A stretch of DNA of 64,000 nt from contig NC_086097.1 in the NCBI RefSeq assembly GCF_963921235.1, positions 41,542,001 to 41,606,000 of the forward strand. The letters are read 5' to 3'. The notes beneath the pieces are model-generated. The model worked only from the letters and a program-made list of their open reading frames with translations, did not search any database and was not told where the DNA came from. Source of the stretch: Mobula hypostoma (taxonomy: Eukaryota). Both the position numbers and the translations under genes were made by a program. Numbering within the stretch: position 1 is the stretch's first letter; each line of letters opens with the position of its first letter. Positions 1 through 64,000 of this stretch are shown here, piece after piece.

Positions 1-1258
1 CAGGCTGTTCTGCACAAGGACTTCCAAGACCCTCTGCATCTCAGATTTTTGGATTTCTCCCTGTTTAGAAAATAGTCCACACATTTATTTCTACTACCAA
101 AGTGCATGACCACGCATTTTCCAATATTGTATTTCATTTGCCACTTTCTTGTCCATTCTCCTAATCTCTCTAAGTCCTTCTGCATCCTTCCTGTTTCCTA
201 AACACTACCTGACCCTCCACCAATCTTCGTATCATCTGCAAACTTGGCAACAAAGCCATCTATTCCATCATCTAAATCATTTATATACAGCATAAAAAGA
301 AGTGGTCCCAACACCGACCCCTGCAGAACACCACTAGTCACTGGCAGCCAACCAGAAGAAGATCCATTTATTTCCACTTGCTACCTTCTACCAATCAGCT
401 AATGCTCTAACCATGTTAGTAACTTTTCTGTCATACTTTGGGCTTTTAACTTGTTAAGCAGCCTCATGTGTGGCACTTTGTCAAAGGCCTTCTGAAAGTC
501 CAAATATACAGTACAACATCCACTGCATCCCCTTTATCTATCCTACTAGTAATCTCCTCAGTGAGTTCCAGCAGGTTCGTCAGGCAGGACTTTCCCTGAA
601 GGAAATCATGCTGACTTTGTACTATCTTATCCTCTGTCACCAAATACTCCATCACCTCATCCTTAAAAATTGACTCTAACATTTTCCCAACCACTGAGGT
701 CAGGCTAACTGGTCTATAATTTCCTCCTTCCTCCTTTCTTAAAGAGTGCAGTGACACTTACAATTTTCCAGTCCTCTGGCACCATGCCAGAGTCCAATGA
801 TTTTTGAAAGTTCATTTCTAATGCCACCACAATCTCTAACGCTACCTCTTTCAAAACCCAAGGGTGCAGTTCCTCTGGTCCAGGTGACTTATTTACCTTT
901 AGGTCTTTCAGCTTTTTGAGCAACTTCTCTCTTGTAACGCTTCTCTCTTGTCACCCTGTTCTCTTCCTTCACACACTCAACGTCAGGCATACTGCTAGTG
1001 TATTCCACAGTGAAGACTGACGCAAAATAGTCATTTAGATCATCAGCCAACTCCTTATCCACGTTATTATTTCTCCTGCCTCATTTTCTAGCAGTTCTAT
1101 ATCTACTCTCATTTCTGTTTAATTTTTAACGTACTTGAAAAAACTTTTACTATCCACTTGATATTATTTGCTAGCTTGCTTTCATATTTCATCTTTCCCC
1201 TTCTAATGATATTGTTATTTGTTCTCAATAGGTTTTTAAAAACTTCCCAATCCTCTAT
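1..1258 (-). mobile_element. CR1 LINE ORF2 fragment (decayed), interrupted by a younger CR1
   Basis: ORF fragments 714-923 and 464-757 (KSPGPEELHP, NYRPVSLTSVVGKMLE, KSCLTNL). Sequence resumes after 2654. Confidence 0.9.
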
Positions 1259-2648
1259 AGAAACATAGAAACATAGAAAACATACTGCACAATACAGGCC
1301 CTTCAGCCCACAGTCCTGTGTCGAACATGTATTTACTTTAGAAATTACCTAAGGTTACCCATAGCCCTCTATTTTTCTAAGCTCCATGTACCTATCCAGG
1401 AACCTCTTAAAAGACCCTATCGTACATGCCTCCACCACCGCAGGCGGCAGTTCATTCCACGCACTCACCACCCTCTGCGTAAAAAAAACTTACCCCTGAC
1501 ATCTCCTCTGTACCTTCTTCCAAGCACCTTAAAACTGTGCCCTCTCATGCTAGCCATTTCAGCTCTGGGAAAAAGCCTCTGACTAACCACACGATCAATG
1601 CCTTTCATCTTATACACATCTATCAGGTCACCTCTCATCCTCCGTTGGTCCAAGGAGAAAAGGCCTAGTTCACTCAACCTATTCTCATAAGGCATGCTCC
1701 CCAATCCAGGCAACATCCTTGTAAGTCTCCTCTTCATCCTTTCTATAGTTTCCACATCATTCCTATAGTGAGATGACCAGAACTGAGCACAGTACTCCAA
1801 GTGGGGTCTGACCAGGGTCCTATATAACTGTAACATTACCTCTCGGCTCTTAAACTCAATCTCACGGTTGATGAAAGCCAATGCACCGTATGCCCTTTTA
1901 ACCACACAGTTAACCTGCGCAGCAGCTTTGAGTGTCCTATGGACTCAGACCCCAAGATCCCTCTAATCCTCCACACTGCCAAGAGTCTTACCATTAATAT
2001 TATGCCATATTTGACCTACCAAAATGAACCACCTCACACTTATCTGGGCTGAACTCCAGCTGCCACTTCTCAGCCCATTTTTGCAACCTATCAATGTCCC
2101 GCTGTAACCTCTGACAGCCACCCACACTATATACAATACCCCCAACCTTTATGTCATCAGCAAATTTATTAACCCATCCCTCCACTTTCTCATCCAGGTC
2201 ATTTATAAAAATCACGAAGAGTAAGGGTCCCAGAACAGATCCCTGAGGCACACCACTGGTCACCGACCTCCATGCAGAATATGACCCGTCTACAACCACT
2301 CTTTGCCTTCTGTGGGCAAGCCAAATCTGGATCCACAAAGCAAGATCCTCTTGGATCCCATGCCTCTTTACTTTCTCAATAAGCCTTGCATGGGGTACCT
2401 TATCAAATGCCTTGCTAAAATCCATATACACTACATCTACAGCTCTACCTTCATCAAAGTGATTAGTCACATCCTCAAAAAATTCAGTCAAGCTTGTAAG
2501 GCATGACCTGCCTTTGACAAAACCATGCTGACTATTCCTAATCATATTATGCCTCTCCAAATGTTCATAAATCCTGCCTCTCAAGATCTTTTGCATCAAC
2601 TTACCAACCACTGAAATAAGACTCACTGGTCTAAATTTCCTAGGCTAT
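1259..2648 (-). mobile_element. 5'-truncated CR1 LINE nested in another CR1
   Basis: RT ORFs 2000-2626 (QHGF, DFSKAFD, GVPQGSVLGP, KFADD) and 1465-1905. 3' (CATAGAAA)n microsatellite at ~1259-1280. CTCTAT flanks at 1253-1258 and 2649-2654. Confidence 0.92.
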
Positions 2649-2939
2649 CTCTATCTCTTCCCACAAATTTTTGCTTTGTTGTATGTCCTTTCTTTTACTT
2701 TTACAATATCTTTGACTTCCCTTGCTCTGGGTCTTTCCTCGCTCTGACAACAGGCTCACTGCCTTGCTTGGCCTTGGTTCTGCCACATCAAATTATCTCC
2801 GAGTCCAAATGGAAGTTACAGGCTATATTTGCAGCGATCATTTACCAGAAAAAAAAGAGTGATTTACAAGGTATTTAGTTGTTTTCTTTGTTTCATTGGT
2901 CACCAGCAAGTCATTGATGAGCTTCACCAGTGCCATCCA

Positions 2940-3745
2940 ATCCTATGTCACATCTTTCTAAGGGTTTGATTGAATTTTTTACCAACAGAGCCATTCACCC
3001 GCTCTGTCTACCTGCCTGTCCTTTCTATACAATGTGTATCCTTAGATGTTAAGCTCCGAACTATGATCTTCATTCAGCCATGACTCAGTGATTTCCACAA
3101 CATCATACCTGTCCATCTCTAACTGCACTGTAAGATAATTTACCTTATTCTGCATACTGTGTGCATTCAAATATAACACCTTCAGTCCTGTATTCATCAT
3201 CCTTTGCCTCCAAGTTACACTTCAACTCATTGCACTGACTGTCATTTGCCCTATCATCTGTCTCAACGCACACTGCATCTACTTGTATACCAACTGTCCC
3301 TTTTTCAGTCCTATCATTCCATTCCCATTCTCCTGCCAAATTAGTTTAAACCCTCCCCAACAGCTCTAGCAAACATGCCTGCAAGGATATTAGTCCCCTC
3401 AGGTTCACATGTGAACCATCGTTTTTTTATTGGTCATACCTTCCCCAAAAGATATCCCAGTGATCCAGAAATCTGAAATCCTGCTCCCTTGCACCAATTC
3501 CTCAGCCACGCATTCATCTGCCAAATTATCCTATTCTTACCATTAGTGGTACATGGTACAGGCATCAATCCAGAGATTTCTGTTTTCATCTTTCTACCTA
3601 ACTCTCTGTATTCTTTCTTCAGGACCTTCTCCCTTTTCCTACCTATGTCGTTGGTATCTCACCCTTTCCCTTTAGAATACTGTGGATCCAAGCTGAGACA
3701 TTCCTGACCCTGGCACCTGGGAGGCAACATACCATCCGGGTGTCT
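2940..3745 (-). mobile_element. CR1 5' region (end of ORF1, start of ORF2 endonuclease), decayed
   Basis: Resembles the CR1 ORF1/ORF2 junction (reverse of gtgttatatttgaatgcacacagtat; ETWL-like codons near 3080). No intact ORF. Confidence 0.65.
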
Positions 3746-4059
3746 CCACTTACACCTCACTTCGTATTATTGACCCTTGCCAAATGTCTAATAGATCATT
3801 ATGATTGCAACCACATCCCCCCCCCCCGAAAAGTTCTGAAAGGTCCCGAGCTCTTTTTAAAACCTTGCGCGGTCTCTGCCAAACAAGTGATGACTGCAGC
3901 CTGCCGAAAACTTCTGAAAGGTTCTTTTAAACCTTATGCCACCTGAGCCAAACAAACAACTGCTCATGATGATTGCAGCCTGCTGAAAACCAGTTATCCT
4001 CATTCATTTCAAAGACAAAAACCCTAGCTCATTCAAACTACCTTCACAAAATATGCTGT

Positions 4060-5230
4060 CTTGTACAGATAGCATTCTGGTAAATATCCTCTGTAACCTC
4101 CCTAAATTTCTATAATGAGGGGGCCAAAAATGAACACTATATTCCAAGTGTGGTCAAACTAGAGTTTTATAGAGCCACCACATTACCTCACAGCCACTGA
4201 ACACTATCACCTTACTAATGAAGGCCCACACACTATAAACTTTCTTAAACATCCTATCAATGGGTGGCAGTTTTAAGGGACTGCTGGACATGTATCAACC
4301 TTCCAAAGTGTATCATTTCACACTTTTCCAGATTGATCTCCATCTGCAGCTTCTCTGCATCCTATCGATGACCCATTGTAATCTTAGACGACCTTCTACA
4401 CCATCCGCAACATCACCAACCATTGTGTCATCAGTAAATTTATTCACCCACCCTTCTGCTTCCTGATCCAAGTCATTTATGAAAGCCACAAAGAGCCGTG
4501 GTCCCAGAACAGATCCCTGCAGAACACCGCTGGTCACCAATATGTTCTATCTACAGTACAACCACCCTCTTCCTTTGGGCAAGCTATTTCTGAATCCACA
4601 CAGCAATGTTTCCCTGGATCCCATGCCTCCTGACTTCCTAAATGAGCCTACCATGGGGAATCTTCTGAAACGCCTTACTAAAATCCATATACACCACATC
4701 CACTGCTCTGCCTTCATCAATGTGCTTTGCCACGTCATCAAAGAATTCAGTCAGGCTTGTGAGGCATATCCTGTTCCTCATAAAGCCATGTTGATTATCT
4801 CTAATCAGGCTCTGCTTCCCAAAATGCTTATAAATCTTGTTTCTATGAATCCTCTTCACCAATGAAATTAGTCTCACTGGTCTATAGTCCCAGGATTATC
4901 CCTATTGCCTTTCCTGAATAAAAGAATAACATTTGCAAACCTCCAATTGTCTGGTACTACCCCTGTGGCCAGTGAGGAGGCAAAGGTCATTACCAAAGGT
5001 GCAGCAGTCTTTCCTCTTGTTTCTATTGTAACCTGGGGATATCCTGTTCAACTCTGGGGATTTACAGTATCTATCCTAATGTTTTCAAAAGTTCCAGCAC
5101 ATCCTCTTTCTTAACCTCAACATGCTCCTATATATCAGTCCATTGTACACTGTTCATACATTGTCAAGGCCCCTCTCACTGGAGAATACGGAAGCAAAGT
5201 ATTCATTGAAGACCTCCCCAACCTCCTCCC
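4060..5230 (-). mobile_element. CR1 RT fragment
   Basis: ORFs 4638-4877 (QHGF, DFSKAF) and 4313-4540 (GVLQGSVLGP, KFTDD). Confidence 0.9.
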
Positions 5231-6852
5231 AGAGGTGGAGGAACAGCTAATTTTGTGGAGGCAGGAAGTTTGCAGAAACAATTGGACAGGTTAGAAAAGT
5301 AGTCAAAGAAAGGACAAATGGAATACAGCTTGGTAAGGTATGCACTTTGTTAGGAAGAATAAAGGTGTGGACTATTTCCTAAATGGGATGAAAATGCAGA
5401 ACTTGGAGATATAAAGGAACTTTTCTTGGTTCAGAATTCTCTTTAAGTTTATCTTGCAGGTTGGGTCAGTTGTCAAGAAGATGCATGCAGTGTTAGCATT
5501 CATTTCGGGAGGACTAGAACATAAAAGCAAGAATGCCTAACCGAAGCTTTTTAAGGTGTTTCTCAAAGGTTCAAGTTTCAAACGTGCAAAGATTCATTTA
5601 TTATTGAAGTATACAACTATGAAATTCTTCAAATCTATGGGTAGCCATGAAGTCAAGAAAGGAAGGGAAAGAAAGGCAGCTCGATCATCAACCCCCAAAT
5701 CCCAGAGCCCTGCAAAAAAACCCGGAAAAAACGGAAAAGGCACGTCAACCCCCAAACACCACAGCCCCGCAAAAAAGACAAAAGAAAGCGGAAAAGGTAC
5801 ATCAACCCCCAAATCCCACCTCCTGCGCAAAAGCTGTGCAAAACAGACCAGACACATCGAGCCCCCCCATCCCTCCTCCGCAGAAAGAAAACAAACCAAA
5901 CCAATCAGACACATTGACACCCCCCCCCAATCCCTCCTCCCGCAGAAACAAACGAATCAAACTGATCAGGTACATCAACCTCCAAATCCCTCCTCCCGCA
6001 GAAGAAAATGAACAATATGCATCAGGCATATCGACCCCCAAATCCCTCCTCCTGCACCAAAAAAAAAATGAACAAAACGGTTCAGACACATCGACCCCCA
6101 AATCCCTCCTCCCACAGAAAAAATACGAACAAAATAGATCAGGCACATCAATCACCAAATTCCTCATCCAGCCCAAAAAAAACAAACAAGAAAGTTCAGG
6201 CACATCGACCCCCAAATCCCTCCTCCCTCACAAAAAAAGCAATGATTCAATGATTCAATCCCCCCCCCATCGCTTTATTCGTCGAACAATGGGATCTTTA
6301 ATCAGCAACCACATTCAGACCACATTTGGTATACTGTGAGCAGTTTTGGGCCTTGTATCTAACTAAGCATTTGCTGGCCATAGAGAGGGTCCAGAATATG
6401 TTCAACCCTAACCCTAACGCTTTCATCCTGGGGATGAAAGATTGATCATATGAAAAGAGTATGAGGGTTCTGGGCCTTTACTCGATGGAGTTTAGAAGGA
6501 TGCAGAGAATCTCATTGAAATCTACCATATACTGAAAGGCCTTGATCAGGTGGACATGGAAAGGATGTTCTCAACAGTAGAAGAGTTTGAACTGATAGAA
6601 CCCAATGGCAGAGCCTCAGAATAAAGAGGTATCTCTTTAGAACTGGTTTGAGGAGGAATTTCTTCAGTCGGAGGGTGAAGACTCTGTGGAACTGGTTGCC
6701 ATTGAGAGATGTAGAGGCAAAGTTATTGGATGTTTTTAAAGCAGAAATCAATAGTTTCTTGTTTAGTAAAAGGTTAAGGGTTATGGGGAGAATGTGATTC
6801 AGTTAAAAAATTTCAGGCAAGGTTGAATGGCCTAATTTTGTTCCTATATCTT
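5231..6852 (+). mobile_element. CR1 3' fragment split by an insertion at ~5560-6312
   Basis: CR1 C-terminal coding remnant on both sides (gaagctttttaaggtg ... cagaccacatttggtatactgtgagcagttttgg). CR1 3' end gaatggcctaattttgttcctatatctt at ~6825-6852. Confidence 0.75.
5680..6240. repeat. Minisatellite array, ~10 units of 54-61 bp, inside a non-autonomous retroelement
   Basis: Anchor CATC(G/A)ACCCCCAAATCCCTCCTCC recurs near 5686, 5742, 5800, 5854, 5911, 5972, 6029, 6089, 6146, 6203. Confidence 0.9.
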
Positions 6853-7110
6853 GATCGGCAAGCAATGAGATCTTTAATCGGCAACTACATTCAGACCACA
6901 TTTGGTATACTGTGAGCAGTTTATAGTCAATATGGGCACAGGAAGATGCAAATATAGAAATTAGTGATTTTTATTCTGTGCCTATAAGCAAAGTGGCGAA
7001 TGGGATTCAAGATAATTTGAAAAAAAATATATTCTGGGACACAGCAAAATCTTTTGAAGAACTTCCAAATTTGGTATTTCTGCCATCTAAAACCAAAATG
7101 ATTGGGGAAA

Positions 7111-7269
7111 GCAACACACATCAAAGTTGCTGGTGAACGCAGCAGGCCAGGCAGGGTCTCGGCCTGAAACGTCGACTGCACCTCTTCCTAGAGATGCTGC
7201 CTGGCCTGCTGCATTCACCAGCAACTTTGATGTGTGTTGCTTGAATTTCCAGCATCTGCAGAATTCCTG
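7111..7269 (+). mobile_element. Penelope-like 3'-end mini-palindrome with 13-bp TSD
   Basis: TSD ATGATTGGGGAAA at 7098-7110 and 7270-7282. The left ~44-nt arm is the reverse complement of ~7197-7240. Sequence matches the ends of the 21834-24085 element. Confidence 0.92.
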
Positions 7270-8819
7270 ATGATTGGGGAAATCAGATTTAAGTAAATGA
7301 GTGAGAAATTTACTCTTTAATTTGGGCCTTTTCGAGCATTAGGTTATGTACATGTTGTTGAAAGGAAACTAGAATCTAATGTGTAAAAATCACCTTGCAT
7401 GCCCAGCAAAAATGTGATAAATCTATTTGCTACTCAATATGCAAATTATCATTCATTAGGGAGATAGTCTGACATTTTGAGATAACACTTATTTTCCTTG
7501 ACGAGTTTGTTCTTAACTCTAAGGTGATTCGAGACACTTGTGAAGTACAATAAAAGTGAGTGCCAATGTGATGTGCAGACCTCAGTGATTGGGGTATTAA
7601 ACAATCATAATAGGAGGAAATGAATCCGGAGCTAGAATATATTCAGAGATATACAGGTAATGCTGGGAAGGGAGAACGTGTGGCTGAACCCTTATGGTGC
7701 TCATTAAATATAACTGTTACAGCAAAAGAACACAAGGTAACTAATGTTATTCAAAAGCATGATTTTTTTTTGTTCTGCTTGACATGCAGACCAGGAAGCA
7801 AACAGCACTGGAATTCATTTCAAAGTAAGTGAGCGAAGCTGTGTACAAGCACTCTCTGAGAGAAATGTGATAGCTAGCTTAGAACAAAATTTGGAAAGGT
7901 TAGATTGCAGCTGAGAAGTTTATCGGGATAAAAATGGGATTGATGTAGGATTGGTGTAAGTTGTTGGTGTCGACTCAGTGGGCCAAAGGACTTGTTTCCA
8001 TTTGTGTGGCTTTATGATATAGAGGAATTGATGTCTAATAGTTACATCGCAGCGTGTTTCATAATTTTCAGCAGACATTCATTAATGTGTCTCACCCGAA
8101 AGGAAAATGTTGCCTGAGCAAAGGAGGAAATAGCAAATGGTTAAGTAATAAAATGCATCAGTGATATGGCAGTACTTTTCAGGGCCAGTTACCAGGAGAA
8201 AAAAGTAGAGCCCTAAGGCTTGGTTAAAAAGGTGGCTTCTCAAGGTGAGAGATGGAAAAGTGGATAACCTAAGGAAGGCACTTTCAGAGCAAAAGGCCCA
8301 GGTAGCAGAGAGACTCCTCTGGATACCTGTGCTCTGCTGGTACCTCTTAACTCAGGTTTTCTACTTCTGTTCATGACGGTTATAAATACTGATAAAAATA
8401 TAGAAGAGAATTTTTCAAAGTTATCAGATAAAGAATTCTGCAGGAAGGAAGTCAGTGAAATGTAAGGAGGTGCTTAGGGATTAGCAACTGAACAGATGGT
8501 CTACAATAATGTGAAATGTTTGGTATACTTTGGTATCAAAATAAGCACTTTGAAGCAAGGGCAGATAAGGTGAGATGAGAAAAGAAAATCTCTGCTTACT
8601 TGTTGGCGAAACACCAAAATCATCTCTGGAAAGCAACAGTTGTGAAGATAAACAAAATATTTGAGTATATAAATATATCAGAAATATTGGAGAGTATACA
8701 GTACATCAGGGGTGCTGTCCACTGTCTAGGTGAGTTGAATTGTTCACTTGTCTGATGTTAAATTAACCAAGCATTGTAAAGACCAGAGTGCCTTTGTTTT
8801 GCCTTCATTAATCTTGAAG

Positions 8820-9985
8820 AGAAGAGAAAAGAGAGAGAAACGCTGAATTGTGATAAAGGAAGGTCACTGGAGCTGTGCTGGGTCATGAGATAAAGACAGT
8901 GGATAATCAGGTGGAATCAGTTTGCCTGAGATCCTGAAGAGCAAGGGCAGGAAAACACGGGTGAGAATAATTTATAGACCCCTGAAATGTGACCGCTCAA
9001 TAGGAAATAAATGTGGAAGTATCAAGGGCATTTTAGAAGGAAACTGCAGTTCTCATTGGAAGATTGTAACTTACATATTAATCAGATGAATCAGTGGACG
9101 AGAGTATTGTGGAAGTAGTGGTCATGGCAAACATTGGAGATTGCCCATTAGGACAGTACATTGCATAATATATTCGGGAACAGTCTATTTTAGATTTGGT
9201 TGTTTGTAATGAGGAGGGTTTTTTCTGGTGGTTAAATATCCTCTCGAGGGTAATGACCACAACATGAAAGAACACAAAGTGCACTTTGAGGATGAATACA
9301 ATTGACCCATAGCCAATGTTTTCAGTTTAAATAAAGGCAATTATACTGGTATGATGGTAGAGTTGTCTAAGGTGGATTGAGTAATCAAGCCAAAAGACAT
9401 ATCAGCAGCTGAACATTGGCAGATACTCAAACAGCTGATCTGTAAAGCAGGAATGTAATGTTGAGGCTTTATAAGGCACTGGTTAGGCCTCACTTGGAGT
9501 ATTGTGAACAGTTTTGGACTCCTTATCTGAGAAAGGATGTGCTGCCATTGGAGAGAGTTCAAAGATAATTCCGGAATTGAAAGGCTTGTCATTTGAAGAG
9601 CGTTTGATGGCTCTGGGCCCGTACTCACTGGAATTCAGAAGTATGATCGGTGACCTCATTAAAACCTATTGAATGTTTAAAGGCCCCGTGAGAGAAGATG
9701 TGGAGAGTATGTTTCCTATGATAGGGGAGTCTAAGATCAGAGGACACAGCCTCAGAATAGAGGGCTATCCTTTTAGAACGGAGACGAGGAGGAATTTCTT
9801 TAGCCAGGGAGTGGTGAATCTGTGGAAGTCATTGCCACAGGCAGCTACAGATGCCAATGACAGATTTCTACATATAGTTAAGGCAGATGTTGATAGGTTC
9901 TCGATTGGTCACTGCATGAAGTGTATGGGGAGAAGGCAGGAAGCCGGGTTGGGAGGAGAAAATGGGTGGGCTGTGATGAAATGTT
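8820..9985 (+). mobile_element. Decayed CR1 (endonuclease remnant joined to 3' end)
   Basis: RPHLEYC-type codons at ~9485; ORF 9673-9993 (RGHSLRI, RRNFFSQGVVNLW). Confidence 0.8.
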
Positions 9986-10204
9986 ACCTATAATATATTG
10001 TGCCTGTAAAAAGTCTTCACCCCCCCGCCCCAGAAGCTTTCATGTTTTATTGCTTTACTACTTGAATTACAGTGGATTTAATTTGGCTTTTTAACACTGA
10101 TCAACAGAAAAAGACTTTTGTTTCAAAGTGAAAACAGATTTCGCGAAAATGATCTAAATTAATTACAGATATGAAACACAAAATAATTAACTCTCTTACT
10201 TTAT

Positions 10205-10450
10205 TATGTTATGTATACCCCATTATGATAACAGGGCATTCCCAGAAAATATGATAATGGTTTGCATTTTGATTTCCACAATTTCTCCAGCAAGCAGGGG
10301 GGTTACTATTATAATGGGATTCCTGAGAGGGTGTAATAAAATATCTTATCAAGTCTTTCCACCCGAACTCCCTCCATTTCTGTGAACTGGTACACTTCCA
10401 TTGATACCTCCATATTATTGTCCAATCTTCATGAGGGGTGATCTTATTCA
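10205..10450 (-). mobile_element. L1/Tx1-type ORF2 C-terminal cysteine-rich fragment
   Basis: ORF 10209-10451 contains CWRNCG...HYHIFWECP (CCHC zinc knuckle of L1-clade ORF2). Confidence 0.75.
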
Positions 10451-11216
10451 AAAACTGAAGATCTCAAGGGGGTTTGACAGTCTTAATGTTGGATATTTTC
10501 TCCAGTGGGAGAGTCTCAAACAATGGGATGTAAATACAAGAGCTCAGATATTCTAGCAGGAAATGGAATCTCTGGAATTCTCTGCCCCTGAGGGTGGTGG
10601 GTGCTGGATCTTTGGGAATGTTTAAAGCAGAACTAAATAAGATTCCGATGGATTGAGGAATAGAAGAGTATGGAAAAATGACGCAGAAGAAGAGTTGAGT
10701 CCAGTATATTAGTTATGATCATATTAAATGCAGGGCAAGGCTGGAAGAGTCTGAAGACTTATTCCTGTTCTAACCTTTTGCATTCATGTTTGCTCAAGCA
10801 AAGTATGGACTGATATGAAAATGTGCTTCTTAGATTTGAATACCCTTCTGCCGTCACAGCAAGTGCCTTACTGGACTCAAGTGCCAATTTCTTTCCTATT
10901 TGCGACAAATCATCAAATAACCTGTGTTTTATAGCAGTTTTCACAACCTTACATGAACTCTTCATAACCACTGAAGTATCTCTGATGCGAAGGCATTGTA
11001 TGAGACTGTGGCAGTTAACTTGTGCACAACAAGTTCCCACAGATTAGCAATGAGATGATGACTAGCTAGCCTGGATTTTATAATAATAATTGAGATATCA
11101 GCCAGAACACCAGGAATAACTATTCTGCTGTTCTTCAGAATACTTCAATGCAATATTATACATCTACTTAAGAAACTAAGGGGCAGTACATTCAACAGAG
11201 CAGGAGAGCACTGCTC

Positions 11217-11255
<39 letters not shown>

Positions 11256-11262
11256 AGAGAGA
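11217..11262. repeat. (GA)n microsatellite
   Basis: Run of GA dinucleotides with one GCGC interruption. Confidence 0.97.
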
Positions 11263-11456
11263 CTAAATACTGCAACTTCTGACTCAGTGATAAGTGCCAC
11301 CATATCTTGGTTGCATCTTAAGTATCTGTTCAATTTGCTTTGACTTGCTTTTCATTATGGATAATCCTTGTCTTTGTACATGAGCCTGGCTACCTAGCTG
11401 AATCTGACCAAGCCCAACTTCATGTCATGGTTTTGGGTTAAGTCAGCTTTGAATAA

Positions 11457-12130
11457 GGAGAAGATGGCGGCACGACGACAGCACGCGCAGCCACTTCGGT
11501 GGTGATGTCTGTTATCTGTCAAGTAGGGGACTGTGCACAATTCTGATTTGATGGAGACAGACGTGAGAGTACAGAGGAAAATCTGGAAAACTTCTGAAAT
11601 GCCCGCTTCGCTGTCGCTGCTACTGTAACTGGAATCTTCGGAGCAAAAGGCCCCGAAATCCTCGGCTTTGCGTGTTTCAGCAGCCAGGGTGAGGTCGAAG
11701 GTGCGCGGCAGAGGATGGCGCTCGGGAGGCTGCATTGGAGAGGCTGGTTGGAAGCTCAAAGTTTTTGGACAGATGGACTCAGTGTCGGCTGTGGTCAGCT
11801 GCTTCCAAGGCATTGGCAAGTTGACGGTGCCTGGAGGTTTATGGCAGGGAGTTTCTCCCTTTTGCCACCTGCTATCAGGGATTCGGGAGTCGATCGACTC
11901 TGGGACTTTTGAGACTTTATTTACCGTGCCCATGGTTTGTTCTTCATCAAATTATGGTATTGCTTTGCACTGCTGTAACTATATGTTATAATCATGTGGT
12001 TCTGTCAGTGTTAGTCTTTGGTTTGTCCTGTTTTCTGTGATATCACTCCGGAGAAACATTGTATCATTTCTTAATACGTATACGCGTTTCTAAATGACAA
12101 TAAAAGAGGACTGAGTGTTCTCATAATCTA
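11457..12130 (+). mobile_element. Young, CpG-rich non-autonomous retroelement (probably Rex1/Babar-mobilised)
   Basis: Starts GGAGAAGATGGCGGC (YY1-like motif also at the 5' end of the Rex element, ~46828). CpG-rich 5' half, T-rich 3' half ending aatgacaataaaagagg...cataatcta. No coherent ORF. Partner LINE is inferred. Confidence 0.6.
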
Positions 12131-12134
12131 AATA

Positions 12135-12440
12135 AAGATTAGCTTTATTCGTCATGTGCATCAAAGCATAAAGCAAAATACATCACTTGTATCAAATCAA
12201 ATTCGTGTCAATTGTGCTGGGAGCAACCTGCTCGTGTCGCCACTTTTCCAGTGCCAATATAGCTTGTCCACAACTTACCAGACCTGACTGGAACCATGTG
12301 TCTTTGGAATTCGGGAGGGCGGCCATGCAGTCATTTGGAGAGGTACAATCTCAGTACAGACAGCGGTGGGAATTGAATCCCGACTGGTGATCGCCAGCTG
12401 ATCAATGATAAAGTGTGCTAACCCCTATGCTACTGTGCTA
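12135..12440 (-). mobile_element. tRNA-derived SINE (decayed)
   Basis: On the minus strand: A-box-like GTAGCATAGGGGTTAGC and B-box-like GGGATTCAATTCCC; tail ends AATAAAGCTAATCTT. Confidence 0.65.
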
Positions 12441-13859
12441 CCAGTAATCTTCAGGTTCAGGTTGGCTGCATAGAGTTTAGCAGGGTTGCATCTTAATTTT
12501 ACATTCAATATCATCATTGTGCTTCAGTTAATATAATCAGTTGTTGCTAGCCATCACAGGGACTGAATTCAATCATCTTCATTATGGGCTTGGGATCATG
12601 ATGAAGTGATAATGGTTTTATGAATGAGAAATTGGCCTTGTCAAATTTGCTAGAGTCCCTTGAGTATGTAACAAATTGGATGGAAAAGAGGATGGTGAAT
12701 TTGAATTTCTAGATGGCACTCAATAAGGTAAACGACACATTTAGTTGAGACATGGAAAGGGGAGTAACCTAAGAGCCAACAGAGTTGAGATAAATCTGTA
12801 AATCTGTATATTAATTTTGCAATAACTATTGGGGTTCCATTGAGGATAGACCTCAACAATTTATAATCTATATCAATGATATGGACACAAAGATGAAAAG
12901 ACCTTTCACCAGGTTGTACAAGGAGAAGAGATTTGAAAGTTGAGAACTCAGAGCCTGCAAAGGTTAATGAGTGGGAAAGAAATTGGAAGAGAGTATAATA
13001 TGGGAGAATGTGAGGTTTCCCACATTGGAAGGAAGAATAATATCCTTTCTTAAATGAAATGAACTACAAAATGAAAGCACAAGAGACAGCAGATGCTGGG
13101 ATCAGGAGCAACAAACTAAAAACTGCTGTGTTAGTTAGTGACTTGTGGGGAGTTGTGGGTGGTCCCAGTAAAAATCAGCATGCAGATCCTGCAAATAAGT
13201 ATATAGATAATTAGAACCTTGGCTTTTATTGGAAGATTCAAATATAAGAGTAAGGAAGTTCTGAAGCAATTTCACAAGGCACTGGTGAGACCACAGCTGA
13301 AGCTTTAGTTTCCATATACAGGGAATAATATAAAAATAATATACAGAGAAACTGTTCGCCAGGTTGATGCCTAACTGGGAAGAAGACGATGATGTATGAA
13401 GGAAGATTCAGCAGGTTAGGTTATACTCATTGGAATATAGACAAAATGGGATGGATCTTCCTGAAGTATAGTGTGATTCTCTGGGGGAGGGGCGTGGTTG
13501 ACAGCTCGCCCTTGCATTTCTAATGACCAGCACTGTTAATGGTTCATGCATTAATATGCTTCTGTGGAATTATGGTGGGAAGTGTCAATCCATTTATTGC
13601 CACATTTTAGCTTGGGTTATACTGTTATTTGCTTGTGTATTTGGGGGTCACCCTAACTGTAACCAGAGTGTATGACGGTCTCCTTCCCCATCGGTATGAA
13701 ACTGAGCTATTCTCTATCCGGATTATCGGTCCAGTCTATTTTGGTGTGTATGTATCACAATAAAAACTGTTGTTGAGTTAAAGAGCTTCCTCATCTGTCA
13801 CTCTGGACCAAATGCTCACTACAATATTGAAGCATGCTGGGAAGCATTGTCATTGTGGG

Positions 13860-14250
13860 AGCTGAGATCAGAATCAGGGTGTCATCGGTGAATAGATGGA
13901 TGACATTTGAGCTGTGCCTAGCCATGCATTCATAATAGTAGGGAGAGTAGAGCGGTAGGCTAAACATGTAATCTTGAGGTGAGTCTGTGTTGATTGTCAG
14001 TGAGGAGGGTGCATTATTATTGATCTGCACTCCAATGAGGAATTCAAGCATCCATTTGCAGAGAGAGGTACAGAGGCCCAGGTTATGAAGCTTGTTGATT
14101 AGTACTGAAGGGATTATGGTATTGAAAGCTGAGTTCTATACAGTCAATAAACATCAGACTGATGTATGCTTTGCTGTTGTCTAGATGCTCCAAAACTGGG
14201 TAGAGAGCCAATGAAATTATGTCTACTTTGACTTGTGGTGGTAGGCAAAT
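13860..14250 (-). mobile_element. Rex1/Babar RT fragment (decayed)
   Basis: ORF 13791-14051 (SSLTINT, SPQ, LPLYS, FTDDT) parallels the 47797-49863 RT. Confidence 0.75.
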
Positions 14251-15289
14251 TGCTCAGAAAGTGGTGTTAAAGTCAAGGCGGCATCAGTTGTGATCTTACT
14301 GAATGAAGCAGCAAGCTCAAGAAGCCAAATGGCCAACTCCTGCTCCTGTTTCTTATGCTCTTCACCTGTGCATGATGATCACAATACAGGTAGCAAGCCA
14401 TCTTCTTACAATTGCTTGTTGTTGTGATTTCAGTGCCCAACCAATATTAATAGGCTAAGTTAAAAAAGTAGTGCAGATACAAGAAATCAGAATTGAATTC
14501 TGAAAACTTTTGAAATACTCAGCTGGTCAAGCAGCATCTGTGGAGAAGGAAACAGAGTTTGGATTTGTAAACTTTCATCAAAATTGAAATATTGATTCAT
14601 TCTTTTTTCCTAAATGCAATCTGCCCCCCTGAGTACTTCCAGCAATTTCTTCCTTTGCATCTGCATGTGTGGTAAATGGGATTTCTGGAGATGGGTATTG
14701 CTGGGGTAACTGCAGGGATGGCTTTATTTCCGGAGAAAGGTGGTGAAGTAGCTTGATATTTGTCAAGGAGGCCACCCTTCATCTTCCCACATGCAGATGA
14801 AACAGGGTTAATAGCCTTATGGAGAAATACATAGATAGGGAAGGTTAATACAGAAATGGATCAAATGCAAGCAAATAGAACTGACTTGGAAATTTACCTG
14901 GGTCAGCATAGATGAATTGGGCCAAGAAGCCTTTTTCCACACCGAATGACTTTATGGTCTATCACCACGACACAGAAGAATGGAATCTCTGGCCTTTGTG
15001 GTACCATTTGGTAATCCAGATTCACCAAGACCTTTTAATACAATTAGGCAGCTGAATAGCAAGAGAACTCGGGCCCAGGAAGACCCTCACTTTTCTCTGG
15101 TGCCTGGATCAGTCCAAGAGTCTGGCTGTGAAGGTGTATAATGGTAGTGTTGGCCAGAGGAATACGTGAATCTGGTTAACATTGTCTATGTAATTGTCTG
15201 TCTAAAACATTACAGTTTTGGTTCTCCAATTAGCACTCAACAAAACTACGATGTTTTGGAGAACCAGTTAAATGGAGTCAATGGTTGGC

Positions 15290-15415
15290 CTGACGAAGGG
15301 TCTCGGCCTGAAACGTCGATTGCACCTCTTCCTATAGATGCTGCTTGGCCTGCTGCGTTCACCAGCAACTTTGATGTATGTTGCTTGAATTTCCAGCATC
15401 TGCAGAATTCCTGTT
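15290..15415 (+). mobile_element. Penelope-like 3'-end copy starting at the hammerhead core, 6-bp TSD
   Basis: TSD GTTGGC at 15284-15289 and 15416-15421. Begins CTGACGAAGGGTCTCGGCCTGAAACGTC and ends with the full tail ...CAGCATCTGCAGAATTCCTGTT. Confidence 0.9.
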
Positions 15416-17300
15416 GTTGGCTCTATTTTGTAATTTTTGTACAATATTTTCAAACGCTATTTTCTCCCAGATTATTGACAATGGAAACCTATGCTCTTTC
15501 TCCACTGTGTCCTATCTTTTGTGGTCAGGTATAGTATAAGGCCACTCCCCACCTTACAAAATGAAACAGCTGGGAGACATTATCAAGGATTTCAATGCTA
15601 ATATCCTGTAAAATAAAGGAAGTGATATCATTAGTGTATGCAAGAGATGGTCATGTGACTTCCTGCCATTTGCCAATGAATGCCAAGTAAGATCAGCAGG
15701 CTTATCACTGAGCAGCTGGCAGGCAACAGAGACTCATGGGAGCACATCCAATCAGACAGTCTGGCCCAATATGCTTTTAGATGAATAACATCTTGCTGTT
15801 TTTTAGTCTAGTCACTCAAAGTGAATTCAGCCACAATTTAGAATTAAGAGTGCATCTACTTTTTAAATAAATGAGCCTTTTTCCTCTGAAATGCATTGCA
15901 GCAAAGAAATTTAGAAACATTTCATGCAAAGAAATTTCAAATAGCTTTCTTCATGGAGTGATAGACTTAACAGCACCCCCCCCCCCAACCTTGTACACTG
16001 GGCTCAGCATTTTCTTTCTTCTTTCTTTACATCTTCATCATATTTAATGAATCCGATCACCATCAATTATCCAAACAGCAGACCCTCAGGGGGATACCTA
16101 GTTACAAAACAAATGTTCACGTTTTTAGTTACTGCCCCCATTTTGCTATTTAAATAAATATTAGCAATGGATATAAAATTAGCTGCAGATGTAAAATATT
16201 GCTGGATCCTTCATTGATTTACTCCAGCGTGTGGCTTGCATAATTGTGTTTGTTCATGGGAAAACAGTTCAGAAAACGTAAAATTTAATAAAAGCAACTG
16301 CTGGGGAAATGTTATTATAGCATAAATGCAGCAATGAAGTTTATAATAGAAGCATCCATTCACACAGCTTGTGGCAATGTAAAAGTGGAAATTCTCTCTT
16401 GACCATACAATTGTAATGTTACAGACCAGTATTTAAAATGAAGCCATGCCAGCATGAAACACTAATGTAGGCTGCTGACCAACAGCTTAAGGTTGGTATA
16501 ATTCTATGAAAACTGCTGACTTAATTACAAGCCTGTGCACGTGATCCAATAAGTCTTTAGATAGCTTTTGTATCCAAATCTGTGAAAGATCCAGCCTTTT
16601 TGTCTTTGGGGAAACTAAGGGAAAATATTGCTGATACCTTAAATATGAAATAAGAACTGAACCTTTTACTTGCTTACTTCACATTTTTAGGTAAAAAGGT
16701 CACTGCCAAAGCACACATTGGCTTCATTGAGATATCATTGTTAGGGTCACCATTATGATGTGGCTGGCTGATCACATGAAAATGAAAGACTGTTGGGTAT
16801 CTGAGATCACAGAGGGTCAGGAAAAGGTCTCAGAAGGGCCACTTATGGGTACTTACCTGTGAAGTGCTAAAGAAAGTGTGTAGGACATTCACCAGGATGT
16901 TGCTTGGGATGATGCAGTTCAGTTGTGAGGAGAGAGCAGAGAGCCTGGGTCTGTTCTCCCTGGAGTAGGGGGAACATGACTGACATAAATAAAATTATTG
17001 GGGTATAGATAGGGTTACTATAACAAACTTTTCCCTATGTCCCTACTAGACAGATATATGGAGGAATTTAAGGTGGGGGCTTATATAGAAGGCAGAGTTT
17101 GAGGGTTGGCACAACATTGTGGGCCGAAGGGCCTGTACTGTGCTGTACTATTCTATGTCTATGTCTATGTCAGAGTCAGAAAAAAAAAAGATTTAGGATG
17201 AGGGGAAAGAAATTAATTGGGGGTATGAGGGGGGCTTTTGGTATTGGCTTTGCCAACTGCAAAGTTCTAAACTCAAACGATGACCTGAAGCCCTATAGGA

Positions 17301-18445
17301 CAGGAGTCCCCAACCTTTTTCGTACTGCGGACCGGTTTCATATTCACAATATTCTTGTGGAACGGCCGACCGGGGGCGGGGCGGGTTAGGGTTGCCAACG
17401 TACAAGAGTAGCAGTCAAATACGTTAGGTTTACCCCCAGAAAGACTACAATGACCATGAAGCCTTGCGGGGCACCCGTGCGCATGCGTAACTTGCACATG
17501 CGTTTGCGTGCCGATTTCTTAAAAATTGTTTTTGCCAATTCTGTTGGCGGCGGCGGCAGTGTGTTAATCACGACCGGAATGTAGGTGATAAGTGGCTAAT
17601 ACACTCAATTTCGTTTCTAAAAGGGTTTATTTAACGAATTTAATATTAAACACACAGCGCATACTTTCCTCGCATGAATATAGCGATAAGACAATTATCA
17701 GGGGAGCTTTAAGTGTTGAACGACCTTCCAGTAGAAGTGGTAGAGGCAGGTTCGATATAATCATTTAAAGAAAAATTGGATGGGTATATGGACAGGAAAG
17801 GAATGGGGGGTTATGGGCTGAGTGCAGGTCGGTGGGACTAGGTGAGACTAGCGTTCAGCACGGACTAGAAGGGGCGAGATCGCCTGTTTCCATGCCGTAA
17901 TTGTTACATGCTTATATAAATCACTTATAATAGCATCATAACATCTTAAGTAATGTTTGGATATCAAACACACAGCGCATATTTTCCTCGTATGAACATA
18001 TAAAATCATTGCAACGCACCAATATCACTGAATCAGTGGGAGCCCTGGGCTTGTTTCCTGCAACAAGATGGTCCCATCGAGGGGTAATGGGAGACAGCGA
18101 TACTCGAAGGGGGTTCCGTATGTCCAGTCTATTCCGCAATTTAGTTTTCGTTGCATTCATTGCAGAGATATGTTGGAAATGGAAGCAACGTTTTCAGTGC
18201 TTTCCTGACTCTCAGGATATTTATCTTTGATCCGGAATGCCGGCAGAGATGTTATGTCAAACATACTTTTCAGCCCACCGTCATTTGCAAGCTCGAGGAG
18301 TTGATCTCCTTCCCGCGCTGACATGGATGATGCGCAGGTAATGACCTCGTGTGTGTTCAAGCGCAACAGTGGGCGTGACAGGGAATGAGGAAAGGTGCAC
18401 CTGAATCATATCGTTTCCTCGCGGCCCGGTGGTTGGGGACCACTG
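17301..18445 (-). mobile_element. Non-autonomous hAT (Charlie-like) DNA transposon
   Basis: TIRs CAGGAGTCCCCAACC (17301-17315) and GGTTGGGGACCACTG (18431-18445). 8-bp TSD CTATAGGA/CTAGAGGA. Transposase C-terminal remnant on the minus strand (ORFs 18157-18366 and 17936-18160, TKTKLRNRLD..LRVSLSPITP). Confidence 0.92.
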
Positions 18446-19153
18446 CTAGAGGATATAAATAGCCACGATTACTCTCATGAAGGGGATATTTTACTGTAAC
18501 TACTGACTCTTCAGAAGCTAGTTCACTTCAGTGAGTTTAGCTGCCAATATTCACTGTTTATTCGTGGGTCCACTCTCCCTACCAAGAAGAAGATATTTAC
18601 AGCTAACAGAGTAGCTTAAAACACAGTTCATTCATTATCAGTGATGCACACTTAACTCTAAATGACACATTTTAAACTCACAGAGGATTTATATCTTAAA
18701 CATTTTCAGATTACGAACCATTTCTAAAGCACAAATGATAAAGTACAAAGGGTAAAGGATTTCCAAATCACAGGTACAATTCCTATAAACCAAAGAGTTG
18801 CAGACAAACAAATCTCCATTGCAGAAACCGAAGCCAGAGGAATAGATTCTAGTTCATCCTGTGATTATTCCAGGTTTCTTGATATTCTTTACCTCATTCC
18901 CAATAAACTTGAGCTGCTTGCTTCATTTATATCCTTCTTCTACCACTCAGTGACTTCACATGCATATGGTATTTTCTTTGATACTCTTTTAATACAAATG
19001 ATCTAAATGCATCTTTGAAGACATAGATTTCAATTAATGCTGGAAGCTAATTTCCTGGAGTATATAAAACTTCCAACTATAAACGCATCAATTATTTGAT
19101 ATGCTAAATCATTCACTTCTGTCTGGTCTGCAAGCAAATATCTATCACAATAC

Positions 19154-19191
19154 GAGGAAATCTGCAGATGCTGGAAATTCAAGCCACTTTG
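19154..19191 (-). mobile_element. Solo Penelope-like 3' tail (38 bp) with 14-bp TSD
   Basis: ATCTATCACAATAC at 19140-19153 and 19192-19205 flanks GAGGAAATCTGCAGATGCTGGAAATTCAAGC..., matching the tail at ~21843-21872. Confidence 0.85.
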
Positions 19192-19584
19192 ATCTATCAC
19201 AATACAGAGAATCTCCGGTACCTGGAATACACAACCTGAAAGAGGGTTTGAAGTGGATCAGTTCTTAATAACTGACAGTAATTAAGAAGCTTCTAGATAA
19301 ACACTGAAATTGGTTTAGCATAAAAGAGTATGGAACAAGACCTGCAAATGGGATTAGTTCAGATGCGTTCCCTCTGGTGGTCCCAGTGTTGTGGGCTGAT
19401 TGGACTGTTTACACGCTGTATGACTCTGGTACTTAATAATTGGGGTATACTTGACAATGGCTTGTCTGATGGTACGTGTCTTGAGAGGAAACCACGAGGT
19501 TGTATTTACCAACTTGCTTCAGCTTCTAGAGAAAACCTACTCATTCTGAGCCACGGATGTCTTCCTGTATCCCAGCCTAAATGA

Positions 19585-19950
19585 AGCAACTATCTGCAGG
19601 AAGAAATCAGTGGGCCAAGCAGCATCTGTGGCAGGAAAGGAATTGTCAACGTTTCAGTCAAAACCCTGCACCAGGACAAGTGGAGAGGCGAGATGACCAG
19701 CACAGATAGGGGTAGGAGAGGAACATTCCAAGGTGATTGATGTACTGTGGAGGTATGTAAGATGTCAGCATGACAGGCAGATAGTATCAGGAAGGGGAAG
19801 TGAATGGGCATGGAGTTGTGAGACAGTGGCAGGTGAATAATAGATAGAGGCTAAGAGGAAAACAGATGGAGCAGGTGGTGCTGGTGATCGTGGGGGGGGG
19901 GGGAAGCTCCTACAGTAGCTACTCAGTCCACTGAGTTCTTCCAACAGCTT
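19585..19950 (-). mobile_element. Old Penelope-like 3'UTR copy with short inverted arm
   Basis: Degenerate gcagcatctgtgg...tcaacgtttcagtcaaaaccctgcaccaggac hammerhead remnant; inverted piece ccactgagttcttccaacag at ~19928. Confidence 0.6.
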
Positions 19951-19954
19951 AGAA

Positions 19955-21000
19955 ATGGAAATGGTTTACTATTCCCATGTGTACAGTGAACAGCTCCTCT
20001 TGCATAGTGTTCGTACTGATCACATATCATTACAGAGTGCATTGAGGTAGAACAATGTAAAACAATAACAGTACAGAATGAAGTGTAACAGCTACAGAGA
20101 AAAAAATGCACTGTAGGTAAACAATAAGGTGCAAGATGATAATGATGTAGATTGTGAGGCTGAGAATCCAATGGAGCTTCTCAATATAAGAGCAGGGTGG
20201 AAGCTGGCCTTTAACATGGCAATATGTGCTCTCAAGCCAAAAGAAGAGGGAAGAAAAGAGAATGACCAGGTTGGGTGGTGTCTTCGATTCTGTCAGTTGC
20301 CTTACTGAGGCAGTGAGAAGTAAAGACAGAGTCCACAGAGGGGCGGCTGCATTCCATGATGTGCTGAGCAATGTCTGCTACTCTGCAGTTTCTTATGGTC
20401 CCAGGTAGACAGTTGCCGTACCAACCCACTATGTATCCAAGTAGGCTGCTTTCTATGTGCATCAATAAAAAATTGCTAAGTTTCTTTAGCCTCTTGAGGA
20501 AGCAGAGGTGTTGGTGAGCCTTCTTGGCCTTGACATCCGCATGGTTGGACCAGGGCAGGCTATGGGCGATGTTCACTCCGAGGAACTTGAAACTTCCAAA
20601 CCTCTCAACTTCAAAAAACGTTGATGTCAACAGGACCATGTGCACCACCCCTTTTATGAAATCCATGGCCAACTCTTTTGTTTTGATGGCATTGAGGGAA
20701 ATGTTGTTGTCATGACTAAGCTCTCTAATATTCTCCTATACGCCAACTCATTAATAATTGAGACATGGCCTACTACAGTGGTATCATCTTAAGTCTTGGA
20801 GATGGAGTTGGAGCAAAATTTAGCCATGCAGTCATGAGTGTCCAGGGTTTAGATAGGGGCTGAGAATGCAACCTTGTGAAGTAACAGTGCTTAGAATTAC
20901 TATAACCAAGGTGTTGTTGCCTACCCCTTACTGATTGTGGTCCGTTGGTCAGGAAATCACAGATCCAGCTGCAGAGGCAGGCATTGACTCCTAGGGTGTG
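19955..21000 (-). mobile_element. Rex1/Babar 3' fragment
   Basis: ORFs 20773-21162 (CSWICDFLTNGPQSVR) and 20232-20672 (SFKFLGVNI, KKAHQHLCFLKRLKK, WYGN). Confidence 0.85.
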
Positions 21001-21933
21001 GATTCTGGTTATGAGTTTGCTTATTGCAGGTGGAGCATTAGTCAATAAACTGATATGGATTGTTTTGTTGCTCCAGATTACAGCATGTCTTGCAATGTCT
21101 TCTGCCACCCCCCCCCCAATGTATGTGCTCTGTTTATGTCCCAAACTTCCTGCCAAATGCATCCAAAGTAAAAATATGGATATTTACCCAAGTAAAAGGT
21201 TCTAGCAACCATTCTACCTCTTAGGAACAGATTTTTTGCCAATCATTTATATAAATACTTTAAATCTCGAATTGCCTTTGAAAGATCAGTGTCAGGTCTG
21301 CACCTCCTCAAGTGTTTGCCTGCCTCCTTGTTCCTTTGCTTTTCGGCTGGTGTCACAGCTCATAGTTATCCACGTATAATGAACACAGGGTACTATACAG
21401 CTTGATCACTATTTTTTTCATCTTGTACTTCACCCAAATTTTGCTAACCATTTTAATACTGAAGAATTGTTTCTATAATTAGCATTAGACATTGGGATGT
21501 TTGGCTGCATCTGGTAAAAAAAAGAGTCCAACATGTCAGTGTTTTATAGCAGCAGATTATCCTCAGAAAGCAATTGTGTAATGTTGCATCTATCATGAAG
21601 TAAGTGTACAGGGATATTACATCTCTCAGAGTCGCTGTGTTTCAATTCAATCTGCTCCTTGTAAACTCACCAGTAATTATTCCACCTTTCTCTATTTTAT
21701 GATTGCTTCTGAATGGAAGTTTCAACTTTGAGCATTTCGTTTTAAACAGAAATCCACAATAATATCAATCCCTCACCACTTCAATAGGGAAGGGTTCAGG
21801 TGGAGGGCATTATGCTGCATTTGGTGTTTATAAGCAAACAACAGGAATTCTGCAGATGCTGGAAATTCAAGCAACACACATCAAAGTTGCTGGTGAACGC
21901 AGCAGGCCAAGCAGCATCTATAGGAAGAGGCGC

Positions 21934-21969
21934 AGTCGACGTTTCAGGCCGAGACCCTTCGTCAGGACT
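21934..21969 (-). ncRNA. Minimal type-I hammerhead ribozyme motif
   Basis: Minus strand reads AGTC-CTGACGA-A-GGGTCTCGGCCT-GAAAC-GTC-GACT. Confidence 0.8.
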
Positions 21970-22261
21970 AACTGAAGGAAGAGTGAGTAAGGGATTTGAA
22001 AGCTGGAGGGGGAGGGGGAGATGCAAAATGATAGGAGAAGACAGGAGGGGGAGGGATAGAGCCGAGAGCTGGACAGGTGATAGGCAAAAGGAGATACGAG
22101 AGGATCATGGGACAGGAGGTCCGGGAAGAAAGACGGGGGGGGGTGACCCAGAGGATGGGCAAGAGGTATATTCAGAGGGACAGAGGGAGAAAAAGGAGAG
22201 TGAGAGAAAGAATGTGTGCATAAAAATGAGTAACAGATGGGGTACGAGGGGGAGGTGGGGC

Positions 22262-22588
22262 CTAGCGGAAGTTAGAGAAGTCAATGTTCATGCCATCAGG
22301 TTGGAGACTACCCAGACGGAATATAAGGTGTTGTTCCTCCAACCTGAGTGTGGCTTCATCTTTACAGTAGAGGAGGCCGTGGATAGACATGTCAGAATGG
22401 GAATGGGATGTGGAATTAAAATGTGTGGCCACTGGGAGATCCTGCTTTCTCTGGCGGACAGAGCGTAGATGTTCAGCAAAGTGGTCTCCCAGTCTGCGTC
22501 GGGTCTCACCAATATATAAAAGGCCACATCGGGAGCACCGGACGCAGTATATCACCACAGTCGACTCACAGGTGAAGTGATGCCTCAC
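22262..22588 (-). pseudogene. GIY-YIG endonuclease domain of a Penelope-like element (5'-truncated; RT absent)
   Basis: FTCES..VIYCVRCSRCGLLYIGETRRRL..H..HF..E..LGSLQPDGMN: GIY-YIG with the CCHH residues of PLEs. The upstream Cys linker (KCYTCP) suggests the Neptune group. Confidence 0.9.
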
Positions 22589-23365
22589 CTGGAAGGACTG
22601 TTTGGGGCCCTGAATGGTGGTAAGGGAGGAAGTGTAAGGGCATGTGTAGCACTTGTTCCGCTTACACGGATAAGTGCCAGGAGGGAGATCAGTGGGGAGG
22701 GATGGGGGGGACGAATGGACAAGGGAGTTGTGTAGGGAGCGATCCCTGCAGAATGCAGAGAGAGGGGGGAGGGAAAGATGTGCTTAGTGGTGGGATCCCG
22801 TTGGAGGTGGCGGAAGTTACGGAGAATAATATGTTGGACCCGGAGGCTGGTGGGGTGGTAGGTGAGGACCAGGGGAACCCTTTTCCTAGTGGGGTGGCGG
22901 GAGGATGGAGTGAGAGCAGATGTACGTGAAATGGGGGAGATGAGGGAGGGAGATGTCCTCCTTTTTTAAAGAAAGGGGCTTCCCTTCCTCCACTGTCAAC
23001 TCTGCTCTCAAATGCATCTCCCCCATTTCACACACATCTGCTCTCACTCCATCCTCCCGCCACCCCACTAGGAATAGGGTTCCCCTGGTTCTCACCTACC
23101 ACCCCACCAGCCTCCAGGTCCAACATATTATTCTCCGTAACTTCCGCCACCTCCAACAGGATCCCACCACTAAGCACATCTTTCCCTCCCCCCCTCTGCT
23201 TTCTGCAGGGATTGCTCCCTATGCAACTTCCTTGTCCATTCGTCCCCCCCATCCCTCCCCACTGATCTCCCTCCTGGTGCTTTTCCTTGTAAGCAGAACA
23301 AGTGCTACACATGCCCTTACACTTCCTCCCTTACCACCATTCAGGGCCCCAGACAGTCCTTCCAG

Positions 23366-23692
23366 GTGAGGCGACACTTCACCTGTGAGTCGGCTGGGGT
23401 GATGTACTGCGTCTGGTGCTCTCGATGTGGCCTTCTATATATTGGCGAGACCCGACGCAGACTGGGAGACCACTTTGCTGAACACCTACGCTCTGTCCGC
23501 CAGAGAAAGCAGGATCTCCCAGTGGCCACACATTTTAATTCCACATCCCATTCCCATTCTGACATGTCTATCCACGGCCTCCTCTACTGTAAAGATGAAG
23601 CCACACTCAGGTTGGAGGAACAACACCTTATATTCCGTCTGGGTAGCCTCCAACCTGATGGCATGAACATTGACTTCTCTAACTTCCGCTAG
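23366..23692 (+). pseudogene. GIY-YIG endonuclease domain of a Penelope-like element (second arm)
   Basis: Near-identical to 22262-22588. Upstream frame 22953-23369 has the PLE thumb/linker (FKERGFP, RVPLVLTYHP, IILRNFRHLQ). Confidence 0.9.
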
Positions 23693-23987
23693 GCCCCACC
23701 TCCCCCTCGTACCCCATCTGTTACTCATTTTTATGCACACATTCTTTCTCTCACTCTCCTTTTTCTCCCTCTGTCCCTCTGAATATACCTCTTGCCCATC
23801 CTCTGGGTCACCCCCCCCCCCTGTCTTTCTTCCCGGACCTCCTGTCCCATGATCCTCTCGTATCCCCTTTTGCCTATCACTTATCCAGCTCTTGGCTCTA
23901 TCCCTCCCCCTCCTGTCTTCTCCTATCATTTTGCATCTCCCCCTCCCCCTCCTGCTTTCAAATCCCTTACTCACTCTTCCTTCAGTT

Positions 23988-24023
23988 AGTCCTGATGAAG
24001 GGTCTCGGCCTGAAACGTCGACT
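23988..24023 (+). ncRNA. Minimal type-I hammerhead ribozyme motif (predicted cleavage after C24019)
   Basis: AGTC-CTGATGA-A-GGGTCTCGGCCT-GAAAC-GTC^GACT: stem I AGUC/GACU, core CUGANGA and GAAA, stem II hairpin, loopless palindromic stem III (ACGU). Activity untested. Confidence 0.8.
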
Positions 24024-25055
24024 GCGCCTCTTCCTATAGATGCTGCTTGGCCTGCTGCGTTCACCAGCAACTTTGATGTGTGTTGTTTGGTGTTTATAAA
24101 GATGGTCTCATTGCCAAAAGCAAGTGCTGGCTTTATTCCCAGTTATAAAAGAAAATACCTGCCTTGCATGAATATTTAATTAACTGTGCTCTATTTTGAA
24201 TAGTGCCCATTTAATTCACGATATCCACGATTACTGAAAGCAAGATTTACATACATAAGGACACATACACATAGCTTTGAACTCCCACTATCTTCAGTTT
24301 AACGCAGAGTAAAATCAAAACAATCCAGCACTTACAGTTATGGAAAAGAAGCTTCAAACTTAACTTGTTCTTGAATTTTCTAATAATATAGCATCAAAAG
24401 ATAAAAAGGCAGCAATTACATTCATTGTGTTGAAATCACTTCGTATTTATTCACCCACCTTCAGTTTACAGATCCCAGAAGGCAAGTTAATTTGCCTAGT
24501 CTGTATCAAAGCTGATGCTTGTCTATAACACTGAGTATCTATTTTGATAAGAAATCTCCTGATACTTCTAAACTCCAAAGAATACAGATCTAAATTATTT
24601 AGTCATCCATAATAGAATAGCAAAATGAATCTCTTCTGGACTTCCTCCAGTGCTTGTATATTTTTCTTAAATAGGGAACCAAAAATATGCAGAATTCTGT
24701 AGGTGTAGCCCAAGGAAAACCCTGTACAATCGCAACAATAATTCTTCATTTATAAACTCCATAAACTAGCAGTGAAAACCAGTTTACTCTTTTCCTTCTT
24801 AATTGTTTGTTGTATCTGCATGCTAACCTTTTGTGCTCCATACAGAGGAACACCTAGATCCACCTGTAATCCACTTATTTTGATACCACTTATCAAAGTA
24901 TAAGACCTTACACTTTCTCGCATTAAGTTCTACTTGTCATTTTATGCCCTCTCCCTCAACTTAGCTATATCATATTACAGAGTGCGAAGATCTCATCATA
25001 GCATGCCATCCCACCCATTTTTGTACCATCATAAAACTTGGATACCTTACACTCT

Positions 25056-25185
25056 CAAACAAGAGAAAATTTGCAGATGCTGGAAATCCAAGCAACACAC
25101 ACAAAATGTTGGAGGAACTCAGCAGGCCAGCAGCATCTATGGAAAAGAATAAACAGTCGATGTTTCCAGTCAAGACCCTTCATCA
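25056..25185 (-). mobile_element. Penelope-like 3'-end copy (sister subfamily) starting at the hammerhead core, 16-bp TSD
   Basis: TSD GGATACCTTACACTCT at 25040-25055 and 25186-25201. Minus strand begins (CC)TGATGAAGGGTCTTGACTGGAAACATCGACT. Confidence 0.88.
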
Positions 25186-27270
25186 GGATACCTTACACTC
25201 TGTTCCACTCCTCAAGATCATTAATATAGGTAGTCACAGCTGATGGCCAAGAACTGATCCTTGGGGCTCTCCATCAGTTATATCTTTACAGTCTGAAATC
25301 AAGCCCATTAATTCTTACTCTCTATGTGATCATCAGTCTTTAATCCATGATGATAGACTTCACTCAATGGAGTTTCCTTATTTCCACTCAAACTAATTCT
25401 ATGTTGTGGGCGTCTGTCCCATAACATGTCTCACCACTACATTGAAGCCTTCCTGGTTTGGCTGCTGTTTACCTATTCACTCAGAACATTAAAAAGTCTA
25501 GAAAACTGGTCAGCATGCAAGTATAGCTCTATAATTAGATGTATTATAGATGAGTTGATTGTACAAATAGAAACAAATGTATGTGATTTATTGAATCAGA
25601 TACATTTGTTTTTATTGGTGTTGTCAATCCAGCTATTTTACCACAAATGCTGTGTGAATTCAGATAGGGAGCTTTAAAGTGAGACATTTTATAATAGCTA
25701 TTTAGCATGGTTCCAATTTCTACTGCAAGCTTATGTTTAGATTTTGTGTCCCTTTCATTCACCCCTTTGCCCTATCATCTCTCTCTTTACCTGAAATAGC
25801 CCCACCAATTGATTTAAAGCCCTGTCTATAATCCTGGTTATGTGATCCACCAAGGATCTAGTGAGGAAATCTCATGAATTGAAAAAGATCTCTCCCAGGC
25901 TTGTCTCTGAACCACATATTTATCTCACATTCCCAGTCTTACTTTCCCTCTAGTAATTTATCTGCGTCTTAGGTAATAATATGGAAATTATAATCTTTGT
26001 GGTTCTGCAATTTTGACTGACCTCCTTATAATCCCTATAAAATCTCCTCCCTAGTTCAACATACATGTGTCATTAGCAACCAATGGTAACTCACTCTGAC
26101 CTTTCCCACTCCAAGTTCCTCTCCAGGTCAGAGGAGATCTTGTTAACCCTGGTAATGGGCATGCAACCTGGCCTTCAAGACTCTGCCTGACGCTTGGATT
26201 ACAGCTCATCAACTCCAAACTGAGATTCTTCAAACGGCTGACACTTAATACAGATATGGTGACTATGAATCAATGGGGTTCACCAGTTCCCATACATTGT
26301 AATTACCACGTATTGTCTACCTAGCCATCTCTGTTCCAGTTAGTGAATTAGTCTGGGATTTAATTATTTTGAATGTGCACTCCTTAGCTGTCCTGGTGTC
26401 TTCTGATTTAAAACTCTTGGCCAATCAATAGAGGGTGTGATCTTTGCCTTCTTACGCTTTTCTACATTTTAGTTTGATAGGGTTTGTTTCGTACAACTGT
26501 GAAAAGATGGAAATTTATTTCAGTCTTGAAATAACTCTTCACAAAATACTCACTTATTCCTTTGCAAAAATTCATCTGTTTTAAACTGCTCTTTCTCTAC
26601 TTAACATTCATGAAGCTAGCTGCTAATATTTATATTAGCTATTGCATCCTGTTTCATCTAGTGCAGTTGCAAAGCACAAAGTTTCCTGTATTTTGAGCTC
26701 TCTGCATTGAGGAGCTTCTTAACTCTTGAAGGACATGTAATTGTGCCTCTGGGGAAAAGGATGCCCATCCAAAGCTTTTGATGAACTAATTTCAAGAGAT
26801 AAATGAGCATAAATTATAGTTATGGGGTAATATACAGTAAGCAGACAAGACAGATATTTGCAGTATCAGCAGGGCTGCACTTTATAATATGTTGGAGATC
26901 AACTGATGACATTTCTGTTCTTCCTTCATTTGGAAGTAAGGACACATGAAGTAGAGCTGGAGGAATTCTCTCAGGTCTCTGAGCTGGCTGTGTTGTGATC
27001 ATTCACCTCATTGCCCATCAAGAATTCATGTTAAATGCCCCTGCTTTTGAATACAATATGTTTATCTTTGACACAGATTACGGTCGTGTGAAATTGTGGA
27101 ATTAGGGGAAGATGAGGCTTCCCTCGCAGTTCACTGAGGAGCAGTTCTGCTCCTCCTGACCAGCAAAGAAACAAATAAAGGGGTACATTTCTTCACGTTT
27201 AAATTTCTACTTTCATTTTAACCTAAAAATGTATGAACTGGCACAAAAACCTTGGGTTAAGATTACAACT

Positions 27271-27523
27271 AACACAAAATGCTGGAGGAACTCATCAGGT
27301 GTGGCAGCATCCATGGAGAGGAATAAAGAGGCAACAGATTGGGCTGAGACACTTCATCGGGACTGATTGTCTTTCTTTGCTGGCCAGTCCCAACGAAAGC
27401 TCTTGGCTCAAAACATCAACTCTTTATTCCTCTCCATCGTGCTGCCTGACCTGTTGTGTTCCTCCTGCAGTTGGTGTGAGTAATTCTGGATTTCCAACAT
27501 CAGCAGTATCTCTTGTTTTTACA
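27271..27523 (+). mobile_element. Older Penelope-like mini-palindrome with 9-bp TSD
   Basis: TSD ATTACAACT at 27262-27270 and 27524-27532. Diverged arms ~27271-27365 and ~27385-27478, then tail ggatttccaacatcagcag. Confidence 0.8.
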
Positions 27524-28171
27524 ATTACAACTGGTGGATTAAATTAAGTCCCTTCAGCTTTTCGTCTGCTTCCATATCTCCCTCAGATTATGGTGTCTGG
27601 TCTCTGGGTGGCTCTCCTGCTACATTTAAACTACTCCATCTCCCTCTCCTGCACTATTTGTTCTAGTTTTCAGCGAGGAAGTCATTTAAAATTGATCCTT
27701 ATTCTTACAACTTTTCTGAGGTAATTTGGAATGGTAGCCCATACAATGAAAGTTTGAAAACTGTAGGTACTATAAAATTGAGACAAGTGAAAGGATGCTG
27801 ACTCATTATGGATGGTACTTAAGGTAAGAGTGACTGCTGAAAATTCTATAATTTGCTCCCAGGTTATTTATAAAGCTAAAGAAAACATTTGAGCTGAATT
27901 CAATGTAATCGTCAAATAAATTAATGAATTTTAATACTGTTGAACATCAGTGAAAGGGGAAGTTAGAATAAAAGACTACACAGGCCACTTCTGATATTTA
28001 AGCCAAATCAAAGCTGAGTGCATATAGAGGGTACAGGAGTGCTGTAGTGGGGTATGCTTCTCATTCAGTGCCTCAGTTTACGGTTTTAATTTACTAGGGG
28101 TTCATTAACCTTGTGTCAGATAGACATTCAGGTTGAACTTCAAAGCTAATACAACTAGACAGTTACCATTC

Positions 28172-28295
28172 ACAAACAAGAGAAAGTCTGCTGACGCTGG
28201 AAATCCAAGCACTACACATAAAATCCTGGGGCCACTCAGCAGGCCAGGCAGCATCTATGGAAAAGAGTTCAGTTGACGTTTCGGGCCGAAACATC
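28172..28295 (-). mobile_element. Penelope-like 3'-end fragment
   Basis: caaacaagagaaagtctgctgacgctggaaatccaagc...gttgacgtttcgggccgaaac, homologous to 25056-25185. Confidence 0.8.
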
Positions 28296-28953
28296 GACAA
28301 TTGTCCTCATCCGTCCAACTTTGAGAATGGCTAGGTCGAATAATAGCATTTTCCCTGTGCATGTGGGGAAATATTAAAACACTCCTGATTTTCTGAATGG
28401 ATATTGGAGTAACATATACAGTAACTAATACTGAGCAACAAATACAAATTGCATCAGATTTAGTCAAATTCGTACCTCATTCAGGCATTGATTTTCAGGC
28501 ACTGAATCATTTTTCTTTCACTGGAGTAGTTTTTAATCGGCTGTAAGGCATAAATGTCTAATCCTGCCAGTAGTGAACAAGACATTTTAGTTCACACAAA
28601 ATATAATAGACATGCCATTAGAGTGTGTAATTGCCCTAGAGTGTACTGTTTCTTTACAGTGTGCCTTGACAGCAAGGTGCTATTGCATTGATTGATATTG
28701 GTTAGTTCAGAAGTACTCAGCCTGAAACACTACTTTCACACAAGTCACGCCAGATGTTTTCAGAGGTCAAGTTAAATTGATTAAGTGTCTATTTGATTTG
28801 TAGGCAGAGCAGTAAAAATAATTTCCTTCAAAGGATGGTCACGTTTTAAGGATCCAAGGCAGCCCGTTTGATAAAATAACATTACAAAACAACAAATGGG
28901 CTGAGAGGTGTTCACTCACAGTCTCTGTATTTTTATATAAAGGTTCTTTTATG

Positions 28954-29530
28954 TGTAACACTTGCTTTGCCTAGTGGCATGATCTCGGGGGTGATAACCC
29001 CCTGCCCGGCCAAACTTTAGAAATCTCGTTTGGGTGGGTGCTGCGTGATGTGTCCCCTGTTCCAAATCAGTACCCAGAAATAACAAACAGTACACAATAT
29101 GCGGTTAAACAATTAATATTTTATAATTCTTACTTTGACTATGTGGTTAGTAGAGAAACAAAATATAAAATAAAAGGACGCCAGTTTTATTAAACAGTTC
29201 GTGCACAAATCGTTCGAGTTCACTCAGCAAGATCTTCCTTCCGCCATTCGATCTCCTCTGAGTGTCGGCGACCCCCGGACTCCCGCCAGAGTCCCACCCA
29301 GTCGGGCAACCCACTGCTCTCCTCAGCTCTCGTCTCCTCTCTTCATTCCCCTCACACCTTCTGGCAGGAGCCCGCAAAACCAGCAGCTTTCAGACACACA
29401 AGCAAGAATAACATCTCTCCCATTGGCTAGCCACTGAATTCTTAAGTCCCATTATCTAGTCAGAACCCAAACATTTGTGCTACAGAGAACCCAATACCTC
29501 AGCAGTTAACATTACAGAGAAGCCATTACA
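28954..29530 (-). mobile_element. Solo LTR (577 bp)
   Basis: Termini TGTAA...TTACA; 4-bp TSD TATG at 28950-28953 and 29531-29534; CpG retained. Strand is tentative, from a minus-strand AATAAA near 29187-29192. Confidence 0.85.
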
Positions 29531-29661
29531 TATGTAAAGTACCAAAAATGAGGATACTGCACTATAATTTGTTGGCTTCATATCTGGAAGCATCATGTGA
29601 AGTGAAGTTGAGTCTGTTGAGTATTTGGTAATTATCTGAATTACTCCTTTTTCTCTTGCAG

Positions 29662-29820
29662 GTTACTACATGTATATAGAAACTTCTCGTCCTCGAAAGG
29701 AAGGCGAAAAGGCTCGGCTACTGAGTCCTATTTTCAGTACACTGCCTAAAAATCCATATGGTTCGACGAACAGCGCTTACTGTGTGAGCTTCTACTATAA
29801 CATGTATGGAAAGCACATAG
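29662..29820 (+). CDS. MDGA2: Internal coding exon (159 bp, phase 1-1) of an MDGA-family protein, MAM domain
   Basis: Polypyrimidine tract and AG (ctcctttttctcttgcag) end at 29661; donor GTTAGT at 29821. Translation (G)[52 protein letters not shown](G) has MAM motifs YMYIETS, ARLLSP, CxSFYYxMYG and the MDGA2-type PKNPYG insert. MDGA2 vs MDGA1 is from recalled sequences and less certain than the family call. Confidence 0.9.
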
Positions 29821-32749
29821 GTTAGTTTTAGAAAACAAGTAATTATTTCCTCTTTTCGAACAAGAACTTCAAGTATTTTCCCTAACTTCAATGTGTATCT
29901 CTTTGCCCAATTGATTGCAAAAGCAGGGTCAGTAACAGCTTAAATAAGAGATAAAATTAAAATCAGCAGCATTCCTATGTTTTTTAATAAGCTCAAGCAA
30001 TATTTTCTTATGAGGCTTGTTAATGTTTAATTAGGTTAATACAATATGATTATCCAGAACTCCAGGCTGGTTTAATGATTTCATGCACAGGTGATCTGTG
30101 CATTAAGGCAGTTCAGTTAATGGTGGTACACTCTCACAGAATTCACAAATCAAAAGATGTGGATGTGGAATAAATATTCCCTCTTATGAAATTGGTGTGA
30201 AAAAATAAAAACAAAATTGATCTTTTTCAGCTCTTGCTTCATGCAGCAAATCACAATACGAACAGTTTTATTGAAACATAACCCACACCCACCTCTTCCG
30301 TTCTACAATGTTGGGGTCATCTGCATAGAGAGAGTGAGAATGCCAACAACATCTGCTTTCATTATCTTAAATTGTTTTCTGTAAACCTTTTGCATGCAAG
30401 TAGATAGCCTGAAAATGTTTTCTAAAATAAATATGAAAGAATTTTTTGTTAACCGTTCGCCAGCTCATCAGTACCTGTGAAATATAAGTAGACCAAGAGA
30501 GAAGGATGCCCATGTAGAGGATCACAGTAACACAGAGGAACCATTGCAGTGGAGCATGGTGGGAGGCAAGGAGTATGGTGGCAAAAGAATATCCAAATGT
30601 GTGAGTTAGAGAGAAAAAGGTGGAAGGCATGAGTGAAGCCAAAGGAAGTGAATTTGTGGCATGTGGAGGTGACATTAACAGCTCAGGAGTTGGAGGCAGG
30701 CTTGAGGAGGCTTGTCAAAGGAAGAGGTTGTAGTGCTAGTACCAACAGCACAACCTTTTAAAGAGGGAAAAGGGAGGAGAGAAGAAACTAGGTATCTCAT
30801 GGGGACATGAAGAAAGTAGAACCTGCGGAGGGAAGAGGAAAATGATTAATAATCAGGTGAGTGGAAAGCAGAAATGGAGCCAAAACTGTTGGGAAGAAAT
30901 AGGAAGAAGACTGGGATTACAGAGAGAGGATAGAACACTGTTAAACCTAGTATATCAAACTGAGGTTTAATTAATTGAAGTCAAATGCTTTATGAATTTA
31001 ATGACAATTTAAAAGAGAAAGACAACACCAGATAATTAAATTAGTAAGTTAATGAGAAAGTTAAACTGGCCTGGTGAACTGATAGGTCTGTTAACATTTG
31101 AAAGACCCGGGCTTCATTTGAAGAACTGAAGATAAGACTTGGAAGGCCAATCAACAGGGATGGAATGTTGCACACTCTTTATCAGTTTAATCTATGGCTT
31201 CCTACGGGCCTAGTGAAAGTGATGCTAGTGAGCAAGAGCTATAGAGTCATACAGCAGAGAAATGGGCCTTTTGGCTAGCTATCTTGTACCCATCTTTATT
31301 AATCCTTTTTACCAGCACTTTGCCTTCTATATGCCTTGGTGATTCTAGATACTTGTTAAGTGTTGCAAAGAAAACCTGCCTCCTACTTTTCCTCGGGCTG
31401 TAGCTGAAACTGTATTTCATAGTAACACTGTACTTCGGGTTCCTTTGGAGGTTGAAGTACGCTAATTTATACCAATTTTGGCTATTTCAATGCTACTTTC
31501 ATAGTACCAGCTAATGGTGCAATATTATTTGAATAATGGTACAGGAGTGTGTGTTATTGTTGGATAGTGTACCTGAGCGACTATTGAATAAAACAATAGG
31601 TTCTCCAAGGAATCAGGAAGGGTTTCTCAAGGAAGTAACAAATAGCTGTAGCTTGCTGTGTCTTACAGAACTTCATTATTTGGAAAGGCTGGATTGGGAA
31701 GTTTCTGGGGCAATGGTTTCTGAAAGGAACTGCCATTTCTGAGGATAGCTCAGGTCTTCAAAACACACAATTTCAAAGCAATATTCTCTTTGCTCAGTGG
31801 CCTGTCATTATCATTTTATCCTACAACTTTCTGGCTAATGCTCATGTCTATTTCAGGGCCCAAACAAGAATATCGTATCATACAAATTGCATTAAATTTG
31901 AACTATCTGGCTGGCCTGACATGAGCATCCAATCAAAATACTGCAATCAATAAAATATTCCTTTATGTCAGCATCATAATGTCCATAAAGATAACACTAG
32001 CTGAGATTCTGCACCTTTATAGGGAACTCTACCAGAGACATAGGCCATCACAGTTTATTACTATGGGGAACTCTATCGGACACACTTTCCACAACACTAT
32101 ACCTCCTCTGAACATCTAACATGTCTTTGTTCAGTCTTCCACACCACTTCTTCCTTGATGTAATCAGGGGTCTAATTTTAGAAGGAGTAATTGGATTATC
32201 CTGTTTTCCCAGATCTCATAAATCTAATGTAGCCCTAATTGGATAGTTACTTTATTTTGTGAGAGAGCATTGTTGGTTTACCTCTCAGCAGCCTGGTGAA
32301 TGGTTTTGCATCCAATTACGCAGTCCAATCAGTGGAGAATAGGCCTGAAGCTTGACATGTGCACAGTTCATTGAACTGCAGACAACAGGAGGCTACAGGG
32401 TAGCAACCACGAGGCTTGACAGTGTGCGTTGTCCTATGGAGGTCTAAAGAAAACTGAATTATGCTCTGCACTGATGACATTTATTATATGTGACAGGAGG
32501 TCAACGTTTTCTACCTTTGTGAATGCAGCCTACCTGGTACATAGCTCTTATCAGTTGGAGTTTCTCAAAGTTCTCTGTAATTTCAGAAAACAATACGTTA
32601 GAACTCTAAGGTAGATTGAAAAACATATTTTTCCATCTCCCATCCCAGCCTGAGACAAAGGTGACCATTTAATTGTCTGGACTGGTTCAAACATGTATCT
32701 ATATTAGTCAGCTGAAAGCTGGACCAGTTTGGCCGGCCTTGTCCTACAA

Positions 32750-33160
32750 ACTTGTATAGTGAGATTGGGCAGGGAAGGTTTGTTTTCCCTGGAGAAAAGG
32801 AAGCCGAGGGATGACAAGATAGAGGAAAATAAAGTTATGAGAGACATAGAACAGATTGTCAGAATTGTTTACCCATTATAGGGGTATCGAAAACAAGAGG
32901 GCAGAGGTTTAAGGTGAGAGGAAGGAGCATTGAAAGAGATTTCACGGGAAAGGTTTTTACACGTTGACTGGTTGAAGTCCAGAACTCACTGGCAGAGAAG
33001 GTGGCGGAATCTTATGTTGAAGGGGCATTTAGACATGCGTTTGAATAAGAAATGTATGCAGATACAGTCCTGATGCAGGAAAATGAGATTAGAATAGAAG
33101 GGTAAAAAGACTGGCAGGAACAAGATGGACTGAAGGACCTGTTTCTGTGTTATACGACTG
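32750..33160 (+). mobile_element. CR1 3' end (decayed)
   Basis: acaagaggggcagaggtttaaggtgagagg and 3' ggactgaaggacctgtttctgtgtt motifs. Confidence 0.75.
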
Positions 33161-35086
33161 ACTTCAATAAAGCTTTTGCTTTACAACAACTTTTTAACTG
33201 GGAATGATGCTAAATCATGAAGTCTTGAAAATGGGTGTTCTAAGGGTCACTGAAAACCAAATGAAGCTTTCATTAACAATGTTTATCTGTGTTGCAACCC
33301 ATCATCATTCCCCATCTTTGTAAAGATAATCTGTTTTGTATTTGGTTCTCATCAAATTACGCGTGTATAGTACTGTCCAACTTCCACCAAAAGTATGATG
33401 TTAATGAAAATCAGGATTGAATGCTGGTTGTGTAAAGTCAGAACTTCTCCGTGAATCTGGAAATGAGTGCAAAACAGCATTGAACAATGTGCTGTGCATG
33501 TCTCAATGTGTTCCAGCAATCTGTGAAGCCCGCTGTTTGATTTAAAGGGGATTTTCTTCAGTAGATCCCGGGCTAATGCTGGGAATCCAACTCCTGTGAT
33601 CAGTTTAGGCAAGTTATTCCTTGCAGAATCCTTCGGGCCTACCATCTATTCCACCACCAAGTCCAACCTCAGACCCAGGTCTACTTTTGGCTCCCCTAAG
33701 CTCACAGCTTCCACCCAGCACCTCCAGCCACATATCTCCCAACCTGATAGCCCCGTCCACCATTACTCTGTTCGATGTGGTGACTGGGAGAGGCAGCATT
33801 CAGCCATTTTAGACAAAGCTGTCAGAAGCATAGTAATTATGCTCAGGGAAGGAGGATGATTGTCAGCTGTTTATATGAGCTGAGGGAGAGTCTCCCATGT
33901 TTGGGTCCTTACTGAGAAGTGAAGAACCGAACAGGATCAAAAAGCCCGCAGTTGTAAATAAAAATGCTCCTCTTGTACTTATTCTTCTCTCTCAGCAGAA
34001 TTTGCCTCTGCATTTCGCGGCCAGCTCATTTGACATTTGGAACTAATCAGGAACTGAGCCCACAGCAGCTGTTATTCTGATAGCAGGCGGACAGAAAAGT
34101 AGATCCTTTGGGCTCAGCACAAGCTGCTGATTATGTACGTGGCATCATTATCTGATGTGATTTGAAAGCGGTGCATCTTCGATATTAAATAATCTACCCA
34201 TTGTAGCTCCACCTCCTGGGGAACTAAAAGGATGCTGAACTTCCCCCTCTGTGACTTAGAGATTAATTATGTCTGTTGATGTGAAGTATCAATTCCAAGT
34301 GTAAATAGGGAAGAGGATTTGTTTTCCAGGCTAAGGTTATGCCACGAAGAAGTTGTGATCAGGTAAATACTGTAATCACCCGTAAAATGAGCACAAAGGG
34401 GGACCCTAAATAACATTAGATGCAGCACCACATATCAAATCACATCTACAACATTCATATTTCACATCATTTCTATGTTGCACCAGCTGGTTCTCAATTA
34501 TGAGTGGAGCATTAGAACTATTTACTATGAATAATGATGTTAAAAAGGACCAAAGGCAAGTGTCGTCCAACCTTGGCAAACCAGTGACTTAGAGACATTT
34601 TGTTTGGCCAGGCAAGTGCAAATGCAGATTTCTTCTGATTTAAATTGAAGGAGGGTAAGCTACAGTTGCAAAGAATTTTAAATGCACACCAATTGCACAG
34701 CATCTGGAAAGGGATTTTATTTTTTTTCCGACTCTATTTCTGCTGACTTTCAGCAAGTTGCATTGTTTAACAGCAGCAGTTCTGCATTAAATTTATGCAG
34801 CATGGAAATGGGCCTTTCAGGTCCACTCAACCATGCCAACCAAGCTGACTATCTGAGCTAATCCCATCTGCCTGCGTTTGGCTTATAATCCTGTAAACTT
34901 TTCCTATCCATGTTCCTGTCTAGATGCAATTTATACATTGTAATTGTACTCATCTCTACCATTTTATCTGGCATTTCTTTCCATATACCCACCACCCTCT
35001 CTGTGGAAAAAGTTGCACCTCAGGTACCCTTTAAATCCTTCCCCTCTCACCTTATGTCTATGGCCTCGGGTTTTAGACACCCATGC

Positions 35087-36149
35087 CATAGAAACCATAG
35101 AAACTACAGCACAGAAACAGGCCTTTTGGCCCTTCTTGGCTGTGCCAAACCATTTTCTGCCTAGTCCCACTGACCTGCACACGGACCATATTCCTCCATA
35201 CACCTCCCATCCATGTATCTGTCCAATTTATTCTTAAATGTTAAAAAAGAAACCGCATTTACCACCTCATCTGGCAGCTCATTCCATACTCCCACCACTC
35301 TCTGTGTGAAGAAGCCCCCCCCAATGTTCCCTTTAAACTTTTCCCTCCTCACCCTTAACCCATGTCCTCTGGTTTTTTTCTCCCCTTGCCTCAGTGGAAA
35401 AAGCCTACTTGCATTCACTCTATCTATACCCGTCATAATTTTATATACCTCTATCAAATCTCCCCTCATTCTTCTACGCTCCAGGGAATAAAGTCCTAAC
35501 CTATTCAACCTTTCTCTGTAACTGAGTTTCTCAAGTCCTGGAAACAACCTTGTAAACCTTCTCTGCACTCTTTCAACCTTATTTATATCCTTCCTGTAAT
35601 TTGGTGACCAAAACTGAACACAATACTCCAGATTCGGCCTCACCAATGCCTTATACAACCTCATCATAACATTCCAGTTCTTATACTCAATACCTCGATT
35701 AATAAAGGCCAATGTACCAAAAGCTCTCTTTACGACCCTATCTACCTGTGACGCCACTTTTAGGGAATTTTATATCTGTATTCCCAGATCCCTCTGTTCC
35801 ACTGCACTCCTCAGTGCCTTACCATTAACCCTGTATGTTCTACCTTGGTTTGTCCTTCCAATGTACAATACCTCATACTTGTCTGCATTAAACTCCATCT
35901 GCCATTTTTCAGCCCATTTTTCCAGCTGGTCCAAGTCCTTCTGCAGGCTCTGAAAACCTTCCTCGCTATCTACTACACCTCCAATCTTTGTATCATCAGC
36001 AAATTTGCTGATCCAATTTACCACATTACCATCCAGATCATTGATATAGATGACAAATAACAATGGACCCAGCACTGATCCCTGTGGCACACCACTAGTC
36101 ACAGGCCTCCACTCGGAGAAGCAATTCTCTACTACCACTCTTTGGCTTC
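35087..36149 (-). mobile_element. Young 5'-truncated CR1 nested in an older CR1 3' end (~34790-36295)
   Basis: ORFs 35770-36174 and 35161-35757 nearly intact (GVPQGSVLGP, KFADD, RPNLEYCVQFW). (CCATAGAAA)2 tail; TGCC at both junctions. Confidence 0.92.
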
Positions 36150-36904
36150 TGCCCTGAGGAAAAGACTGTAGCACCTCTGTGCTTCATGGTCTTATATCAA
36201 TCCTTAGCCACCTCTGCATGACAGAAAAAAAAAGCAACAGCTTATTCTGTCTGTCCTTGTAACCCAAGCCCTCCAGACTTGGTAGCATTCTTGCATTTAA
36301 ATCTCTCCATTCATATGTGAGAAACAAAGGTTATAATACCATCTAGTGAGGATTCACAGGAAAGAAAGTGGCTACAAAGTTTTGGTCAGGTATTCAGATC
36401 CTTTGTGATTGACAGGTGTAGCAACACAGTTTTCTCAGGTACTGCAAAAGTATTTGACTGCAGTGTTATTAGGAGTGTTTATGATTATGATCTTGCTTTA
36501 TCATGCTGCAAACATTTCTGTAAGTGTATTTGTCAAGATGTCCACAAAAAGCAGAACAACTCCAGATGAGCTAATTATCTCCCAATGATTCAATCATCAG
36601 CAAAGTGATGCAAGATGTTTTGACATTGCCTTCACACCAGTAATATGTGCACTGATACTCATTTTGGCAGGATTACTCAGCTCAGTACAGCCTTGGTCTA
36701 AACATGTCCTCAAAGAACTGAATCCCAAAGATGTAGTGGCATCAACTAGTTTTTGAACATTTGTGATATGAAGGAGCCCTGATAAATCTCATATTGGTGG
36801 GGATCAAGGGAATGTGTTCCAATGAGTGGAAGATATTTGTGGTTGCTGAAGGCCAAGCTTCGCAGTCCTGTGACATTATCACAGGGATTTCTCAGGGTTC
36901 TACA

Positions 36905-38312
36905 CACACAGAACATAATTTACAACACATTACAGGTCCTTCAGCCCAAAATGTTGTGCTGATCATCTAACCTTCTCTAGAAACTCCTAGAATTCCCCTC
37001 CCGCATAGCCCTCTATTTTTCTAAACTCCATGCATCTAAGAGTCTCTTAAAAGACCTTATTGTATCCACCTCTACCACTGTCGCCAGCAGCCCATTCCGC
37101 ACATCCATCACTCTCTGTGTGAAAAGCTTAACCCTGACATCTCCTCTGTACCTATTTCCAAGCACATTAAACTAGGCCCCCTTGTGTTAACCATTTCAGC
37201 CCTGGGAAAAAGCTTCTGGCTATCCACATGATCAATGTCTCTCATCATCTTATACACCTCTATCTGGTCACCTCTCATCCTCGGTTGCTCCAAGGAGAAA
37301 AGGTCAAGTACACTCAACCTATTCTGATAAGACACGCCCTCCAATCCAGACAACATTCTTGTAAATCTCCTCTGCACTCGATCTATAGTATCCACATCCT
37401 TCCTATAATGAGGTGACCAGAACTGAACACAGTACTTCAAATTGGTTCTAAATAAGGTCTTATATATCTGTAACATTACCTCACGGCTCTTGAACTCAAT
37501 CCCACGGTTGATGAAGGCCAACACATCATACGCTTTCCTAACAACATGGTCAACTTGCGCAGCAGATTTGAGTGTCTATGGACATGGACCCCAAGATCTA
37601 GTTGATCCTCCACACTGCCAAGAGTCTTACCATTAATATTATATTCTCTCTTCAAATTTGCCCTACCGAAATAAACCACTTCAAACTTATTTGTGTTGAG
37701 CTCCAGTTGCCACTTCTTAGCCCAGTTCTGCATCCTATCGAAGTCCCACTGTAACCACTGACAACCCTCCAGAATATCCACAACACCTTCCAACTTTTGT
37801 GTCACAGCAAACTTACTAACCCATCCTTCTACTTCTTCATCCAGGTCATTTATTTAGAATCACAAAGAGGAGGGGACCCAGAACAGATCCCTGCAGAACA
37901 CCACAGGTCACTGTCTTCCATTCAGAATACGAACCATTTACAACCACCCTTTGCCTTCTGTGTCCAAGCCAATTCTGGATTCACAGAGCAAGGTCTCCTT
38001 GGATCCCATGCCTCATTACTTTCTGAGTGAGCCTCGCATGGGGAACCTTATTAAATCCCTTACTGAAATCCACTGCATTAGCTCATCAATGTGTTTTGTT
38101 GCATCCTCAAAGAATTCAATCAGGTTTGTAAGGCGTGACCTGCCCTTGACAAGCCATGCTGACTATCCCTAATCAGATCATGTCTCTCCAAATTTTCATA
38201 AATCCTGCCTCTCAGGATCTTCTCCAACAAATTGCCCACCACTGAAATAAGACTCAGTGGTCTATAATTTCCTCGGTTAGCTCTACTCCCTTTCTTGAAC
38301 AATTGAACAATG
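36905..38312 (-). mobile_element. 5'-truncated CR1
   Basis: Frameshifted RT ORFs 38120-38317, 37476-37805 and 37108-37524. Confidence 0.92.
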
Positions 38313-41300
38313 GCCATTTTCAGCTGTTCCTCACAGTCACAAGTGGAATGTTCTCGGATGATTATACATTGTTCAATTTCATTGATAACTCCTCAGCAAA
38401 AAGAGCAGTCCACACCTAATCGTGTACACATACATACACACGATTATGAGAGTTGGACTTTGATTGGGTAGGTTTCAGGGGCTGATAGATCTTTCCTCAC
38501 TTACAAATTCTAAGGAGGCTGATGATATGAGTTAAAGCCCAGATTTCCAGCTAATTTTACCATTTACTTCACTGGATTGAATATGATTGCCAAGCTTGAG
38601 TCTCGTTTTTTTGGACTTAGATTTCCATATCGTTATCTTGTTGAAATGGGTTGTTAACAAAAGTCAATCTTACTTGACAGAATTACTGGCATAGCCCTCC
38701 CTTAACTAACGATAACATTTTACTTGTCCACCCACTGTCCAATATCACATGTGTTTGCCTGCAGTAATTTGGTTACTGCTTGTATTTTCCTAGACATATT
38801 AATTAGTCTGTGGAAGCTGGTGGCAGGAACAATATTGCTTTTCAGAATAAAATCCATCAAATTATAATAAACATGAGAAACAGCACAGAGCCAAGTGCAC
38901 CTCTCTGAGGGGCTCCTGTGAACATGTTGTCATAAGGAGATAAATACTTTATGTTTGTGTCCTCTAAGGAAGTCATTTAAGTAGCAGAACAGCTGACTAA
39001 GTCTAGTCGCAGAACGAAGAATGATTCATGGTTACCATTAGAACCCCTCGATTGCTTTCCATTCTCTGAGATTTTATAAAGGAACTCAGCATTTTGAGAG
39101 CTGTACTAATTATGTGCTGTCCTTCATATAAACTGTGTGTTAATGTTCAATGTAAAGATTATAGATCCAAGAGTCGTGGTTGTGTTAATGATGAAGTACC
39201 AACCTTTGTTGTCTTTACATCACAAGAAGTGGAAGTCCCATCCTGACCATTGCAAATATGTAGATCAATGCTGAAATCCCAGAGCTGCCACTTGTGATTG
39301 CCTGCTGCAGAGAGCAGTGTCGTGGCCTTCTGAGGCACTGTAGGGAGTAAATGATCTTTGATCTTTGGAGAATCAGAGAATTACCTGCTACTCTCACTTG
39401 CTAAGACTCTGAAAAGTGACAGTTTGTTCCATTTGATGTAATTGAAACTTCAGTGCTGTATTAAGCCATGATTACTGCACAGTGATCTCTCCACCCTATA
39501 CAAAGCTAATTTTGTACAAATTAATTTTCATTCCCTAGGAATGGAGAAGTTCAATGGATCTTTAGGATGCTTAATTATGGCATTTCAACTTCAATCTCAG
39601 TCTCGTATGGAGTTTCCAATCTTTTAACTACTGCCTGTGTAAATTTTGTTTCTTCATTTCTTGGTTTTGCTGTCTCATGAAAGTTCTCTGGTGTGATTGG
39701 CTATTCTGCTTACACGATGAGATTAGTTTAATTAGTGTTGGACCCACTAACCCTGATGTTGCCAGTAATTGGAATCAGGGAAGGGTCCCAGAGATCATGA
39801 GATCCTGAAGGAGCATTCTTCCTTTCAATATTTCTATTAGTTTCTACATAGAAGAATACAGAGTACAAGAAAGTGTATATAAGTATTCAAAAAGAAGATT
39901 TTTAAAAACTACCAGTTACAGTATATCTACTCATAATAACAATCTCATTACCCAATATTCATGTAAGTTAGTCAATAGTTATATTGAAATATACTAATTT
40001 ATTACAAAAATGACTCTAACCCCTACCAAGACCAAAGCTGTTTATTAAGGGGAAAAAAGGTAAAATATCTTCTCATATAATAAAAAATTAATGATAGCCA
40101 ACATCTGAATTTAAACAACGAATTGAGGGTTTTGAAAGTTTTGAAAATAATTCAGAAAGGATCCCCACAATGTTTGAAAGTCTTGACGAGGTTCAGAAAT
40201 AGAACAACAAATCTTCTCTAAATCTAAGCATGACGTAATGTCACATAACTATTGAGCATGAGTAGGAGGAAAAACATCTTTCCATTTAAACAAAAGCGCC
40301 CTCCTAGCTATAAAAGAGCTAAAGGCCAAAATATGTAAATCAGATGTCTTCAGCTTGATTTCTTGTCCTGCAACAATACCGAATAGGGCCATCAGAGGAT
40401 TAGGCTTAAAATTGACTTTGAAAAGTAAAGAAAAAGTTTGAAAAACTTCCTTCCAATATTTTTCAAGACACGGACAGGTCCAAAACATATGAATTAATGA
40501 ATCTTCTCCATTATTACCTCTGTCACAGTAGGGAGATATATCTGAATAAAAACGAGATAGCTTATCTTTAGTCATATGGACTCTATGTACCACCTTAAAT
40601 TGTATGAGGGAATGGCGAGCACATAGCGATGAAGTATTAACCAGTTTAAAAATTTCATTCCAAGTTTTCTCAGATATTGATGTCTGTAAATCTTGTTCCC
40701 AGTGATTCTTAATTTTATCTAAAGGAACATTCCTCGTCTCCAGTAATATACCATAAGTATTAGATATTGAACCATTATGAAAAGGTGTCAAATTAAAAAT
40801 TACGCCTAGTAAGTTCTTATTTGAGCTTATAGGAAATATGCATAATTGAGATCTTAGAAAGTCTCTGATTTGTAGATATCTAAAAAAGTGAGTTTTGGGT
40901 AAGCCATATTTAGCTGACAATTGCAAAAATGAGAAAAAATTTCCTCCAACAAACAGATCCCAAAAACATATAATACCCAACCTGTCCCATTCTTTAAAAA
41001 CTAAATCAGTTATGGAGGGTTTTAAAAAAATTAGAATAAATGGGACTAGAAAGGGAAAATCTCAACAAACTAAAATATTTTCTAAATTGTATCCAGATCC
41101 TCAGAGTATGTTTAACTATTAAATTATCAGTTAGTTTACTTACAAATAAAGGAAGTGAGGATCCGAGAAGAGAAATAATAGAAAATTTATTAACAGAGTT
41201 AGCTTCTAAAGAAACCCATACCGGACAGTCTACAGGTTTAATATATTATAACCAAAACGTAAGATATTGTATATTAACTACCCAGTAATAAAACCTAAAA

Positions 41301-42921
41301 TTAGGTAAGGCTAAACCTCCAGACTTTTTAGGTTTTTGAAGATGAACTTTATTTAAACGAGGACGTTTATTTATCCATATATAGGAGGATAAAATAGATT
41401 CAAGGGAGTCAAAAAAGGATTTAGGAACAAAAGCAGGTTAAGCCTGAAAAAGATATATAAAATTAGGTAGAATATTCATATTAGTAGAATTAATTCATCC
41501 AATCAATGATATTGAAAGAGGTGACCAATTTAATGATATCTTTTTTACATGGTTCAATAAAGTAAGAAAGTTTTCTTTAAACAGGTGTTTGTAATTCTTA
41601 GTGACTGTTACACCCAAATAATTAAATTGATTCCTTACAATTTTAAAAGGGAGATTAGTATTAATTGATACCAAATTATTTAAAGGAAATCATTCACTCT
41701 TATGTAGGTTCAATTTATATCCTGAAAACCGGCTAAAACGGGAGAGTAAAGAAAGTATGCAAGGTAACAAGGTCTCAACATTAGAGATAAAAAGCAATAT
41801 ATCATCAGCATAAAGCGAGATTTTGTGGGTGATACCTCTCCTTAAAATACTACAAATACCATTAGATTCTCGAAAAGCAATGGCAATGGGTTCTAAAGCT
41901 AGATCAAAATGCAAATGACTTAATGGGCAGCCTTGTCTAGTTCCACGGTGAAGTTTAAATGGTTTGGAATTTTAAAAATTAGTGAGAACCTGAGCAGAAG
42001 GAGATAAATAAAGTAATTTAATCTATTGAATAAAATCTGGTCCAAAATTAAATTTTTCTAAGGTTGTAAATAAATAATTCCATTCAACCTAATCGAAGGC
42101 TCGAAGGCCTTCTCAGCAGCTAAGGATATCGCACATTCTGATATCTCCTAAGAAGGAGAGTAAATAACATTTAATACACGGCTTATATTAAAATGGGAAT
42201 GTTGGTTTTTAATAAATCCAATCTGATCATGAGAAATAATAGAAGGTAAAATATTTTCAATCCTATGAGCCAGAACTTTAGGAAGAATTTTAGTATCAAC
42301 ATTGAGTAATGAAATTGGCCTATATGAAGAGCATTCAGCTGGGTCCTTGTTCTTTTTTAGGATAAGCGAAATAAAAGCTTCATAAAAAGATTGAGGCAAA
42401 CTACCCAATTTTAAAGAATCCAAAAAGACTTAAGTATAACCGCGGTATAACTAATGAAGAAAAAGCCTTATAAAATTCTCCAGAAAATCCAACTGGACCC
42501 GGAGCCTTTCCCAAGTGTAATGAACGTATAGCCTTGGTGATTTCCTCTTAAGAAATGAGTTGATCCATCTGTTTGCAATTGTCTGCAGAAAATGTAGGGA
42601 AAATTGATCCAGAAAATTATTCATTACAGTATTATCTTTAGGGGAATCAGAACTATAAACTTTAGAATAGAATTCTCTAAAAGTATCATTTATTTTAGAG
42701 TAATCAATTGTCCTACCACCATTAGTTTTGCAAATTTCTTTAAGTTGTCATTTAACTACAGAAGTTTTCAATTGGTTGGCCAATACTTTGCCTGATTTAT
42801 CTCGGTGAATGTAAAATTATCATCAAGAAGTTGAGTTTCAATTGGGTATGTTAACAGAAGATCATATTTAGTTTTTAACTTCAACACGTCTTTTATATAA
42901 AACAGGATCTGGAGCTATAGC

Positions 42922-43309
42922 AACACACATCAAAGTTGCTGGTGAACGCAGCAGGCCAGGCAGCATCTCTAGGAAGAGGTACAGTCGACGTTTCGGGCCG
43001 AGACCCTTCATCAGGACTAACTGAAGAAAGAGCTAGTTAGGGATTTGAAAGTGGGAGGGGGAGGGGGAGATCCAAAATGATAGGAGAAGACAGGAAGGGG
43101 AGAGATGGAGCCAAGAGCTGGACAGGTGATTGGCAAAAGGGATATGAGAGGATCATGGGACAGGAGGCCCAGAGAGAAGGAAAAGGGGGAGGGGAAAAAA
43201 CCCAGAGGATGGGCAAGGGGTATAGTCAGAGGGACAGAGGGAGAAAAAGGAGAGAGAGAGAAAGAATGTGTGTATATAAATAAATAACGGATGGGGTACG
43301 AGGGGGAGG
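42922..43309 (-). mobile_element. Penelope-like 3'UTR unit inserted into L1 ORF2, 12-bp TSD
   Basis: TSD TGGAGCTATAGC at 42910-42921 and 43310-43321; homologous to ~21872-22258. Confidence 0.92.
42983..43018 (-). ncRNA. Minimal type-I hammerhead ribozyme motif
   Basis: Minus strand AGTC-CTGATGA-A-GGGTCTCGGCCC-GAAAC-GTC-GACT; stem II closes with GGG/CCC. Confidence 0.8.
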
Positions 43310-46300
43310 TGGAGCTATAGCTTATTTTTGATCTAACTGTTTCAATTGATTGGCTAATTCCATTCTTTCTTTATTAGCTTTATTCTTAACACTCGCAGTA
43401 TAAAAATTAATTTGTCCTCTAATATAGGCATTGAAAGCATCCCATACAATAATATTAGAAGTCTCTTCCTTTTCATTCTCTTCAAAAAACAAAATAATAT
43501 GCTTCTCTCGAAATTTTAAATATTCCTTATCAGATAACAAAGTTGTATTAGAACGCCAAAATCTGTTGGTTTGAGGAAGGCCAGGGAGTTTTATAGATAG
43601 AAATATAGGAGCATGATCTGAAACAGCAATCTCTTTATATTCATAGGAGTGAACTGATGAAATCATTTGACTATCAATAAAAAATAATCAATCCTGGAAT
43701 ACGTATGATGAACATGGGGAAAAAAACGAATACTTCCTGTCTAAAGGATGTAAAAAATGCCAAACATCAACAATACCACATTTCAATAAAAAGGATTGAA
43801 TAAACAAAGCTGATTTATTAAGAGACGCTGGTTTAGAAAATTATTGGTCTAAAATTGGGTCTAGCCAACAGTTAAAATCTCCTCTCCTCCCATCACCAAA
43901 GAATAAAGATTCAGAACTGGTAAAAACAAAAAAAAATGCTCAAAGAATCCTGGATCATCTACATTTGGGGCATACACATCGGCAAATACTATTAATTTAT
44001 TATCTAGTTTTCCTGAAACTATAACAAAATGTCCATTAGTATCAAACACTACTTTATGTTGGACAAAGGAAAGTGTATTGAAACTCCTCTAGATCTGGCC
44101 TGAAAAGAAGAGTGAAAGCAAAGTCCATTCCAACAGCTAAAAAAACGTAGATTATCACATTTGCGTATGTGAGTTTCTTGTAGGAAAATAATAGGGACAT
44201 TAAATTTCTTAATATAAGCAAAAATCTTATTACACTTAACAGGATGATTTAACCCTTTCACATTAAAACTAAGTAAATTGATAGTTTGGTCCATTTTTAA
44301 TATTATTTAAAGGAAGGATTAAAATGTCAGTTGAAAACCAAGCCATAAGCCCTAAGAAATGGTAACCAAGCAAGAAGTTGGCTAAAAATTCGAAAACAGC
44401 TTCTGAGAAAAAAAAACATAACCCGCCCACCTCCCAAAGAAAGAAAACTGACCAATAGAAAGTTGGCATCTACAACTACAGACAACCCCTCAAAAATAAA
44501 CTGGTGATTGCTCCAATTAGTTCCAAGGTTATTTATATTCCAACCTAGACTAAACAATACCCGAACGAGAGATTCAATTCTTGTATGTCAAAAATACAGT
44601 ATTAAAAATACGAAAGGAAATTAGTTACAAAGGTTTACCAAAAGTAAAAGATACAATTATTCATACAGAAAGACATTAAACATTTAATCTTATATCTTCA
44701 TGGAAAAACAGACTAAGCAGTTAGCCTTCAAATTTAGAAAATCTTTGTGCTTCAGCATTCGAACGAAACCATTCGAAGGGTCCATCTTTAATGAGATTCT
44801 CAGTCAAACTGCATGGCCTTGGGATGGGTTAAAACCCTTGTTACAAAAATTTCAACAAAGCTTGTTTAAACTTAGCACGTTCCTGCATAACACAAGCGAA
44901 TAATCTTCGAGAATCTTAATATTCCACCAATCATGTCCCTTTGACGGGATTTGCGAATTGAAAGTTTCTCATTTAATCTTGTGTCTTCAGGTAAGGAGAA
45001 ACTAAACAGCTAGCCTTCGGATTTTAAAAACCTTTGTGCTTCAACAATCGAGCGGAATCATTTGAAAGATCCATCTGTAAGTGTAAGGCTTGAAACCCTT
45101 ATTAAAAAGCTCGGACATAACTTCCTTGAACTTAACACGTTCCTGCATAACCTCAGGCGAATAATCTTCGACAATTCTAATCTTGCGACCATTATAATTA
45201 ATCATACCTCTTCGACGAGATTCAAGAATTAAGAGTTCCTTTGTTTTAAATTCCTGAAAACAGATTATTACTGATCTTGGTTTCTGACCCTTAGGAGGTC
45301 TAAATGCAGGAGATCTGTGAACTCGATCAATCATAGGCACAGACATCAAAATCTCCGGAAATAACTCTTGCAAAAAGTTTGCAAAAAACTCCATAGGATG
45401 ATTACCTTCGATTAATTCTTCTAGACCCAGAACCCATAGATTGTTCCTTGTACTATTATTTTCTAGGTTGATAATCTTCTGCCTTAACTTTTTGTTGGAC
45501 TTCGATTGCTTTTCACAAAGCTTCTGCAATTCATCCACTTCTGTTTCCAGAGATGACAAAATTTCTTCAGTATTTTTATACGTTTATCATGTTCATTAAA
45601 AGTTTGTTGAATGGAATCCAATTTACCATCTATTTGTTTAAATTCAGTGCTGAATTGTTGAAACTTCTCAGAGGCTTCTCGTGTATGACTTTGCAGCAAA
45701 TCCATAATAGAATCCAAAGAAACAGGGGAATCATCCTTTTTAGTACCTCTGTCCCTCCTTATATCCATAATGAAAGAATATCACACTTAAAAAAGAAGTT
45801 TCAAGACAGGTTGGAAATAGTAAGATAATTAGGATTGGAGCAACGGCAGATTGCTGTTACTCTATCAGCCACCACCAGGAAGTCTCCGAAGCAGCATTCC
45901 TAAAGGCATTCATACATGTATAGAAACTTCACTGGAAATATGCAAAGTGCATCTGATAGAAAAATATGTGGATGTGCTTACTGTGGACTTCAGCCTGTCT
46001 GACTCCCACCACCTCCTACAATTTCTGTGGCATGAATTCATTCTGTGGCAACATTATCCATGGCTGGGACTATAGTTCAATTGTTCCAGTTAATATCAAA
46101 GAATGTACAGAGTACAACCTGAAATTCTTGCTCTTTGCAGAAATCCACAAAAACAGAGGAGTACCCCAAAGAATGAATGCCAGTAAAAGCAGTAGAGCCC
46201 CAAAACCCCTCTTCTCCTCCTTCCCACACACAAGCAACAGCAAAGTATCAACCCTCCCCCACTTATTTCAGCAAAAAGCATCAGCACCCACCACCCACCA

Positions 46301-46815
46301 AACAAGCAATAGTAAAGGCCCCAAGAGAGACCATGATCTGCAGGACGGAAAACTAATCATTCACCTGATCGATTCGACATGCCGGAGGCTCTCTCTTTAC
46401 GTAGAAATGTCAAGAAAGATTGCACTTACTCAGTTACCAGTGAGAATTAACAAACAATTACACAGAGAAACACGATGATACAAATCTGCAAACCACACAT
46501 GTACAATTAATGTGGCTTTCACTAGCAACTTCGAATGACACATAACTGCACAATATTTTTATGCCATAGAATAGTGTGGAACAATTTATCAGCCAATGTC
46601 TTCGATCAATACTAAAAGCAAGGTCAAGAATGATTTTGATTTCTGCTCCATAAGTCAACTTAAGAGTTCTCACCCTTAGTTTAAGCGCACTTACATTGAC
46701 CTTGGCACAATCAATTTCCCCTTCAGAATTGTGTCTGTTTGCTGAAATAAAAATGGAATTGATAATATGAAACAGGAAAGTAAGGCTGAGCTATGTTAGC
46801 TCATTAAAACAAGAT

Positions 46816-49800
46816 CACTTCGGCTTTCAAGATGGCACCGGTATCTGGCGACTCTGTGCACGCTCTCCCGAGCAAACTGCCCTTTACACTATCCTATACC
46901 CGAGAAACCCTTTTAAACCTCCAATCTGCTACATCTAGCAAGATCCACAAAACCCTGGCGAAGCTACTGACCCAGCTGGAGATCATCATGCCAGAATTGC
47001 TTCTTCAACTCCGGACTGCCCTGGACCCAACCAGCAAGGCCTGGTCCGAAGCCCATCACATTCCCGGAGACCCGCAGCCTGCTACCATGCCGGAGCGCTT
47101 GGAGACGTGGTCCATTCTGACCACTCCGGAGCAGACGACCAAAACAAAGTGAGGTCGGAGACCTCAAGGTGCCCCAGATGCTTCCCCGGAGCAACCACCG
47201 TAAAGCCCCGTTGGTGGCCATCCACAGCTGCCGGAAATGAGGCCTCCACCGCCGACCTCGGAAATCGAGCCCGAGGCTCAGCTGGAACAGAGGCCTTCGC
47301 AACCATGACTCAGCTCACGGACTTGTTTCAGCCAGGAGCCCAGCCCTCCAGGATTAAGTGTCGGCATCGGGGCCCAACCCAATCGACAGCCCGGGCCCCC
47401 GGCAGCTGGAAGTGGCAGTGGAGCCTCCCCTGTCACTCGGCCCGACCCGGAGCGCCCGATGACGTGACCCGTCGATCGATCTCCACGGGACGCGTCCACC
47501 AACCTCAAAGAACTGACAATGACATACTGCATCTATGGAAACCTGGAAAGATGCACTATTTACCGAGGAAGCGCGGGAAAAGAGCTGGGCTGCTGGTCAG
47601 ATTGAAGCTGAGGGGCTTCAGGGTCCCTATGCCCACCATCCTACGAGCTAATGTGCAAGCCATTGAGAATAAGGTGGATGATCTTAAAGGGAGACTCACC
47701 TACTGCAGGGAGATGCAGAACTGCTATGTATTCTGTTTCACTGAGACCTGGCTCTCCCCTGCCACCTCCGACTGTGCCATCTGACCGGAGAGATTTTTGA
47801 TCCTTCGGATGGACCGCATGGCGTCTTCGGGCAAGACAAGGGGAGGTGGTGTCTGCCTACTGATCAACACTGCGTGGTGCTCGGACACAGTGGCACTGAA
47901 AACCTCCTGCAGCCTGGACCTGGAACACCTGTCGGTGAAGTGTCGTCCCTACTATCTGCCACGGGAATTCACCTCGGTCATACTGACAGCGGTCTACATT
48001 TCCCCTCAGGCAGACGTGGAGTGTGCTCTGAACATACTGTATACCAACATCAGTGGACTTGAGACCAGGTATCCGGAGGCTTTGCTCATTTCAGCGGGGG
48101 ACTTTAACCGGGCCAACTTCAGAAAGGCGCTGCCAAAGTTATACCAACATGTCTCCTGCCCCACTAGAGGCCCGTGTATACTTGACCACTGCTACACAGC
48201 AGTCAAGGATGCCTACCGTTCCGTCCCACGACCTCACTTCGGAAAATCGGACCATCAGGCCGTACTCCTCCACCCGGCTTACAAACAGAAACTGAAGCGG
48301 GAGGTCATGGTGTCAAAAGTAGTGTCACGTCGGACGGAGGAAACGGATGAGGTCCTCTGTGACTGCTTTGAATTGGTGGACTGGTTAGTATTCAAGGACT
48401 CGGCAGCTAACCTCGATGAGTATGCCTCAGCTGCCACGGACTTTGTTTGGAAATGTATGGAGGACTGTGTGCCTCGCAAGATGATCCAGGTATTCCCTAA
48501 CTGGAAACCTTGGATGAATTATGAGGTCAAGTCCCTTTTGAAGGCTAGAGCTGAGGCTTTTAGATCTGGGGATACCAGTCGCTACACGGAATCCAGGCGT
48601 GAACTCCGGAAAGCCAGTAAGGGCGCCAGGAGGCAACATCGAGCCAAGTTGGAAGCCCAGGCTAACCAGAGGGATGCCGGTAGACTATGGCAGGGTCTAA
48701 ATGAGATCACTGGGCACAAGGAAAAGGCTGGGAATATCAATAATTGTGGTGCTTCTCTTCCTGACAAACTTAACGTATTCTACGCAAGATTCAAACAGAA
48801 GAGGAGCGTCCCGCTCCCTCCGGATGAACCGGGACTGGTGGCATCGAGATTCATCGTCACCGAGGAAGACGTTAGAAGGGCCTTCCTGAAGATAAATCCA
48901 AGGAAGGCGACGGGCCCAGATGGCATCCCGGGATGGGTTCTCCGGGCCTGTGCAAGCGAGCTAGCTGGAGTGTTTGCTGACATCTTCAACTGCTCCTTGC
49001 TTCAGTCTAAGATCCCCTCCTGTTTTAAGAAGGCAACGATAAACCCAGTGCCGAAGAAGAGCCAGATGGCATGCCTGAATGACTATCGACCTGTGGCTCT
49101 GACATCGATTGCTATGAAGTGCTTTGAAAGGTTGGTTATGGCACACATCAACCACAGCCTACCGGTCAACCTCAACGCTTTGCAATTCATCTACCGGAGC
49201 AACAGGTCAACGGCAGATGCCATCTCTCTGGCCCTACATTCCTCCTTAGAACACCTGGAGAATAAAGACGCATATGTAAGGCTCCTTTTCATTGACTACA
49301 GCTCTGCCTTTAATACCATCATTCCAAATAAATTGATTCCTAAGCTCCGGAACCTGGGCCTTATCACTCAGATCTGCAGCTGGATCTTCAGCTTCCTCAC
49401 AGACAGGGCCAAGGCTGTAAAAATAGGGGACAAGCTCTCCTCTACAATCACTCTGAGCACTGGTGCCCCACAAGGCTGTGTACTCAGCCCCCTGCTGTAC
49501 TCACTGTACACCCATGATTGTGTAGCCAAGTTTCCATCAAACTCAATATATAAGTTTGCTGATGACACCACAATTGTAGGTTGTATCTCGGGTAATGATG
49601 AGTTCGAGTACAGAGAGGAAATTAAGAACCTGGTGGCATGGTGCGAAGACAATAACCTATCCCTCAATGTCAGCAAGACGAAGGAATTGGTTGTTGACTT
49701 CAGAAGGAGTAGCGGACCGCACGACCCCATTTACATCAGTAGTGCGCAAGTGGAACAGGTCAAAAGCTTTAAGTTCTTCGGGGTCAATATCACAAATGAC

Positions 49801-49818
49801 CTGACTTGGTCCAACCAT
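46816..49818 (+). mobile_element. Rex1/Babar LINE, 5' end present, 3' end missing
   Basis: APE start in ORF 47107-47784 (ANVQAIENK, FCFTETWL), single in-frame stop 47782-47784, then 688-aa ORF 47797-49863 (GDFN, GKSDH, DYRPVALTS, IDYSSAFNT, GAPQGCVLSPLLY, KFADD). Homology ends abruptly after LTWSNH. Confidence 0.95.
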
Positions 49819-50989
49819 TCTGGGCTTAATCAACCAAAATGTTTCAAATTGTCTTTAATATAAACTAAAGAAAGAAAATTAAAGAACTAGGTCATTAACA
49901 TTTGATATGCTCATTCTATAGTCTAAGAGGTTAACCATGAATTTTGTTTTATGCTGGTCTTCCTCACAAATATTTAGTCCGAATCAAAAAAGAGAATGTT
50001 TACTGAATAATAATGTATGGGAAAGGTTTTTTTGTGGAGACTGGAATTTTAATTATATTTTAAATGCAATTTTGCTTGTCCAGTAATCTTTCCAATAATT
50101 TCACTCCAGGAATTGGTTTAGTTCAAGAAGAAGGATGGATTTAGAAGTATCATCTAATCCCAAAAACAATCATGATTGGTCATAGACTTTAGTAAAGCTT
50201 GAATGTTTAGGCTGGCTTCTGGCACACAAACTCCTTGGTCCAGACTGAATAGCACTTGTAATCACTGCCCTTCTTGGACCTTGTGCAGTTGTCTCACCAA
50301 TGGCTGGTTTCCTCAGCATATGTGCAACAGAGCAGAAGTAGATGCTTTAAGACCAATCATTTCAGAAGTAATACCACATGCTAAAGAACGTTATAGTCAT
50401 CGCACTTGCACTTGGCCTCTCAGAACGAAGGAACTGTTTCATATTTCAGTTTTACTAAGCGGCAATCAAAATGTCATGTTCAGGTATTAGTAGAAATTCA
50501 TTGCAAAGGATAAAAATCCCAGAGCCTGGAAAATGTGTCTCAGTGGAAGAGAGATACCAATAAACCTCTCTCAAAACAATGCATGGATGGGTTCTTGCTT
50601 GTTAGTCCATATATTTTTACTGTTGCCAGTGTGTAAGTGAAGTAGGCTCTTGGCAAAACCCAAAACAAAGTGGATGGTGCTATTTCAGGCAGAAGAACTG
50701 GGAGCAACTTTAGTCCGCAAGCCGTCCAATTCAGATTTGCAGTCCTAATTGGCCATACCCACATAACAGAAGCAAACTCTGCATGAAGTATGCTGCAGCT
50801 GATCTCCAGACCCATAGGTTTGTTCTCAAGTTGGAATATTTGCAGCTGACGAGAGTAACCTACTGCCTAATTCCAAACCAGCTGCCCTCAATTTTTTGAG
50901 ACAATTTCATCAAAGGAATATCACGTTCCCAACTTATTCTTGAACAACAACTACGTTTTCCATTACTGATCATCAAGGTAAGATAACGT

Positions 50990-52010
50990 CCTATCAGGGA
51001 GAGAACTCAGAAATCAAAGGTGCAAAGGGACTTGGAAATCCTTTTTCAGGATTTCCGTAAGGTTAACCAGTAAGTTGAGTCTGTAGTACAAAAGGCAAAT
51101 GCAATATTAGCATTTGTTTCAAGATGACGAAAACATTAAAGCAAGGATGCAGAGTTGACGCCTTAAAAGACAGCATTTGGAATATTATGACTATTGTTTG
51201 GCTCCACATCTACAGAAAGGTATGCTGCCCTAAAGATGGACTAGAGATAGTTCAGAAGCCTGATCCTGGAAATGAAGGGCATAATGTATGAGGAACATTT
51301 GATGTCTCTGGAGCTGTACTTGATGGAGTTCAGAAAGTTGAGGGCAAATCTCATCGGATCTTTCAGATACTGAAAGGCCTGGATATAGTGGATGTAAAGA
51401 TAATGTTTTTTTTTCAGTTGGAGAGTCTAGGTTGCAAGGGCACAGTCTCAAATACAAGGACATCCCTTTAAAATGGTAGCATCGCAGTTAGCATGACACT
51501 ATTACAACTTGGGGCATTCCAGAGTTCAGAGTTCAGATGCAGTGCTTTCTGTAAGGAGTTTATACATTCTCCCTGTGTGACCTCCTGGGCTTCCTCTGTG
51601 TGCTCCAGTTTCCTCCAACAGTTCAAATAAGTACCGGTTAGTAGTTTAACTGGTCATTGTAAATAGGCTAAGGTCTGGTTAAGGCTCATTTTACATAGAT
51701 GAGTTGCTGGCTGGTGCGACTCGCTGGGCCAGAAAGGCCTGATCCATGCCATATTTCTAAATAAAATCAAACTACGATGAGGAGGAATTGGCGTGTGTCT
51801 GTGAAATTCATTGCCACTCGGGACTGTGGAGGCCATGTCATTAGCTTTGTTTAAGGCAGAGATCAATAATTTCTTGATTGAAGTTAAGGATGATAGGGAG
51901 AATGTGGGACAATGGGGTTGAGATATTTAAGAATTAGCGATGATCGAATGCTGGAGCAAACCTGTTGGGCTGAATGGCCTAATCGTACTCCTACATCTTA
52001 TGGTCTCATC
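50990..52010 (+). mobile_element. CR1 3' fragment interrupted by a SINE
   Basis: CR1 C-terminal remnant; 3' end gggctgaatggcctaatcgtactcctacatcttatggtct. Confidence 0.75.
51473..51765 (+). mobile_element. tRNA-derived V-SINE-like element
   Basis: A-box-like TGGTAGCATCGCAGTTAGC; V-domain-like TGGGCTTCCTCTGTGTGCTCCAGTTTCCTCC; CR1-like tail gggccagaaaggcctg. Confidence 0.7.
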
Positions 52011-52744
52011 ATTTAGTTATTGAATGAGCAGAGTTCTGCATGACAGACTGAGAGGCATGAGTTCAAAGCTCACCATAGGAGTTTGAATTGAAGTGATTAA
52101 ATAAAACTGGATTTTAAAGCCTAACCTCAGCAATGATGCATGTGAAACTTCTGAATTATTATAAAAAAAAACCCCATCTGGTTCACTACTGTCCCTCGGA
52201 AGCCAACATGTTATCCTTTCTGTGCTTTATGTGTGACTCCAGATCCACCAAGGTGGCAGCCTCCCCATTTCACTGGCCAATCCTTAGGAATGGATGATGA
52301 ATGTCAACGTGTCTGCTGGGGTCTACATCTTATATACAATTTTAAAAAATAATTTGGCAAAACATTTGAAAATTTGACAGTTTGAGTTTTCTTCCTAGAG
52401 CTGACCTGGTTTACCAATGGAAAGAAATCACAGAGTCAGCAGATCTGTACGTTGGAGACATTTTTTTTGCAAAGAAAGTAACACACTTTCTTTAAGGTCA
52501 GTTTATTAACTTTCCAGTCAGAGGTGTTCTTTATTGCAAGGTGTGAAGCAGGCTATACTCACTGTACCAGCGTGTTGATACCAAGTTTTCATGTGTTGCC
52601 AATAACTGATTCACCTTCTAGCTTTCATCAGTTAGTCCTGACAAAATAGATATTCTGTATGTTCCTGGTAAATGAATTTTTGTCTTGATTGTGTTATGAA
52701 AAGTTGGAACCTGTGACATGCAGTTTGGAATTTGATTGAATGAC

Positions 52745-53590
52745 CTAGCGCTCTGCTGTGTCCGGAGAGGACCAAGAGCGCAACTGCCTCGTGCAGAAGA
52801 CTAGAGATGGGGTCCCGGAGAGGACTGAGAGAATGAACTGCTTCGTGACCAGAGACGGGGTGCGTGGCCATGATTGACTCCATCTCGAAGCAACGGAGAA
52901 GATTGAAGTATTGAGGCAAACGCAGAGGAGGTCAGTGGTGGTCAGAGTTGATAGCATTCAGACACAACGTGGTGGTCACCGTTCATGGAAGGACTGAGTT
53001 CGTAGAGCCGCTCTCTGCGAATGCTGATGGGAGGATGTTTTAAAAATTCTGAGGTTCATGTGATTATTGGACTGTACTTTAAATTAGGTTTCCTTTAGTT
53101 TTTGGTATTTTCTTTCTTGTTGCTGATTGGTGGGTGAGCAATATGTTACTTTTTAGTGAGAGAGAGAAGTTGGAGATTTGGAGTCTGACAGTCTTGGTGT
53201 TTTTGTGTGTGGGCGATCTGTTAGTTTTTTAATGTATGAATGAAGGGGTTGGGGGTTTTGATGCCATTGTCACAGTTCTTTTCTGCGAGGGAAGGGGCTG
53301 GGGGTTTGATGTTATTGTTTTATTTGTGAGGGAGGGCTTGCATTTTGATGTCCCAGCTGCCATTATCCATGTGCGCAATCTGGTAGTTTTTTGTGAGGGA
53401 GGGGGTGGGGGGTTTTGGGGTTGGCAAGTTTTGTTTCTTTTTCTTTTTCATGCATGAAGGGTGGTTGATGTCTTTTTTTTCAACAACTGCCTTTGTTTTT
53501 CTGTATTTCATGGCTATCTGGAGAAGATGAATATCAGTGTTGTATGTAACATGCATACTTTGACATTAAAATGAACCTTTGAACCCTTGA
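52745..53590 (+). mobile_element. Non-autonomous retroelement with G/T-rich degenerate repeats
   Basis: CpG-rich 5' part; internal ggggttttgatg repeats. The 3' end catactttgacattaaaatgaacctttgaacc resembles the reverse complement of ~5563-5615. Confidence 0.55.
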
Positions 53591-53964
53591 AAATGCCAGA
53601 ATTTCATAATAGGCAAGGCAGCACTTTGAAGAGAGAAAACTAGAATTAATGTTTCAAACTGATGAATTCATCCCCATGATAGCTCATCGTTCTGAAATGT
53701 TAACTTTTTCTTTCTCCACAGTTGCTGCCTGACAAACCACACTGCTCCCCCACCCCACTTTACTTCAGGTTTGGTGTACCTGCAGTATTTTGGTTTCAGT
53801 TTTCAATCTGGTAGCAAACTTCATATGCTCGTATGTGTAACTGGACTTGAATGAAATCAAACAGAATATGTTTGATCTTGTATTTGTCCCAAAATACCCT
53901 TATGGCAGTGTAAACAGCTTAATGGAGAGAATGCCAGTACAGCTTGTATTTTTCTGTTGGCCAT

Positions 53965-54725
53965 ATTGAATTGACGTTATTTCTTACATCCTTCACAAAA
54001 ATTAAGAGTAAAAATGTTTACATTATGTCTGTCTAAATGTGCAAGGTGCAACGTATAGTATGTATAACAGGACAGTCAATATAACATAGAAATACAATTG
54101 TACCTGCGTGAATTAATCAGTCTGATGGCCTGGTGGAAGAAGCTGTCCCGGAGCCTATTGGCCCTGACTTTTATACTGCGGTACCGTTTCCCGGATGGTG
54201 ACAGATGGAACAGTTTGTGGTTGGGGTGACTTGGGTCCCCAATGATCCTTCGGGCCCTTTTTACACATCTACCTTTGTAAATGTCCCGAATAGCGGGAAG
54301 TTCACATCTACAGATGTGCTGGGCTGTCCGCACCACTCTCTGTGATTAGGGAAGTACAGTTCCCATACCCGGCAGTGATGCAGCCAGTCAGGATGCTCTC
54401 AATTGTGCCCCCGTAGAAAGTCCTTAGGATATGGCAACTTGTGCCAAACTTCTTCAACCATCTGCGGTGAAAGAGGTGCTGTTGTGCTTTTTTCACCACA
54501 CAGCCAGTATGTACAGAGCACGTGAGAGCCTCGATGATGTGTATGCGGAGGAACTTAAAGCTGTTCACCCTCTCAATCTCAGATCCATTGACGTCAATAG
54601 GGGCTAGCCTGTCTCCATTCCTCTTGTAGTCCACAACCGGCTCCTTTGTTTTTCCGACATTGAGGAAGAGGTTGATCTCTTGACACTACTGTGTCAGGGT
54701 GACGATTTTGTCACTGGTGGCTGCC
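53965..54725 (-). mobile_element. Rex1/Babar 3' fragment
   Basis: ORFs 54308-54634 (ERVNSFKFL, KKAQQHL, TIESILTGCITA) and 54076-54336 (DPSHP, PSGKRYRS). Confidence 0.9.
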
Positions 54726-54860
54726 TCGTATGTATGCACCTGTGATTTCGAAGAAATAATTAAGAGCATTCTGCCTGACTATAGTAATTGTTTCACTTCT
54801 CAGAAAATCTTGGACTAGATTCTCAACTTTTTTACATCTTTGTGGCATTTTGCTTTCTAG

Positions 54861-54991
54861 GTACTTTGAACCTTTTTCTACGATTCAAAGGATCGGCCAT
54901 AACGGAGAATCTCATTTGGAGTATGTCTGGCAACCAAGGTGATCAGTGGCTGCATGCAAGTATCAATATCAATCCAAGTGGAACTTTTCAG
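54861..54991 (+). CDS. MDGA2: Next coding exon (131 bp, phase 1-0) of the same MDGA-family MAM domain
   Basis: Acceptor ttttgctttctag ends at 54860; donor GTGAGA at 54992. Translation (G)TLNLFLRFKGSAITENLIWSMSGNQGDQWLHASININPSGTFQ has the MAM W-S-x-S-G-N-x-G-x-x-W motif. It splices in frame to the 29662-29820 exon across a 25,040-bp intron. Confidence 0.9.
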
Positions 54992-55389
54992 GTGAGAAAA
55001 CAAAAAAAAACCGTAATACATTGTGGCAGAGATTGGCATTTGCCGGTGTATCTTAAATATTATCCACACCTATTGTTTGTTGAAAGCATAAAGAAAAAGA
55101 TGCATTTCTTTATTTAAAGGATCTGTGGAAAATCTAGCAGGAAAAAAAATGTGGCCAATTTATTGGAAGGTACTTTCACAATTTACCAACATCCTGACAG
55201 ATTCCTTGTAGGATGTTTGACCTCATTGTTGTCCCTTTGGGGTCTTCTTGGGAAAACCTCTAGGTCATCATAGTATCATTAGCTAGAGGATCTTTTGACT
55301 GAAAGGATATGGTTTGGGTATTGAGAGGAGGTTCATGGTAGAGGGAGCCTGTTGTTTTTGTAGAGTTCAATGGAACACTCAAGCTTCAA

Positions 55390-56740
55390 AGCTTAATGTA
55401 CAGCAAAATTTATTATCAAAGTGTGTATAGATAACTATATACTACCCTGAGATACATTTTCTTGTGGGCATTCACAGTAGAACAAAGAAATACAATGGAA
55501 TCAATGAAAAAACTGCGCACCAAGATTGACAAACAGCCAACATGAAAAAGACAAACTGTACAAATATGAAAACAAATAATAGTAATAATAATGACTAAAT
55601 AAGTAAAAAAATAATACTGAGAACACGAGTTGTAGAGTCCTGGAGTGAGAGCCTATAGTTTAGTGATGAGGTGAGTTAAGTTATCCATGCTGGACCATGA
55701 GCCTGTTGGTGGTAGAATAATGACTGTTTCTGAACCTGTTAGTGTTGTACCTAAGATTCCTATAGCTCCTTCTCGATGGAAACAGTGAGAAGAGAGCATG
55801 GCCTGGATGGTGAGACTCCTCGATAATGGATGCTGCTTTCCTGCAACAGCGCCACTTGTAGATGTGTTAATGGTAGGGAGGGCATTTCCTGTGATGGACT
55901 GGGCTATATCCACCACTTCTTGTAGGCCTTTCCACTCTTGGGCATTGACATTTCCATACCAGGCCAAGATGCAACCAGTCTGGATAACTCACCACTGTGC
56001 ACCTATTGAAGTTTATCGAAGTTTTAGATGGCATGCCTAATCTGCGTAGACGTCTGAGATAGCAGAGGTGGTGCAGTGCCTTCTTTGTAATTTTTCCAGA
56101 AGCTGGTTACAGGGCAGAGCCTCCTAAAGTGAGTAGAGCAGGGGCTAAGCACACAGCCATGTGGTGCACCCGAGCTGATGGTGATTGTGGAGGAGATGTT
56201 GCCAACCTCAGCTGACTGACAGCTGCAAGTAAGGAAATTAAGGATCCAAGGAGGTATTGAGGCCTAGGTCTTGGAGCTTATTGGTTTGTTTTGATGGGAT
56301 GACCGTGTTAAATGCCGAATTGTAATGAATGAATGGCATCCTGATGTATGCATCTTCACTTTCAATATGTTCCAGAGCTGAGTGAAGAGCCAATGAAATG
56401 TACAACAGTAGGAAAATTGGAGTGGATCTAAGTCACTCCTTAGGCTGGAGTTGGTGTGCTTCATTGCCAACCCCTCAAAGCATTTTACCACAGTGAATGT
56501 AAGTGCTACTGGACAATAATCATTGAGGCAGGTCACCATGTTCAATCACTGGTATGATTGAAGCCTGCTGGAAGCAGGTGGGTACCTCAGATTGCCAAAG
56601 TGAGAGATTGAAGAAATTGAACACTTCAGCCAGATGATTAGCACAGGTAAGCAATACTTGGCCAGGTACACTGATTGGGTCAGATGATTTCCTTGCCTCA
56701 CCCTTTGGAATGCTGTTTTCACGTCGGCCTCAGAGACTGC
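55390..56740 (-). mobile_element. Rex1/Babar 3' fragment (decayed)
   Basis: ORFs 56264-56545 (CLNDYCPVALT, KCFE, LDPLQF) and 55653-55967. Confidence 0.88.
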
Positions 56741-57159
56741 AATCCCAGAGTCATTGGGGCTGTGGTATTTTGTGAAGGTGCTCCATGTTTTGCGTTTCTT
56801 GCTCTAATTGTTCCAAAAATTATATTAATTATTCAGTGTTGTCTACCTGGCTGTTCTAAATTGTGCCTGTTGATTCCCAAGATGGCATTAAAGGCTCCAT
56901 AGCCACTTTGCATTTATAACAAGAGAGTTGCCTACAAGAAGTAAATGGTTCTGGCACCCATGCTTCTTACACAAAACATTGTTCAGAATAGCAGCAAAAA
57001 ACATATTATGTGCTTTGCCCATACATTTTCATGAATAGCACCTGCCAGGCCAGGTAAAATTTCCACCATATCTGAACACTGTAGTTTGAAGGTCACTGCT
57101 TTTTAAAAAATGGAGACATGCAGCATGGAAGCAAGTTACTTGGCCCATCTAATCCATAC

Positions 57160-57702
57160 CCTGGCCCTATGCTCATCTCGAGAGCATCCAGACAGCAAAG
57201 GCACTTTTATCAGACTATTGTTCAATGACTAGATCTCTGCCTTCAACGCTGTAATTCCAAGCAAACCTACCTCCAAGTTCCTTGACCTGGGATTCAGCAC
57301 CTCCCTTTGTGGGTGAATCCTTGACTTCCTGACCAACAGACCACAAATCTCTAAGGATAGGCAGCAACATCTCCACCACCATTATTCTCATCACTGATTC
57401 CCCACAATCAGCCTCCTTATATGCTCACAACTCACAACTGGGTAGCCATACTCTGCTCTGACTTATTCGAATTTTCTGATGACGCCTCTGAGTCTCAGAT
57501 TGATGAGTAAGAGTGCAGAAAGGAGACAGAGAGCCTGATAATATGGTATCATAACAACAATTTTCCCCTCAATGTCAGCAAATAAAAGAGCTGGTCATCT
57601 ATTCCAGGTGGGGGCAGTGTGCCTGCTCCTATTTACACCAACAGTACTGAGGTCGAGAGGATCGAGACCCCTAGGTTCCTGGGAGTAAACATCACCAATA
57701 AC
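57160..57702 (+). mobile_element. Rex1/Babar RT fragment (decayed)
   Basis: tctgccttcaac, gacttcctgaccaacagaccaca, ctcaatgtcagcaa motifs parallel 49280-49790; ORF 57619 has RFLGVNIT. Confidence 0.8.
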
Positions 57703-58389
57703 ACTGGAGAACATTTGCTCAGTTCTCAGTACCAAAAACATTTATTCAAAGCCTATCAATCTCAGTTAATGACCATGGATGTGTTGAACTTTGGAGTTGG
57801 GAAATCTGATGATTTGTGAAACTCCTAGAAAAGAAGCTTTCTACCCGAGACCCACTTGATCTGTCCATAGAGTCATAGTGCAGAAACAGACCCCTCAGCC
57901 CATCTTGTCCACGACAGACTATTAATCTGTCCAGTCCCATCGTCCTGCACCTGGACAATAACCCTGCATACCCCTCTTTTTTACGTAGCGAAGAGAATCA
58001 TAGAACACGACGGCATAGAAGCAGGCCATGCTGAGACTATTGTCCTCAATTCTGGACTCCACAGACTAGGAAATGAAGTCTCCACCTCTGTCAGCCTGGG
58101 GATGTTTTAGTTTCCACCCCACACAGAGCAGGTCTGCCTGCCCCTTACAAATATCCAGGGATCTTTGTATTATTTTTACAAAAAATCCAGCTTCAATGCC
58201 TAGCTAAGGTGGACACTGCGCAGCAAACATAGGTTTCAGTGCCGTCCAAGTAAAGACACTGAGAAGGTGAGTAAGAATTCTGAAGACAACTATTTCACAA
58301 AGTTGCACTACTTAATTTGTGGTCTGTAAGAGGACTCAATTAACCTCCCATGGAGCTGCGACTCCATCTGAATCAGTGACATGAGGCTT

Positions 58390-58850
58390 CCCTGTGTATG
58401 GAAATGGTCTTGAGCATTTGATGGCTCTGAGCCTGTACTCGCTGGAGTTTAAAAGAACGAAGGAGAAACTTCACTGAAGCCTTCGGAATATTGAAGGGCC
58501 TAGATAGAGTGGATGTTTTCCATAGTGGTGAGGTGGGGTGGGGGGAATCTAAGGTGAGAGGAAATAGCCATAGAATAGAAGGATTTTCCTTTAGAGCAGA
58601 GATGAGGAGGAATTTCTTTAGCCAGTGAGTGGAGAATCTATGGAATTCACGGCCACAGGTGTCTGTGGAGGCCAGGTCATTGGGTATATTGAAAGCAGAG
58701 GCTCTTGATCAGTAAAGGTGTCAAAGGTTACGTGGAGAAGGCAGGAGAATGGGGTTGAGAGGGATAATAAACCACCCATGATGGGATGGCAGAACAGACT
58801 GGATGGGCCAAATGGCCAATTTCTGCTCCTATATCTTATGATCTTATAAC
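58390..58850 (+). mobile_element. CR1 3' end
   Basis: gagatgaggaggaatttctttagccag; 3' end gatgggccaaatggccaatttctgctcctatatcttatg. Confidence 0.85.
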
Positions 58851-61740
58851 ACCACTCTGGTGATTGGAGTGAGGCTTAACCACCTGACACACAGAGGTCT
58901 TTGCTCTACCACTTAGTAACTGGCGGAGCTAGCTCTGACGAAGCTCTGACCCCTTGTGATGTGAACTGGGTGGTACTGGGTCACCGTGCAGCTCATTTCA
59001 GAGTCTGCTCAAGCCCTGAAATGAATCCACAGAAAAGAATTCCATGTAGAGCGGTAGTTTTGTTCTATTGGTGGAATAAGATTTGAAACATATAACCATA
59101 TAACAATTACAGCACGGATACAGTACTGAAACATGTTTCAGAATAAAATGTTTTGCACCGCAGTGCAATTCTATGAGAATAATTGCCACCTTAACTTCAC
59201 TCTGGCTAGGCACAGTCATTTGTTTCCTCAGAAGATTATTTTCTTTTGTAAAAAGTGGCTTTTATTCACAAGGGAAACCTAGGTCTTTTAAAGCCCAGAC
59301 TACTAAATTAAACTATTGTGTGTTTTTGACTTGCAGTCTACTGGGGTTTGAGTAAATCTGCTAAAACAAAATTTAGTAGTGACCTCTAGCATCCCTCGCA
59401 TCACACTCCTCAAAGGTATGTACAGGCTTCAAACCTGAGGCACTTAATTAATAAGAGACCCACTGGAATGTTTTTTGAGAGACATTCAAAAAGACATTAT
59501 TTTTATATGGTGGTTTCAGGGACAAAGCTGTAAATAACATTCACCATTGAATTATTTGCAGCCTGTGGGAGAGTGATTGAATTTCAATCATGAAAGAGAG
59601 TGTTTTTGTTCCTTCCTGTCATGGTATTTTCTAAACTTACCTTGGCCATCAATCACTGGCCAACACAGTTTAAGATAATCTTTCTGGCTCTATAATGTAC
59701 TTGTATTCTAATAGAGCTCCTTCTAATAAGCAAAGGAGGTCTGACCCATCCTGCTTCTTGCTTCATCCCTGTCCCTCCAACACAACTGAACAAGTGTCAC
59801 AAATGTCACCCCCCCCCCCCCCGCAAACTATCATAACCCTTTCTCTACACCATTCCTGTCCCAGGTCTCTTCCTTGAAAAGGCACCCTCTCACTCAACGA
59901 TCTCTCCATCACTCAACCCCCCTGACAGACACCTCGCTTCCTCAATGCAACTCATCAAAGCCATTAGGCTCCAATAATTGATGCATCCTGCGATATTTCA
60001 AGTTGTTTCAGTTAACTCTAAGAGGTGAACTGCCTTTGCCTGCTGCTCTTCATGAACTGATCCAAACCCTTTAAAACCAGTATAACTGAGAACTCATAAA
60101 TAAACACGGACTGCATATAACACTGCAGAAATATGCAACAAAGAACTGAAGCTGCTTCTGCCATGTATTCACATGCTGCATTCTCCAATTAATAAAAGAC
60201 AAGTGAAGAGATAATTTGGCAGGAAGTTTCAATGAAATTCAAATTTAATTGTCATTAAACCATATTAGAATACTCACAAATACAGCCAAACTAGGCAGTA
60301 TTACCACAGTGTCAAGGTAAAAGACACATTACTAACAGCCACACGCAAGATCGCAATCATGTAATAAGAGTCCTGAAGCCAACCTCCCTCCTCTCCACTG
60401 CAACGCTGTGCCTTGATGCATAGAAGGCAACAAATCCATATAGAATATCAGTAAAAATACAATGACACAGAATATGTATGTATACATACAGTCCAGACCC
60501 CCCAGCCCACCGATATCATCTGTCAATACCCACAAGGTGAATCCGTGGCTTTGAGGCCTAGTCCTCGCACGTACAAGAACATATAGAATGTTAGTAAAAA
60601 CCCAACCAGACCCATATGTATACAGTCCAGACCCATCAGTCCATCTTAAATTTTCAGTTGCCACAACTGTGCTACGCCGCCCTCAGTAGAGTGCGATGGC
60701 TCGGGTGTCTCCCCAGTGGCTAAAAAGCAAGCAACCTCGCAGCTTGAGGCCTAAGTCCATCGAGTGCCGCTAAAAAAACCTGCAGGTGGCCACAACAGAG
60801 CTTGTCTTCCGCCAAGCAAAACCCTGGGAGGGCAGCTCTGACTCCATTCTATTCCTGGTTCCTGCCACCATATAAATAGTTGGGGGGAGGGGGGGCGCTG
60901 TGATTTGATACCTATCAACTTAAAACACTCAACTCACAACATCAATGGGAATAAATAAAATCCAGGAAGAGTATTTGACAAACACATATTTCCATGTTAT
61001 GCAGTGACCTTCAGAGCTGTGACCATTTGGTGTGTGTAGAGCTTGGAAGACAAGCAAGCATTTTATTTGGTGATGGAAATTCAGACCTGAAGCTTCATCA
61101 ATAAATGGATTGATGAGGGACTGGAAATGGGTACTGCCACGAGAATGACTGAACTGTTGATGGACTATGCGCAGGATTTGAAGCTTTGCTCAGTAGCAGA
61201 CTGAAGACTGAAATTGCCCAAAGTGTTGAGCTGTCCCTGACAGCAGGAACCCTTGGTTGCGAGTTAAATTGTCAAGCCATCCAATTGACATGAATATGTT
61301 GATGCTGTGCAATAATACGAGGATAAAGCAGAATGTAACTCCATGAAAATCAATTCCAATTAATTCCTTTTGTGAGGACTGAAAGATTTTTGTAACATAT
61401 AGGCAGGGTCCTGTAACTTTACTGTATATAAAGCTAGGAACACAATGAATTGCTAAGATACGGAACTCTGCTGAGATACACGTATCTTGTTTATTTGAGT
61501 ATGAGCTGACTGAACATGTATGAATATGTCATATATTTTCGCCCACTGTCTAGTAATTTGTGGTTTCTGTGAAATTGTCTGGTGCTGCTGTCCATTGATT
61601 TGATTATTTTGCTCGACTGATCATTTCGAAAGGTGTACTGGAGAAGAATGAAAAAGATGCTGAAACCTGCAAGTGTAAAGCTGCAGCCTTGACTTCTATG
61701 AATATTAATGCTGATCTTGGATGATGCTCATCCGGGAAGT

Positions 61741-61880
61741 ACATGTGATTCTGCATCGGCTGGAAATCTTGAACAACGCACACAGAATGCTGCAGGGACT
61801 CAGCAGGACATGCAGCAGCTATGGCCCTCCATCAGAAGCTGCCTGACCTGCTGAGTTCCTCCAGATCTTGTGCATGTTGC
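61741..61880 (-). mobile_element. Old Penelope-like mini-palindrome
   Basis: Tail ctgcatcggctggaaatc, then arms ~61771-61818 and ~61838-61881 (actcagcagg / cctgctgagt). Degenerate TSD TGCTCATCC(G/T)GG(A)AAGT at 61725-61740 and 61878-61894. Confidence 0.7.
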
Positions 61881-63084
61881 TCATCCTGGAAAGTTGGCTT
61901 CATTACCTCGTGGAAATCAGACACTGTCAAAGCAAAAAGCATCTCACCAGCTCACTATTCAGGATGATATTGATGAACTGAAGTTTGCAATGAACAGGTT
62001 TTTGTATGTCTGGACCAAATTACCTCACAATCAATGCCAAGTGAACAACTGTGTCGCAGAGTAGTAATACCACACCTAAAACCTGTGCCATAGGTGAAAC
62101 TGTGGACAATGAAGGTTATTCTGTGACCTTGATAGGGAATGGTGTGAAAATTGGCACAAATCACAGTCTCTTTTAGCAAAATAACTTCAGGTGACTGGAA
62201 AAGCAAGTTCTTGATCTGAACAATCATCAAGATTGTTCCTGCATTCTCTTCTTTTCTGCTGTGCTGCAAGCCAGAGTGAAGATTAAACAGTTCCCACCCT
62301 GGAAGTCTCAGAAAAATCCGTGGAATCACTTCAGTACAATGGATGACCTCAATTAGACTGACATAGTCAATGACTCTGGATGCTCACAGAAATGTGGAAC
62401 AGATGAAGTGTGCTGCAAGGTCACCTGATTAAAAACTGTGCTCCATGGCTATTTTGAGAATTACTTGCAGTGCAAAGAAAGGGCAAAACTCCAAAACAGA
62501 CTCAAGCAACTTGTAGAGAAATTCATCATTTTCGGTAAGGACTGGGAGAATGATGCTCATAGATGTCATTCTGGTGAAATTGTGTCAAATAGTATGTCAT
62601 CGCCACTGAGAACCACCAGCGAGCCCAGAACAAGGTTTATATCAGAGTCTGATAGCAGCCATACTCCATCCTCCTGGCCAGCCAATCTGGGAAGGTTTGC
62701 AACTTACACACCAGCCTCTTTTCCTGCACTCCTAACTCAAGCTGCAGCTGTGGATTTGTGTCATAACACCTGACGATTCTGTCTCATTACTTCACAGGGT
62801 GTTTCATAGATTGAGAAATGTTCACAGTCAATATATTTGGTGGAATTGTCCTTTGAAATTGCACTTGCACTGAAGTGGCAAAGCTTGGCAGATGGAGACA
62901 TAAATCGTGTTTTTTATTGTGGGTTCCTCACAAAGAATAACCTTTTTGTGATTCCTATTTGTTCATTGCAATTCACCCACGCTTCACATGTTGCCGTACT
63001 GAGCAGCCTTGAGGGCCCACTCGTGCTCTTATTTCTCACATCTTGCCTGCTGGTGACAGTACAAAAGGCTCAGTTCCATTTAAA

Positions 63085-63737
63085 TACAAAGTAAATTAAT
63101 ATTGTCAAAGTACATATCTGTCACCACATACAACCCTGAGGTTCACATTTTCTTGCTGGCATTCACAATAAATAAAAGAAAAACAAGGGAGTCAATGAAA
63201 GACTGAAGACAGCCCCCCAAACAATCAATGTGCAAAAGACAACAAACTACGCAAATGCAAAAAGAAAAGAAGGGTAATAATAATAATAAGAATAAGCAAT
63301 AAATATTGAGAACATAGGATGAAGAGTCCTTCAAAGTGAGTCCATAGATTGTGGGAACAGTTCAGTGATGGGGTGAGTGAAGTTATCCCCTCTGGTTCAA
63401 GATCCCGTTGGGAGAGGTGTAATAACCGTTCCTGAACCTGGTAGTGCCGGTCCTGATGTGCCTGTACCTTCTTTCTGATGGCAACAATGAGAAGAGAGCA
63501 TGAGCTGGGTGGTGGGGGTCCCTGATGATGGATGCTGCTTTCCTGCAACAGTGCTCCATGTAGATGTGCTCAATGGTGGGGAGGGCTATACCCGTGATAG
63601 ACTGGGCCGTATCCAGTACTTTTCGTAGGTTTTTCCATTTAAGGGCATTCGTGTTTCCATTCCAGGCTGTGATGCAACCAGTTAGTGTGATCTCCATCAC
63701 ACATCTACAAAAGTTTGTCAAAGGTTTGAATGACATA
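63085..63737 (-). mobile_element. Rex1/Babar 3' fragment, followed by another element end at ~63740-63980
   Basis: ORF 63383-63736 (LTGCITAWNGN, DPHHPAHALFSLLPSERRYR). Confidence 0.88.
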
Positions 63738-64000
63738 GTATTACTTTATTGATCCCGAGGGAAATTGATTTTTGTTACAGTTGCACCTTAAATAATTAAA
63801 TTGTGATAAAACCATAAATAATTAAATAGTAATATGTAAATTATGCCAGGAAATGTCCAGGACCAGTCTATTGGCTCAGGGTGTCTGACCCTCCAAGGGA
63901 GAAGTTGTAAAGTTTGATGGCCACAGGCAGGAATAATTTCCTATAACGCTCTGTGTTGCATCTCAGTGGAGTGAGTCTCTGCACATGCAGAACCTTTGCA

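What the first reader, a model, noticed from the sequence alone, without database searches (positions are those of the whole stretch)
7098..61894. Ribozyme-bearing Penelope-like family leaves a series of insertion products with shared breakpoints
Seen: at least nine copies of one PLE 3'-end sequence, most with their own TSD, in four forms. (a) Hairpin plus single-copy tail: 7111-7269, 21834-24085, 27271-27523, 61741-61880. (b) Ribozyme core to tail: 15290-15415, 25056-25185. (c) Tail-less 3'UTR: 42922-43309. (d) Tail only: 19154-19191. Tail-less ends stop at essentially the same place, ...GATGTGTGTTG(C)|TTGAATTTCC, about 30-38 nt before the full 3' end, in independent insertions. Established: PLEs have pseudo-LTRs, often inverted, with a short tail extension and hammerhead motifs. 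Inference: there are two defined initiation or processing points (tail end and an internal site), and short non-coding units may move in trans as SINE-like, ribozyme-bearing satellites.
Basis: partly seen in the sequence, partly recalled or inferred. Interest (0 to 1): 0.82.

Follow-up and report, generated by a model that had tools for sequence, protein, structure and literature searches.

The report
Penelope-like retrotransposon copies with tail signature
The window holds ten insertions of a very abundant Penelope-like jumping gene whose copies end at two fixed points 37 bases apart, a signature that has already been described and explained for this class of element.

Summary
In the four forms it listed, their 3' ends fall at two sites: A (...GTGTGTTG/C/T/T) and B (...TTGTTTG/C/G), about 37 nt apart.

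Genome-wide the family is huge:
- The hammerhead-core 18-mer occurs 83,039 times.
- Of 60,780 exact 3' anchors, 36,332 (60%) run into the tail and about 40% stop at site A.
- 19 of 26 insertions have a flanking direct repeat of 10 nt or more, against 8 of 83 control windows.

A 772-aa open frame elsewhere in the genome carries reverse transcriptase (RT) and GIY-YIG endonuclease motifs.

The "two initiation points" reading is supported but already published: Frangieh et al. 2024 showed two adjacent RT start sites that define the PLE tail. Inverted arms with one tail are in Craig et al. 2021.

The "SINE-like satellite" reading is not supported. The short units have no head of their own, occur in five sequence variants alongside long copies, and are no more uniform than long copies.

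Two points go beyond the papers I read. 5' ends pile up at the hammerhead's 5' edge (17 of 42 within 24 nt). Hairpin insertions pair one A end with one B end (20 cases, no A+A or B+B). Verdict: ordinary biology, new family member.

The parts
7110..7269 (.). Hairpin insertion. The left arm, 7110-7154, is antisense and ends at site A without a tail. The right arm, 7153-7269, is sense, starts inside the hammerhead core and ends with the tail. The TSD ATGATTGGGGAA lies at 7098-7109 and 7270-7281.
15290..15415 (+). Short solo unit running from CUGACGA of the hammerhead core to the tail (site B). It lacks the 5' strand of helix I. The flanking repeat is GTTGGC (6-8 nt).
19154..19191 (-). Tail-only insertion of about 38 nt, spanning site B back to site A. 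The TSD is ATCTATCACAATAC.
21834..24085 (.). Large hairpin insertion. The left arm is antisense and has the tail (site B at 21834). The right arm is sense and ends at site A (24085). Each arm carries the GIY-YIG coding end, about 300 nt of 3' UTR and the hammerhead. The arms reach residues 547 and 524 of the 772-aa frame. The TSD TTTGGTGTTTATAA lies at 21820-21833 and 24086-24099.
23987..24024 (+). Minimal type I hammerhead motif: helix I UAGUC/GACUG, CUGAUGA, one extra A, helix II GGGU-CUCG-GCCU, GAAAC, then GUC with the predicted cut after 24019. Its mirror copy lies at 21933-21970 on the minus strand.
   Evidence: no Rfam match
25056..25185 (-). Short solo unit of an older subfamily (about 80% identical to the young copies), running from the hammerhead core to the tail. 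The TSD is GGATACCTTACACTCT.
27271..27523 (.). Older hairpin insertion. The left arm is antisense and ends at site A; the right arm is sense and has the tail. Both inner ends lie at the 5' edge of the hammerhead (CAGUCC). The TSD is ATTACAACT.
28173..28300 (-). Older copy with the tail (site B) and a fold-back of about 15 nt at its inner end.
42922..43309 (-). Tail-less solo copy running from the start of the 3' UTR through the hammerhead to site A. The TSD is TGGAGCTATAGC.
61740..61878 (.). Older hairpin insertion. The left arm is antisense and has the tail; the right arm is sense and ends at site A. The TSD is GCTCATCC(G/T)GGAA.

Best explanation
These are ordinary insertion products of an autonomous, very abundant PLE family. 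The family encodes RT plus a C-terminal GIY-YIG endonuclease with a linker zinc finger of the Neptune/Nematis type.

Proposed mechanism:
1. The element's protein nicks the target with a 10-16 nt stagger. This is shown by the TSDs.
2. It starts reverse transcription on the element RNA at one of two fixed sites: site A at ...GUGUGUUG(CUU), or site B about 37 nt downstream at ...UUGUUUG(CG). The stretch between the two sites is the PLE 'tail'. This is inferred from the sharp bimodal ends and from the in vitro result on an Anolis PLE.
3. When only one nick primes, the result is a solo copy ending at A or at B.
4. When both nicked strands prime, the result is a head-to-head inverted ('hairpin') insertion with one A arm and one B arm.
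5. cDNA synthesis usually stops early. There is a strong hot zone at the 5' edge of the minimal hammerhead, which gives the units of about 100 and 135 nt.

These short units are dead-on-arrival by-products, not a self-propagating SINE.
For: Element identity:
- A 772-aa open frame in locus L011 carries DKG, F-MD, YIDD and GVIY-CxxC-YIG motifs.
- The linker CX4CxxC motif is present in L012-L014 and in the window arms.
- The minimal hammerhead (min-HHR) has the features listed by Cervera and de la Pena 2014.

3' ends:
- In the first 42 core matches on contig C1, 20 end in the tail (B), 21 end at A and 1 ends elsewhere.
- Genome-wide, 36,332 of 60,780 exact 3' anchors run on into the tail.
- Contigs from other public runs break off into unrelated sequence at 21834 and at 21869-21872.

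TSDs: 19 of 26 insertions have a flanking repeat of 10 nt or more, against 8 of 83 control windows.

One tail per hairpin:
- 7 of 7 opposite-strand anchor pairs lying less than 1 kb apart have exactly one member in the tail list. If the two arms chose independently, P = 0.006.
- Over all hairpins where both ends could be read, there are 20 A+B, 0 A+A and 0 B+B, plus 2 odd cases.

5' hot zone: of the 42 core matches, 17 end or invert within 24 nt upstream of the core, 1 within the next 21 nt, and 24 run further upstream.

By-product status:
- The seven solo short units fall in five of the nine sequence variants, each of which also holds long copies.
- Short units and hairpin arms together have a mean pairwise distance of 0.072, against 0.045 for long copies.
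- A 5'-region 24-mer has only 353 genome matches, against 83,039 for the core 18-mer.

Literature: two RT start sites and extension of both strands are in Frangieh 2024. An inverted arm with the tail at one end only is in Craig 2021.
Against: - No RNA or biochemical data exist for this family. That A and B are RT start sites is inferred from DNA ends and from a Poseidon-clade element, whereas this family looks Neptune-type by its motifs.
- The Pfam matches to RVT_1 (19.4 bits, cut-off 29.6) and GIY-YIG (16.5 bits, cut-off 22.6) are below their cut-offs. No PDB sequence match was found.
- Rfam hammerhead models give no hit.
- The stem-loop around site A is not supported by covariation: only 4 pairs, 3 of them without any compensatory change. 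The fold is no more stable than shuffled sequence (z = 0.21).
- The 42-copy sample required an exact 31-nt core, so it favours young copies and cannot see 5' ends downstream of the core.
- The exact-pattern ratios mix true breakpoints with mutational decay.
Confidence: 0.85

Rival explanations
1. The short hammerhead-to-tail units are a non-autonomous, SINE-like or retrozyme-like lineage. On this view they are transcribed on their own and copied in trans by the PLE protein.
For: - The units are numerous: 17 of 42 core-bearing copies end within 24 nt of the core.
- The 40 best genome matches to the 15290 unit are 97-100% identical.
- The unit roughly covers the minimal RNA that the Anolis protein accepts in vitro at its 5' side (+20).
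- Animal retrozymes derived from PLE pLTRs are described.
- Non-autonomous Chlamys elements share 3' ends with autonomous ones.
Against: - All seven solo short units in the C1 sample start at scattered positions (-17 to -1) with no shared 5' head or promoter.
- Those starting at -1 or 0 lack helix I.
- They occur in five of the nine sequence variants, each alongside long copies, and short units plus hairpin arms are not less diverse than long copies.
- The inserted units lack any sequence downstream of site B, whereas the Anolis template needed about 54 nt beyond the start sites.
- No tandem arrays, which define retrozymes, occur in the window, and none appeared in the 350 kb examined. The one direct pair found (L081) joins two different subfamilies.
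Confidence: 0.1
2. The tail-less ends and the single tail come from endonuclease-mediated resolution or trimming of a transposition intermediate, not from a second RT start site. This is the older view in Craig et al. 2021.
For: - Craig et al. 2021 proposed this (passage seen).
- The strict pairing of one A end with one B end in hairpins could reflect one asymmetric cut of a symmetric intermediate.
Against: - Solo copies also end at A, with their TSD directly abutting (42922-43309, L056, L071).
- The in vitro work mapped cDNA starts to both sites on both strands.
- The tail-only insertion with its own TSD (19154-19191) is simply explained by a start at B and a stop at A.
Confidence: 0.08
3. 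Hammerhead self-cleavage of the template RNA sets the 5' ends of the short units.
For: The 5' ends cluster at the ribozyme. One inverted arm (L051) begins 2 nt after the predicted cut.
Against: - The cluster lies at the 5' edge of helix I, 28-33 nt upstream of the predicted cut after GUC.
- In the sample that does not require the core (the window plus 200 kb of random loci), none of about 20 ends or junctions read from the table lies within 1 nt of the cut.
- In the Anolis system, ribozyme-dead templates inserted normally and no reads began at the cut.
Confidence: 0.03

Closest known systems
Canonical endonuclease-positive PLEs of the Neptune/Nematis and Penelope/Poseidon clades (Arkhipova 2006, as cited in Craig et al. 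2021, PMC8557442)
   Same: [quoted passage not shown]
- A hammerhead in the non-coding end.
- Heavy 5' truncation.
- An adjacent inverted 5'-truncated copy.
- A 30-40 nt tail at one end only.
- TSDs of variable length.
   Different: - The three copies that reach furthest 5' (L036, L038, L040) show no upstream pseudo-LTR.
- Clade placement rests on the linker CX4CxxC motif only; no tree was made.
- Copy number is very high: 83,039 exact core 18-mers.
PAc, the Poseidon element of Anolis carolinensis, studied in vitro (Frangieh et al. 2024, PMC11167929)
   Same: - Two RT start sites a few tens of nt apart that delimit the tail.
- Both target strands are used.
- The hammerhead cut site is predicted 25-26 nt after the AUG of CUGAUGA.
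- Hammerhead cleavage is not reflected in the insertion ends.
   Different: - In PAc the hammerhead overlaps the ORF start, and the start sites lie 111-118 nt into the ORF. Here the AUG of CUGAUGA opens only a 14-codon frame, and the sites lie about 91-93 and 128 nt after it, in non-coding sequence behind the ORF.
- The paper reports no strand difference in start site and no rule of one A plus one B per insertion.
Animal non-LTR retrozymes (Cervera and de la Pena 2020, search listing only; Li, Clavereau and Pollet 2026 preprint, abstract and Results part 1 read)
   Same: Short, non-coding sequences with a type I hammerhead that are related to PLE pLTRs. Dispersed monomers are regarded as offspring that cannot transpose.
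   Different: Retrozymes are defined by tandem repeats that give self-cleaved circular RNAs. The units here are single, flanked by TSDs, often lack helix I, and match the 3' ends of coding copies of every subfamily.
Twin priming of LINE-1 (5'-inverted insertions)
   Same: A second priming event from the other nicked strand gives an inverted, truncated arm inside one TSD.
   Different: In L1 the second primer anneals at variable internal positions. Here the second start is a fixed site 37 nt from the first, and both 3' ends face outward.

Membership tests
Penelope-like element, endonuclease-positive | RT domain with PLE-type motifs, including DKG upstream of the core RT | tested here: met
   KPADKGG at residue 177, F-MD at 318 and YIDD at 418 of the 772-aa frame in L011. 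The Pfam RVT_1 match is only 19.4 bits, below the 29.6-bit cut-off. That DKG is diagnostic comes from Craig 2021.
Penelope-like element, endonuclease-positive | C-terminal GIY-YIG endonuclease with CCHH, the two cysteines lying between GIY and YIG | tested here: met
   GVIYCVWCSRCGLLYIGET followed by HFAEH. The Pfam GIY-YIG match is 16.5 bits, below the 22.6-bit cut-off. The criterion is from Craig 2021.
Penelope-like element, endonuclease-positive | [quoted passage not shown] | tested here: met
   The tail is about 37 nt. There are 20 hairpins with one tail each.
Penelope-like element, endonuclease-positive | Pseudo-LTRs from partial tandem copies | tested here: inconclusive
   None was seen upstream of the three longest copies. 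One head-to-tail junction was found (L081), but it joins two different subfamilies. Only a few loci could be read.
Neptune/Nematis clades rather than Penelope/Poseidon | [quoted passage not shown] | tested here: met
   CKRNKCYTC in L012-L014 and CK(Q/R)NKCYTC in the window arms. The criterion is from Craig 2021. No phylogeny was made, so the clade remains provisional.
Minimal type I hammerhead ribozyme of PLEs (Cervera and de la Pena 2014) | Core CUGANGA...GAAA, a cleavage triplet, helix I of 4-5 bp, an unpaired base before helix II, G10.1-C11.1, and a palindromic 15.2-16.2 | tested here: met
   Core: CUGA(C/U)GA, one extra A, then GAAAC-GUC. Helix II: GGGU-loop-GCC(C/U), so G10.1 pairs with C in older copies and with U in young ones. 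Helix I: (C/U)AGUC with GACUG. ACGU is palindromic. The features are listed.
Minimal type I hammerhead ribozyme of PLEs (Cervera and de la Pena 2014) | Match to a curated covariance model, or demonstrated self-cleavage | tested here: not met
   No Rfam hammerhead hit at the gathering threshold on the whole window, nor at E up to 10 on 23900-24140. Cleavage cannot be tested with these tools.
SINE | Its own 5' head with an internal promoter, and a lineage that amplifies on its own | tested here: not met
   There is no shared head: 5' ends are scattered from -17 to -1. The units fall in five sequence variants alongside long copies and are not more uniform.
Non-LTR retrozyme | Tandem repeats of a hammerhead-bearing unit | tested here: not met
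   No tandem array of the unit occurs in the window or in the loci read. Genome-wide absence was not tested.

The most novel reading that the evidence does not exclude
The two cDNAs of a two-sided PLE insertion may be mechanistically coupled. Sites A and B would each be used exactly once, either because both primers act on one RNA molecule (the second start has only the free downstream site left) or because the RNP dimer is obligately asymmetric.

The pile-up of cDNA ends at the 5' edge of the hammerhead would then mark either a telomerase-like template boundary set by the bound protein or the true 5' end of an abundant short RNA. Near-symmetric arms and zig-zag junctions would follow from end-to-end template jumps at that boundary.
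Probability: 0.3. Interest if true: 0.6.

Novelty: new member of a known kind. Interest (0 to 1): 0.3.

Why it matters
The finding mainly shows that the tail signature, worked out in vitro for a lizard Poseidon element, also holds at the scale of tens of thousands of copies in a different PLE lineage in another animal genome. This supports the claim that two RT start sites are general to PLEs.

Two patterns here could guide further mechanistic work on how PLEs use both target strands:
- the strict pairing of one A end with one B end in hairpin insertions;
- the 5' hot zone at the edge of the hammerhead.

For annotation, the results mean that the many 100-135 nt hammerhead-bearing fragments in such genomes should be labelled as truncated PLE ends, not as a separate SINE.

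Tried and rejected
- Rfam, at the gathering threshold on the window and at E up to 10 on 23900-24140, gave no hammerhead hit. The motif was therefore checked by hand against the published descriptor.
- A genome DNA search with a 68-nt core gave nothing, because very common words are skipped. Exact patterns were used instead.
The histogram therefore rests on 42 core-bearing copies plus 264 kb of window and random loci.
- Folding the hammerhead-to-tail RNA gave z = 0.21 against shuffles. RNAalifold on 27 tails gave 4 pairs, only one of them with a single compensatory change. A conserved stem-loop at site A is not shown.
- A PDB sequence search with the 772-aa frame gave no match.
- RNA evidence: no RNA holder is listed. 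The runs found are contigs whose RNA label is a guess. Laying four of them cannot show starts, ends or levels of RNA.
- I rejected hammerhead cleavage as the source of the 5' ends and post-insertion deletion as the source of tail-less ends, because the TSDs abut the tail-less ends directly.
- Two look-ups of earlier scan notes gave nothing on this genome.
- Literature searches listed no paper whose title or abstract start describes a 5'-truncation hot spot at the hammerhead or a one-A-one-B rule. Subscription journals and the supplements of Frangieh 2024 (Fig. S1-S2) were not seen and may bear on both points.
Full report
**What is there.**

- Hairpin insertions: 7110-7269, 21834-24085, 27271-27523 and about 61740-61878.
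- Short units running from the hammerhead core to the tail: 15290-15415 and 25056-25185.
- A tail-less copy: 42922-43309.
- A tail-only insertion: 19154-19191.

Four copies (25056, 27271, 28173, 61741) belong to older subfamilies, 75-82% identical to the young ones.

The large hairpin carries coding sequence on both arms. This comprises the last roughly 250 codons of an ORF ending in a GIY-YIG endonuclease, then about 300 nt of untranslated sequence, the hammerhead, and a further 65 nt up to site A.

**The element.** The window lies in a 3.48-Gb genome.

- A search with the 172-aa C-terminal protein raised 204,994 first-look candidates, of which 150 were scored, all at E below 1e-104.
- One locus (L011) has a 772-aa open frame with the motifs KPADKGG, F-MD, YIDD and GVIY-CVWC-SRC-GLLYIGET.
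- Other copies and the window arms carry CK(R/Q)NKCYTC in the linker.

By the criteria quoted in Craig et al. 2021 (passages), these motifs mark a canonical endonuclease-positive PLE of the Neptune/Nematis type: the DKG motif, CCHH with two cysteines between GIY and YIG, and the linker CX2-5CxxC that is absent in Penelope/Poseidon. I made no tree.

The supporting database matches are weak. The Pfam matches are below their cut-offs (RVT_1 19.4 bits, GIY-YIG 16.5 bits), and there is no PDB sequence match.

Copies reaching the 5' region are rare: 353 exact matches of a 5' 24-mer against 83,039 of the hammerhead 18-mer.

**The hammerhead.** Rfam finds nothing. That is expected for motifs without a helix III.

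Read by hand across 74 copies of several subfamilies, the motif has these parts:
- helix I, (C/U)AGUC pairing with GACUG;
- the core CUGA(C/U)GA;
- one unpaired A;
- helix II, GGGU-loop-GCC(C/U);
- GAAAC, then GUC as the cleavage triplet, within the palindrome ACGU.

These are the features that Cervera and de la Pena 2014 list for PLE minimal hammerheads (passages). The cut is predicted 25 nt after the A of the AUG in CUGAUGA, which is the spacing reported for the Anolis element. Activity was not tested.

**3' ends.** I took the first 42 exact matches of a 31-nt core pattern on contig C1. They lie in 40 loci, and I fetched 70 nt upstream and 170 nt downstream of each.

- 20 copies end in the tail, between TTGTT and TTGTTTGCGT.
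- 21 end at site A, between GTGTGT and GTTGCTT.
- 1 ends elsewhere.

Genome-wide, the anchor that ends at ...TGTTG has 60,780 exact matches, and 36,332 of them (59.8%) continue with CTTGAA. The reversed-pattern controls gave 0.

The window plus 200 kb of random loci show the same two ends, in the older subfamilies as well. Contigs of four public runs break into unrelated sequence at 21834 and at 21869-21872.

Flanking direct repeats of 10 nt or more, with at most one mismatch, occur in 19 of 26 insertions against 8 of 83 control windows. The medians are 14 and 8 nt.

**Already explained in print.** Frangieh et al. 2024 (main text read) purified the protein of an Anolis Poseidon element. They found the following:
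- The protein nicks and extends both target strands.
- Reverse transcription starts at two adjacent internal sites in a stem-loop.
- The sequence between those sites is the genomic tail.
- Ribozyme-dead templates insert normally.

Craig et al. 2021 (passages) describe the adjacent inverted 5'-truncated copy and note that the tail is often present at one end only.

**The SINE-like idea.** Of the 42 core-bearing copies, 7 are solo short units and 10 are arms of hairpins whose junction lies within 24 nt upstream of the core. The evidence against a separate lineage is as follows.

- The solo units start at -17, -15, -4, -4, -4, -3 and -1. They abut a TSD or a few extra bases and share no 5' head.
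- Units that start at -1 or 0 (15290 and 25056 in the window) lack the 5' strand of helix I.
- The solo units fall in five of the nine sequence variants in the sample, each of which also holds long copies.
- Mean pairwise distance is 0.072 within short units plus hairpin arms and 0.045 within long copies. A permutation test for lower diversity in the short class gives p = 0.67.
- No tandem arrays were seen.

I read the short units as truncated by-products. The concept of non-autonomous hammerhead-bearing PLE derivatives exists as animal retrozymes (listing; Li et al. 2026 preprint, abstract and Results part 1). Those are defined by tandem repeats.

**What goes beyond the papers I read.**

First, 5' ends are not spread evenly.
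- Of the 42 copies, 17 end or invert within 24 nt upstream of the core, with the mode at -4/-5, which is exactly the start of helix I.
- 1 ends in the next 21 nt, and 24 run on.
- Genome-wide, 32,772 of 41,835 core 31-mers are preceded by TAGT.
- 36,611 of 83,039 core 18-mers are preceded by the exact 17 upstream bases. These ratios also include mutational decay.
- The cluster is not at the predicted ribozyme cut, which lies 28-33 nt further 3'.

Second, hairpins pair one A end with one B end.
- Among the first 100 anchor matches on C1, 7 opposite-strand pairs lie less than 1 kb apart. In all 7, exactly one member is in the tail list. If the arms chose independently at 0.598, P = 0.006.
- Counting every hairpin whose two ends I could read gives 20 A+B, no A+A, no B+B and two odd cases, L074 and 28173. 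The 20 comprise the four in the window; L013, L019, two in L022, and L023; the seven C1 pairs, one of which is L041; and L054, L057, L064 and L068.
- Arms are often nearly equal in length, for example reaching residues 547 and 524 in the large window hairpin.
- Some junctions are perfect palindromes at the hammerhead edge (L041, L074).

**Mechanism.**

Shown by the data:
- staggered target duplication;
- two sharp 3' ends;
- outward-facing 3' ends in hairpins;
- one tail per hairpin;
- a 5' hot zone.

Inferred:
- Sites A and B are RT start sites, by analogy with the Anolis work.
- Hairpins arise when both nicked strands prime, and one cDNA then copies the other.
- The coupling of A with B may mean that both primers use one RNA or an asymmetric dimer.
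- The hot zone marks either an RNA 5' end or a protein-set template boundary.

The last two points are speculation, and I could not test them. The runs found are contigs whose RNA status is a guess. The stem-loop at site A has no covariation support.

**Limits.**
- The 42-copy sample requires an exact core, so it favours young copies and is blind to 5' ends inside or downstream of the core.
- Clade assignment is by motif only.
- Supplements of the 2024 paper and subscription literature were not seen.

**Verdict.** This is a well-observed but ordinary signature of a known class of retrotransposon, in a family that is probably new as a member. The headline inference is already published and the SINE-like inference is not supported.

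Noticed in passing
L013:6359-6764 (minus strand); also L036-L040: Many long copies carry a tandem duplication of about 180 nt, spaced 213 nt apart, in the N-terminal proline- and serine-rich coding part. Other copies have only the first 30 nt of the second unit. The family therefore has two structural variants at its 5' coding end.
   Followed up: partly
window 23174-23200; the 150 scored genome matches: Most copies scored with the window's C-terminal protein have an open frame of only 172-174 aa. They share a frame break in a run of C just upstream of the endonuclease region. Roughly one in ten of the 150 scored matches is open for 230-772 aa.
   Followed up: partly
L081:1-666: A tail-less end (site A) of a young copy directly abuts the 5'-truncated coding end of a copy from another subfamily (90% against 99% identity to the reference arm). 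This is a head-to-tail junction that looks like a pseudo-LTR but was built from two separate events.
   Followed up: partly
L070 and L019 (inner junctions of hairpins): Some hairpin junctions hold three or more short segments of alternating orientation, all from the hammerhead zone. It looks as if the polymerase switched template several times there.
   Followed up: no
L042, L047, L056 (5' junctions): 7-17 extra nucleotides, belonging neither to the element nor to the flank, lie between the upstream TSD copy and the 5' end of the short units.
   Followed up: no
window 21834 and 21869-21872, as seen in runs X1, X2, X5 and X19: Contigs from public runs of several coded organisms hold this element and break off into unrelated sequence at the same two 3' sites. 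The family and its two ends are therefore shared beyond this assembly.
   Followed up: partly
L036, L038, L040, about 450 nt upstream of the L013 junction: The three copies that reach furthest 5' all begin at the same point (CTCGCCGCTTCTCC...), with unrelated or different sequence upstream. This is a candidate true 5' terminus. A 24-mer from this region occurs only 353 times in the genome.
   Followed up: partly

What the first reader, a model, noticed from the sequence alone, without database searches (positions are those of the whole stretch)
21820..24099. 2.25-kb palindromic PLE insertion: 1071-bp arms, 72-nt spacer, 38-nt tail, one TSD pair
Seen: a single 14-bp TSD encloses two head-to-head, 5'-truncated copies, each with a complete GIY-YIG reading frame and a hammerhead, so both arms arose in one insertion event. 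Inference: if this lies in an MDGA intron, the pre-mRNA can form a ~1-kb dsRNA stem (ADAR or Dicer substrate). That stem would sequester the only intact + strand hammerhead I found. The DNA could also extrude a cruciform.
Basis: partly seen in the sequence, partly recalled or inferred. Interest (0 to 1): 0.7.

Follow-up and report, generated by a model that had tools for sequence, protein, structure and literature searches.

The report
Two-armed Penelope insertion in MDGA2 intron
A young, dead copy of a Penelope-type jumping gene landed in an intron of a ray's MDGA2 gene as two back-to-back halves, which is a published way these elements insert, though here the two halves seem to have been copied from different source RNAs.

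Summary
The structure is real: 14-bp TSD (21820-33/24086-99), 38-nt tail, 1071-bp arms 96% alike, 72-nt spacer. It is a head-to-head pair of 5'-truncated Neptune-type Penelope-like elements in an MDGA2 intron (sense +). Inverted truncated copy, one-sided tail and TSD are the published PLE pattern. The window holds a second clear case (7098-7282), and the scan noted several on other DNA of this genome, including a two-template case.

Corrections: the spacer is simply more element ORF. Both arms are frameshifted, lack the RT core and carry His at a conserved endonuclease Arg. The hammerheads are the minimal type reported inactive as monomers. A 72-nt spacer disfavours a cruciform.

New here: 27 of 34 arm differences sit in the inner 478 nt. 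Six non-CpG ones are family-wide variants where the right arm has the outgroup letter, while the outer halves share young variants. The site looks empty in a relative 2.9% diverged (indirect). So the inner halves have different ancestry. Twin priming on two templates (about 0.6) fits better than the published self-priming idea; later gene conversion is the main rival. The 1-kb dsRNA is plausible but untested, and no host function is indicated.

The parts
21820..21833 (+). Left copy of the 14-bp target-site duplication
   Evidence: Exact match to 24086-24099, occurs only twice in the window
21834..21871 (-). 38-nt tail: element sequence beyond the end of the right arm; distal RT start site (B-type end)
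   Evidence: Copies at 7153-7269 and 15289-15421 end in the same stretch; junction crossed by X1 contig 21000-21856
21872..22942 (-). Left arm: 5'-truncated PLE copy (end of thumb/linker, GIY-YIG endonuclease, 3' UTR/pLTR)
21933..21970 (-). Minimal type-I hammerhead motif of the left arm (CUGACGA core, 5-bp helix I, ACGU palindrome in place of helix III)
   Evidence: no Rfam hammerhead hit
22262..22783 (-). Open endonuclease stretch of the left arm with CX5CxxC linker motif; frameshift near 22765-22780; His at the conserved Arg
   Evidence: PF01541 E 0.0024, below cut-off; 90% to P0001
22465..22942 (-). Inner part of the left arm (partner about 23015-23489) holding 27 of the 34 arm differences, including six non-CpG family-wide variants
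22935..22955 (.). Inversion junction: the 8-nt word GGGAGATG ends the left arm (22935-22942) and recurs at the start of the right copy (22948-22955), five letters apart
   Evidence: 8 nt or more in 0.07% of 191,963 random breakpoint pairs (window size chosen after seeing it)
22943..23014 (+). 72-nt spacer = extra 5' reach of the right copy (element coding sequence)
   Evidence: P0001 residues 122-204 align from 22947; tables 5 and 7
23015..24085 (+). Right arm: 5'-truncated PLE copy ending at the proximal RT start site (A-type end, no tail); outer half young-lineage, inner half other-lineage variants
23174..23692 (+). Open endonuclease stretch of the right arm; frameshift near 23189-23195; His at the conserved Arg
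   Evidence: (PF01541 E 0.011, below cut-off)
23987..24024 (+). Minimal type-I hammerhead motif of the right arm (CUGAUGA core); predicted cut after 24019
24086..24099 (+). Right copy of the 14-bp target-site duplication
29662..29820 (+). Host MDGA2 exon (MAM domain positions 44-85), nearest exon, 5.6 kb downstream of the insertion
   Evidence: (94% to shark MDGA2)
54861..54991 (+). Next host MDGA2 exon (MAM positions 86-130)

Best explanation
A single, recent retrotransposition event of a Neptune-type PLE into an MDGA2 intron, made by twin priming on two different template units. SHOWN: one TSD, two outward-facing truncated copies, one ending at the tail site and one 38 nt short of it; inner halves differing at family-wide variant sites. 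INFERRED: the endonuclease nicked both strands 14 nt apart. Each 3' end primed reverse transcription, one at each of the two internal start sites, giving the one-sided tail. The two cDNAs were copied from non-identical templates: two RNAs held by a dimer, two units of one partial-tandem transcript, or one RT switching RNA after about 600 nt. They stopped 72 nt apart and were joined untidily at an 8-nt complementary word, then filled in. The copy is dead and most likely neutral. It would form a 1-kb stem in MDGA2 pre-mRNA as a by-product.
For: TSD and geometry. Six family ends in the window fall in two classes, three each, and both two-armed copies have one of each, matching the two RT start sites and both-strand cleavage and extension shown for PAc, with a predicted dimer (PMC11167929). 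Differences cluster inward: 27 in 478 nt against 7 in 593 nt; 0 of 2000 uniform and 0 of 2000 CpG-weighted shuffles reach this; non-CpG only 14 vs 5, p=0.017. Of 11 arm-difference sites among the rows shown, 8 have both letters at 14% or more of X1 depth. Six of them are non-CpG, all in 22469-22754, and in all six the right arm carries the letter at 97% or more in organism C (rough chance 0.0004-0.003). In the outer half both arms share letters enriched in organism A (22003: 45% vs 1% in B; 22023: 23% vs 2%; 21931: 34% vs 2%; 22228: 50% vs 12%). The site appears empty in organism B (record 17), whose flank differs by 24 of 830, less than the inner arms differ (p=0.017) and more than the outer arms (p=0.04).
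Against: No linked haplotypes: letter shares are summed depths of short contigs, counting was truncated, and only 40 of 131 rows were shown, so 23 of the 34 arm differences are unclassified. The inner right arm is not a clean block: both arms share two rare CpG-type letters there (22482, 16%; 22750, 10%) and 22622 (60%), which hints at common ancestry or patchy conversion. The outer halves are of one young lineage, so two fully independent RNAs need a recombinant source lineage. The empty site is indirect, because the 985 unaligned letters were not shown. CpG-rich element DNA decays faster than flank. The central junction was not among the contigs shown.
Confidence: 0.6

Rival explanations
1. 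One template at insertion (identical arms), followed by ectopic gene conversion of the inner right arm from another family copy, or, the other way round, arm-to-arm conversion that later homogenised the outer 600 nt.
For: Very many donors (contig depth on the arm about five orders above the flank, not a copy number). Patchy inner pattern with shared rare letters at 22482 and 22750 between differing sites. Inverted repeats are break-prone in single-stranded DNA (PMC10164571 abstract).
Against: Short time available if the site is empty in B. No letter private to both arms (under 1% in the family) among the 12 outer rows shown, which arm-to-arm conversion could have produced. The tail still needs two priming events.
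Confidence: 0.2
2. Self-priming or fold-back (the reading proposed in PMC3846280): one cDNA folds back at the 8-nt inverted word and copies itself; the differences are plain ageing.
For: The 8-nt word at both breakpoints is rare by chance (0.07%) and is what a snap-back would use. Several differences are opposite CpG decays (22731/22732, 22675/22676).
Against: Predicts the greatest identity next to the turn, whereas the inner halves differ most, and at family-wide non-CpG variants. Predicts a single copy of the word, whereas two remain. Cannot supply the 38-nt tail, which the right copy lacks.
Confidence: 0.05
3. Assembly or polishing artefact: a fold-back read, or letters of other copies mixed into the right arm.
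For: No contig shown spans the element or the central junction; no long reads were available; PLE inverted structures are known to trouble assemblies (PMC8557442).
Against: Arms differ at 34 sites and two gaps, so they are not a read-back. Exact TSD with unique flanks. The left junction is matched by X1. The right arm carries a 14% minority letter at 22754, not the majority a polisher would pick. The same architecture occurs at 7098-7282.
Confidence: 0.07
4. Two separate insertions, the second landing at the 5' end of the first.
For: Inner arms have different ancestry.
Against: One TSD encloses both and there is none at the centre. The outer halves are the same young lineage. One A-type and one B-type end, as in the 7.1-kb copy.
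Confidence: 0.03
5. The stem has a regulatory role for MDGA2 (editing hub, siRNA source, switch that hides a ribozyme). Not exclusive of the above.
For: Sense-strand intron, 1049 predicted pairs with uninterrupted runs up to 172.
Against: Probably absent in a close relative; 5.6 kb from the nearest exon; minimal hammerheads were inactive as monomers; decay is neutral-looking (27 transitions of 34).
Confidence: 0.05

Closest known systems
Inverted-repeat insertions of endonuclease-bearing PLEs: Pen2a_Av/Pen2_Av of Adineta vaga (PMC3846280; passages and Discussion read) and the general scheme in Craig et al. 2021 Fig. 2 legend (PMC8557442; passages read)
   Same: Inverted 5'-truncated copy adjacent at the 5' end, head-to-head, whole unit inside one TSD (9-10 bp there), 30-40-bp tail at one end only.
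   Different: Both copies are truncated and nearly equal (1.07 kb), so the unit is almost a full palindrome. The authors read such junctions as self-priming; here the inner arms have different ancestry, which self-priming alone does not give.
PAc (Poseidon of Anolis carolinensis) in vitro mechanism (PMC11167929; main text and part of methods read, supplements not read)
   Same: Two adjacent internal RT start sites that define the tail; both target strands cut and extended; AT-rich target; hammerhead in the pLTR.
   Different: PAc is Penelope/Poseidon clade; this family has the CX2-5CxxC linker motif of Neptune/Nematis. The main text does not address inverted copies or whether the two primed ends use one or two RNAs.
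Minimal type-I hammerheads of metazoan PLEs (PMC4209133; parts 1-2 of 4 read)
   Same: Conserved core, short helix I, palindrome in place of helix III; pairs on opposite strands 100-700 bp apart were reported.
   Different: The pair here is about 2 kb apart; activity untested.
L1 twin priming (recalled, not from a call)
   Same: Two primed cDNAs from staggered nicks give a 5' inversion inside one TSD, joined at short complementarity.
   Different: L1 pieces are non-overlapping parts of one RNA primed at poly(A) and internally; here both pieces cover the same 1.07 kb, which needs two template units or re-use of one.
Intronic inverted Alu pairs as ADAR substrates and fragile sites (editing role recalled; spacer effect from PMC7999016 passages)
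   Same: Long imperfect stem in pre-mRNA from two inverted repeat copies.
   Different: Made in one step; longer arms; 72-nt spacer exceeds the 52-bp spacer that already removed frequent fork stalling in eukaryotic cells.

Membership tests
EN+ Penelope-like element | C-terminal GIY-YIG endonuclease with CCHH motif (two Cys between GIY and YIG) | tested here: met
   CxxC between the V(I/M)Y and YIG words in both arms; PF01541 weak hits below cut-off; 90% to P0001 and 65% to P0006, which carries RVT_1 and GIY-YIG hits
EN+ Penelope-like element | PLE-type RT upstream in the same ORF | tested here: inconclusive
   Truncated away in both arms; present in relatives P0003/P0006 (RVT_1 below cut-off). 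No RT tree was built.
EN+ Penelope-like element | Hammerhead motif in the terminal (pLTR) region | tested here: met
   Core, helix I, ACGT palindrome in both arms; Rfam has no hit; activity not testable
EN+ Penelope-like element | Optional 30-40-bp tail at one end | tested here: met
   38 nt at the left end only; same two end classes in other copies
EN+ Penelope-like element | Inverted 5'-truncated copy at the 5' end, unit flanked by a TSD | tested here: met
Neptune/Nematis clade | CX2-5CxxC motif in the RT-EN linker | tested here: met
   CX5CxxC in both arms; definition from PMC8557442
Neptune clade proper | RT phylogeny with named Neptune elements | not testable with these tools
   No named reference elements on hand; Neptune over Nematis rests on the vertebrate host (PMC4209133 lists Neptune in fishes)
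Autonomous PLE | Intact RT-EN ORF | tested here: not met
   5' truncation, linker frameshifts, His at conserved Arg in both arms
Self-primed (fold-back) palindrome | Arms identical at birth, most alike near the turn | tested here: not met
   27 of 34 differences are in the inner 478 nt, six at non-CpG family-wide variants
Cruciform-forming palindrome | Short or no spacer and near-perfect centre | tested here: not met
   72-nt spacer; mismatches at 22924-22925; PMC7999016. Extrusion itself was not assayed.
ADAR/Dicer substrate | Transcribed long duplex with A-to-I edits or siRNAs | not testable with these tools
   Only contigs were available, no raw RNA reads
MDGA2 intron | Lies upstream of an internal MDGA2 exon on the gene's strand with no exon between | tested here: met
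   Exon 29662-29820 begins mid-MAM domain; tblastn with two shark MDGA2 proteins finds only two exons in 64 kb. The upstream exon lies outside the window and was not seen.

The most novel reading that the evidence does not exclude
Head-to-head PLE insertions are made by a dimeric RT-endonuclease in which each protomer carries its own RNA and primes from its own nick at one of the two start sites, and the two cDNAs synapse through short inverted words native to the element. This copy, young and with arms of different ancestry, is a natural record of that. The huge ray family would allow the question of one versus two templates, and of self-priming versus twin priming, to be settled by counting.
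Probability: 0.4. Interest if true: 0.5.

Novelty: new member of a known kind. Interest (0 to 1): 0.3.

Why it matters
As an object it is one of many dead PLE copies with a published architecture. Its value is mechanistic: how PLEs make inverted copies is stated as unresolved (PMC8557442), one paper favours self-priming (PMC3846280), and the in vitro work stops at two start sites (PMC11167929). Arms with different subfamily variants inside one TSD favour two templates. My four searches found no paper stating this for PLEs, but the library lacks most subscription papers. Evgen'ev and Arkhipova 2005 and Arkhipova 2006, cited in the papers I read, were not read. Such insertions also create kilobase dsRNA stems in host introns in one step; whether that matters for the host is untested.

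Tried and rejected
No whole genome is held, so no genome-wide count or linked haplotypes. Rfam at E<=1 gave only miRNA-model hits caused by the hairpins and no hammerhead. Monomer folds of four hammerhead regions gave no hammerhead fold and z near 0; this is uninformative for the minimal type. The metagenome scan returned 1 locus at 30% identity of 200 candidates. The PDB search with the endonuclease gave no GIY-YIG structure, so the catalytic role of the replaced Arg rests on conservation (9 of 11) and recall. Motif greps for Ig/MAM exons missed the exons; a splice-site scan found them. No RNA holder was listed, and the guessed RNA run X13 shows no cover over 21204-21815; neither says anything about expression. 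Organism C's contig stops at 21682 and does not reach the site. My first thought that the two frameshifts were one inherited lesion was dropped: the two arms differ in sequence at that run. A>G counts are family variation, not editing. The look-up of earlier findings by sequence found nothing. The ADAR literature search was seen as a listing only and not used.
Full report
1. Observation. A 14-bp direct repeat sits at 21820-21833 and 24086-24099, exact, not extendable, and found only twice in the window. Between the two lie a 38-nt stretch (21834-21871), a left arm (21872-22942), 72 nt (22943-23014) and a right arm (23015-24085). The arms align with 34 substitutions in 1068 columns and two 3-nt gaps. 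A contig of run X1 matches 21000-21856 without a difference and so crosses the left junction (X1 may be the source sample). No contig shown spans the whole element or the central junction.

2. What it is. Each arm encodes the C-terminal part of a Penelope-like protein, 90% identical to a Mobula hypostoma gene model and 65% to a whale-shark one that also carries an RT hit. The host is therefore most likely a ray (inference). The linker has CX5CxxC and the endonuclease has two cysteines between the GIY- and YIG-like words, the marks of the Neptune/Nematis clades (PMC8557442, passages). The copies face outward: 5' ends in the centre. The spacer is the right copy reaching 72 nt further 5' (tables 5, 7). 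Neither arm is a complete gene. Both start after the RT core, both are frameshifted in the linker at a slippage-prone run, with different sequence in each arm, and both have His at a position that is Arg in 9 of 11 relatives with the motif (catalytic role recalled). Each arm ends in a minimal type-I hammerhead: core, 5-bp helix I and an ACGU palindrome in place of helix III.

3. Surroundings. Two MAM-domain exons on + (29662-29820, about 54861-54991) are MDGA2 (94% to shark MDGA2). tblastn with two full-length shark proteins finds no other exon in 64 kb, so the insertion lies in a long intron 5.6 kb before the nearest exon; the upstream exon was not seen. The same family has three more young copies here. 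7098-7282 has a 13-bp TSD, a short inverted arm, a 30-nt spacer and a tailed copy. 15289-15421 has a tailed end. 42921-43315 has an untailed end and a TSD of about 12 bp. The six ends fall into two classes of three, and each two-armed copy has one of each. Two older fold-back relics lie at 27268-27481 and about 61740-61870.

4. The arms are not simple twins. 27 of the 34 differences lie in the inner 478 nt and 7 in the outer 593 nt; none of 2000 uniform and none of 2000 CpG-weighted shuffles reach this clustering, and non-CpG sites alone give 14 vs 5 (p=0.017). Laying contigs of organisms A (X1), B (X5), C (X9) and a guessed RNA run (X13) on 21000-23014 showed 40 of 131 variant rows, 28 within the element. 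Eleven of these are arm-difference sites. At three the left letter is nearly private (22307, 22557, 22882). At eight, both letters make up 14% or more of X1 depth. Six of the eight are non-CpG (22469, 22519, 22561, 22580, 22667, 22754), all in the inner part, and at all six the right arm has the letter at 97% or more in organism C (rough chance 0.0004-0.003). In the outer half both arms share letters common in A and rare in B (22003, 22023, 21931, 22228). So the left arm looks like a plain member of a young lineage, and the right arm is young outside and of other ancestry inside. Against a clean story: both arms share two rare CpG-type letters in the inner part (22482, 22750) and 22622. 23 differences were not among the rows shown. 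The shares are summed contig depths with truncated counting and carry no linkage.

5. Age. In organism B a single 1886-nt contig aligns over 21000-21829 (24 other letters, 3 gaps) and then runs 985 letters unlike the stretch. If the site is empty, those letters would end at 25080, about 25 nt inside the next repeat copy (25056-25188), just as X1's contig ends 23 nt inside the insertion. That fits an empty site, but the letters were not shown. The flank differs by 2.9% between A and B, the outer arms by 1.2% and the inner arms by 5.6% (Fisher p=0.04 and 0.017). The outer figure suits an insertion after the A/B split; the inner figure is too large to have built up since, though CpG decay inflates it somewhat.

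6. Mechanism. PAc protein cuts and extends both target strands and starts reverse transcription at two adjacent internal sites whose interval is the tail; a dimer is predicted (PMC11167929, main text). Applied here (inference): nicks 14 nt apart each primed a cDNA, one at the tail site and one 38 nt inside, on non-identical templates. The cDNAs stopped 72 nt apart and were joined. The 8-nt word GGGAGATG ends the left arm and recurs five letters later at the start of the right copy. A match this long arises in 0.07% of 191,963 random breakpoint pairs (window chosen after the fact). Both copies of the word survive, so it may have brought the ends together without being the final joint. I give this two-template reading 0.6, later gene conversion 0.2, artefact 0.07, self-priming with ageing 0.05 and two insertions 0.03. 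Self-priming, the reading offered for rotifer copies (PMC3846280 Discussion), predicts the best identity near the turn and no tail, the opposite of what is seen.

7. The + strand folds into 1049 arm-to-arm pairs and buries the hammerhead; 16 of the 34 mismatches become G-U pairs. Such a stem is plausible in pre-mRNA, but I could test neither transcription nor editing. The hammerhead is the only intact one on + in the window, yet a single minimal motif showed no self-cleavage and even dimers were weak (PMC4209133, parts 1-2), so there is probably little to sequester. Longer spacers and mismatches lower the risk of secondary structure; a 52-bp spacer already removed frequent fork stalling at inverted Alus in eukaryotic cells (PMC7999016, passages). 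Hairpins in long single-stranded DNA remain possible (PMC10164571, abstract).

8. Comparison and novelty. An inverted 5'-truncated copy, a 30-40-bp one-sided tail and one TSD are described as common for PLEs (PMC3846280, PMC8557442), and opposite-strand hammerhead pairs were noted in 2014. This is a new member of a known kind. I found no paper stating that the two arms derive from different templates (10.64898/2026.07.22.740005 passages were not relevant). Older reviews and all supplements were not read and may bear on it. The scan's own notes report the same architecture several times in this genome, one with two templates and one with only weak hints. These are unchecked, and my reading was written down before I saw them.

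9. Verdict. Real, young, dead, ordinary in architecture; modestly useful as evidence on an open mechanistic point. Interest 0.3.

Noticed in passing
window 7098-7282: Second two-armed copy of the same family: 13-bp TSD, ~46-nt inverted arm, 30-nt spacer, tailed copy; mirror orientation; 2-nt overlap at the turn; hammerhead core cut off.
   Followed up: partly
window 19140-19205: A tail-only scrap of the family (about 38 nt) inside an exact 14-bp direct repeat: perhaps the shortest possible insertion.
   Followed up: no
window 27268-27481 and 61718-61891: Two older, decayed fold-back relics of related PLE ends (72-85% complementary arms); the second lies within an imperfect 21-nt direct repeat.
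   Followed up: no
window 21834, 24085, 7111, 15415-15421, 42921: At several 3' ends the first TSD letters partly match the element's continuation (2-5 letters), hinting at short primer-template pairing at priming; not tested against chance.
   Followed up: no
window 22482 / 23472: Both arms carry the same CpG-type change giving His at a conserved endonuclease Arg; this letter is 16% of X1 depth and 1.5% in the guessed RNA run. Shared source or two independent decays is unresolved.
   Followed up: partly
P0003, P0004, P0011: RefSeq models of rays named as host genes (divergent protein kinase domain 1C, mucin-2, chitinase domain protein 1 isoforms) contain this PLE's protein; either exonisation or misannotation. 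Both arms also hold a strong candidate splice donor (22589 on -, 23365 on +), the + one in MDGA2 sense.
   Followed up: no
window 47785-49863 (+): 692-aa open frame with a full RVT_1 domain: a fairly intact non-LTR retrotransposon fragment.
   Followed up: partly
window 40249-45583 (-): L1-type element remains (Transposase_22 and zf-RVT weak hits), interrupted at 42921-43315 by a PLE copy of this family.
   Followed up: partly
window 5688-6237: Degenerate array of about 57-nt units with open frames on both strands and no Pfam hit.
   Followed up: no

What the first reader, a model, noticed from the sequence alone, without database searches (positions are those of the whole stretch)
23988..24023. 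Minimal hammerhead with loopless palindromic stem III and an extra A: probable obligate-dimer ribozyme
Seen: AGUC-CUGAUGA-A-GGGUCUCGGCCU-GAAAC-GUC^GACU, repeated at 21934-21969 (-), 42983-43018 (-) and, without the 5' strand of stem I, 15290-15321 (+). Differences among these copies fall at tolerant positions: N7 (C/U) and the stem II base (CCU/CCC). Stem III is only ACGU with no loop, so it cannot close intramolecularly but is self-complementary. Established: short-stem-III hammerheads in PLEs can cleave as dimers, and an extra A after CUGANGA is tolerated in a viroid hammerhead. Inference: these cleave only when two copies pair.
Basis: partly seen in the sequence, partly recalled or inferred. 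Interest (0 to 1): 0.75.

Follow-up and report, generated by a model that had tools for sequence, protein, structure and literature searches.

The report
Jumping-gene hammerhead RNA in a ray
This is a tiny hammerhead-type RNA motif at the end of a very abundant Penelope-like jumping gene, a known kind that likely cuts its RNA only weakly, as a pair or with protein help; the one surprise is that about half of the copies break off just upstream of it.

Summary
The motif is real at all four places. It is the minimal type I hammerhead (min-HHR) in the 3' pseudo-LTR of a Neptune-type Penelope-like retrotransposon (PLE) in a cartilaginous-fish genome, with 45,139 exact 34-mer matches. The loopless palindromic stem III, the extra nucleotide and dimer-type cleavage were all described for PLEs in 2014 (PMC4209133), so the class is known. 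Full-length 3,515-bp units carry two same-strand copies (10 of 38 long loci), and relatives covary at 15.2-16.2 (11 of 12). The window copies are solo or opposite-strand arms of dead, 5'-truncated insertions and cannot pair in cis. 'Obligate dimer' is untested; a protein-assisted route is published (PMC11167929). New side result: 51 of 107 copies that pass the hammerhead end 28-60 nt upstream of the cut site (about 14-fold hotspot; replicate 17 of 32; genome counts halve there), while few end at the cut itself. Genomic copies were therefore most likely made from uncut or re-joined RNA.

The parts
23988..24023 (+). Minimal type I hammerhead motif; predicted cut after C17 at 24019; G10.1.U11.1; loopless stem III ACGU 24015-24018; extra A 23999
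   Evidence: architecture compared with PMC4209133 Fig. S3 text
21934..21969 (-). Same motif in the left, inverted arm of the same insertion (N7=C)
21834..24085 (.). One head-to-head PLE insertion made of two 5'-truncated arms; the left arm ends with the long tail, the right arm without it
21820..21833 (+). 14-bp target-site duplication, left copy
   Evidence: read directly from the sequence
24086..24099 (+). 14-bp target-site duplication, right copy
   Evidence: read directly from the sequence
22946..24085 (+). Right arm: end of RT thumb, Cys linker, GIY-YIG endonuclease remnant, about 300-nt 3' UTR, hammerhead, 66-nt downstream segment; 96% identical to a full tandem copy
21834..22942 (-). 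Left arm, same parts; 98% identical to a full tandem copy
23174..23692 (+). Linker CX4CxxC plus GIY-YIG endonuclease frame (PF01541, E=0.011, below the curated cut-off)
22262..22783 (-). Linker plus GIY-YIG endonuclease frame of the left arm (PF01541, E=0.0024, below the curated cut-off)
23960..23992 (+). Pyrimidine-rich zone 28-60 nt upstream of the cut site, where about half of the family's copies have their 5' end
42921..43315 (-). Solo 5'-truncated copy of an older subfamily (88%), hammerhead at 42983-43018 with G10.1-C11.1, 12-bp target-site duplication
15289..15418 (+). Mini-copy (hammerhead core plus tail) starting at -29; 5' strand of stem I lost
7109..7275 (.). Short inverted mini-insertion of the same family with the core cut off; 13-bp target-site duplication
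25057..25188 (-). Decayed mini-copy of an older subfamily (79%)
28174..28292 (-). Decayed mini-copy of an older subfamily (79%), core truncated

Best explanation
The motif is the minimal hammerhead in the terminal repeat of a young, very abundant Penelope-like retrotransposon (likely Neptune-type), and it likely cuts weakly, only when the two copies in a full-length transcript pair through their ACGU palindromes, probably with help from the element's own protein. Shown: sequence, position in the pLTR, two same-strand copies 3.5 kb apart in full-length loci, covariation in relatives, neutral decay of genomic copies. Inferred from published relatives: an inactive monomer, slow dimer cleavage after C17, and reverse transcription starting internally 66-73 or 95-121 nt downstream of the cut site. 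Because nearly all copies run through the cut site, the template was likely uncut or re-joined RNA. The window copies are likely dead passengers that cannot pair in cis.
For: Arms carry a GIY-YIG frame. A natural intact 1,043-codon frame has RT with DKG and YIDD, a CX4CxxC linker, GIY-YIG and CCHH (L118). Unit length is 3,515 bp, with same-strand hammerhead pairs in 10 of 38 long loci (9 at about 3.5 kb, 1 internally deleted). In 44 metagenome relatives with enough sequence after the endonuclease, the core-only motif is on the sense strand in 26 and the antisense strand in 2. In 12 distinct sense-strand minimal motifs from 14 of 80 loci, 15.2-16.2, which the search did not constrain, is Watson-Crick in 11 (CG 5, GC 3, UA 3; p=2e-6 if independent); the extra nucleotide is present in 12 of 12; shuffles gave 0 hits in 20 of 20 replicates. 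The L258 motifs match the published Acropora Neptune min-HHR row, and the L258 RT is 52% identical to this element's over its best segment. Older subfamilies keep the motif while adjacent sequence changes. In 4 laid runs the best-supported listed loose ends include both edges of stem I (4030 and 4067 of L133, 709 rows not shown). 3' ends form two clusters (39 of 129 at +66 to +73, 86 at +95 to +118), as internal initiation predicts. Published biochemistry: monomer inactive, dimer and trimer weakly active.
Against: No cleavage was measured for this sequence. ViennaRNA prefers inactive folds: the monomer pairs core G5-G8 with C15.2-C17; in context an upstream pyrimidine tract pairs with the core and stems I and II have probability 0.00; a linked double hammerhead scores -6.4 against -20.3 kcal/mol for two inactive hairpins (tertiary contacts are not modelled). 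The youngest subfamily has G.U at 10.1-11.1 (T in 97 of 114 copies). Subfamily-diagnostic sites are fewer in the motif than in the flanks but not significantly (1 of 36 vs 33 of 329, p=0.13). No Rfam hammerhead hit. In Anolis the ribozyme was not needed for insertion in vitro, and no RNA-seq read ends were found at the cut site. Eight of nine predicted Xenopus retrozyme dimers did not cleave. The Neptune label rests on motifs and one matching published ribozyme row, not on a tree.
Confidence: 0.62

Rival explanations
1. The motif is a protein-assisted ribozyme that does not need a second copy: the element's protein binds near the initiation site and folds a single hammerhead into an active form.
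For: The Anolis PLE hammerhead cleaved only with protein, also with endonuclease-dead protein, on a template spanning one pLTR-ORF junction (PMC11167929). The monomer folds here are kinetic traps that a chaperone could resolve.
Against: With no loop, 15.1-16.1 and 15.2-16.2 cannot pair within one strand (seen in the sequence). The palindrome covaries in 11 of 12 relatives, which a monomer would not need. The Anolis protein is predicted to be a dimer and could bring two RNAs together.
Confidence: 0.15
2. In this lineage the motif no longer cuts usefully. It is kept as a protein-binding, promoter or structural element, or it simply rides along.
For: Only 4 of 170 copies end at +1/+2. G.U at 10.1-11.1 in the youngest subfamily. 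The ribozyme was dispensable in vitro. Naiad PLEs thrive without canonical hammerheads (PMC8557442 passages).
Against: The exact catalytic core and the dimer palindrome are kept across distant relatives and across subfamilies. G.U at this pair occurs in at least 7 published min-HHR rows.
Confidence: 0.2
3. The motif is a chance match spread by retrotransposition.
For: The copy number reflects amplification, not independent selection; copies decay neutrally; no Rfam hit.
Against: Strand bias 26 vs 2 of 44 and covariation 11 of 12 in relatives; same position and architecture as published PLE hammerheads.
Confidence: 0.03

Closest known systems
[quoted passage not shown]
   Same: Type I core, one nucleotide between 9 and 10.1, palindromic 15.2-16.2 with no loop 3, short stem I, located in pLTRs; mostly solo or opposite-strand pairs from truncated elements.
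   Different: No cartilaginous fish among the rows I could read. About 45,000-86,000 near-identical copies here against up to about 9,000 heterogeneous ones reported. The youngest subfamily has G.U at 10.1-11.1.
Small dimer-cleaving PLE hammerheads (Lunse, Weinberg, Breaker; PMC5785218; not held, known only from its title and a review's passage)
   Same: Very short palindromic stem III; dimer cleavage.
   Different: Could not check whether sharks or rays, or this sequence, were included.
Poseidon PLE of Anolis (Frangieh et al. 2024, PMC11167929)
   Same: Hammerhead upstream of two internal RT start sites that define the optional tail; uncut RNA used as template.
   Different: There the ORF starts inside stem II; here the first ATG lies about 140 nt downstream of the cut site. 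Different clade (no Cys linker in Penelope/Poseidon). No 5'-end hotspot is reported in the parts I read.
Non-LTR retrozymes (bioRxiv 10.64898/2026.07.22.740005)
   Same: Type I hammerhead derived from PLE pLTRs; present in one chondrichthyan sampled.
   Different: Retrozymes are short non-coding tandem arrays; this motif belongs to a coding PLE and to dispersed truncated copies.

Membership tests
PLE minimal type I hammerhead (PMC4209133) | Core CUGANGA ... GAAA ... NUH | tested here: met
PLE minimal type I hammerhead (PMC4209133) | [quoted passage not shown] | tested here: met
   A at 23999; 107 of 107 copies. In U11.1 copies this A could instead pair with U11.1, but that register scores worse (-4.6 vs -6.0 kcal/mol)
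PLE minimal type I hammerhead (PMC4209133) | Palindromic 15.2-16.2, loop 3 absent or palindromic | tested here: met
   C-G, no loop; covaries in 11 of 12 relatives
PLE minimal type I hammerhead (PMC4209133) | Stem II opened by a G10.1 pair (G-C in the consensus, G.U in several published rows) | tested here: met
   G.U in this copy and 97 of 114; G-C in 17 of 114 and in older subfamilies; published G.U rows
PLE minimal type I hammerhead (PMC4209133) | Located in pLTRs, two same-strand copies flanking the ORF in full elements | tested here: met
   10 of 38 long loci; not the case for the window copies themselves
PLE minimal type I hammerhead (PMC4209133) | Self-cleavage as a dimer, not as a monomer | not testable with these tools
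   needs in vitro assay; folding energies do not favour the active dimer
Rfam hammerhead families | Covariance-model score | tested here: not met
   no hammerhead family among 16 hits at E<=1 or 3 hits at E<=10; not filed under Rfam families
Penelope-like element, EN+ | Single ORF with RT and C-terminal GIY-YIG | tested here: met
   1,043-codon frame in L114, L118, L141; RVT_1 E=5e-5, GIY-YIG E=2e-4, both below curated cut-offs
Penelope-like element, EN+ | Partial tandems, head-to-head inversions, optional 30-40-bp tail | tested here: met
   definition from PMC8557442 passages
Neptune clade | CX2-5CxxC linker plus CCHH in the endonuclease (shared with Nematis) | tested here: met
   read from the translation; definition
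Neptune clade | RT phylogeny with named Neptune references | not tested
   no named references were in hand; indirect link through L258
Non-LTR retrozyme | Short non-coding tandem array with a hammerhead in each unit | tested here: not met
   none of the 7 tandem-repeat rows in the window covers a motif; the tandem unit seen is 3,515 bp and coding

The most novel reading that the evidence does not exclude
The hammerhead is the switch between abortive and productive transposition. Uncut RNA that starts 28-60 nt upstream of the cut site is primed at its first internal site and runs off its 5' end, leaving the 100-165-bp hammerhead-plus-tail inserts that make up about half of all copies. Dimer cleavage and re-joining of the two hammerheads gives a unit-length circle, on which the same priming site lies just past the junction, so the RT can run a full turn or more.
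Probability: 0.15. Interest if true: 0.7.

Novelty: new member of a known kind. Interest (0 to 1): 0.3.

Why it matters
The ribozyme class, its extra nucleotide and its dimer architecture are published, so the finding as posed is ordinary. What this family adds is scale and youth: tens of thousands of near-identical copies, natural intact ORFs and a sharp, measurable 5'-end hotspot beside the hammerhead. The role of hammerheads in PLE transposition is open: one paper proposes circles, another finds cleavage dispensable in vitro. This element gives genomic footprints and ready substrates with which to test that.

Tried and rejected
Rfam scans found no hammerhead family; the miRNA-family hits at 22850-23107 come from the long inverted repeat. 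RNA evidence: no RNA holder listed; all 22 runs are contigs and none is on record as RNA, so the 4 of 22 runs laid cannot show starts, ends or expression. Run-off at the cut site as the main source of 5' ends: 4 of 170 at +1/+2 against about 1 expected (post hoc p=0.02), and none of 38 long copies within 19 nt of +1; rejected as a major route. A length-defined hotspot: medians -33 (n=20) and -34 (n=57) for the two 3'-end classes, p=0.22; rejected. A programmed RT-EN frameshift: suggested by the 150 hits, but that query selected for it; 39 of 62 copies have the intact spacing; rejected as slippage in a C-run. Start-site-like A bias of hotspot ends: 8 of 22, p=0.08; inconclusive. A splice acceptor just before stem I (as in Drosophila Penelope): a pyrimidine tract plus CAG is present, but the ends are spread over 33 nt and I saw no shared upstream exon in the listing; not supported. 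Marker linkage across the hammerhead: mostly linked, with some mixed haplotypes; not interpretable. L119 first looked like a second-pass end at -29 but is a separate old copy and was dropped. Lunse et al. could not be read. The viroid extra-A claim gave 0 passages in PMC2632901 and rests on one sentence in PMC4209133. No earlier scan findings were returned.

Full report
Observation. The 36-nt motif is at 23988-24023 (+), 21934-21969 (-), 42983-43018 (-) and, without the 5' strand of stem I, 15290-15321 (+). The core pattern matches 4 times against 0.01 expected. Stem III is ACGU (24015-24018) with no loop, and an A sits between positions 9 and 10.1. No Rfam hammerhead family is hit, either in the whole window at E<=1 (16 hits) or in a 151-nt stretch at E<=10 (3 hits).

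What carries it. The 21934 and 23988 copies are the ends of two 96%-complementary arms of one head-to-head insertion, 21834-24085, with a 14-bp target-site duplication. Each arm holds a GIY-YIG frame and about 300 nt of 3' UTR before the motif. The 3.48-Gb genome has 45,139 exact matches to a 34-mer of the motif, reversed control 0. I fetched 38 of the 40 places scored for a 5' probe (the two left out were the probe's own locus and an 81-nt partial hit). They show a 3,515-bp unit, an open 1,043-codon frame in three loci, and same-strand hammerhead pairs in 10 of 38. The protein has DKG and YIDD, a CX4CxxC linker, GIY-YIG and CCHH, the marks of Neptune/Nematis PLEs in PMC8557442 (passages). The closest named proteins are from Mobula (88-92%) and Chiloscyllium (67-71%), so the host is inferred to be a ray. 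I built no tree; 'Neptune-type' is an inference.

Is the motif under selection? Not in individual copies. Among 129 distinct copies picked only by an exact downstream 31-mer (drawn from the first 7 Mb of contig C1), N7 is T in 6 of 104, C15.2 in 6 of 115, G16.2 is A in 14 of 117 and C17 is T in 6 of 116. N7 does not differ from other CpG cytosines (p=1.0). Older subfamilies keep the motif. Diagnostic sites are fewer inside it than outside, though not significantly (1 of 36 vs 33 of 329, p=0.13). In 80 metagenome loci related through the RT, 44 had enough sequence after the endonuclease: the core alone is on the sense strand in 26 and the antisense strand in 2. Twelve distinct sense-strand minimal motifs came from 14 of the 80 loci; 15.2-16.2, left free in the search, is Watson-Crick in 11 with three different pairs; 20 shuffles gave none. 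These 12 are not fully independent. About half of the core hits lack the extra nucleotide and do not have the loopless form, so by inspection the two features go together in this set.

Prior work. PMC4209133 (main text parts 1-2 of 4; supplement parts 1-2 of 3) defines this motif: no loop 3, palindromic 15.2-16.2, a nucleotide between 9 and 10.1, in pLTRs including Neptune, mostly solo or in opposite-strand pairs. The monomer was inactive and dimers were weak. Its Acropora Neptune row matches the L258 motifs. Lunse et al. is not held; I saw only its title and a review's summary (PMC6765202 passages). PMC11167929 (parts 1-2 of 4; supplements not seen) shows internal RT initiation at two sites that define the tail, cleavage only with protein, and insertion unaffected by ribozyme mutants. 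The retrozyme preprint (parts 1-3 of 5) found cleavage in 1 of 9 dimers. I also read passages of PMC2377424 (internal promoter in the pLTR) and PMC3846280 (solo and inverted pLTRs, an Inr-like motif).

Mechanism. A loopless stem III can form only between two copies (seen in the sequence); in the dimer both stems I would also be shared between copies (modelled). Full-length tandem loci supply two copies in one transcript; the window copies do not. Folding predicts inactive states: a monomer hairpin pairing G5-G8 with C15.2-C17, sequestration by the upstream pyrimidine tract, and -6.4 vs -20.3 kcal/mol for the double hammerhead against two hairpins. This fits weak, assisted cleavage but cannot show it. 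3' ends fall at +66 to +73 (39 of 129) or +95 to +118 (86 of 129), never at the cut site (the sampling required sequence to +66, but the 38 long copies picked by their 5' part show the same). This matches internal initiation, and the cDNA then crosses the cut site, so the template was likely uncut or re-joined.

Unexpected result. 5' ends pile up just upstream of the hammerhead: 51 of 107 copies at risk end between -28 and -60 (0.0205 per nt against 0.001-0.004 elsewhere), rate ratio 13.6. The window was chosen after seeing the data, and arms of inverted pairs are not independent. The effect holds for single insertions (22 of 47; 13 of these 22 have an adjacent duplication of 8 bp or more), for 41 other copies with inexact tails from the same loci, random stretches and the window (17 of 32), and genome-wide: 102,736 matches at +8 to +35, 86,251 at -32 to -5, 42,460 at -65 to -38 and 46,397 at -139 to -112 (the patterns differ in degeneracy). 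It is fixed by position, not by length. It is weak on the second pass through a pLTR (1 of 12 long copies, p=0.006 against 68 of 139; small and differently selected sample). Candidate causes are run-off at a transcription start, release of the cDNA at a hairpin, or microhomology fold-back. The first fits the first-pass bias best but is untested. Truncated and solo pLTR copies are known; I found no report of this hotspot in the listings of searches or in the texts read, and the library lacks most subscription papers.

Verdict. A real, known kind of ribozyme motif in a new, very abundant host element. Interest 0.3, most of it from the 5'-end hotspot.

Noticed in passing
L111 (G000:C12:173175000-173184999): Tandem of about 2.3 units with three hammerheads; units 99.4% identical, both full units sharing the same C-run frameshift between RT and endonuclease.
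   Followed up: partly
L114, L118, L141: Natural copies with an uninterrupted 1,043-codon frame, so the family was active recently; L118 has C in place of the R before YIDD.
   Followed up: partly
L278, L284, L286, L287, L289, L292, L304, L308, L312-L316: Related PLEs in metagenome contigs carry a second hammerhead architecture with no extra nucleotide and without the loopless form.
   Followed up: no
window 23973-24003 (+): The upstream pyrimidine tract is predicted to pair with the catalytic core (seen for the L111 copy); it also holds Inr-like and splice-acceptor-like motifs (consensus recalled, not from a call).
   Followed up: partly
window 24017-24022: A second palindrome, GUCGAC, spans the cut site and appears in the predicted inactive dimer.
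   Followed up: no
L151-L240: 61 of 129 sampled copies have inverted element sequence at their 5' junction, many turning inside or beside the hammerhead.
   Followed up: partly
window 40249-45583 (-): Decayed L1-like element (L1 RBD-like and zf-RVT hits); the 42921-43315 PLE copy is inserted inside it.
   Followed up: no
window 46939-49863 (+): LINE-like element with a 692-codon RT frame (RVT_1 E=1.5e-30).
   Followed up: no
window 1288-2653, 35161-36183, 36926-38285: Several related LINE fragments (RVT_1 E=3.6e-35 for 2003-2644); they look CR1-like (label recalled).
   Followed up: no
window 5686-6238: 57-bp tandem repeat, about 10 degenerate copies.
   Followed up: no
window 27266-27437: Old, decayed head-to-head pair of hammerhead-plus-tail copies.
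   Followed up: no
L062 (oriented position 4572) and L119 (3329): Hammerhead variants with different stem II sequences, suggesting further PLE families in this genome.
   Followed up: no
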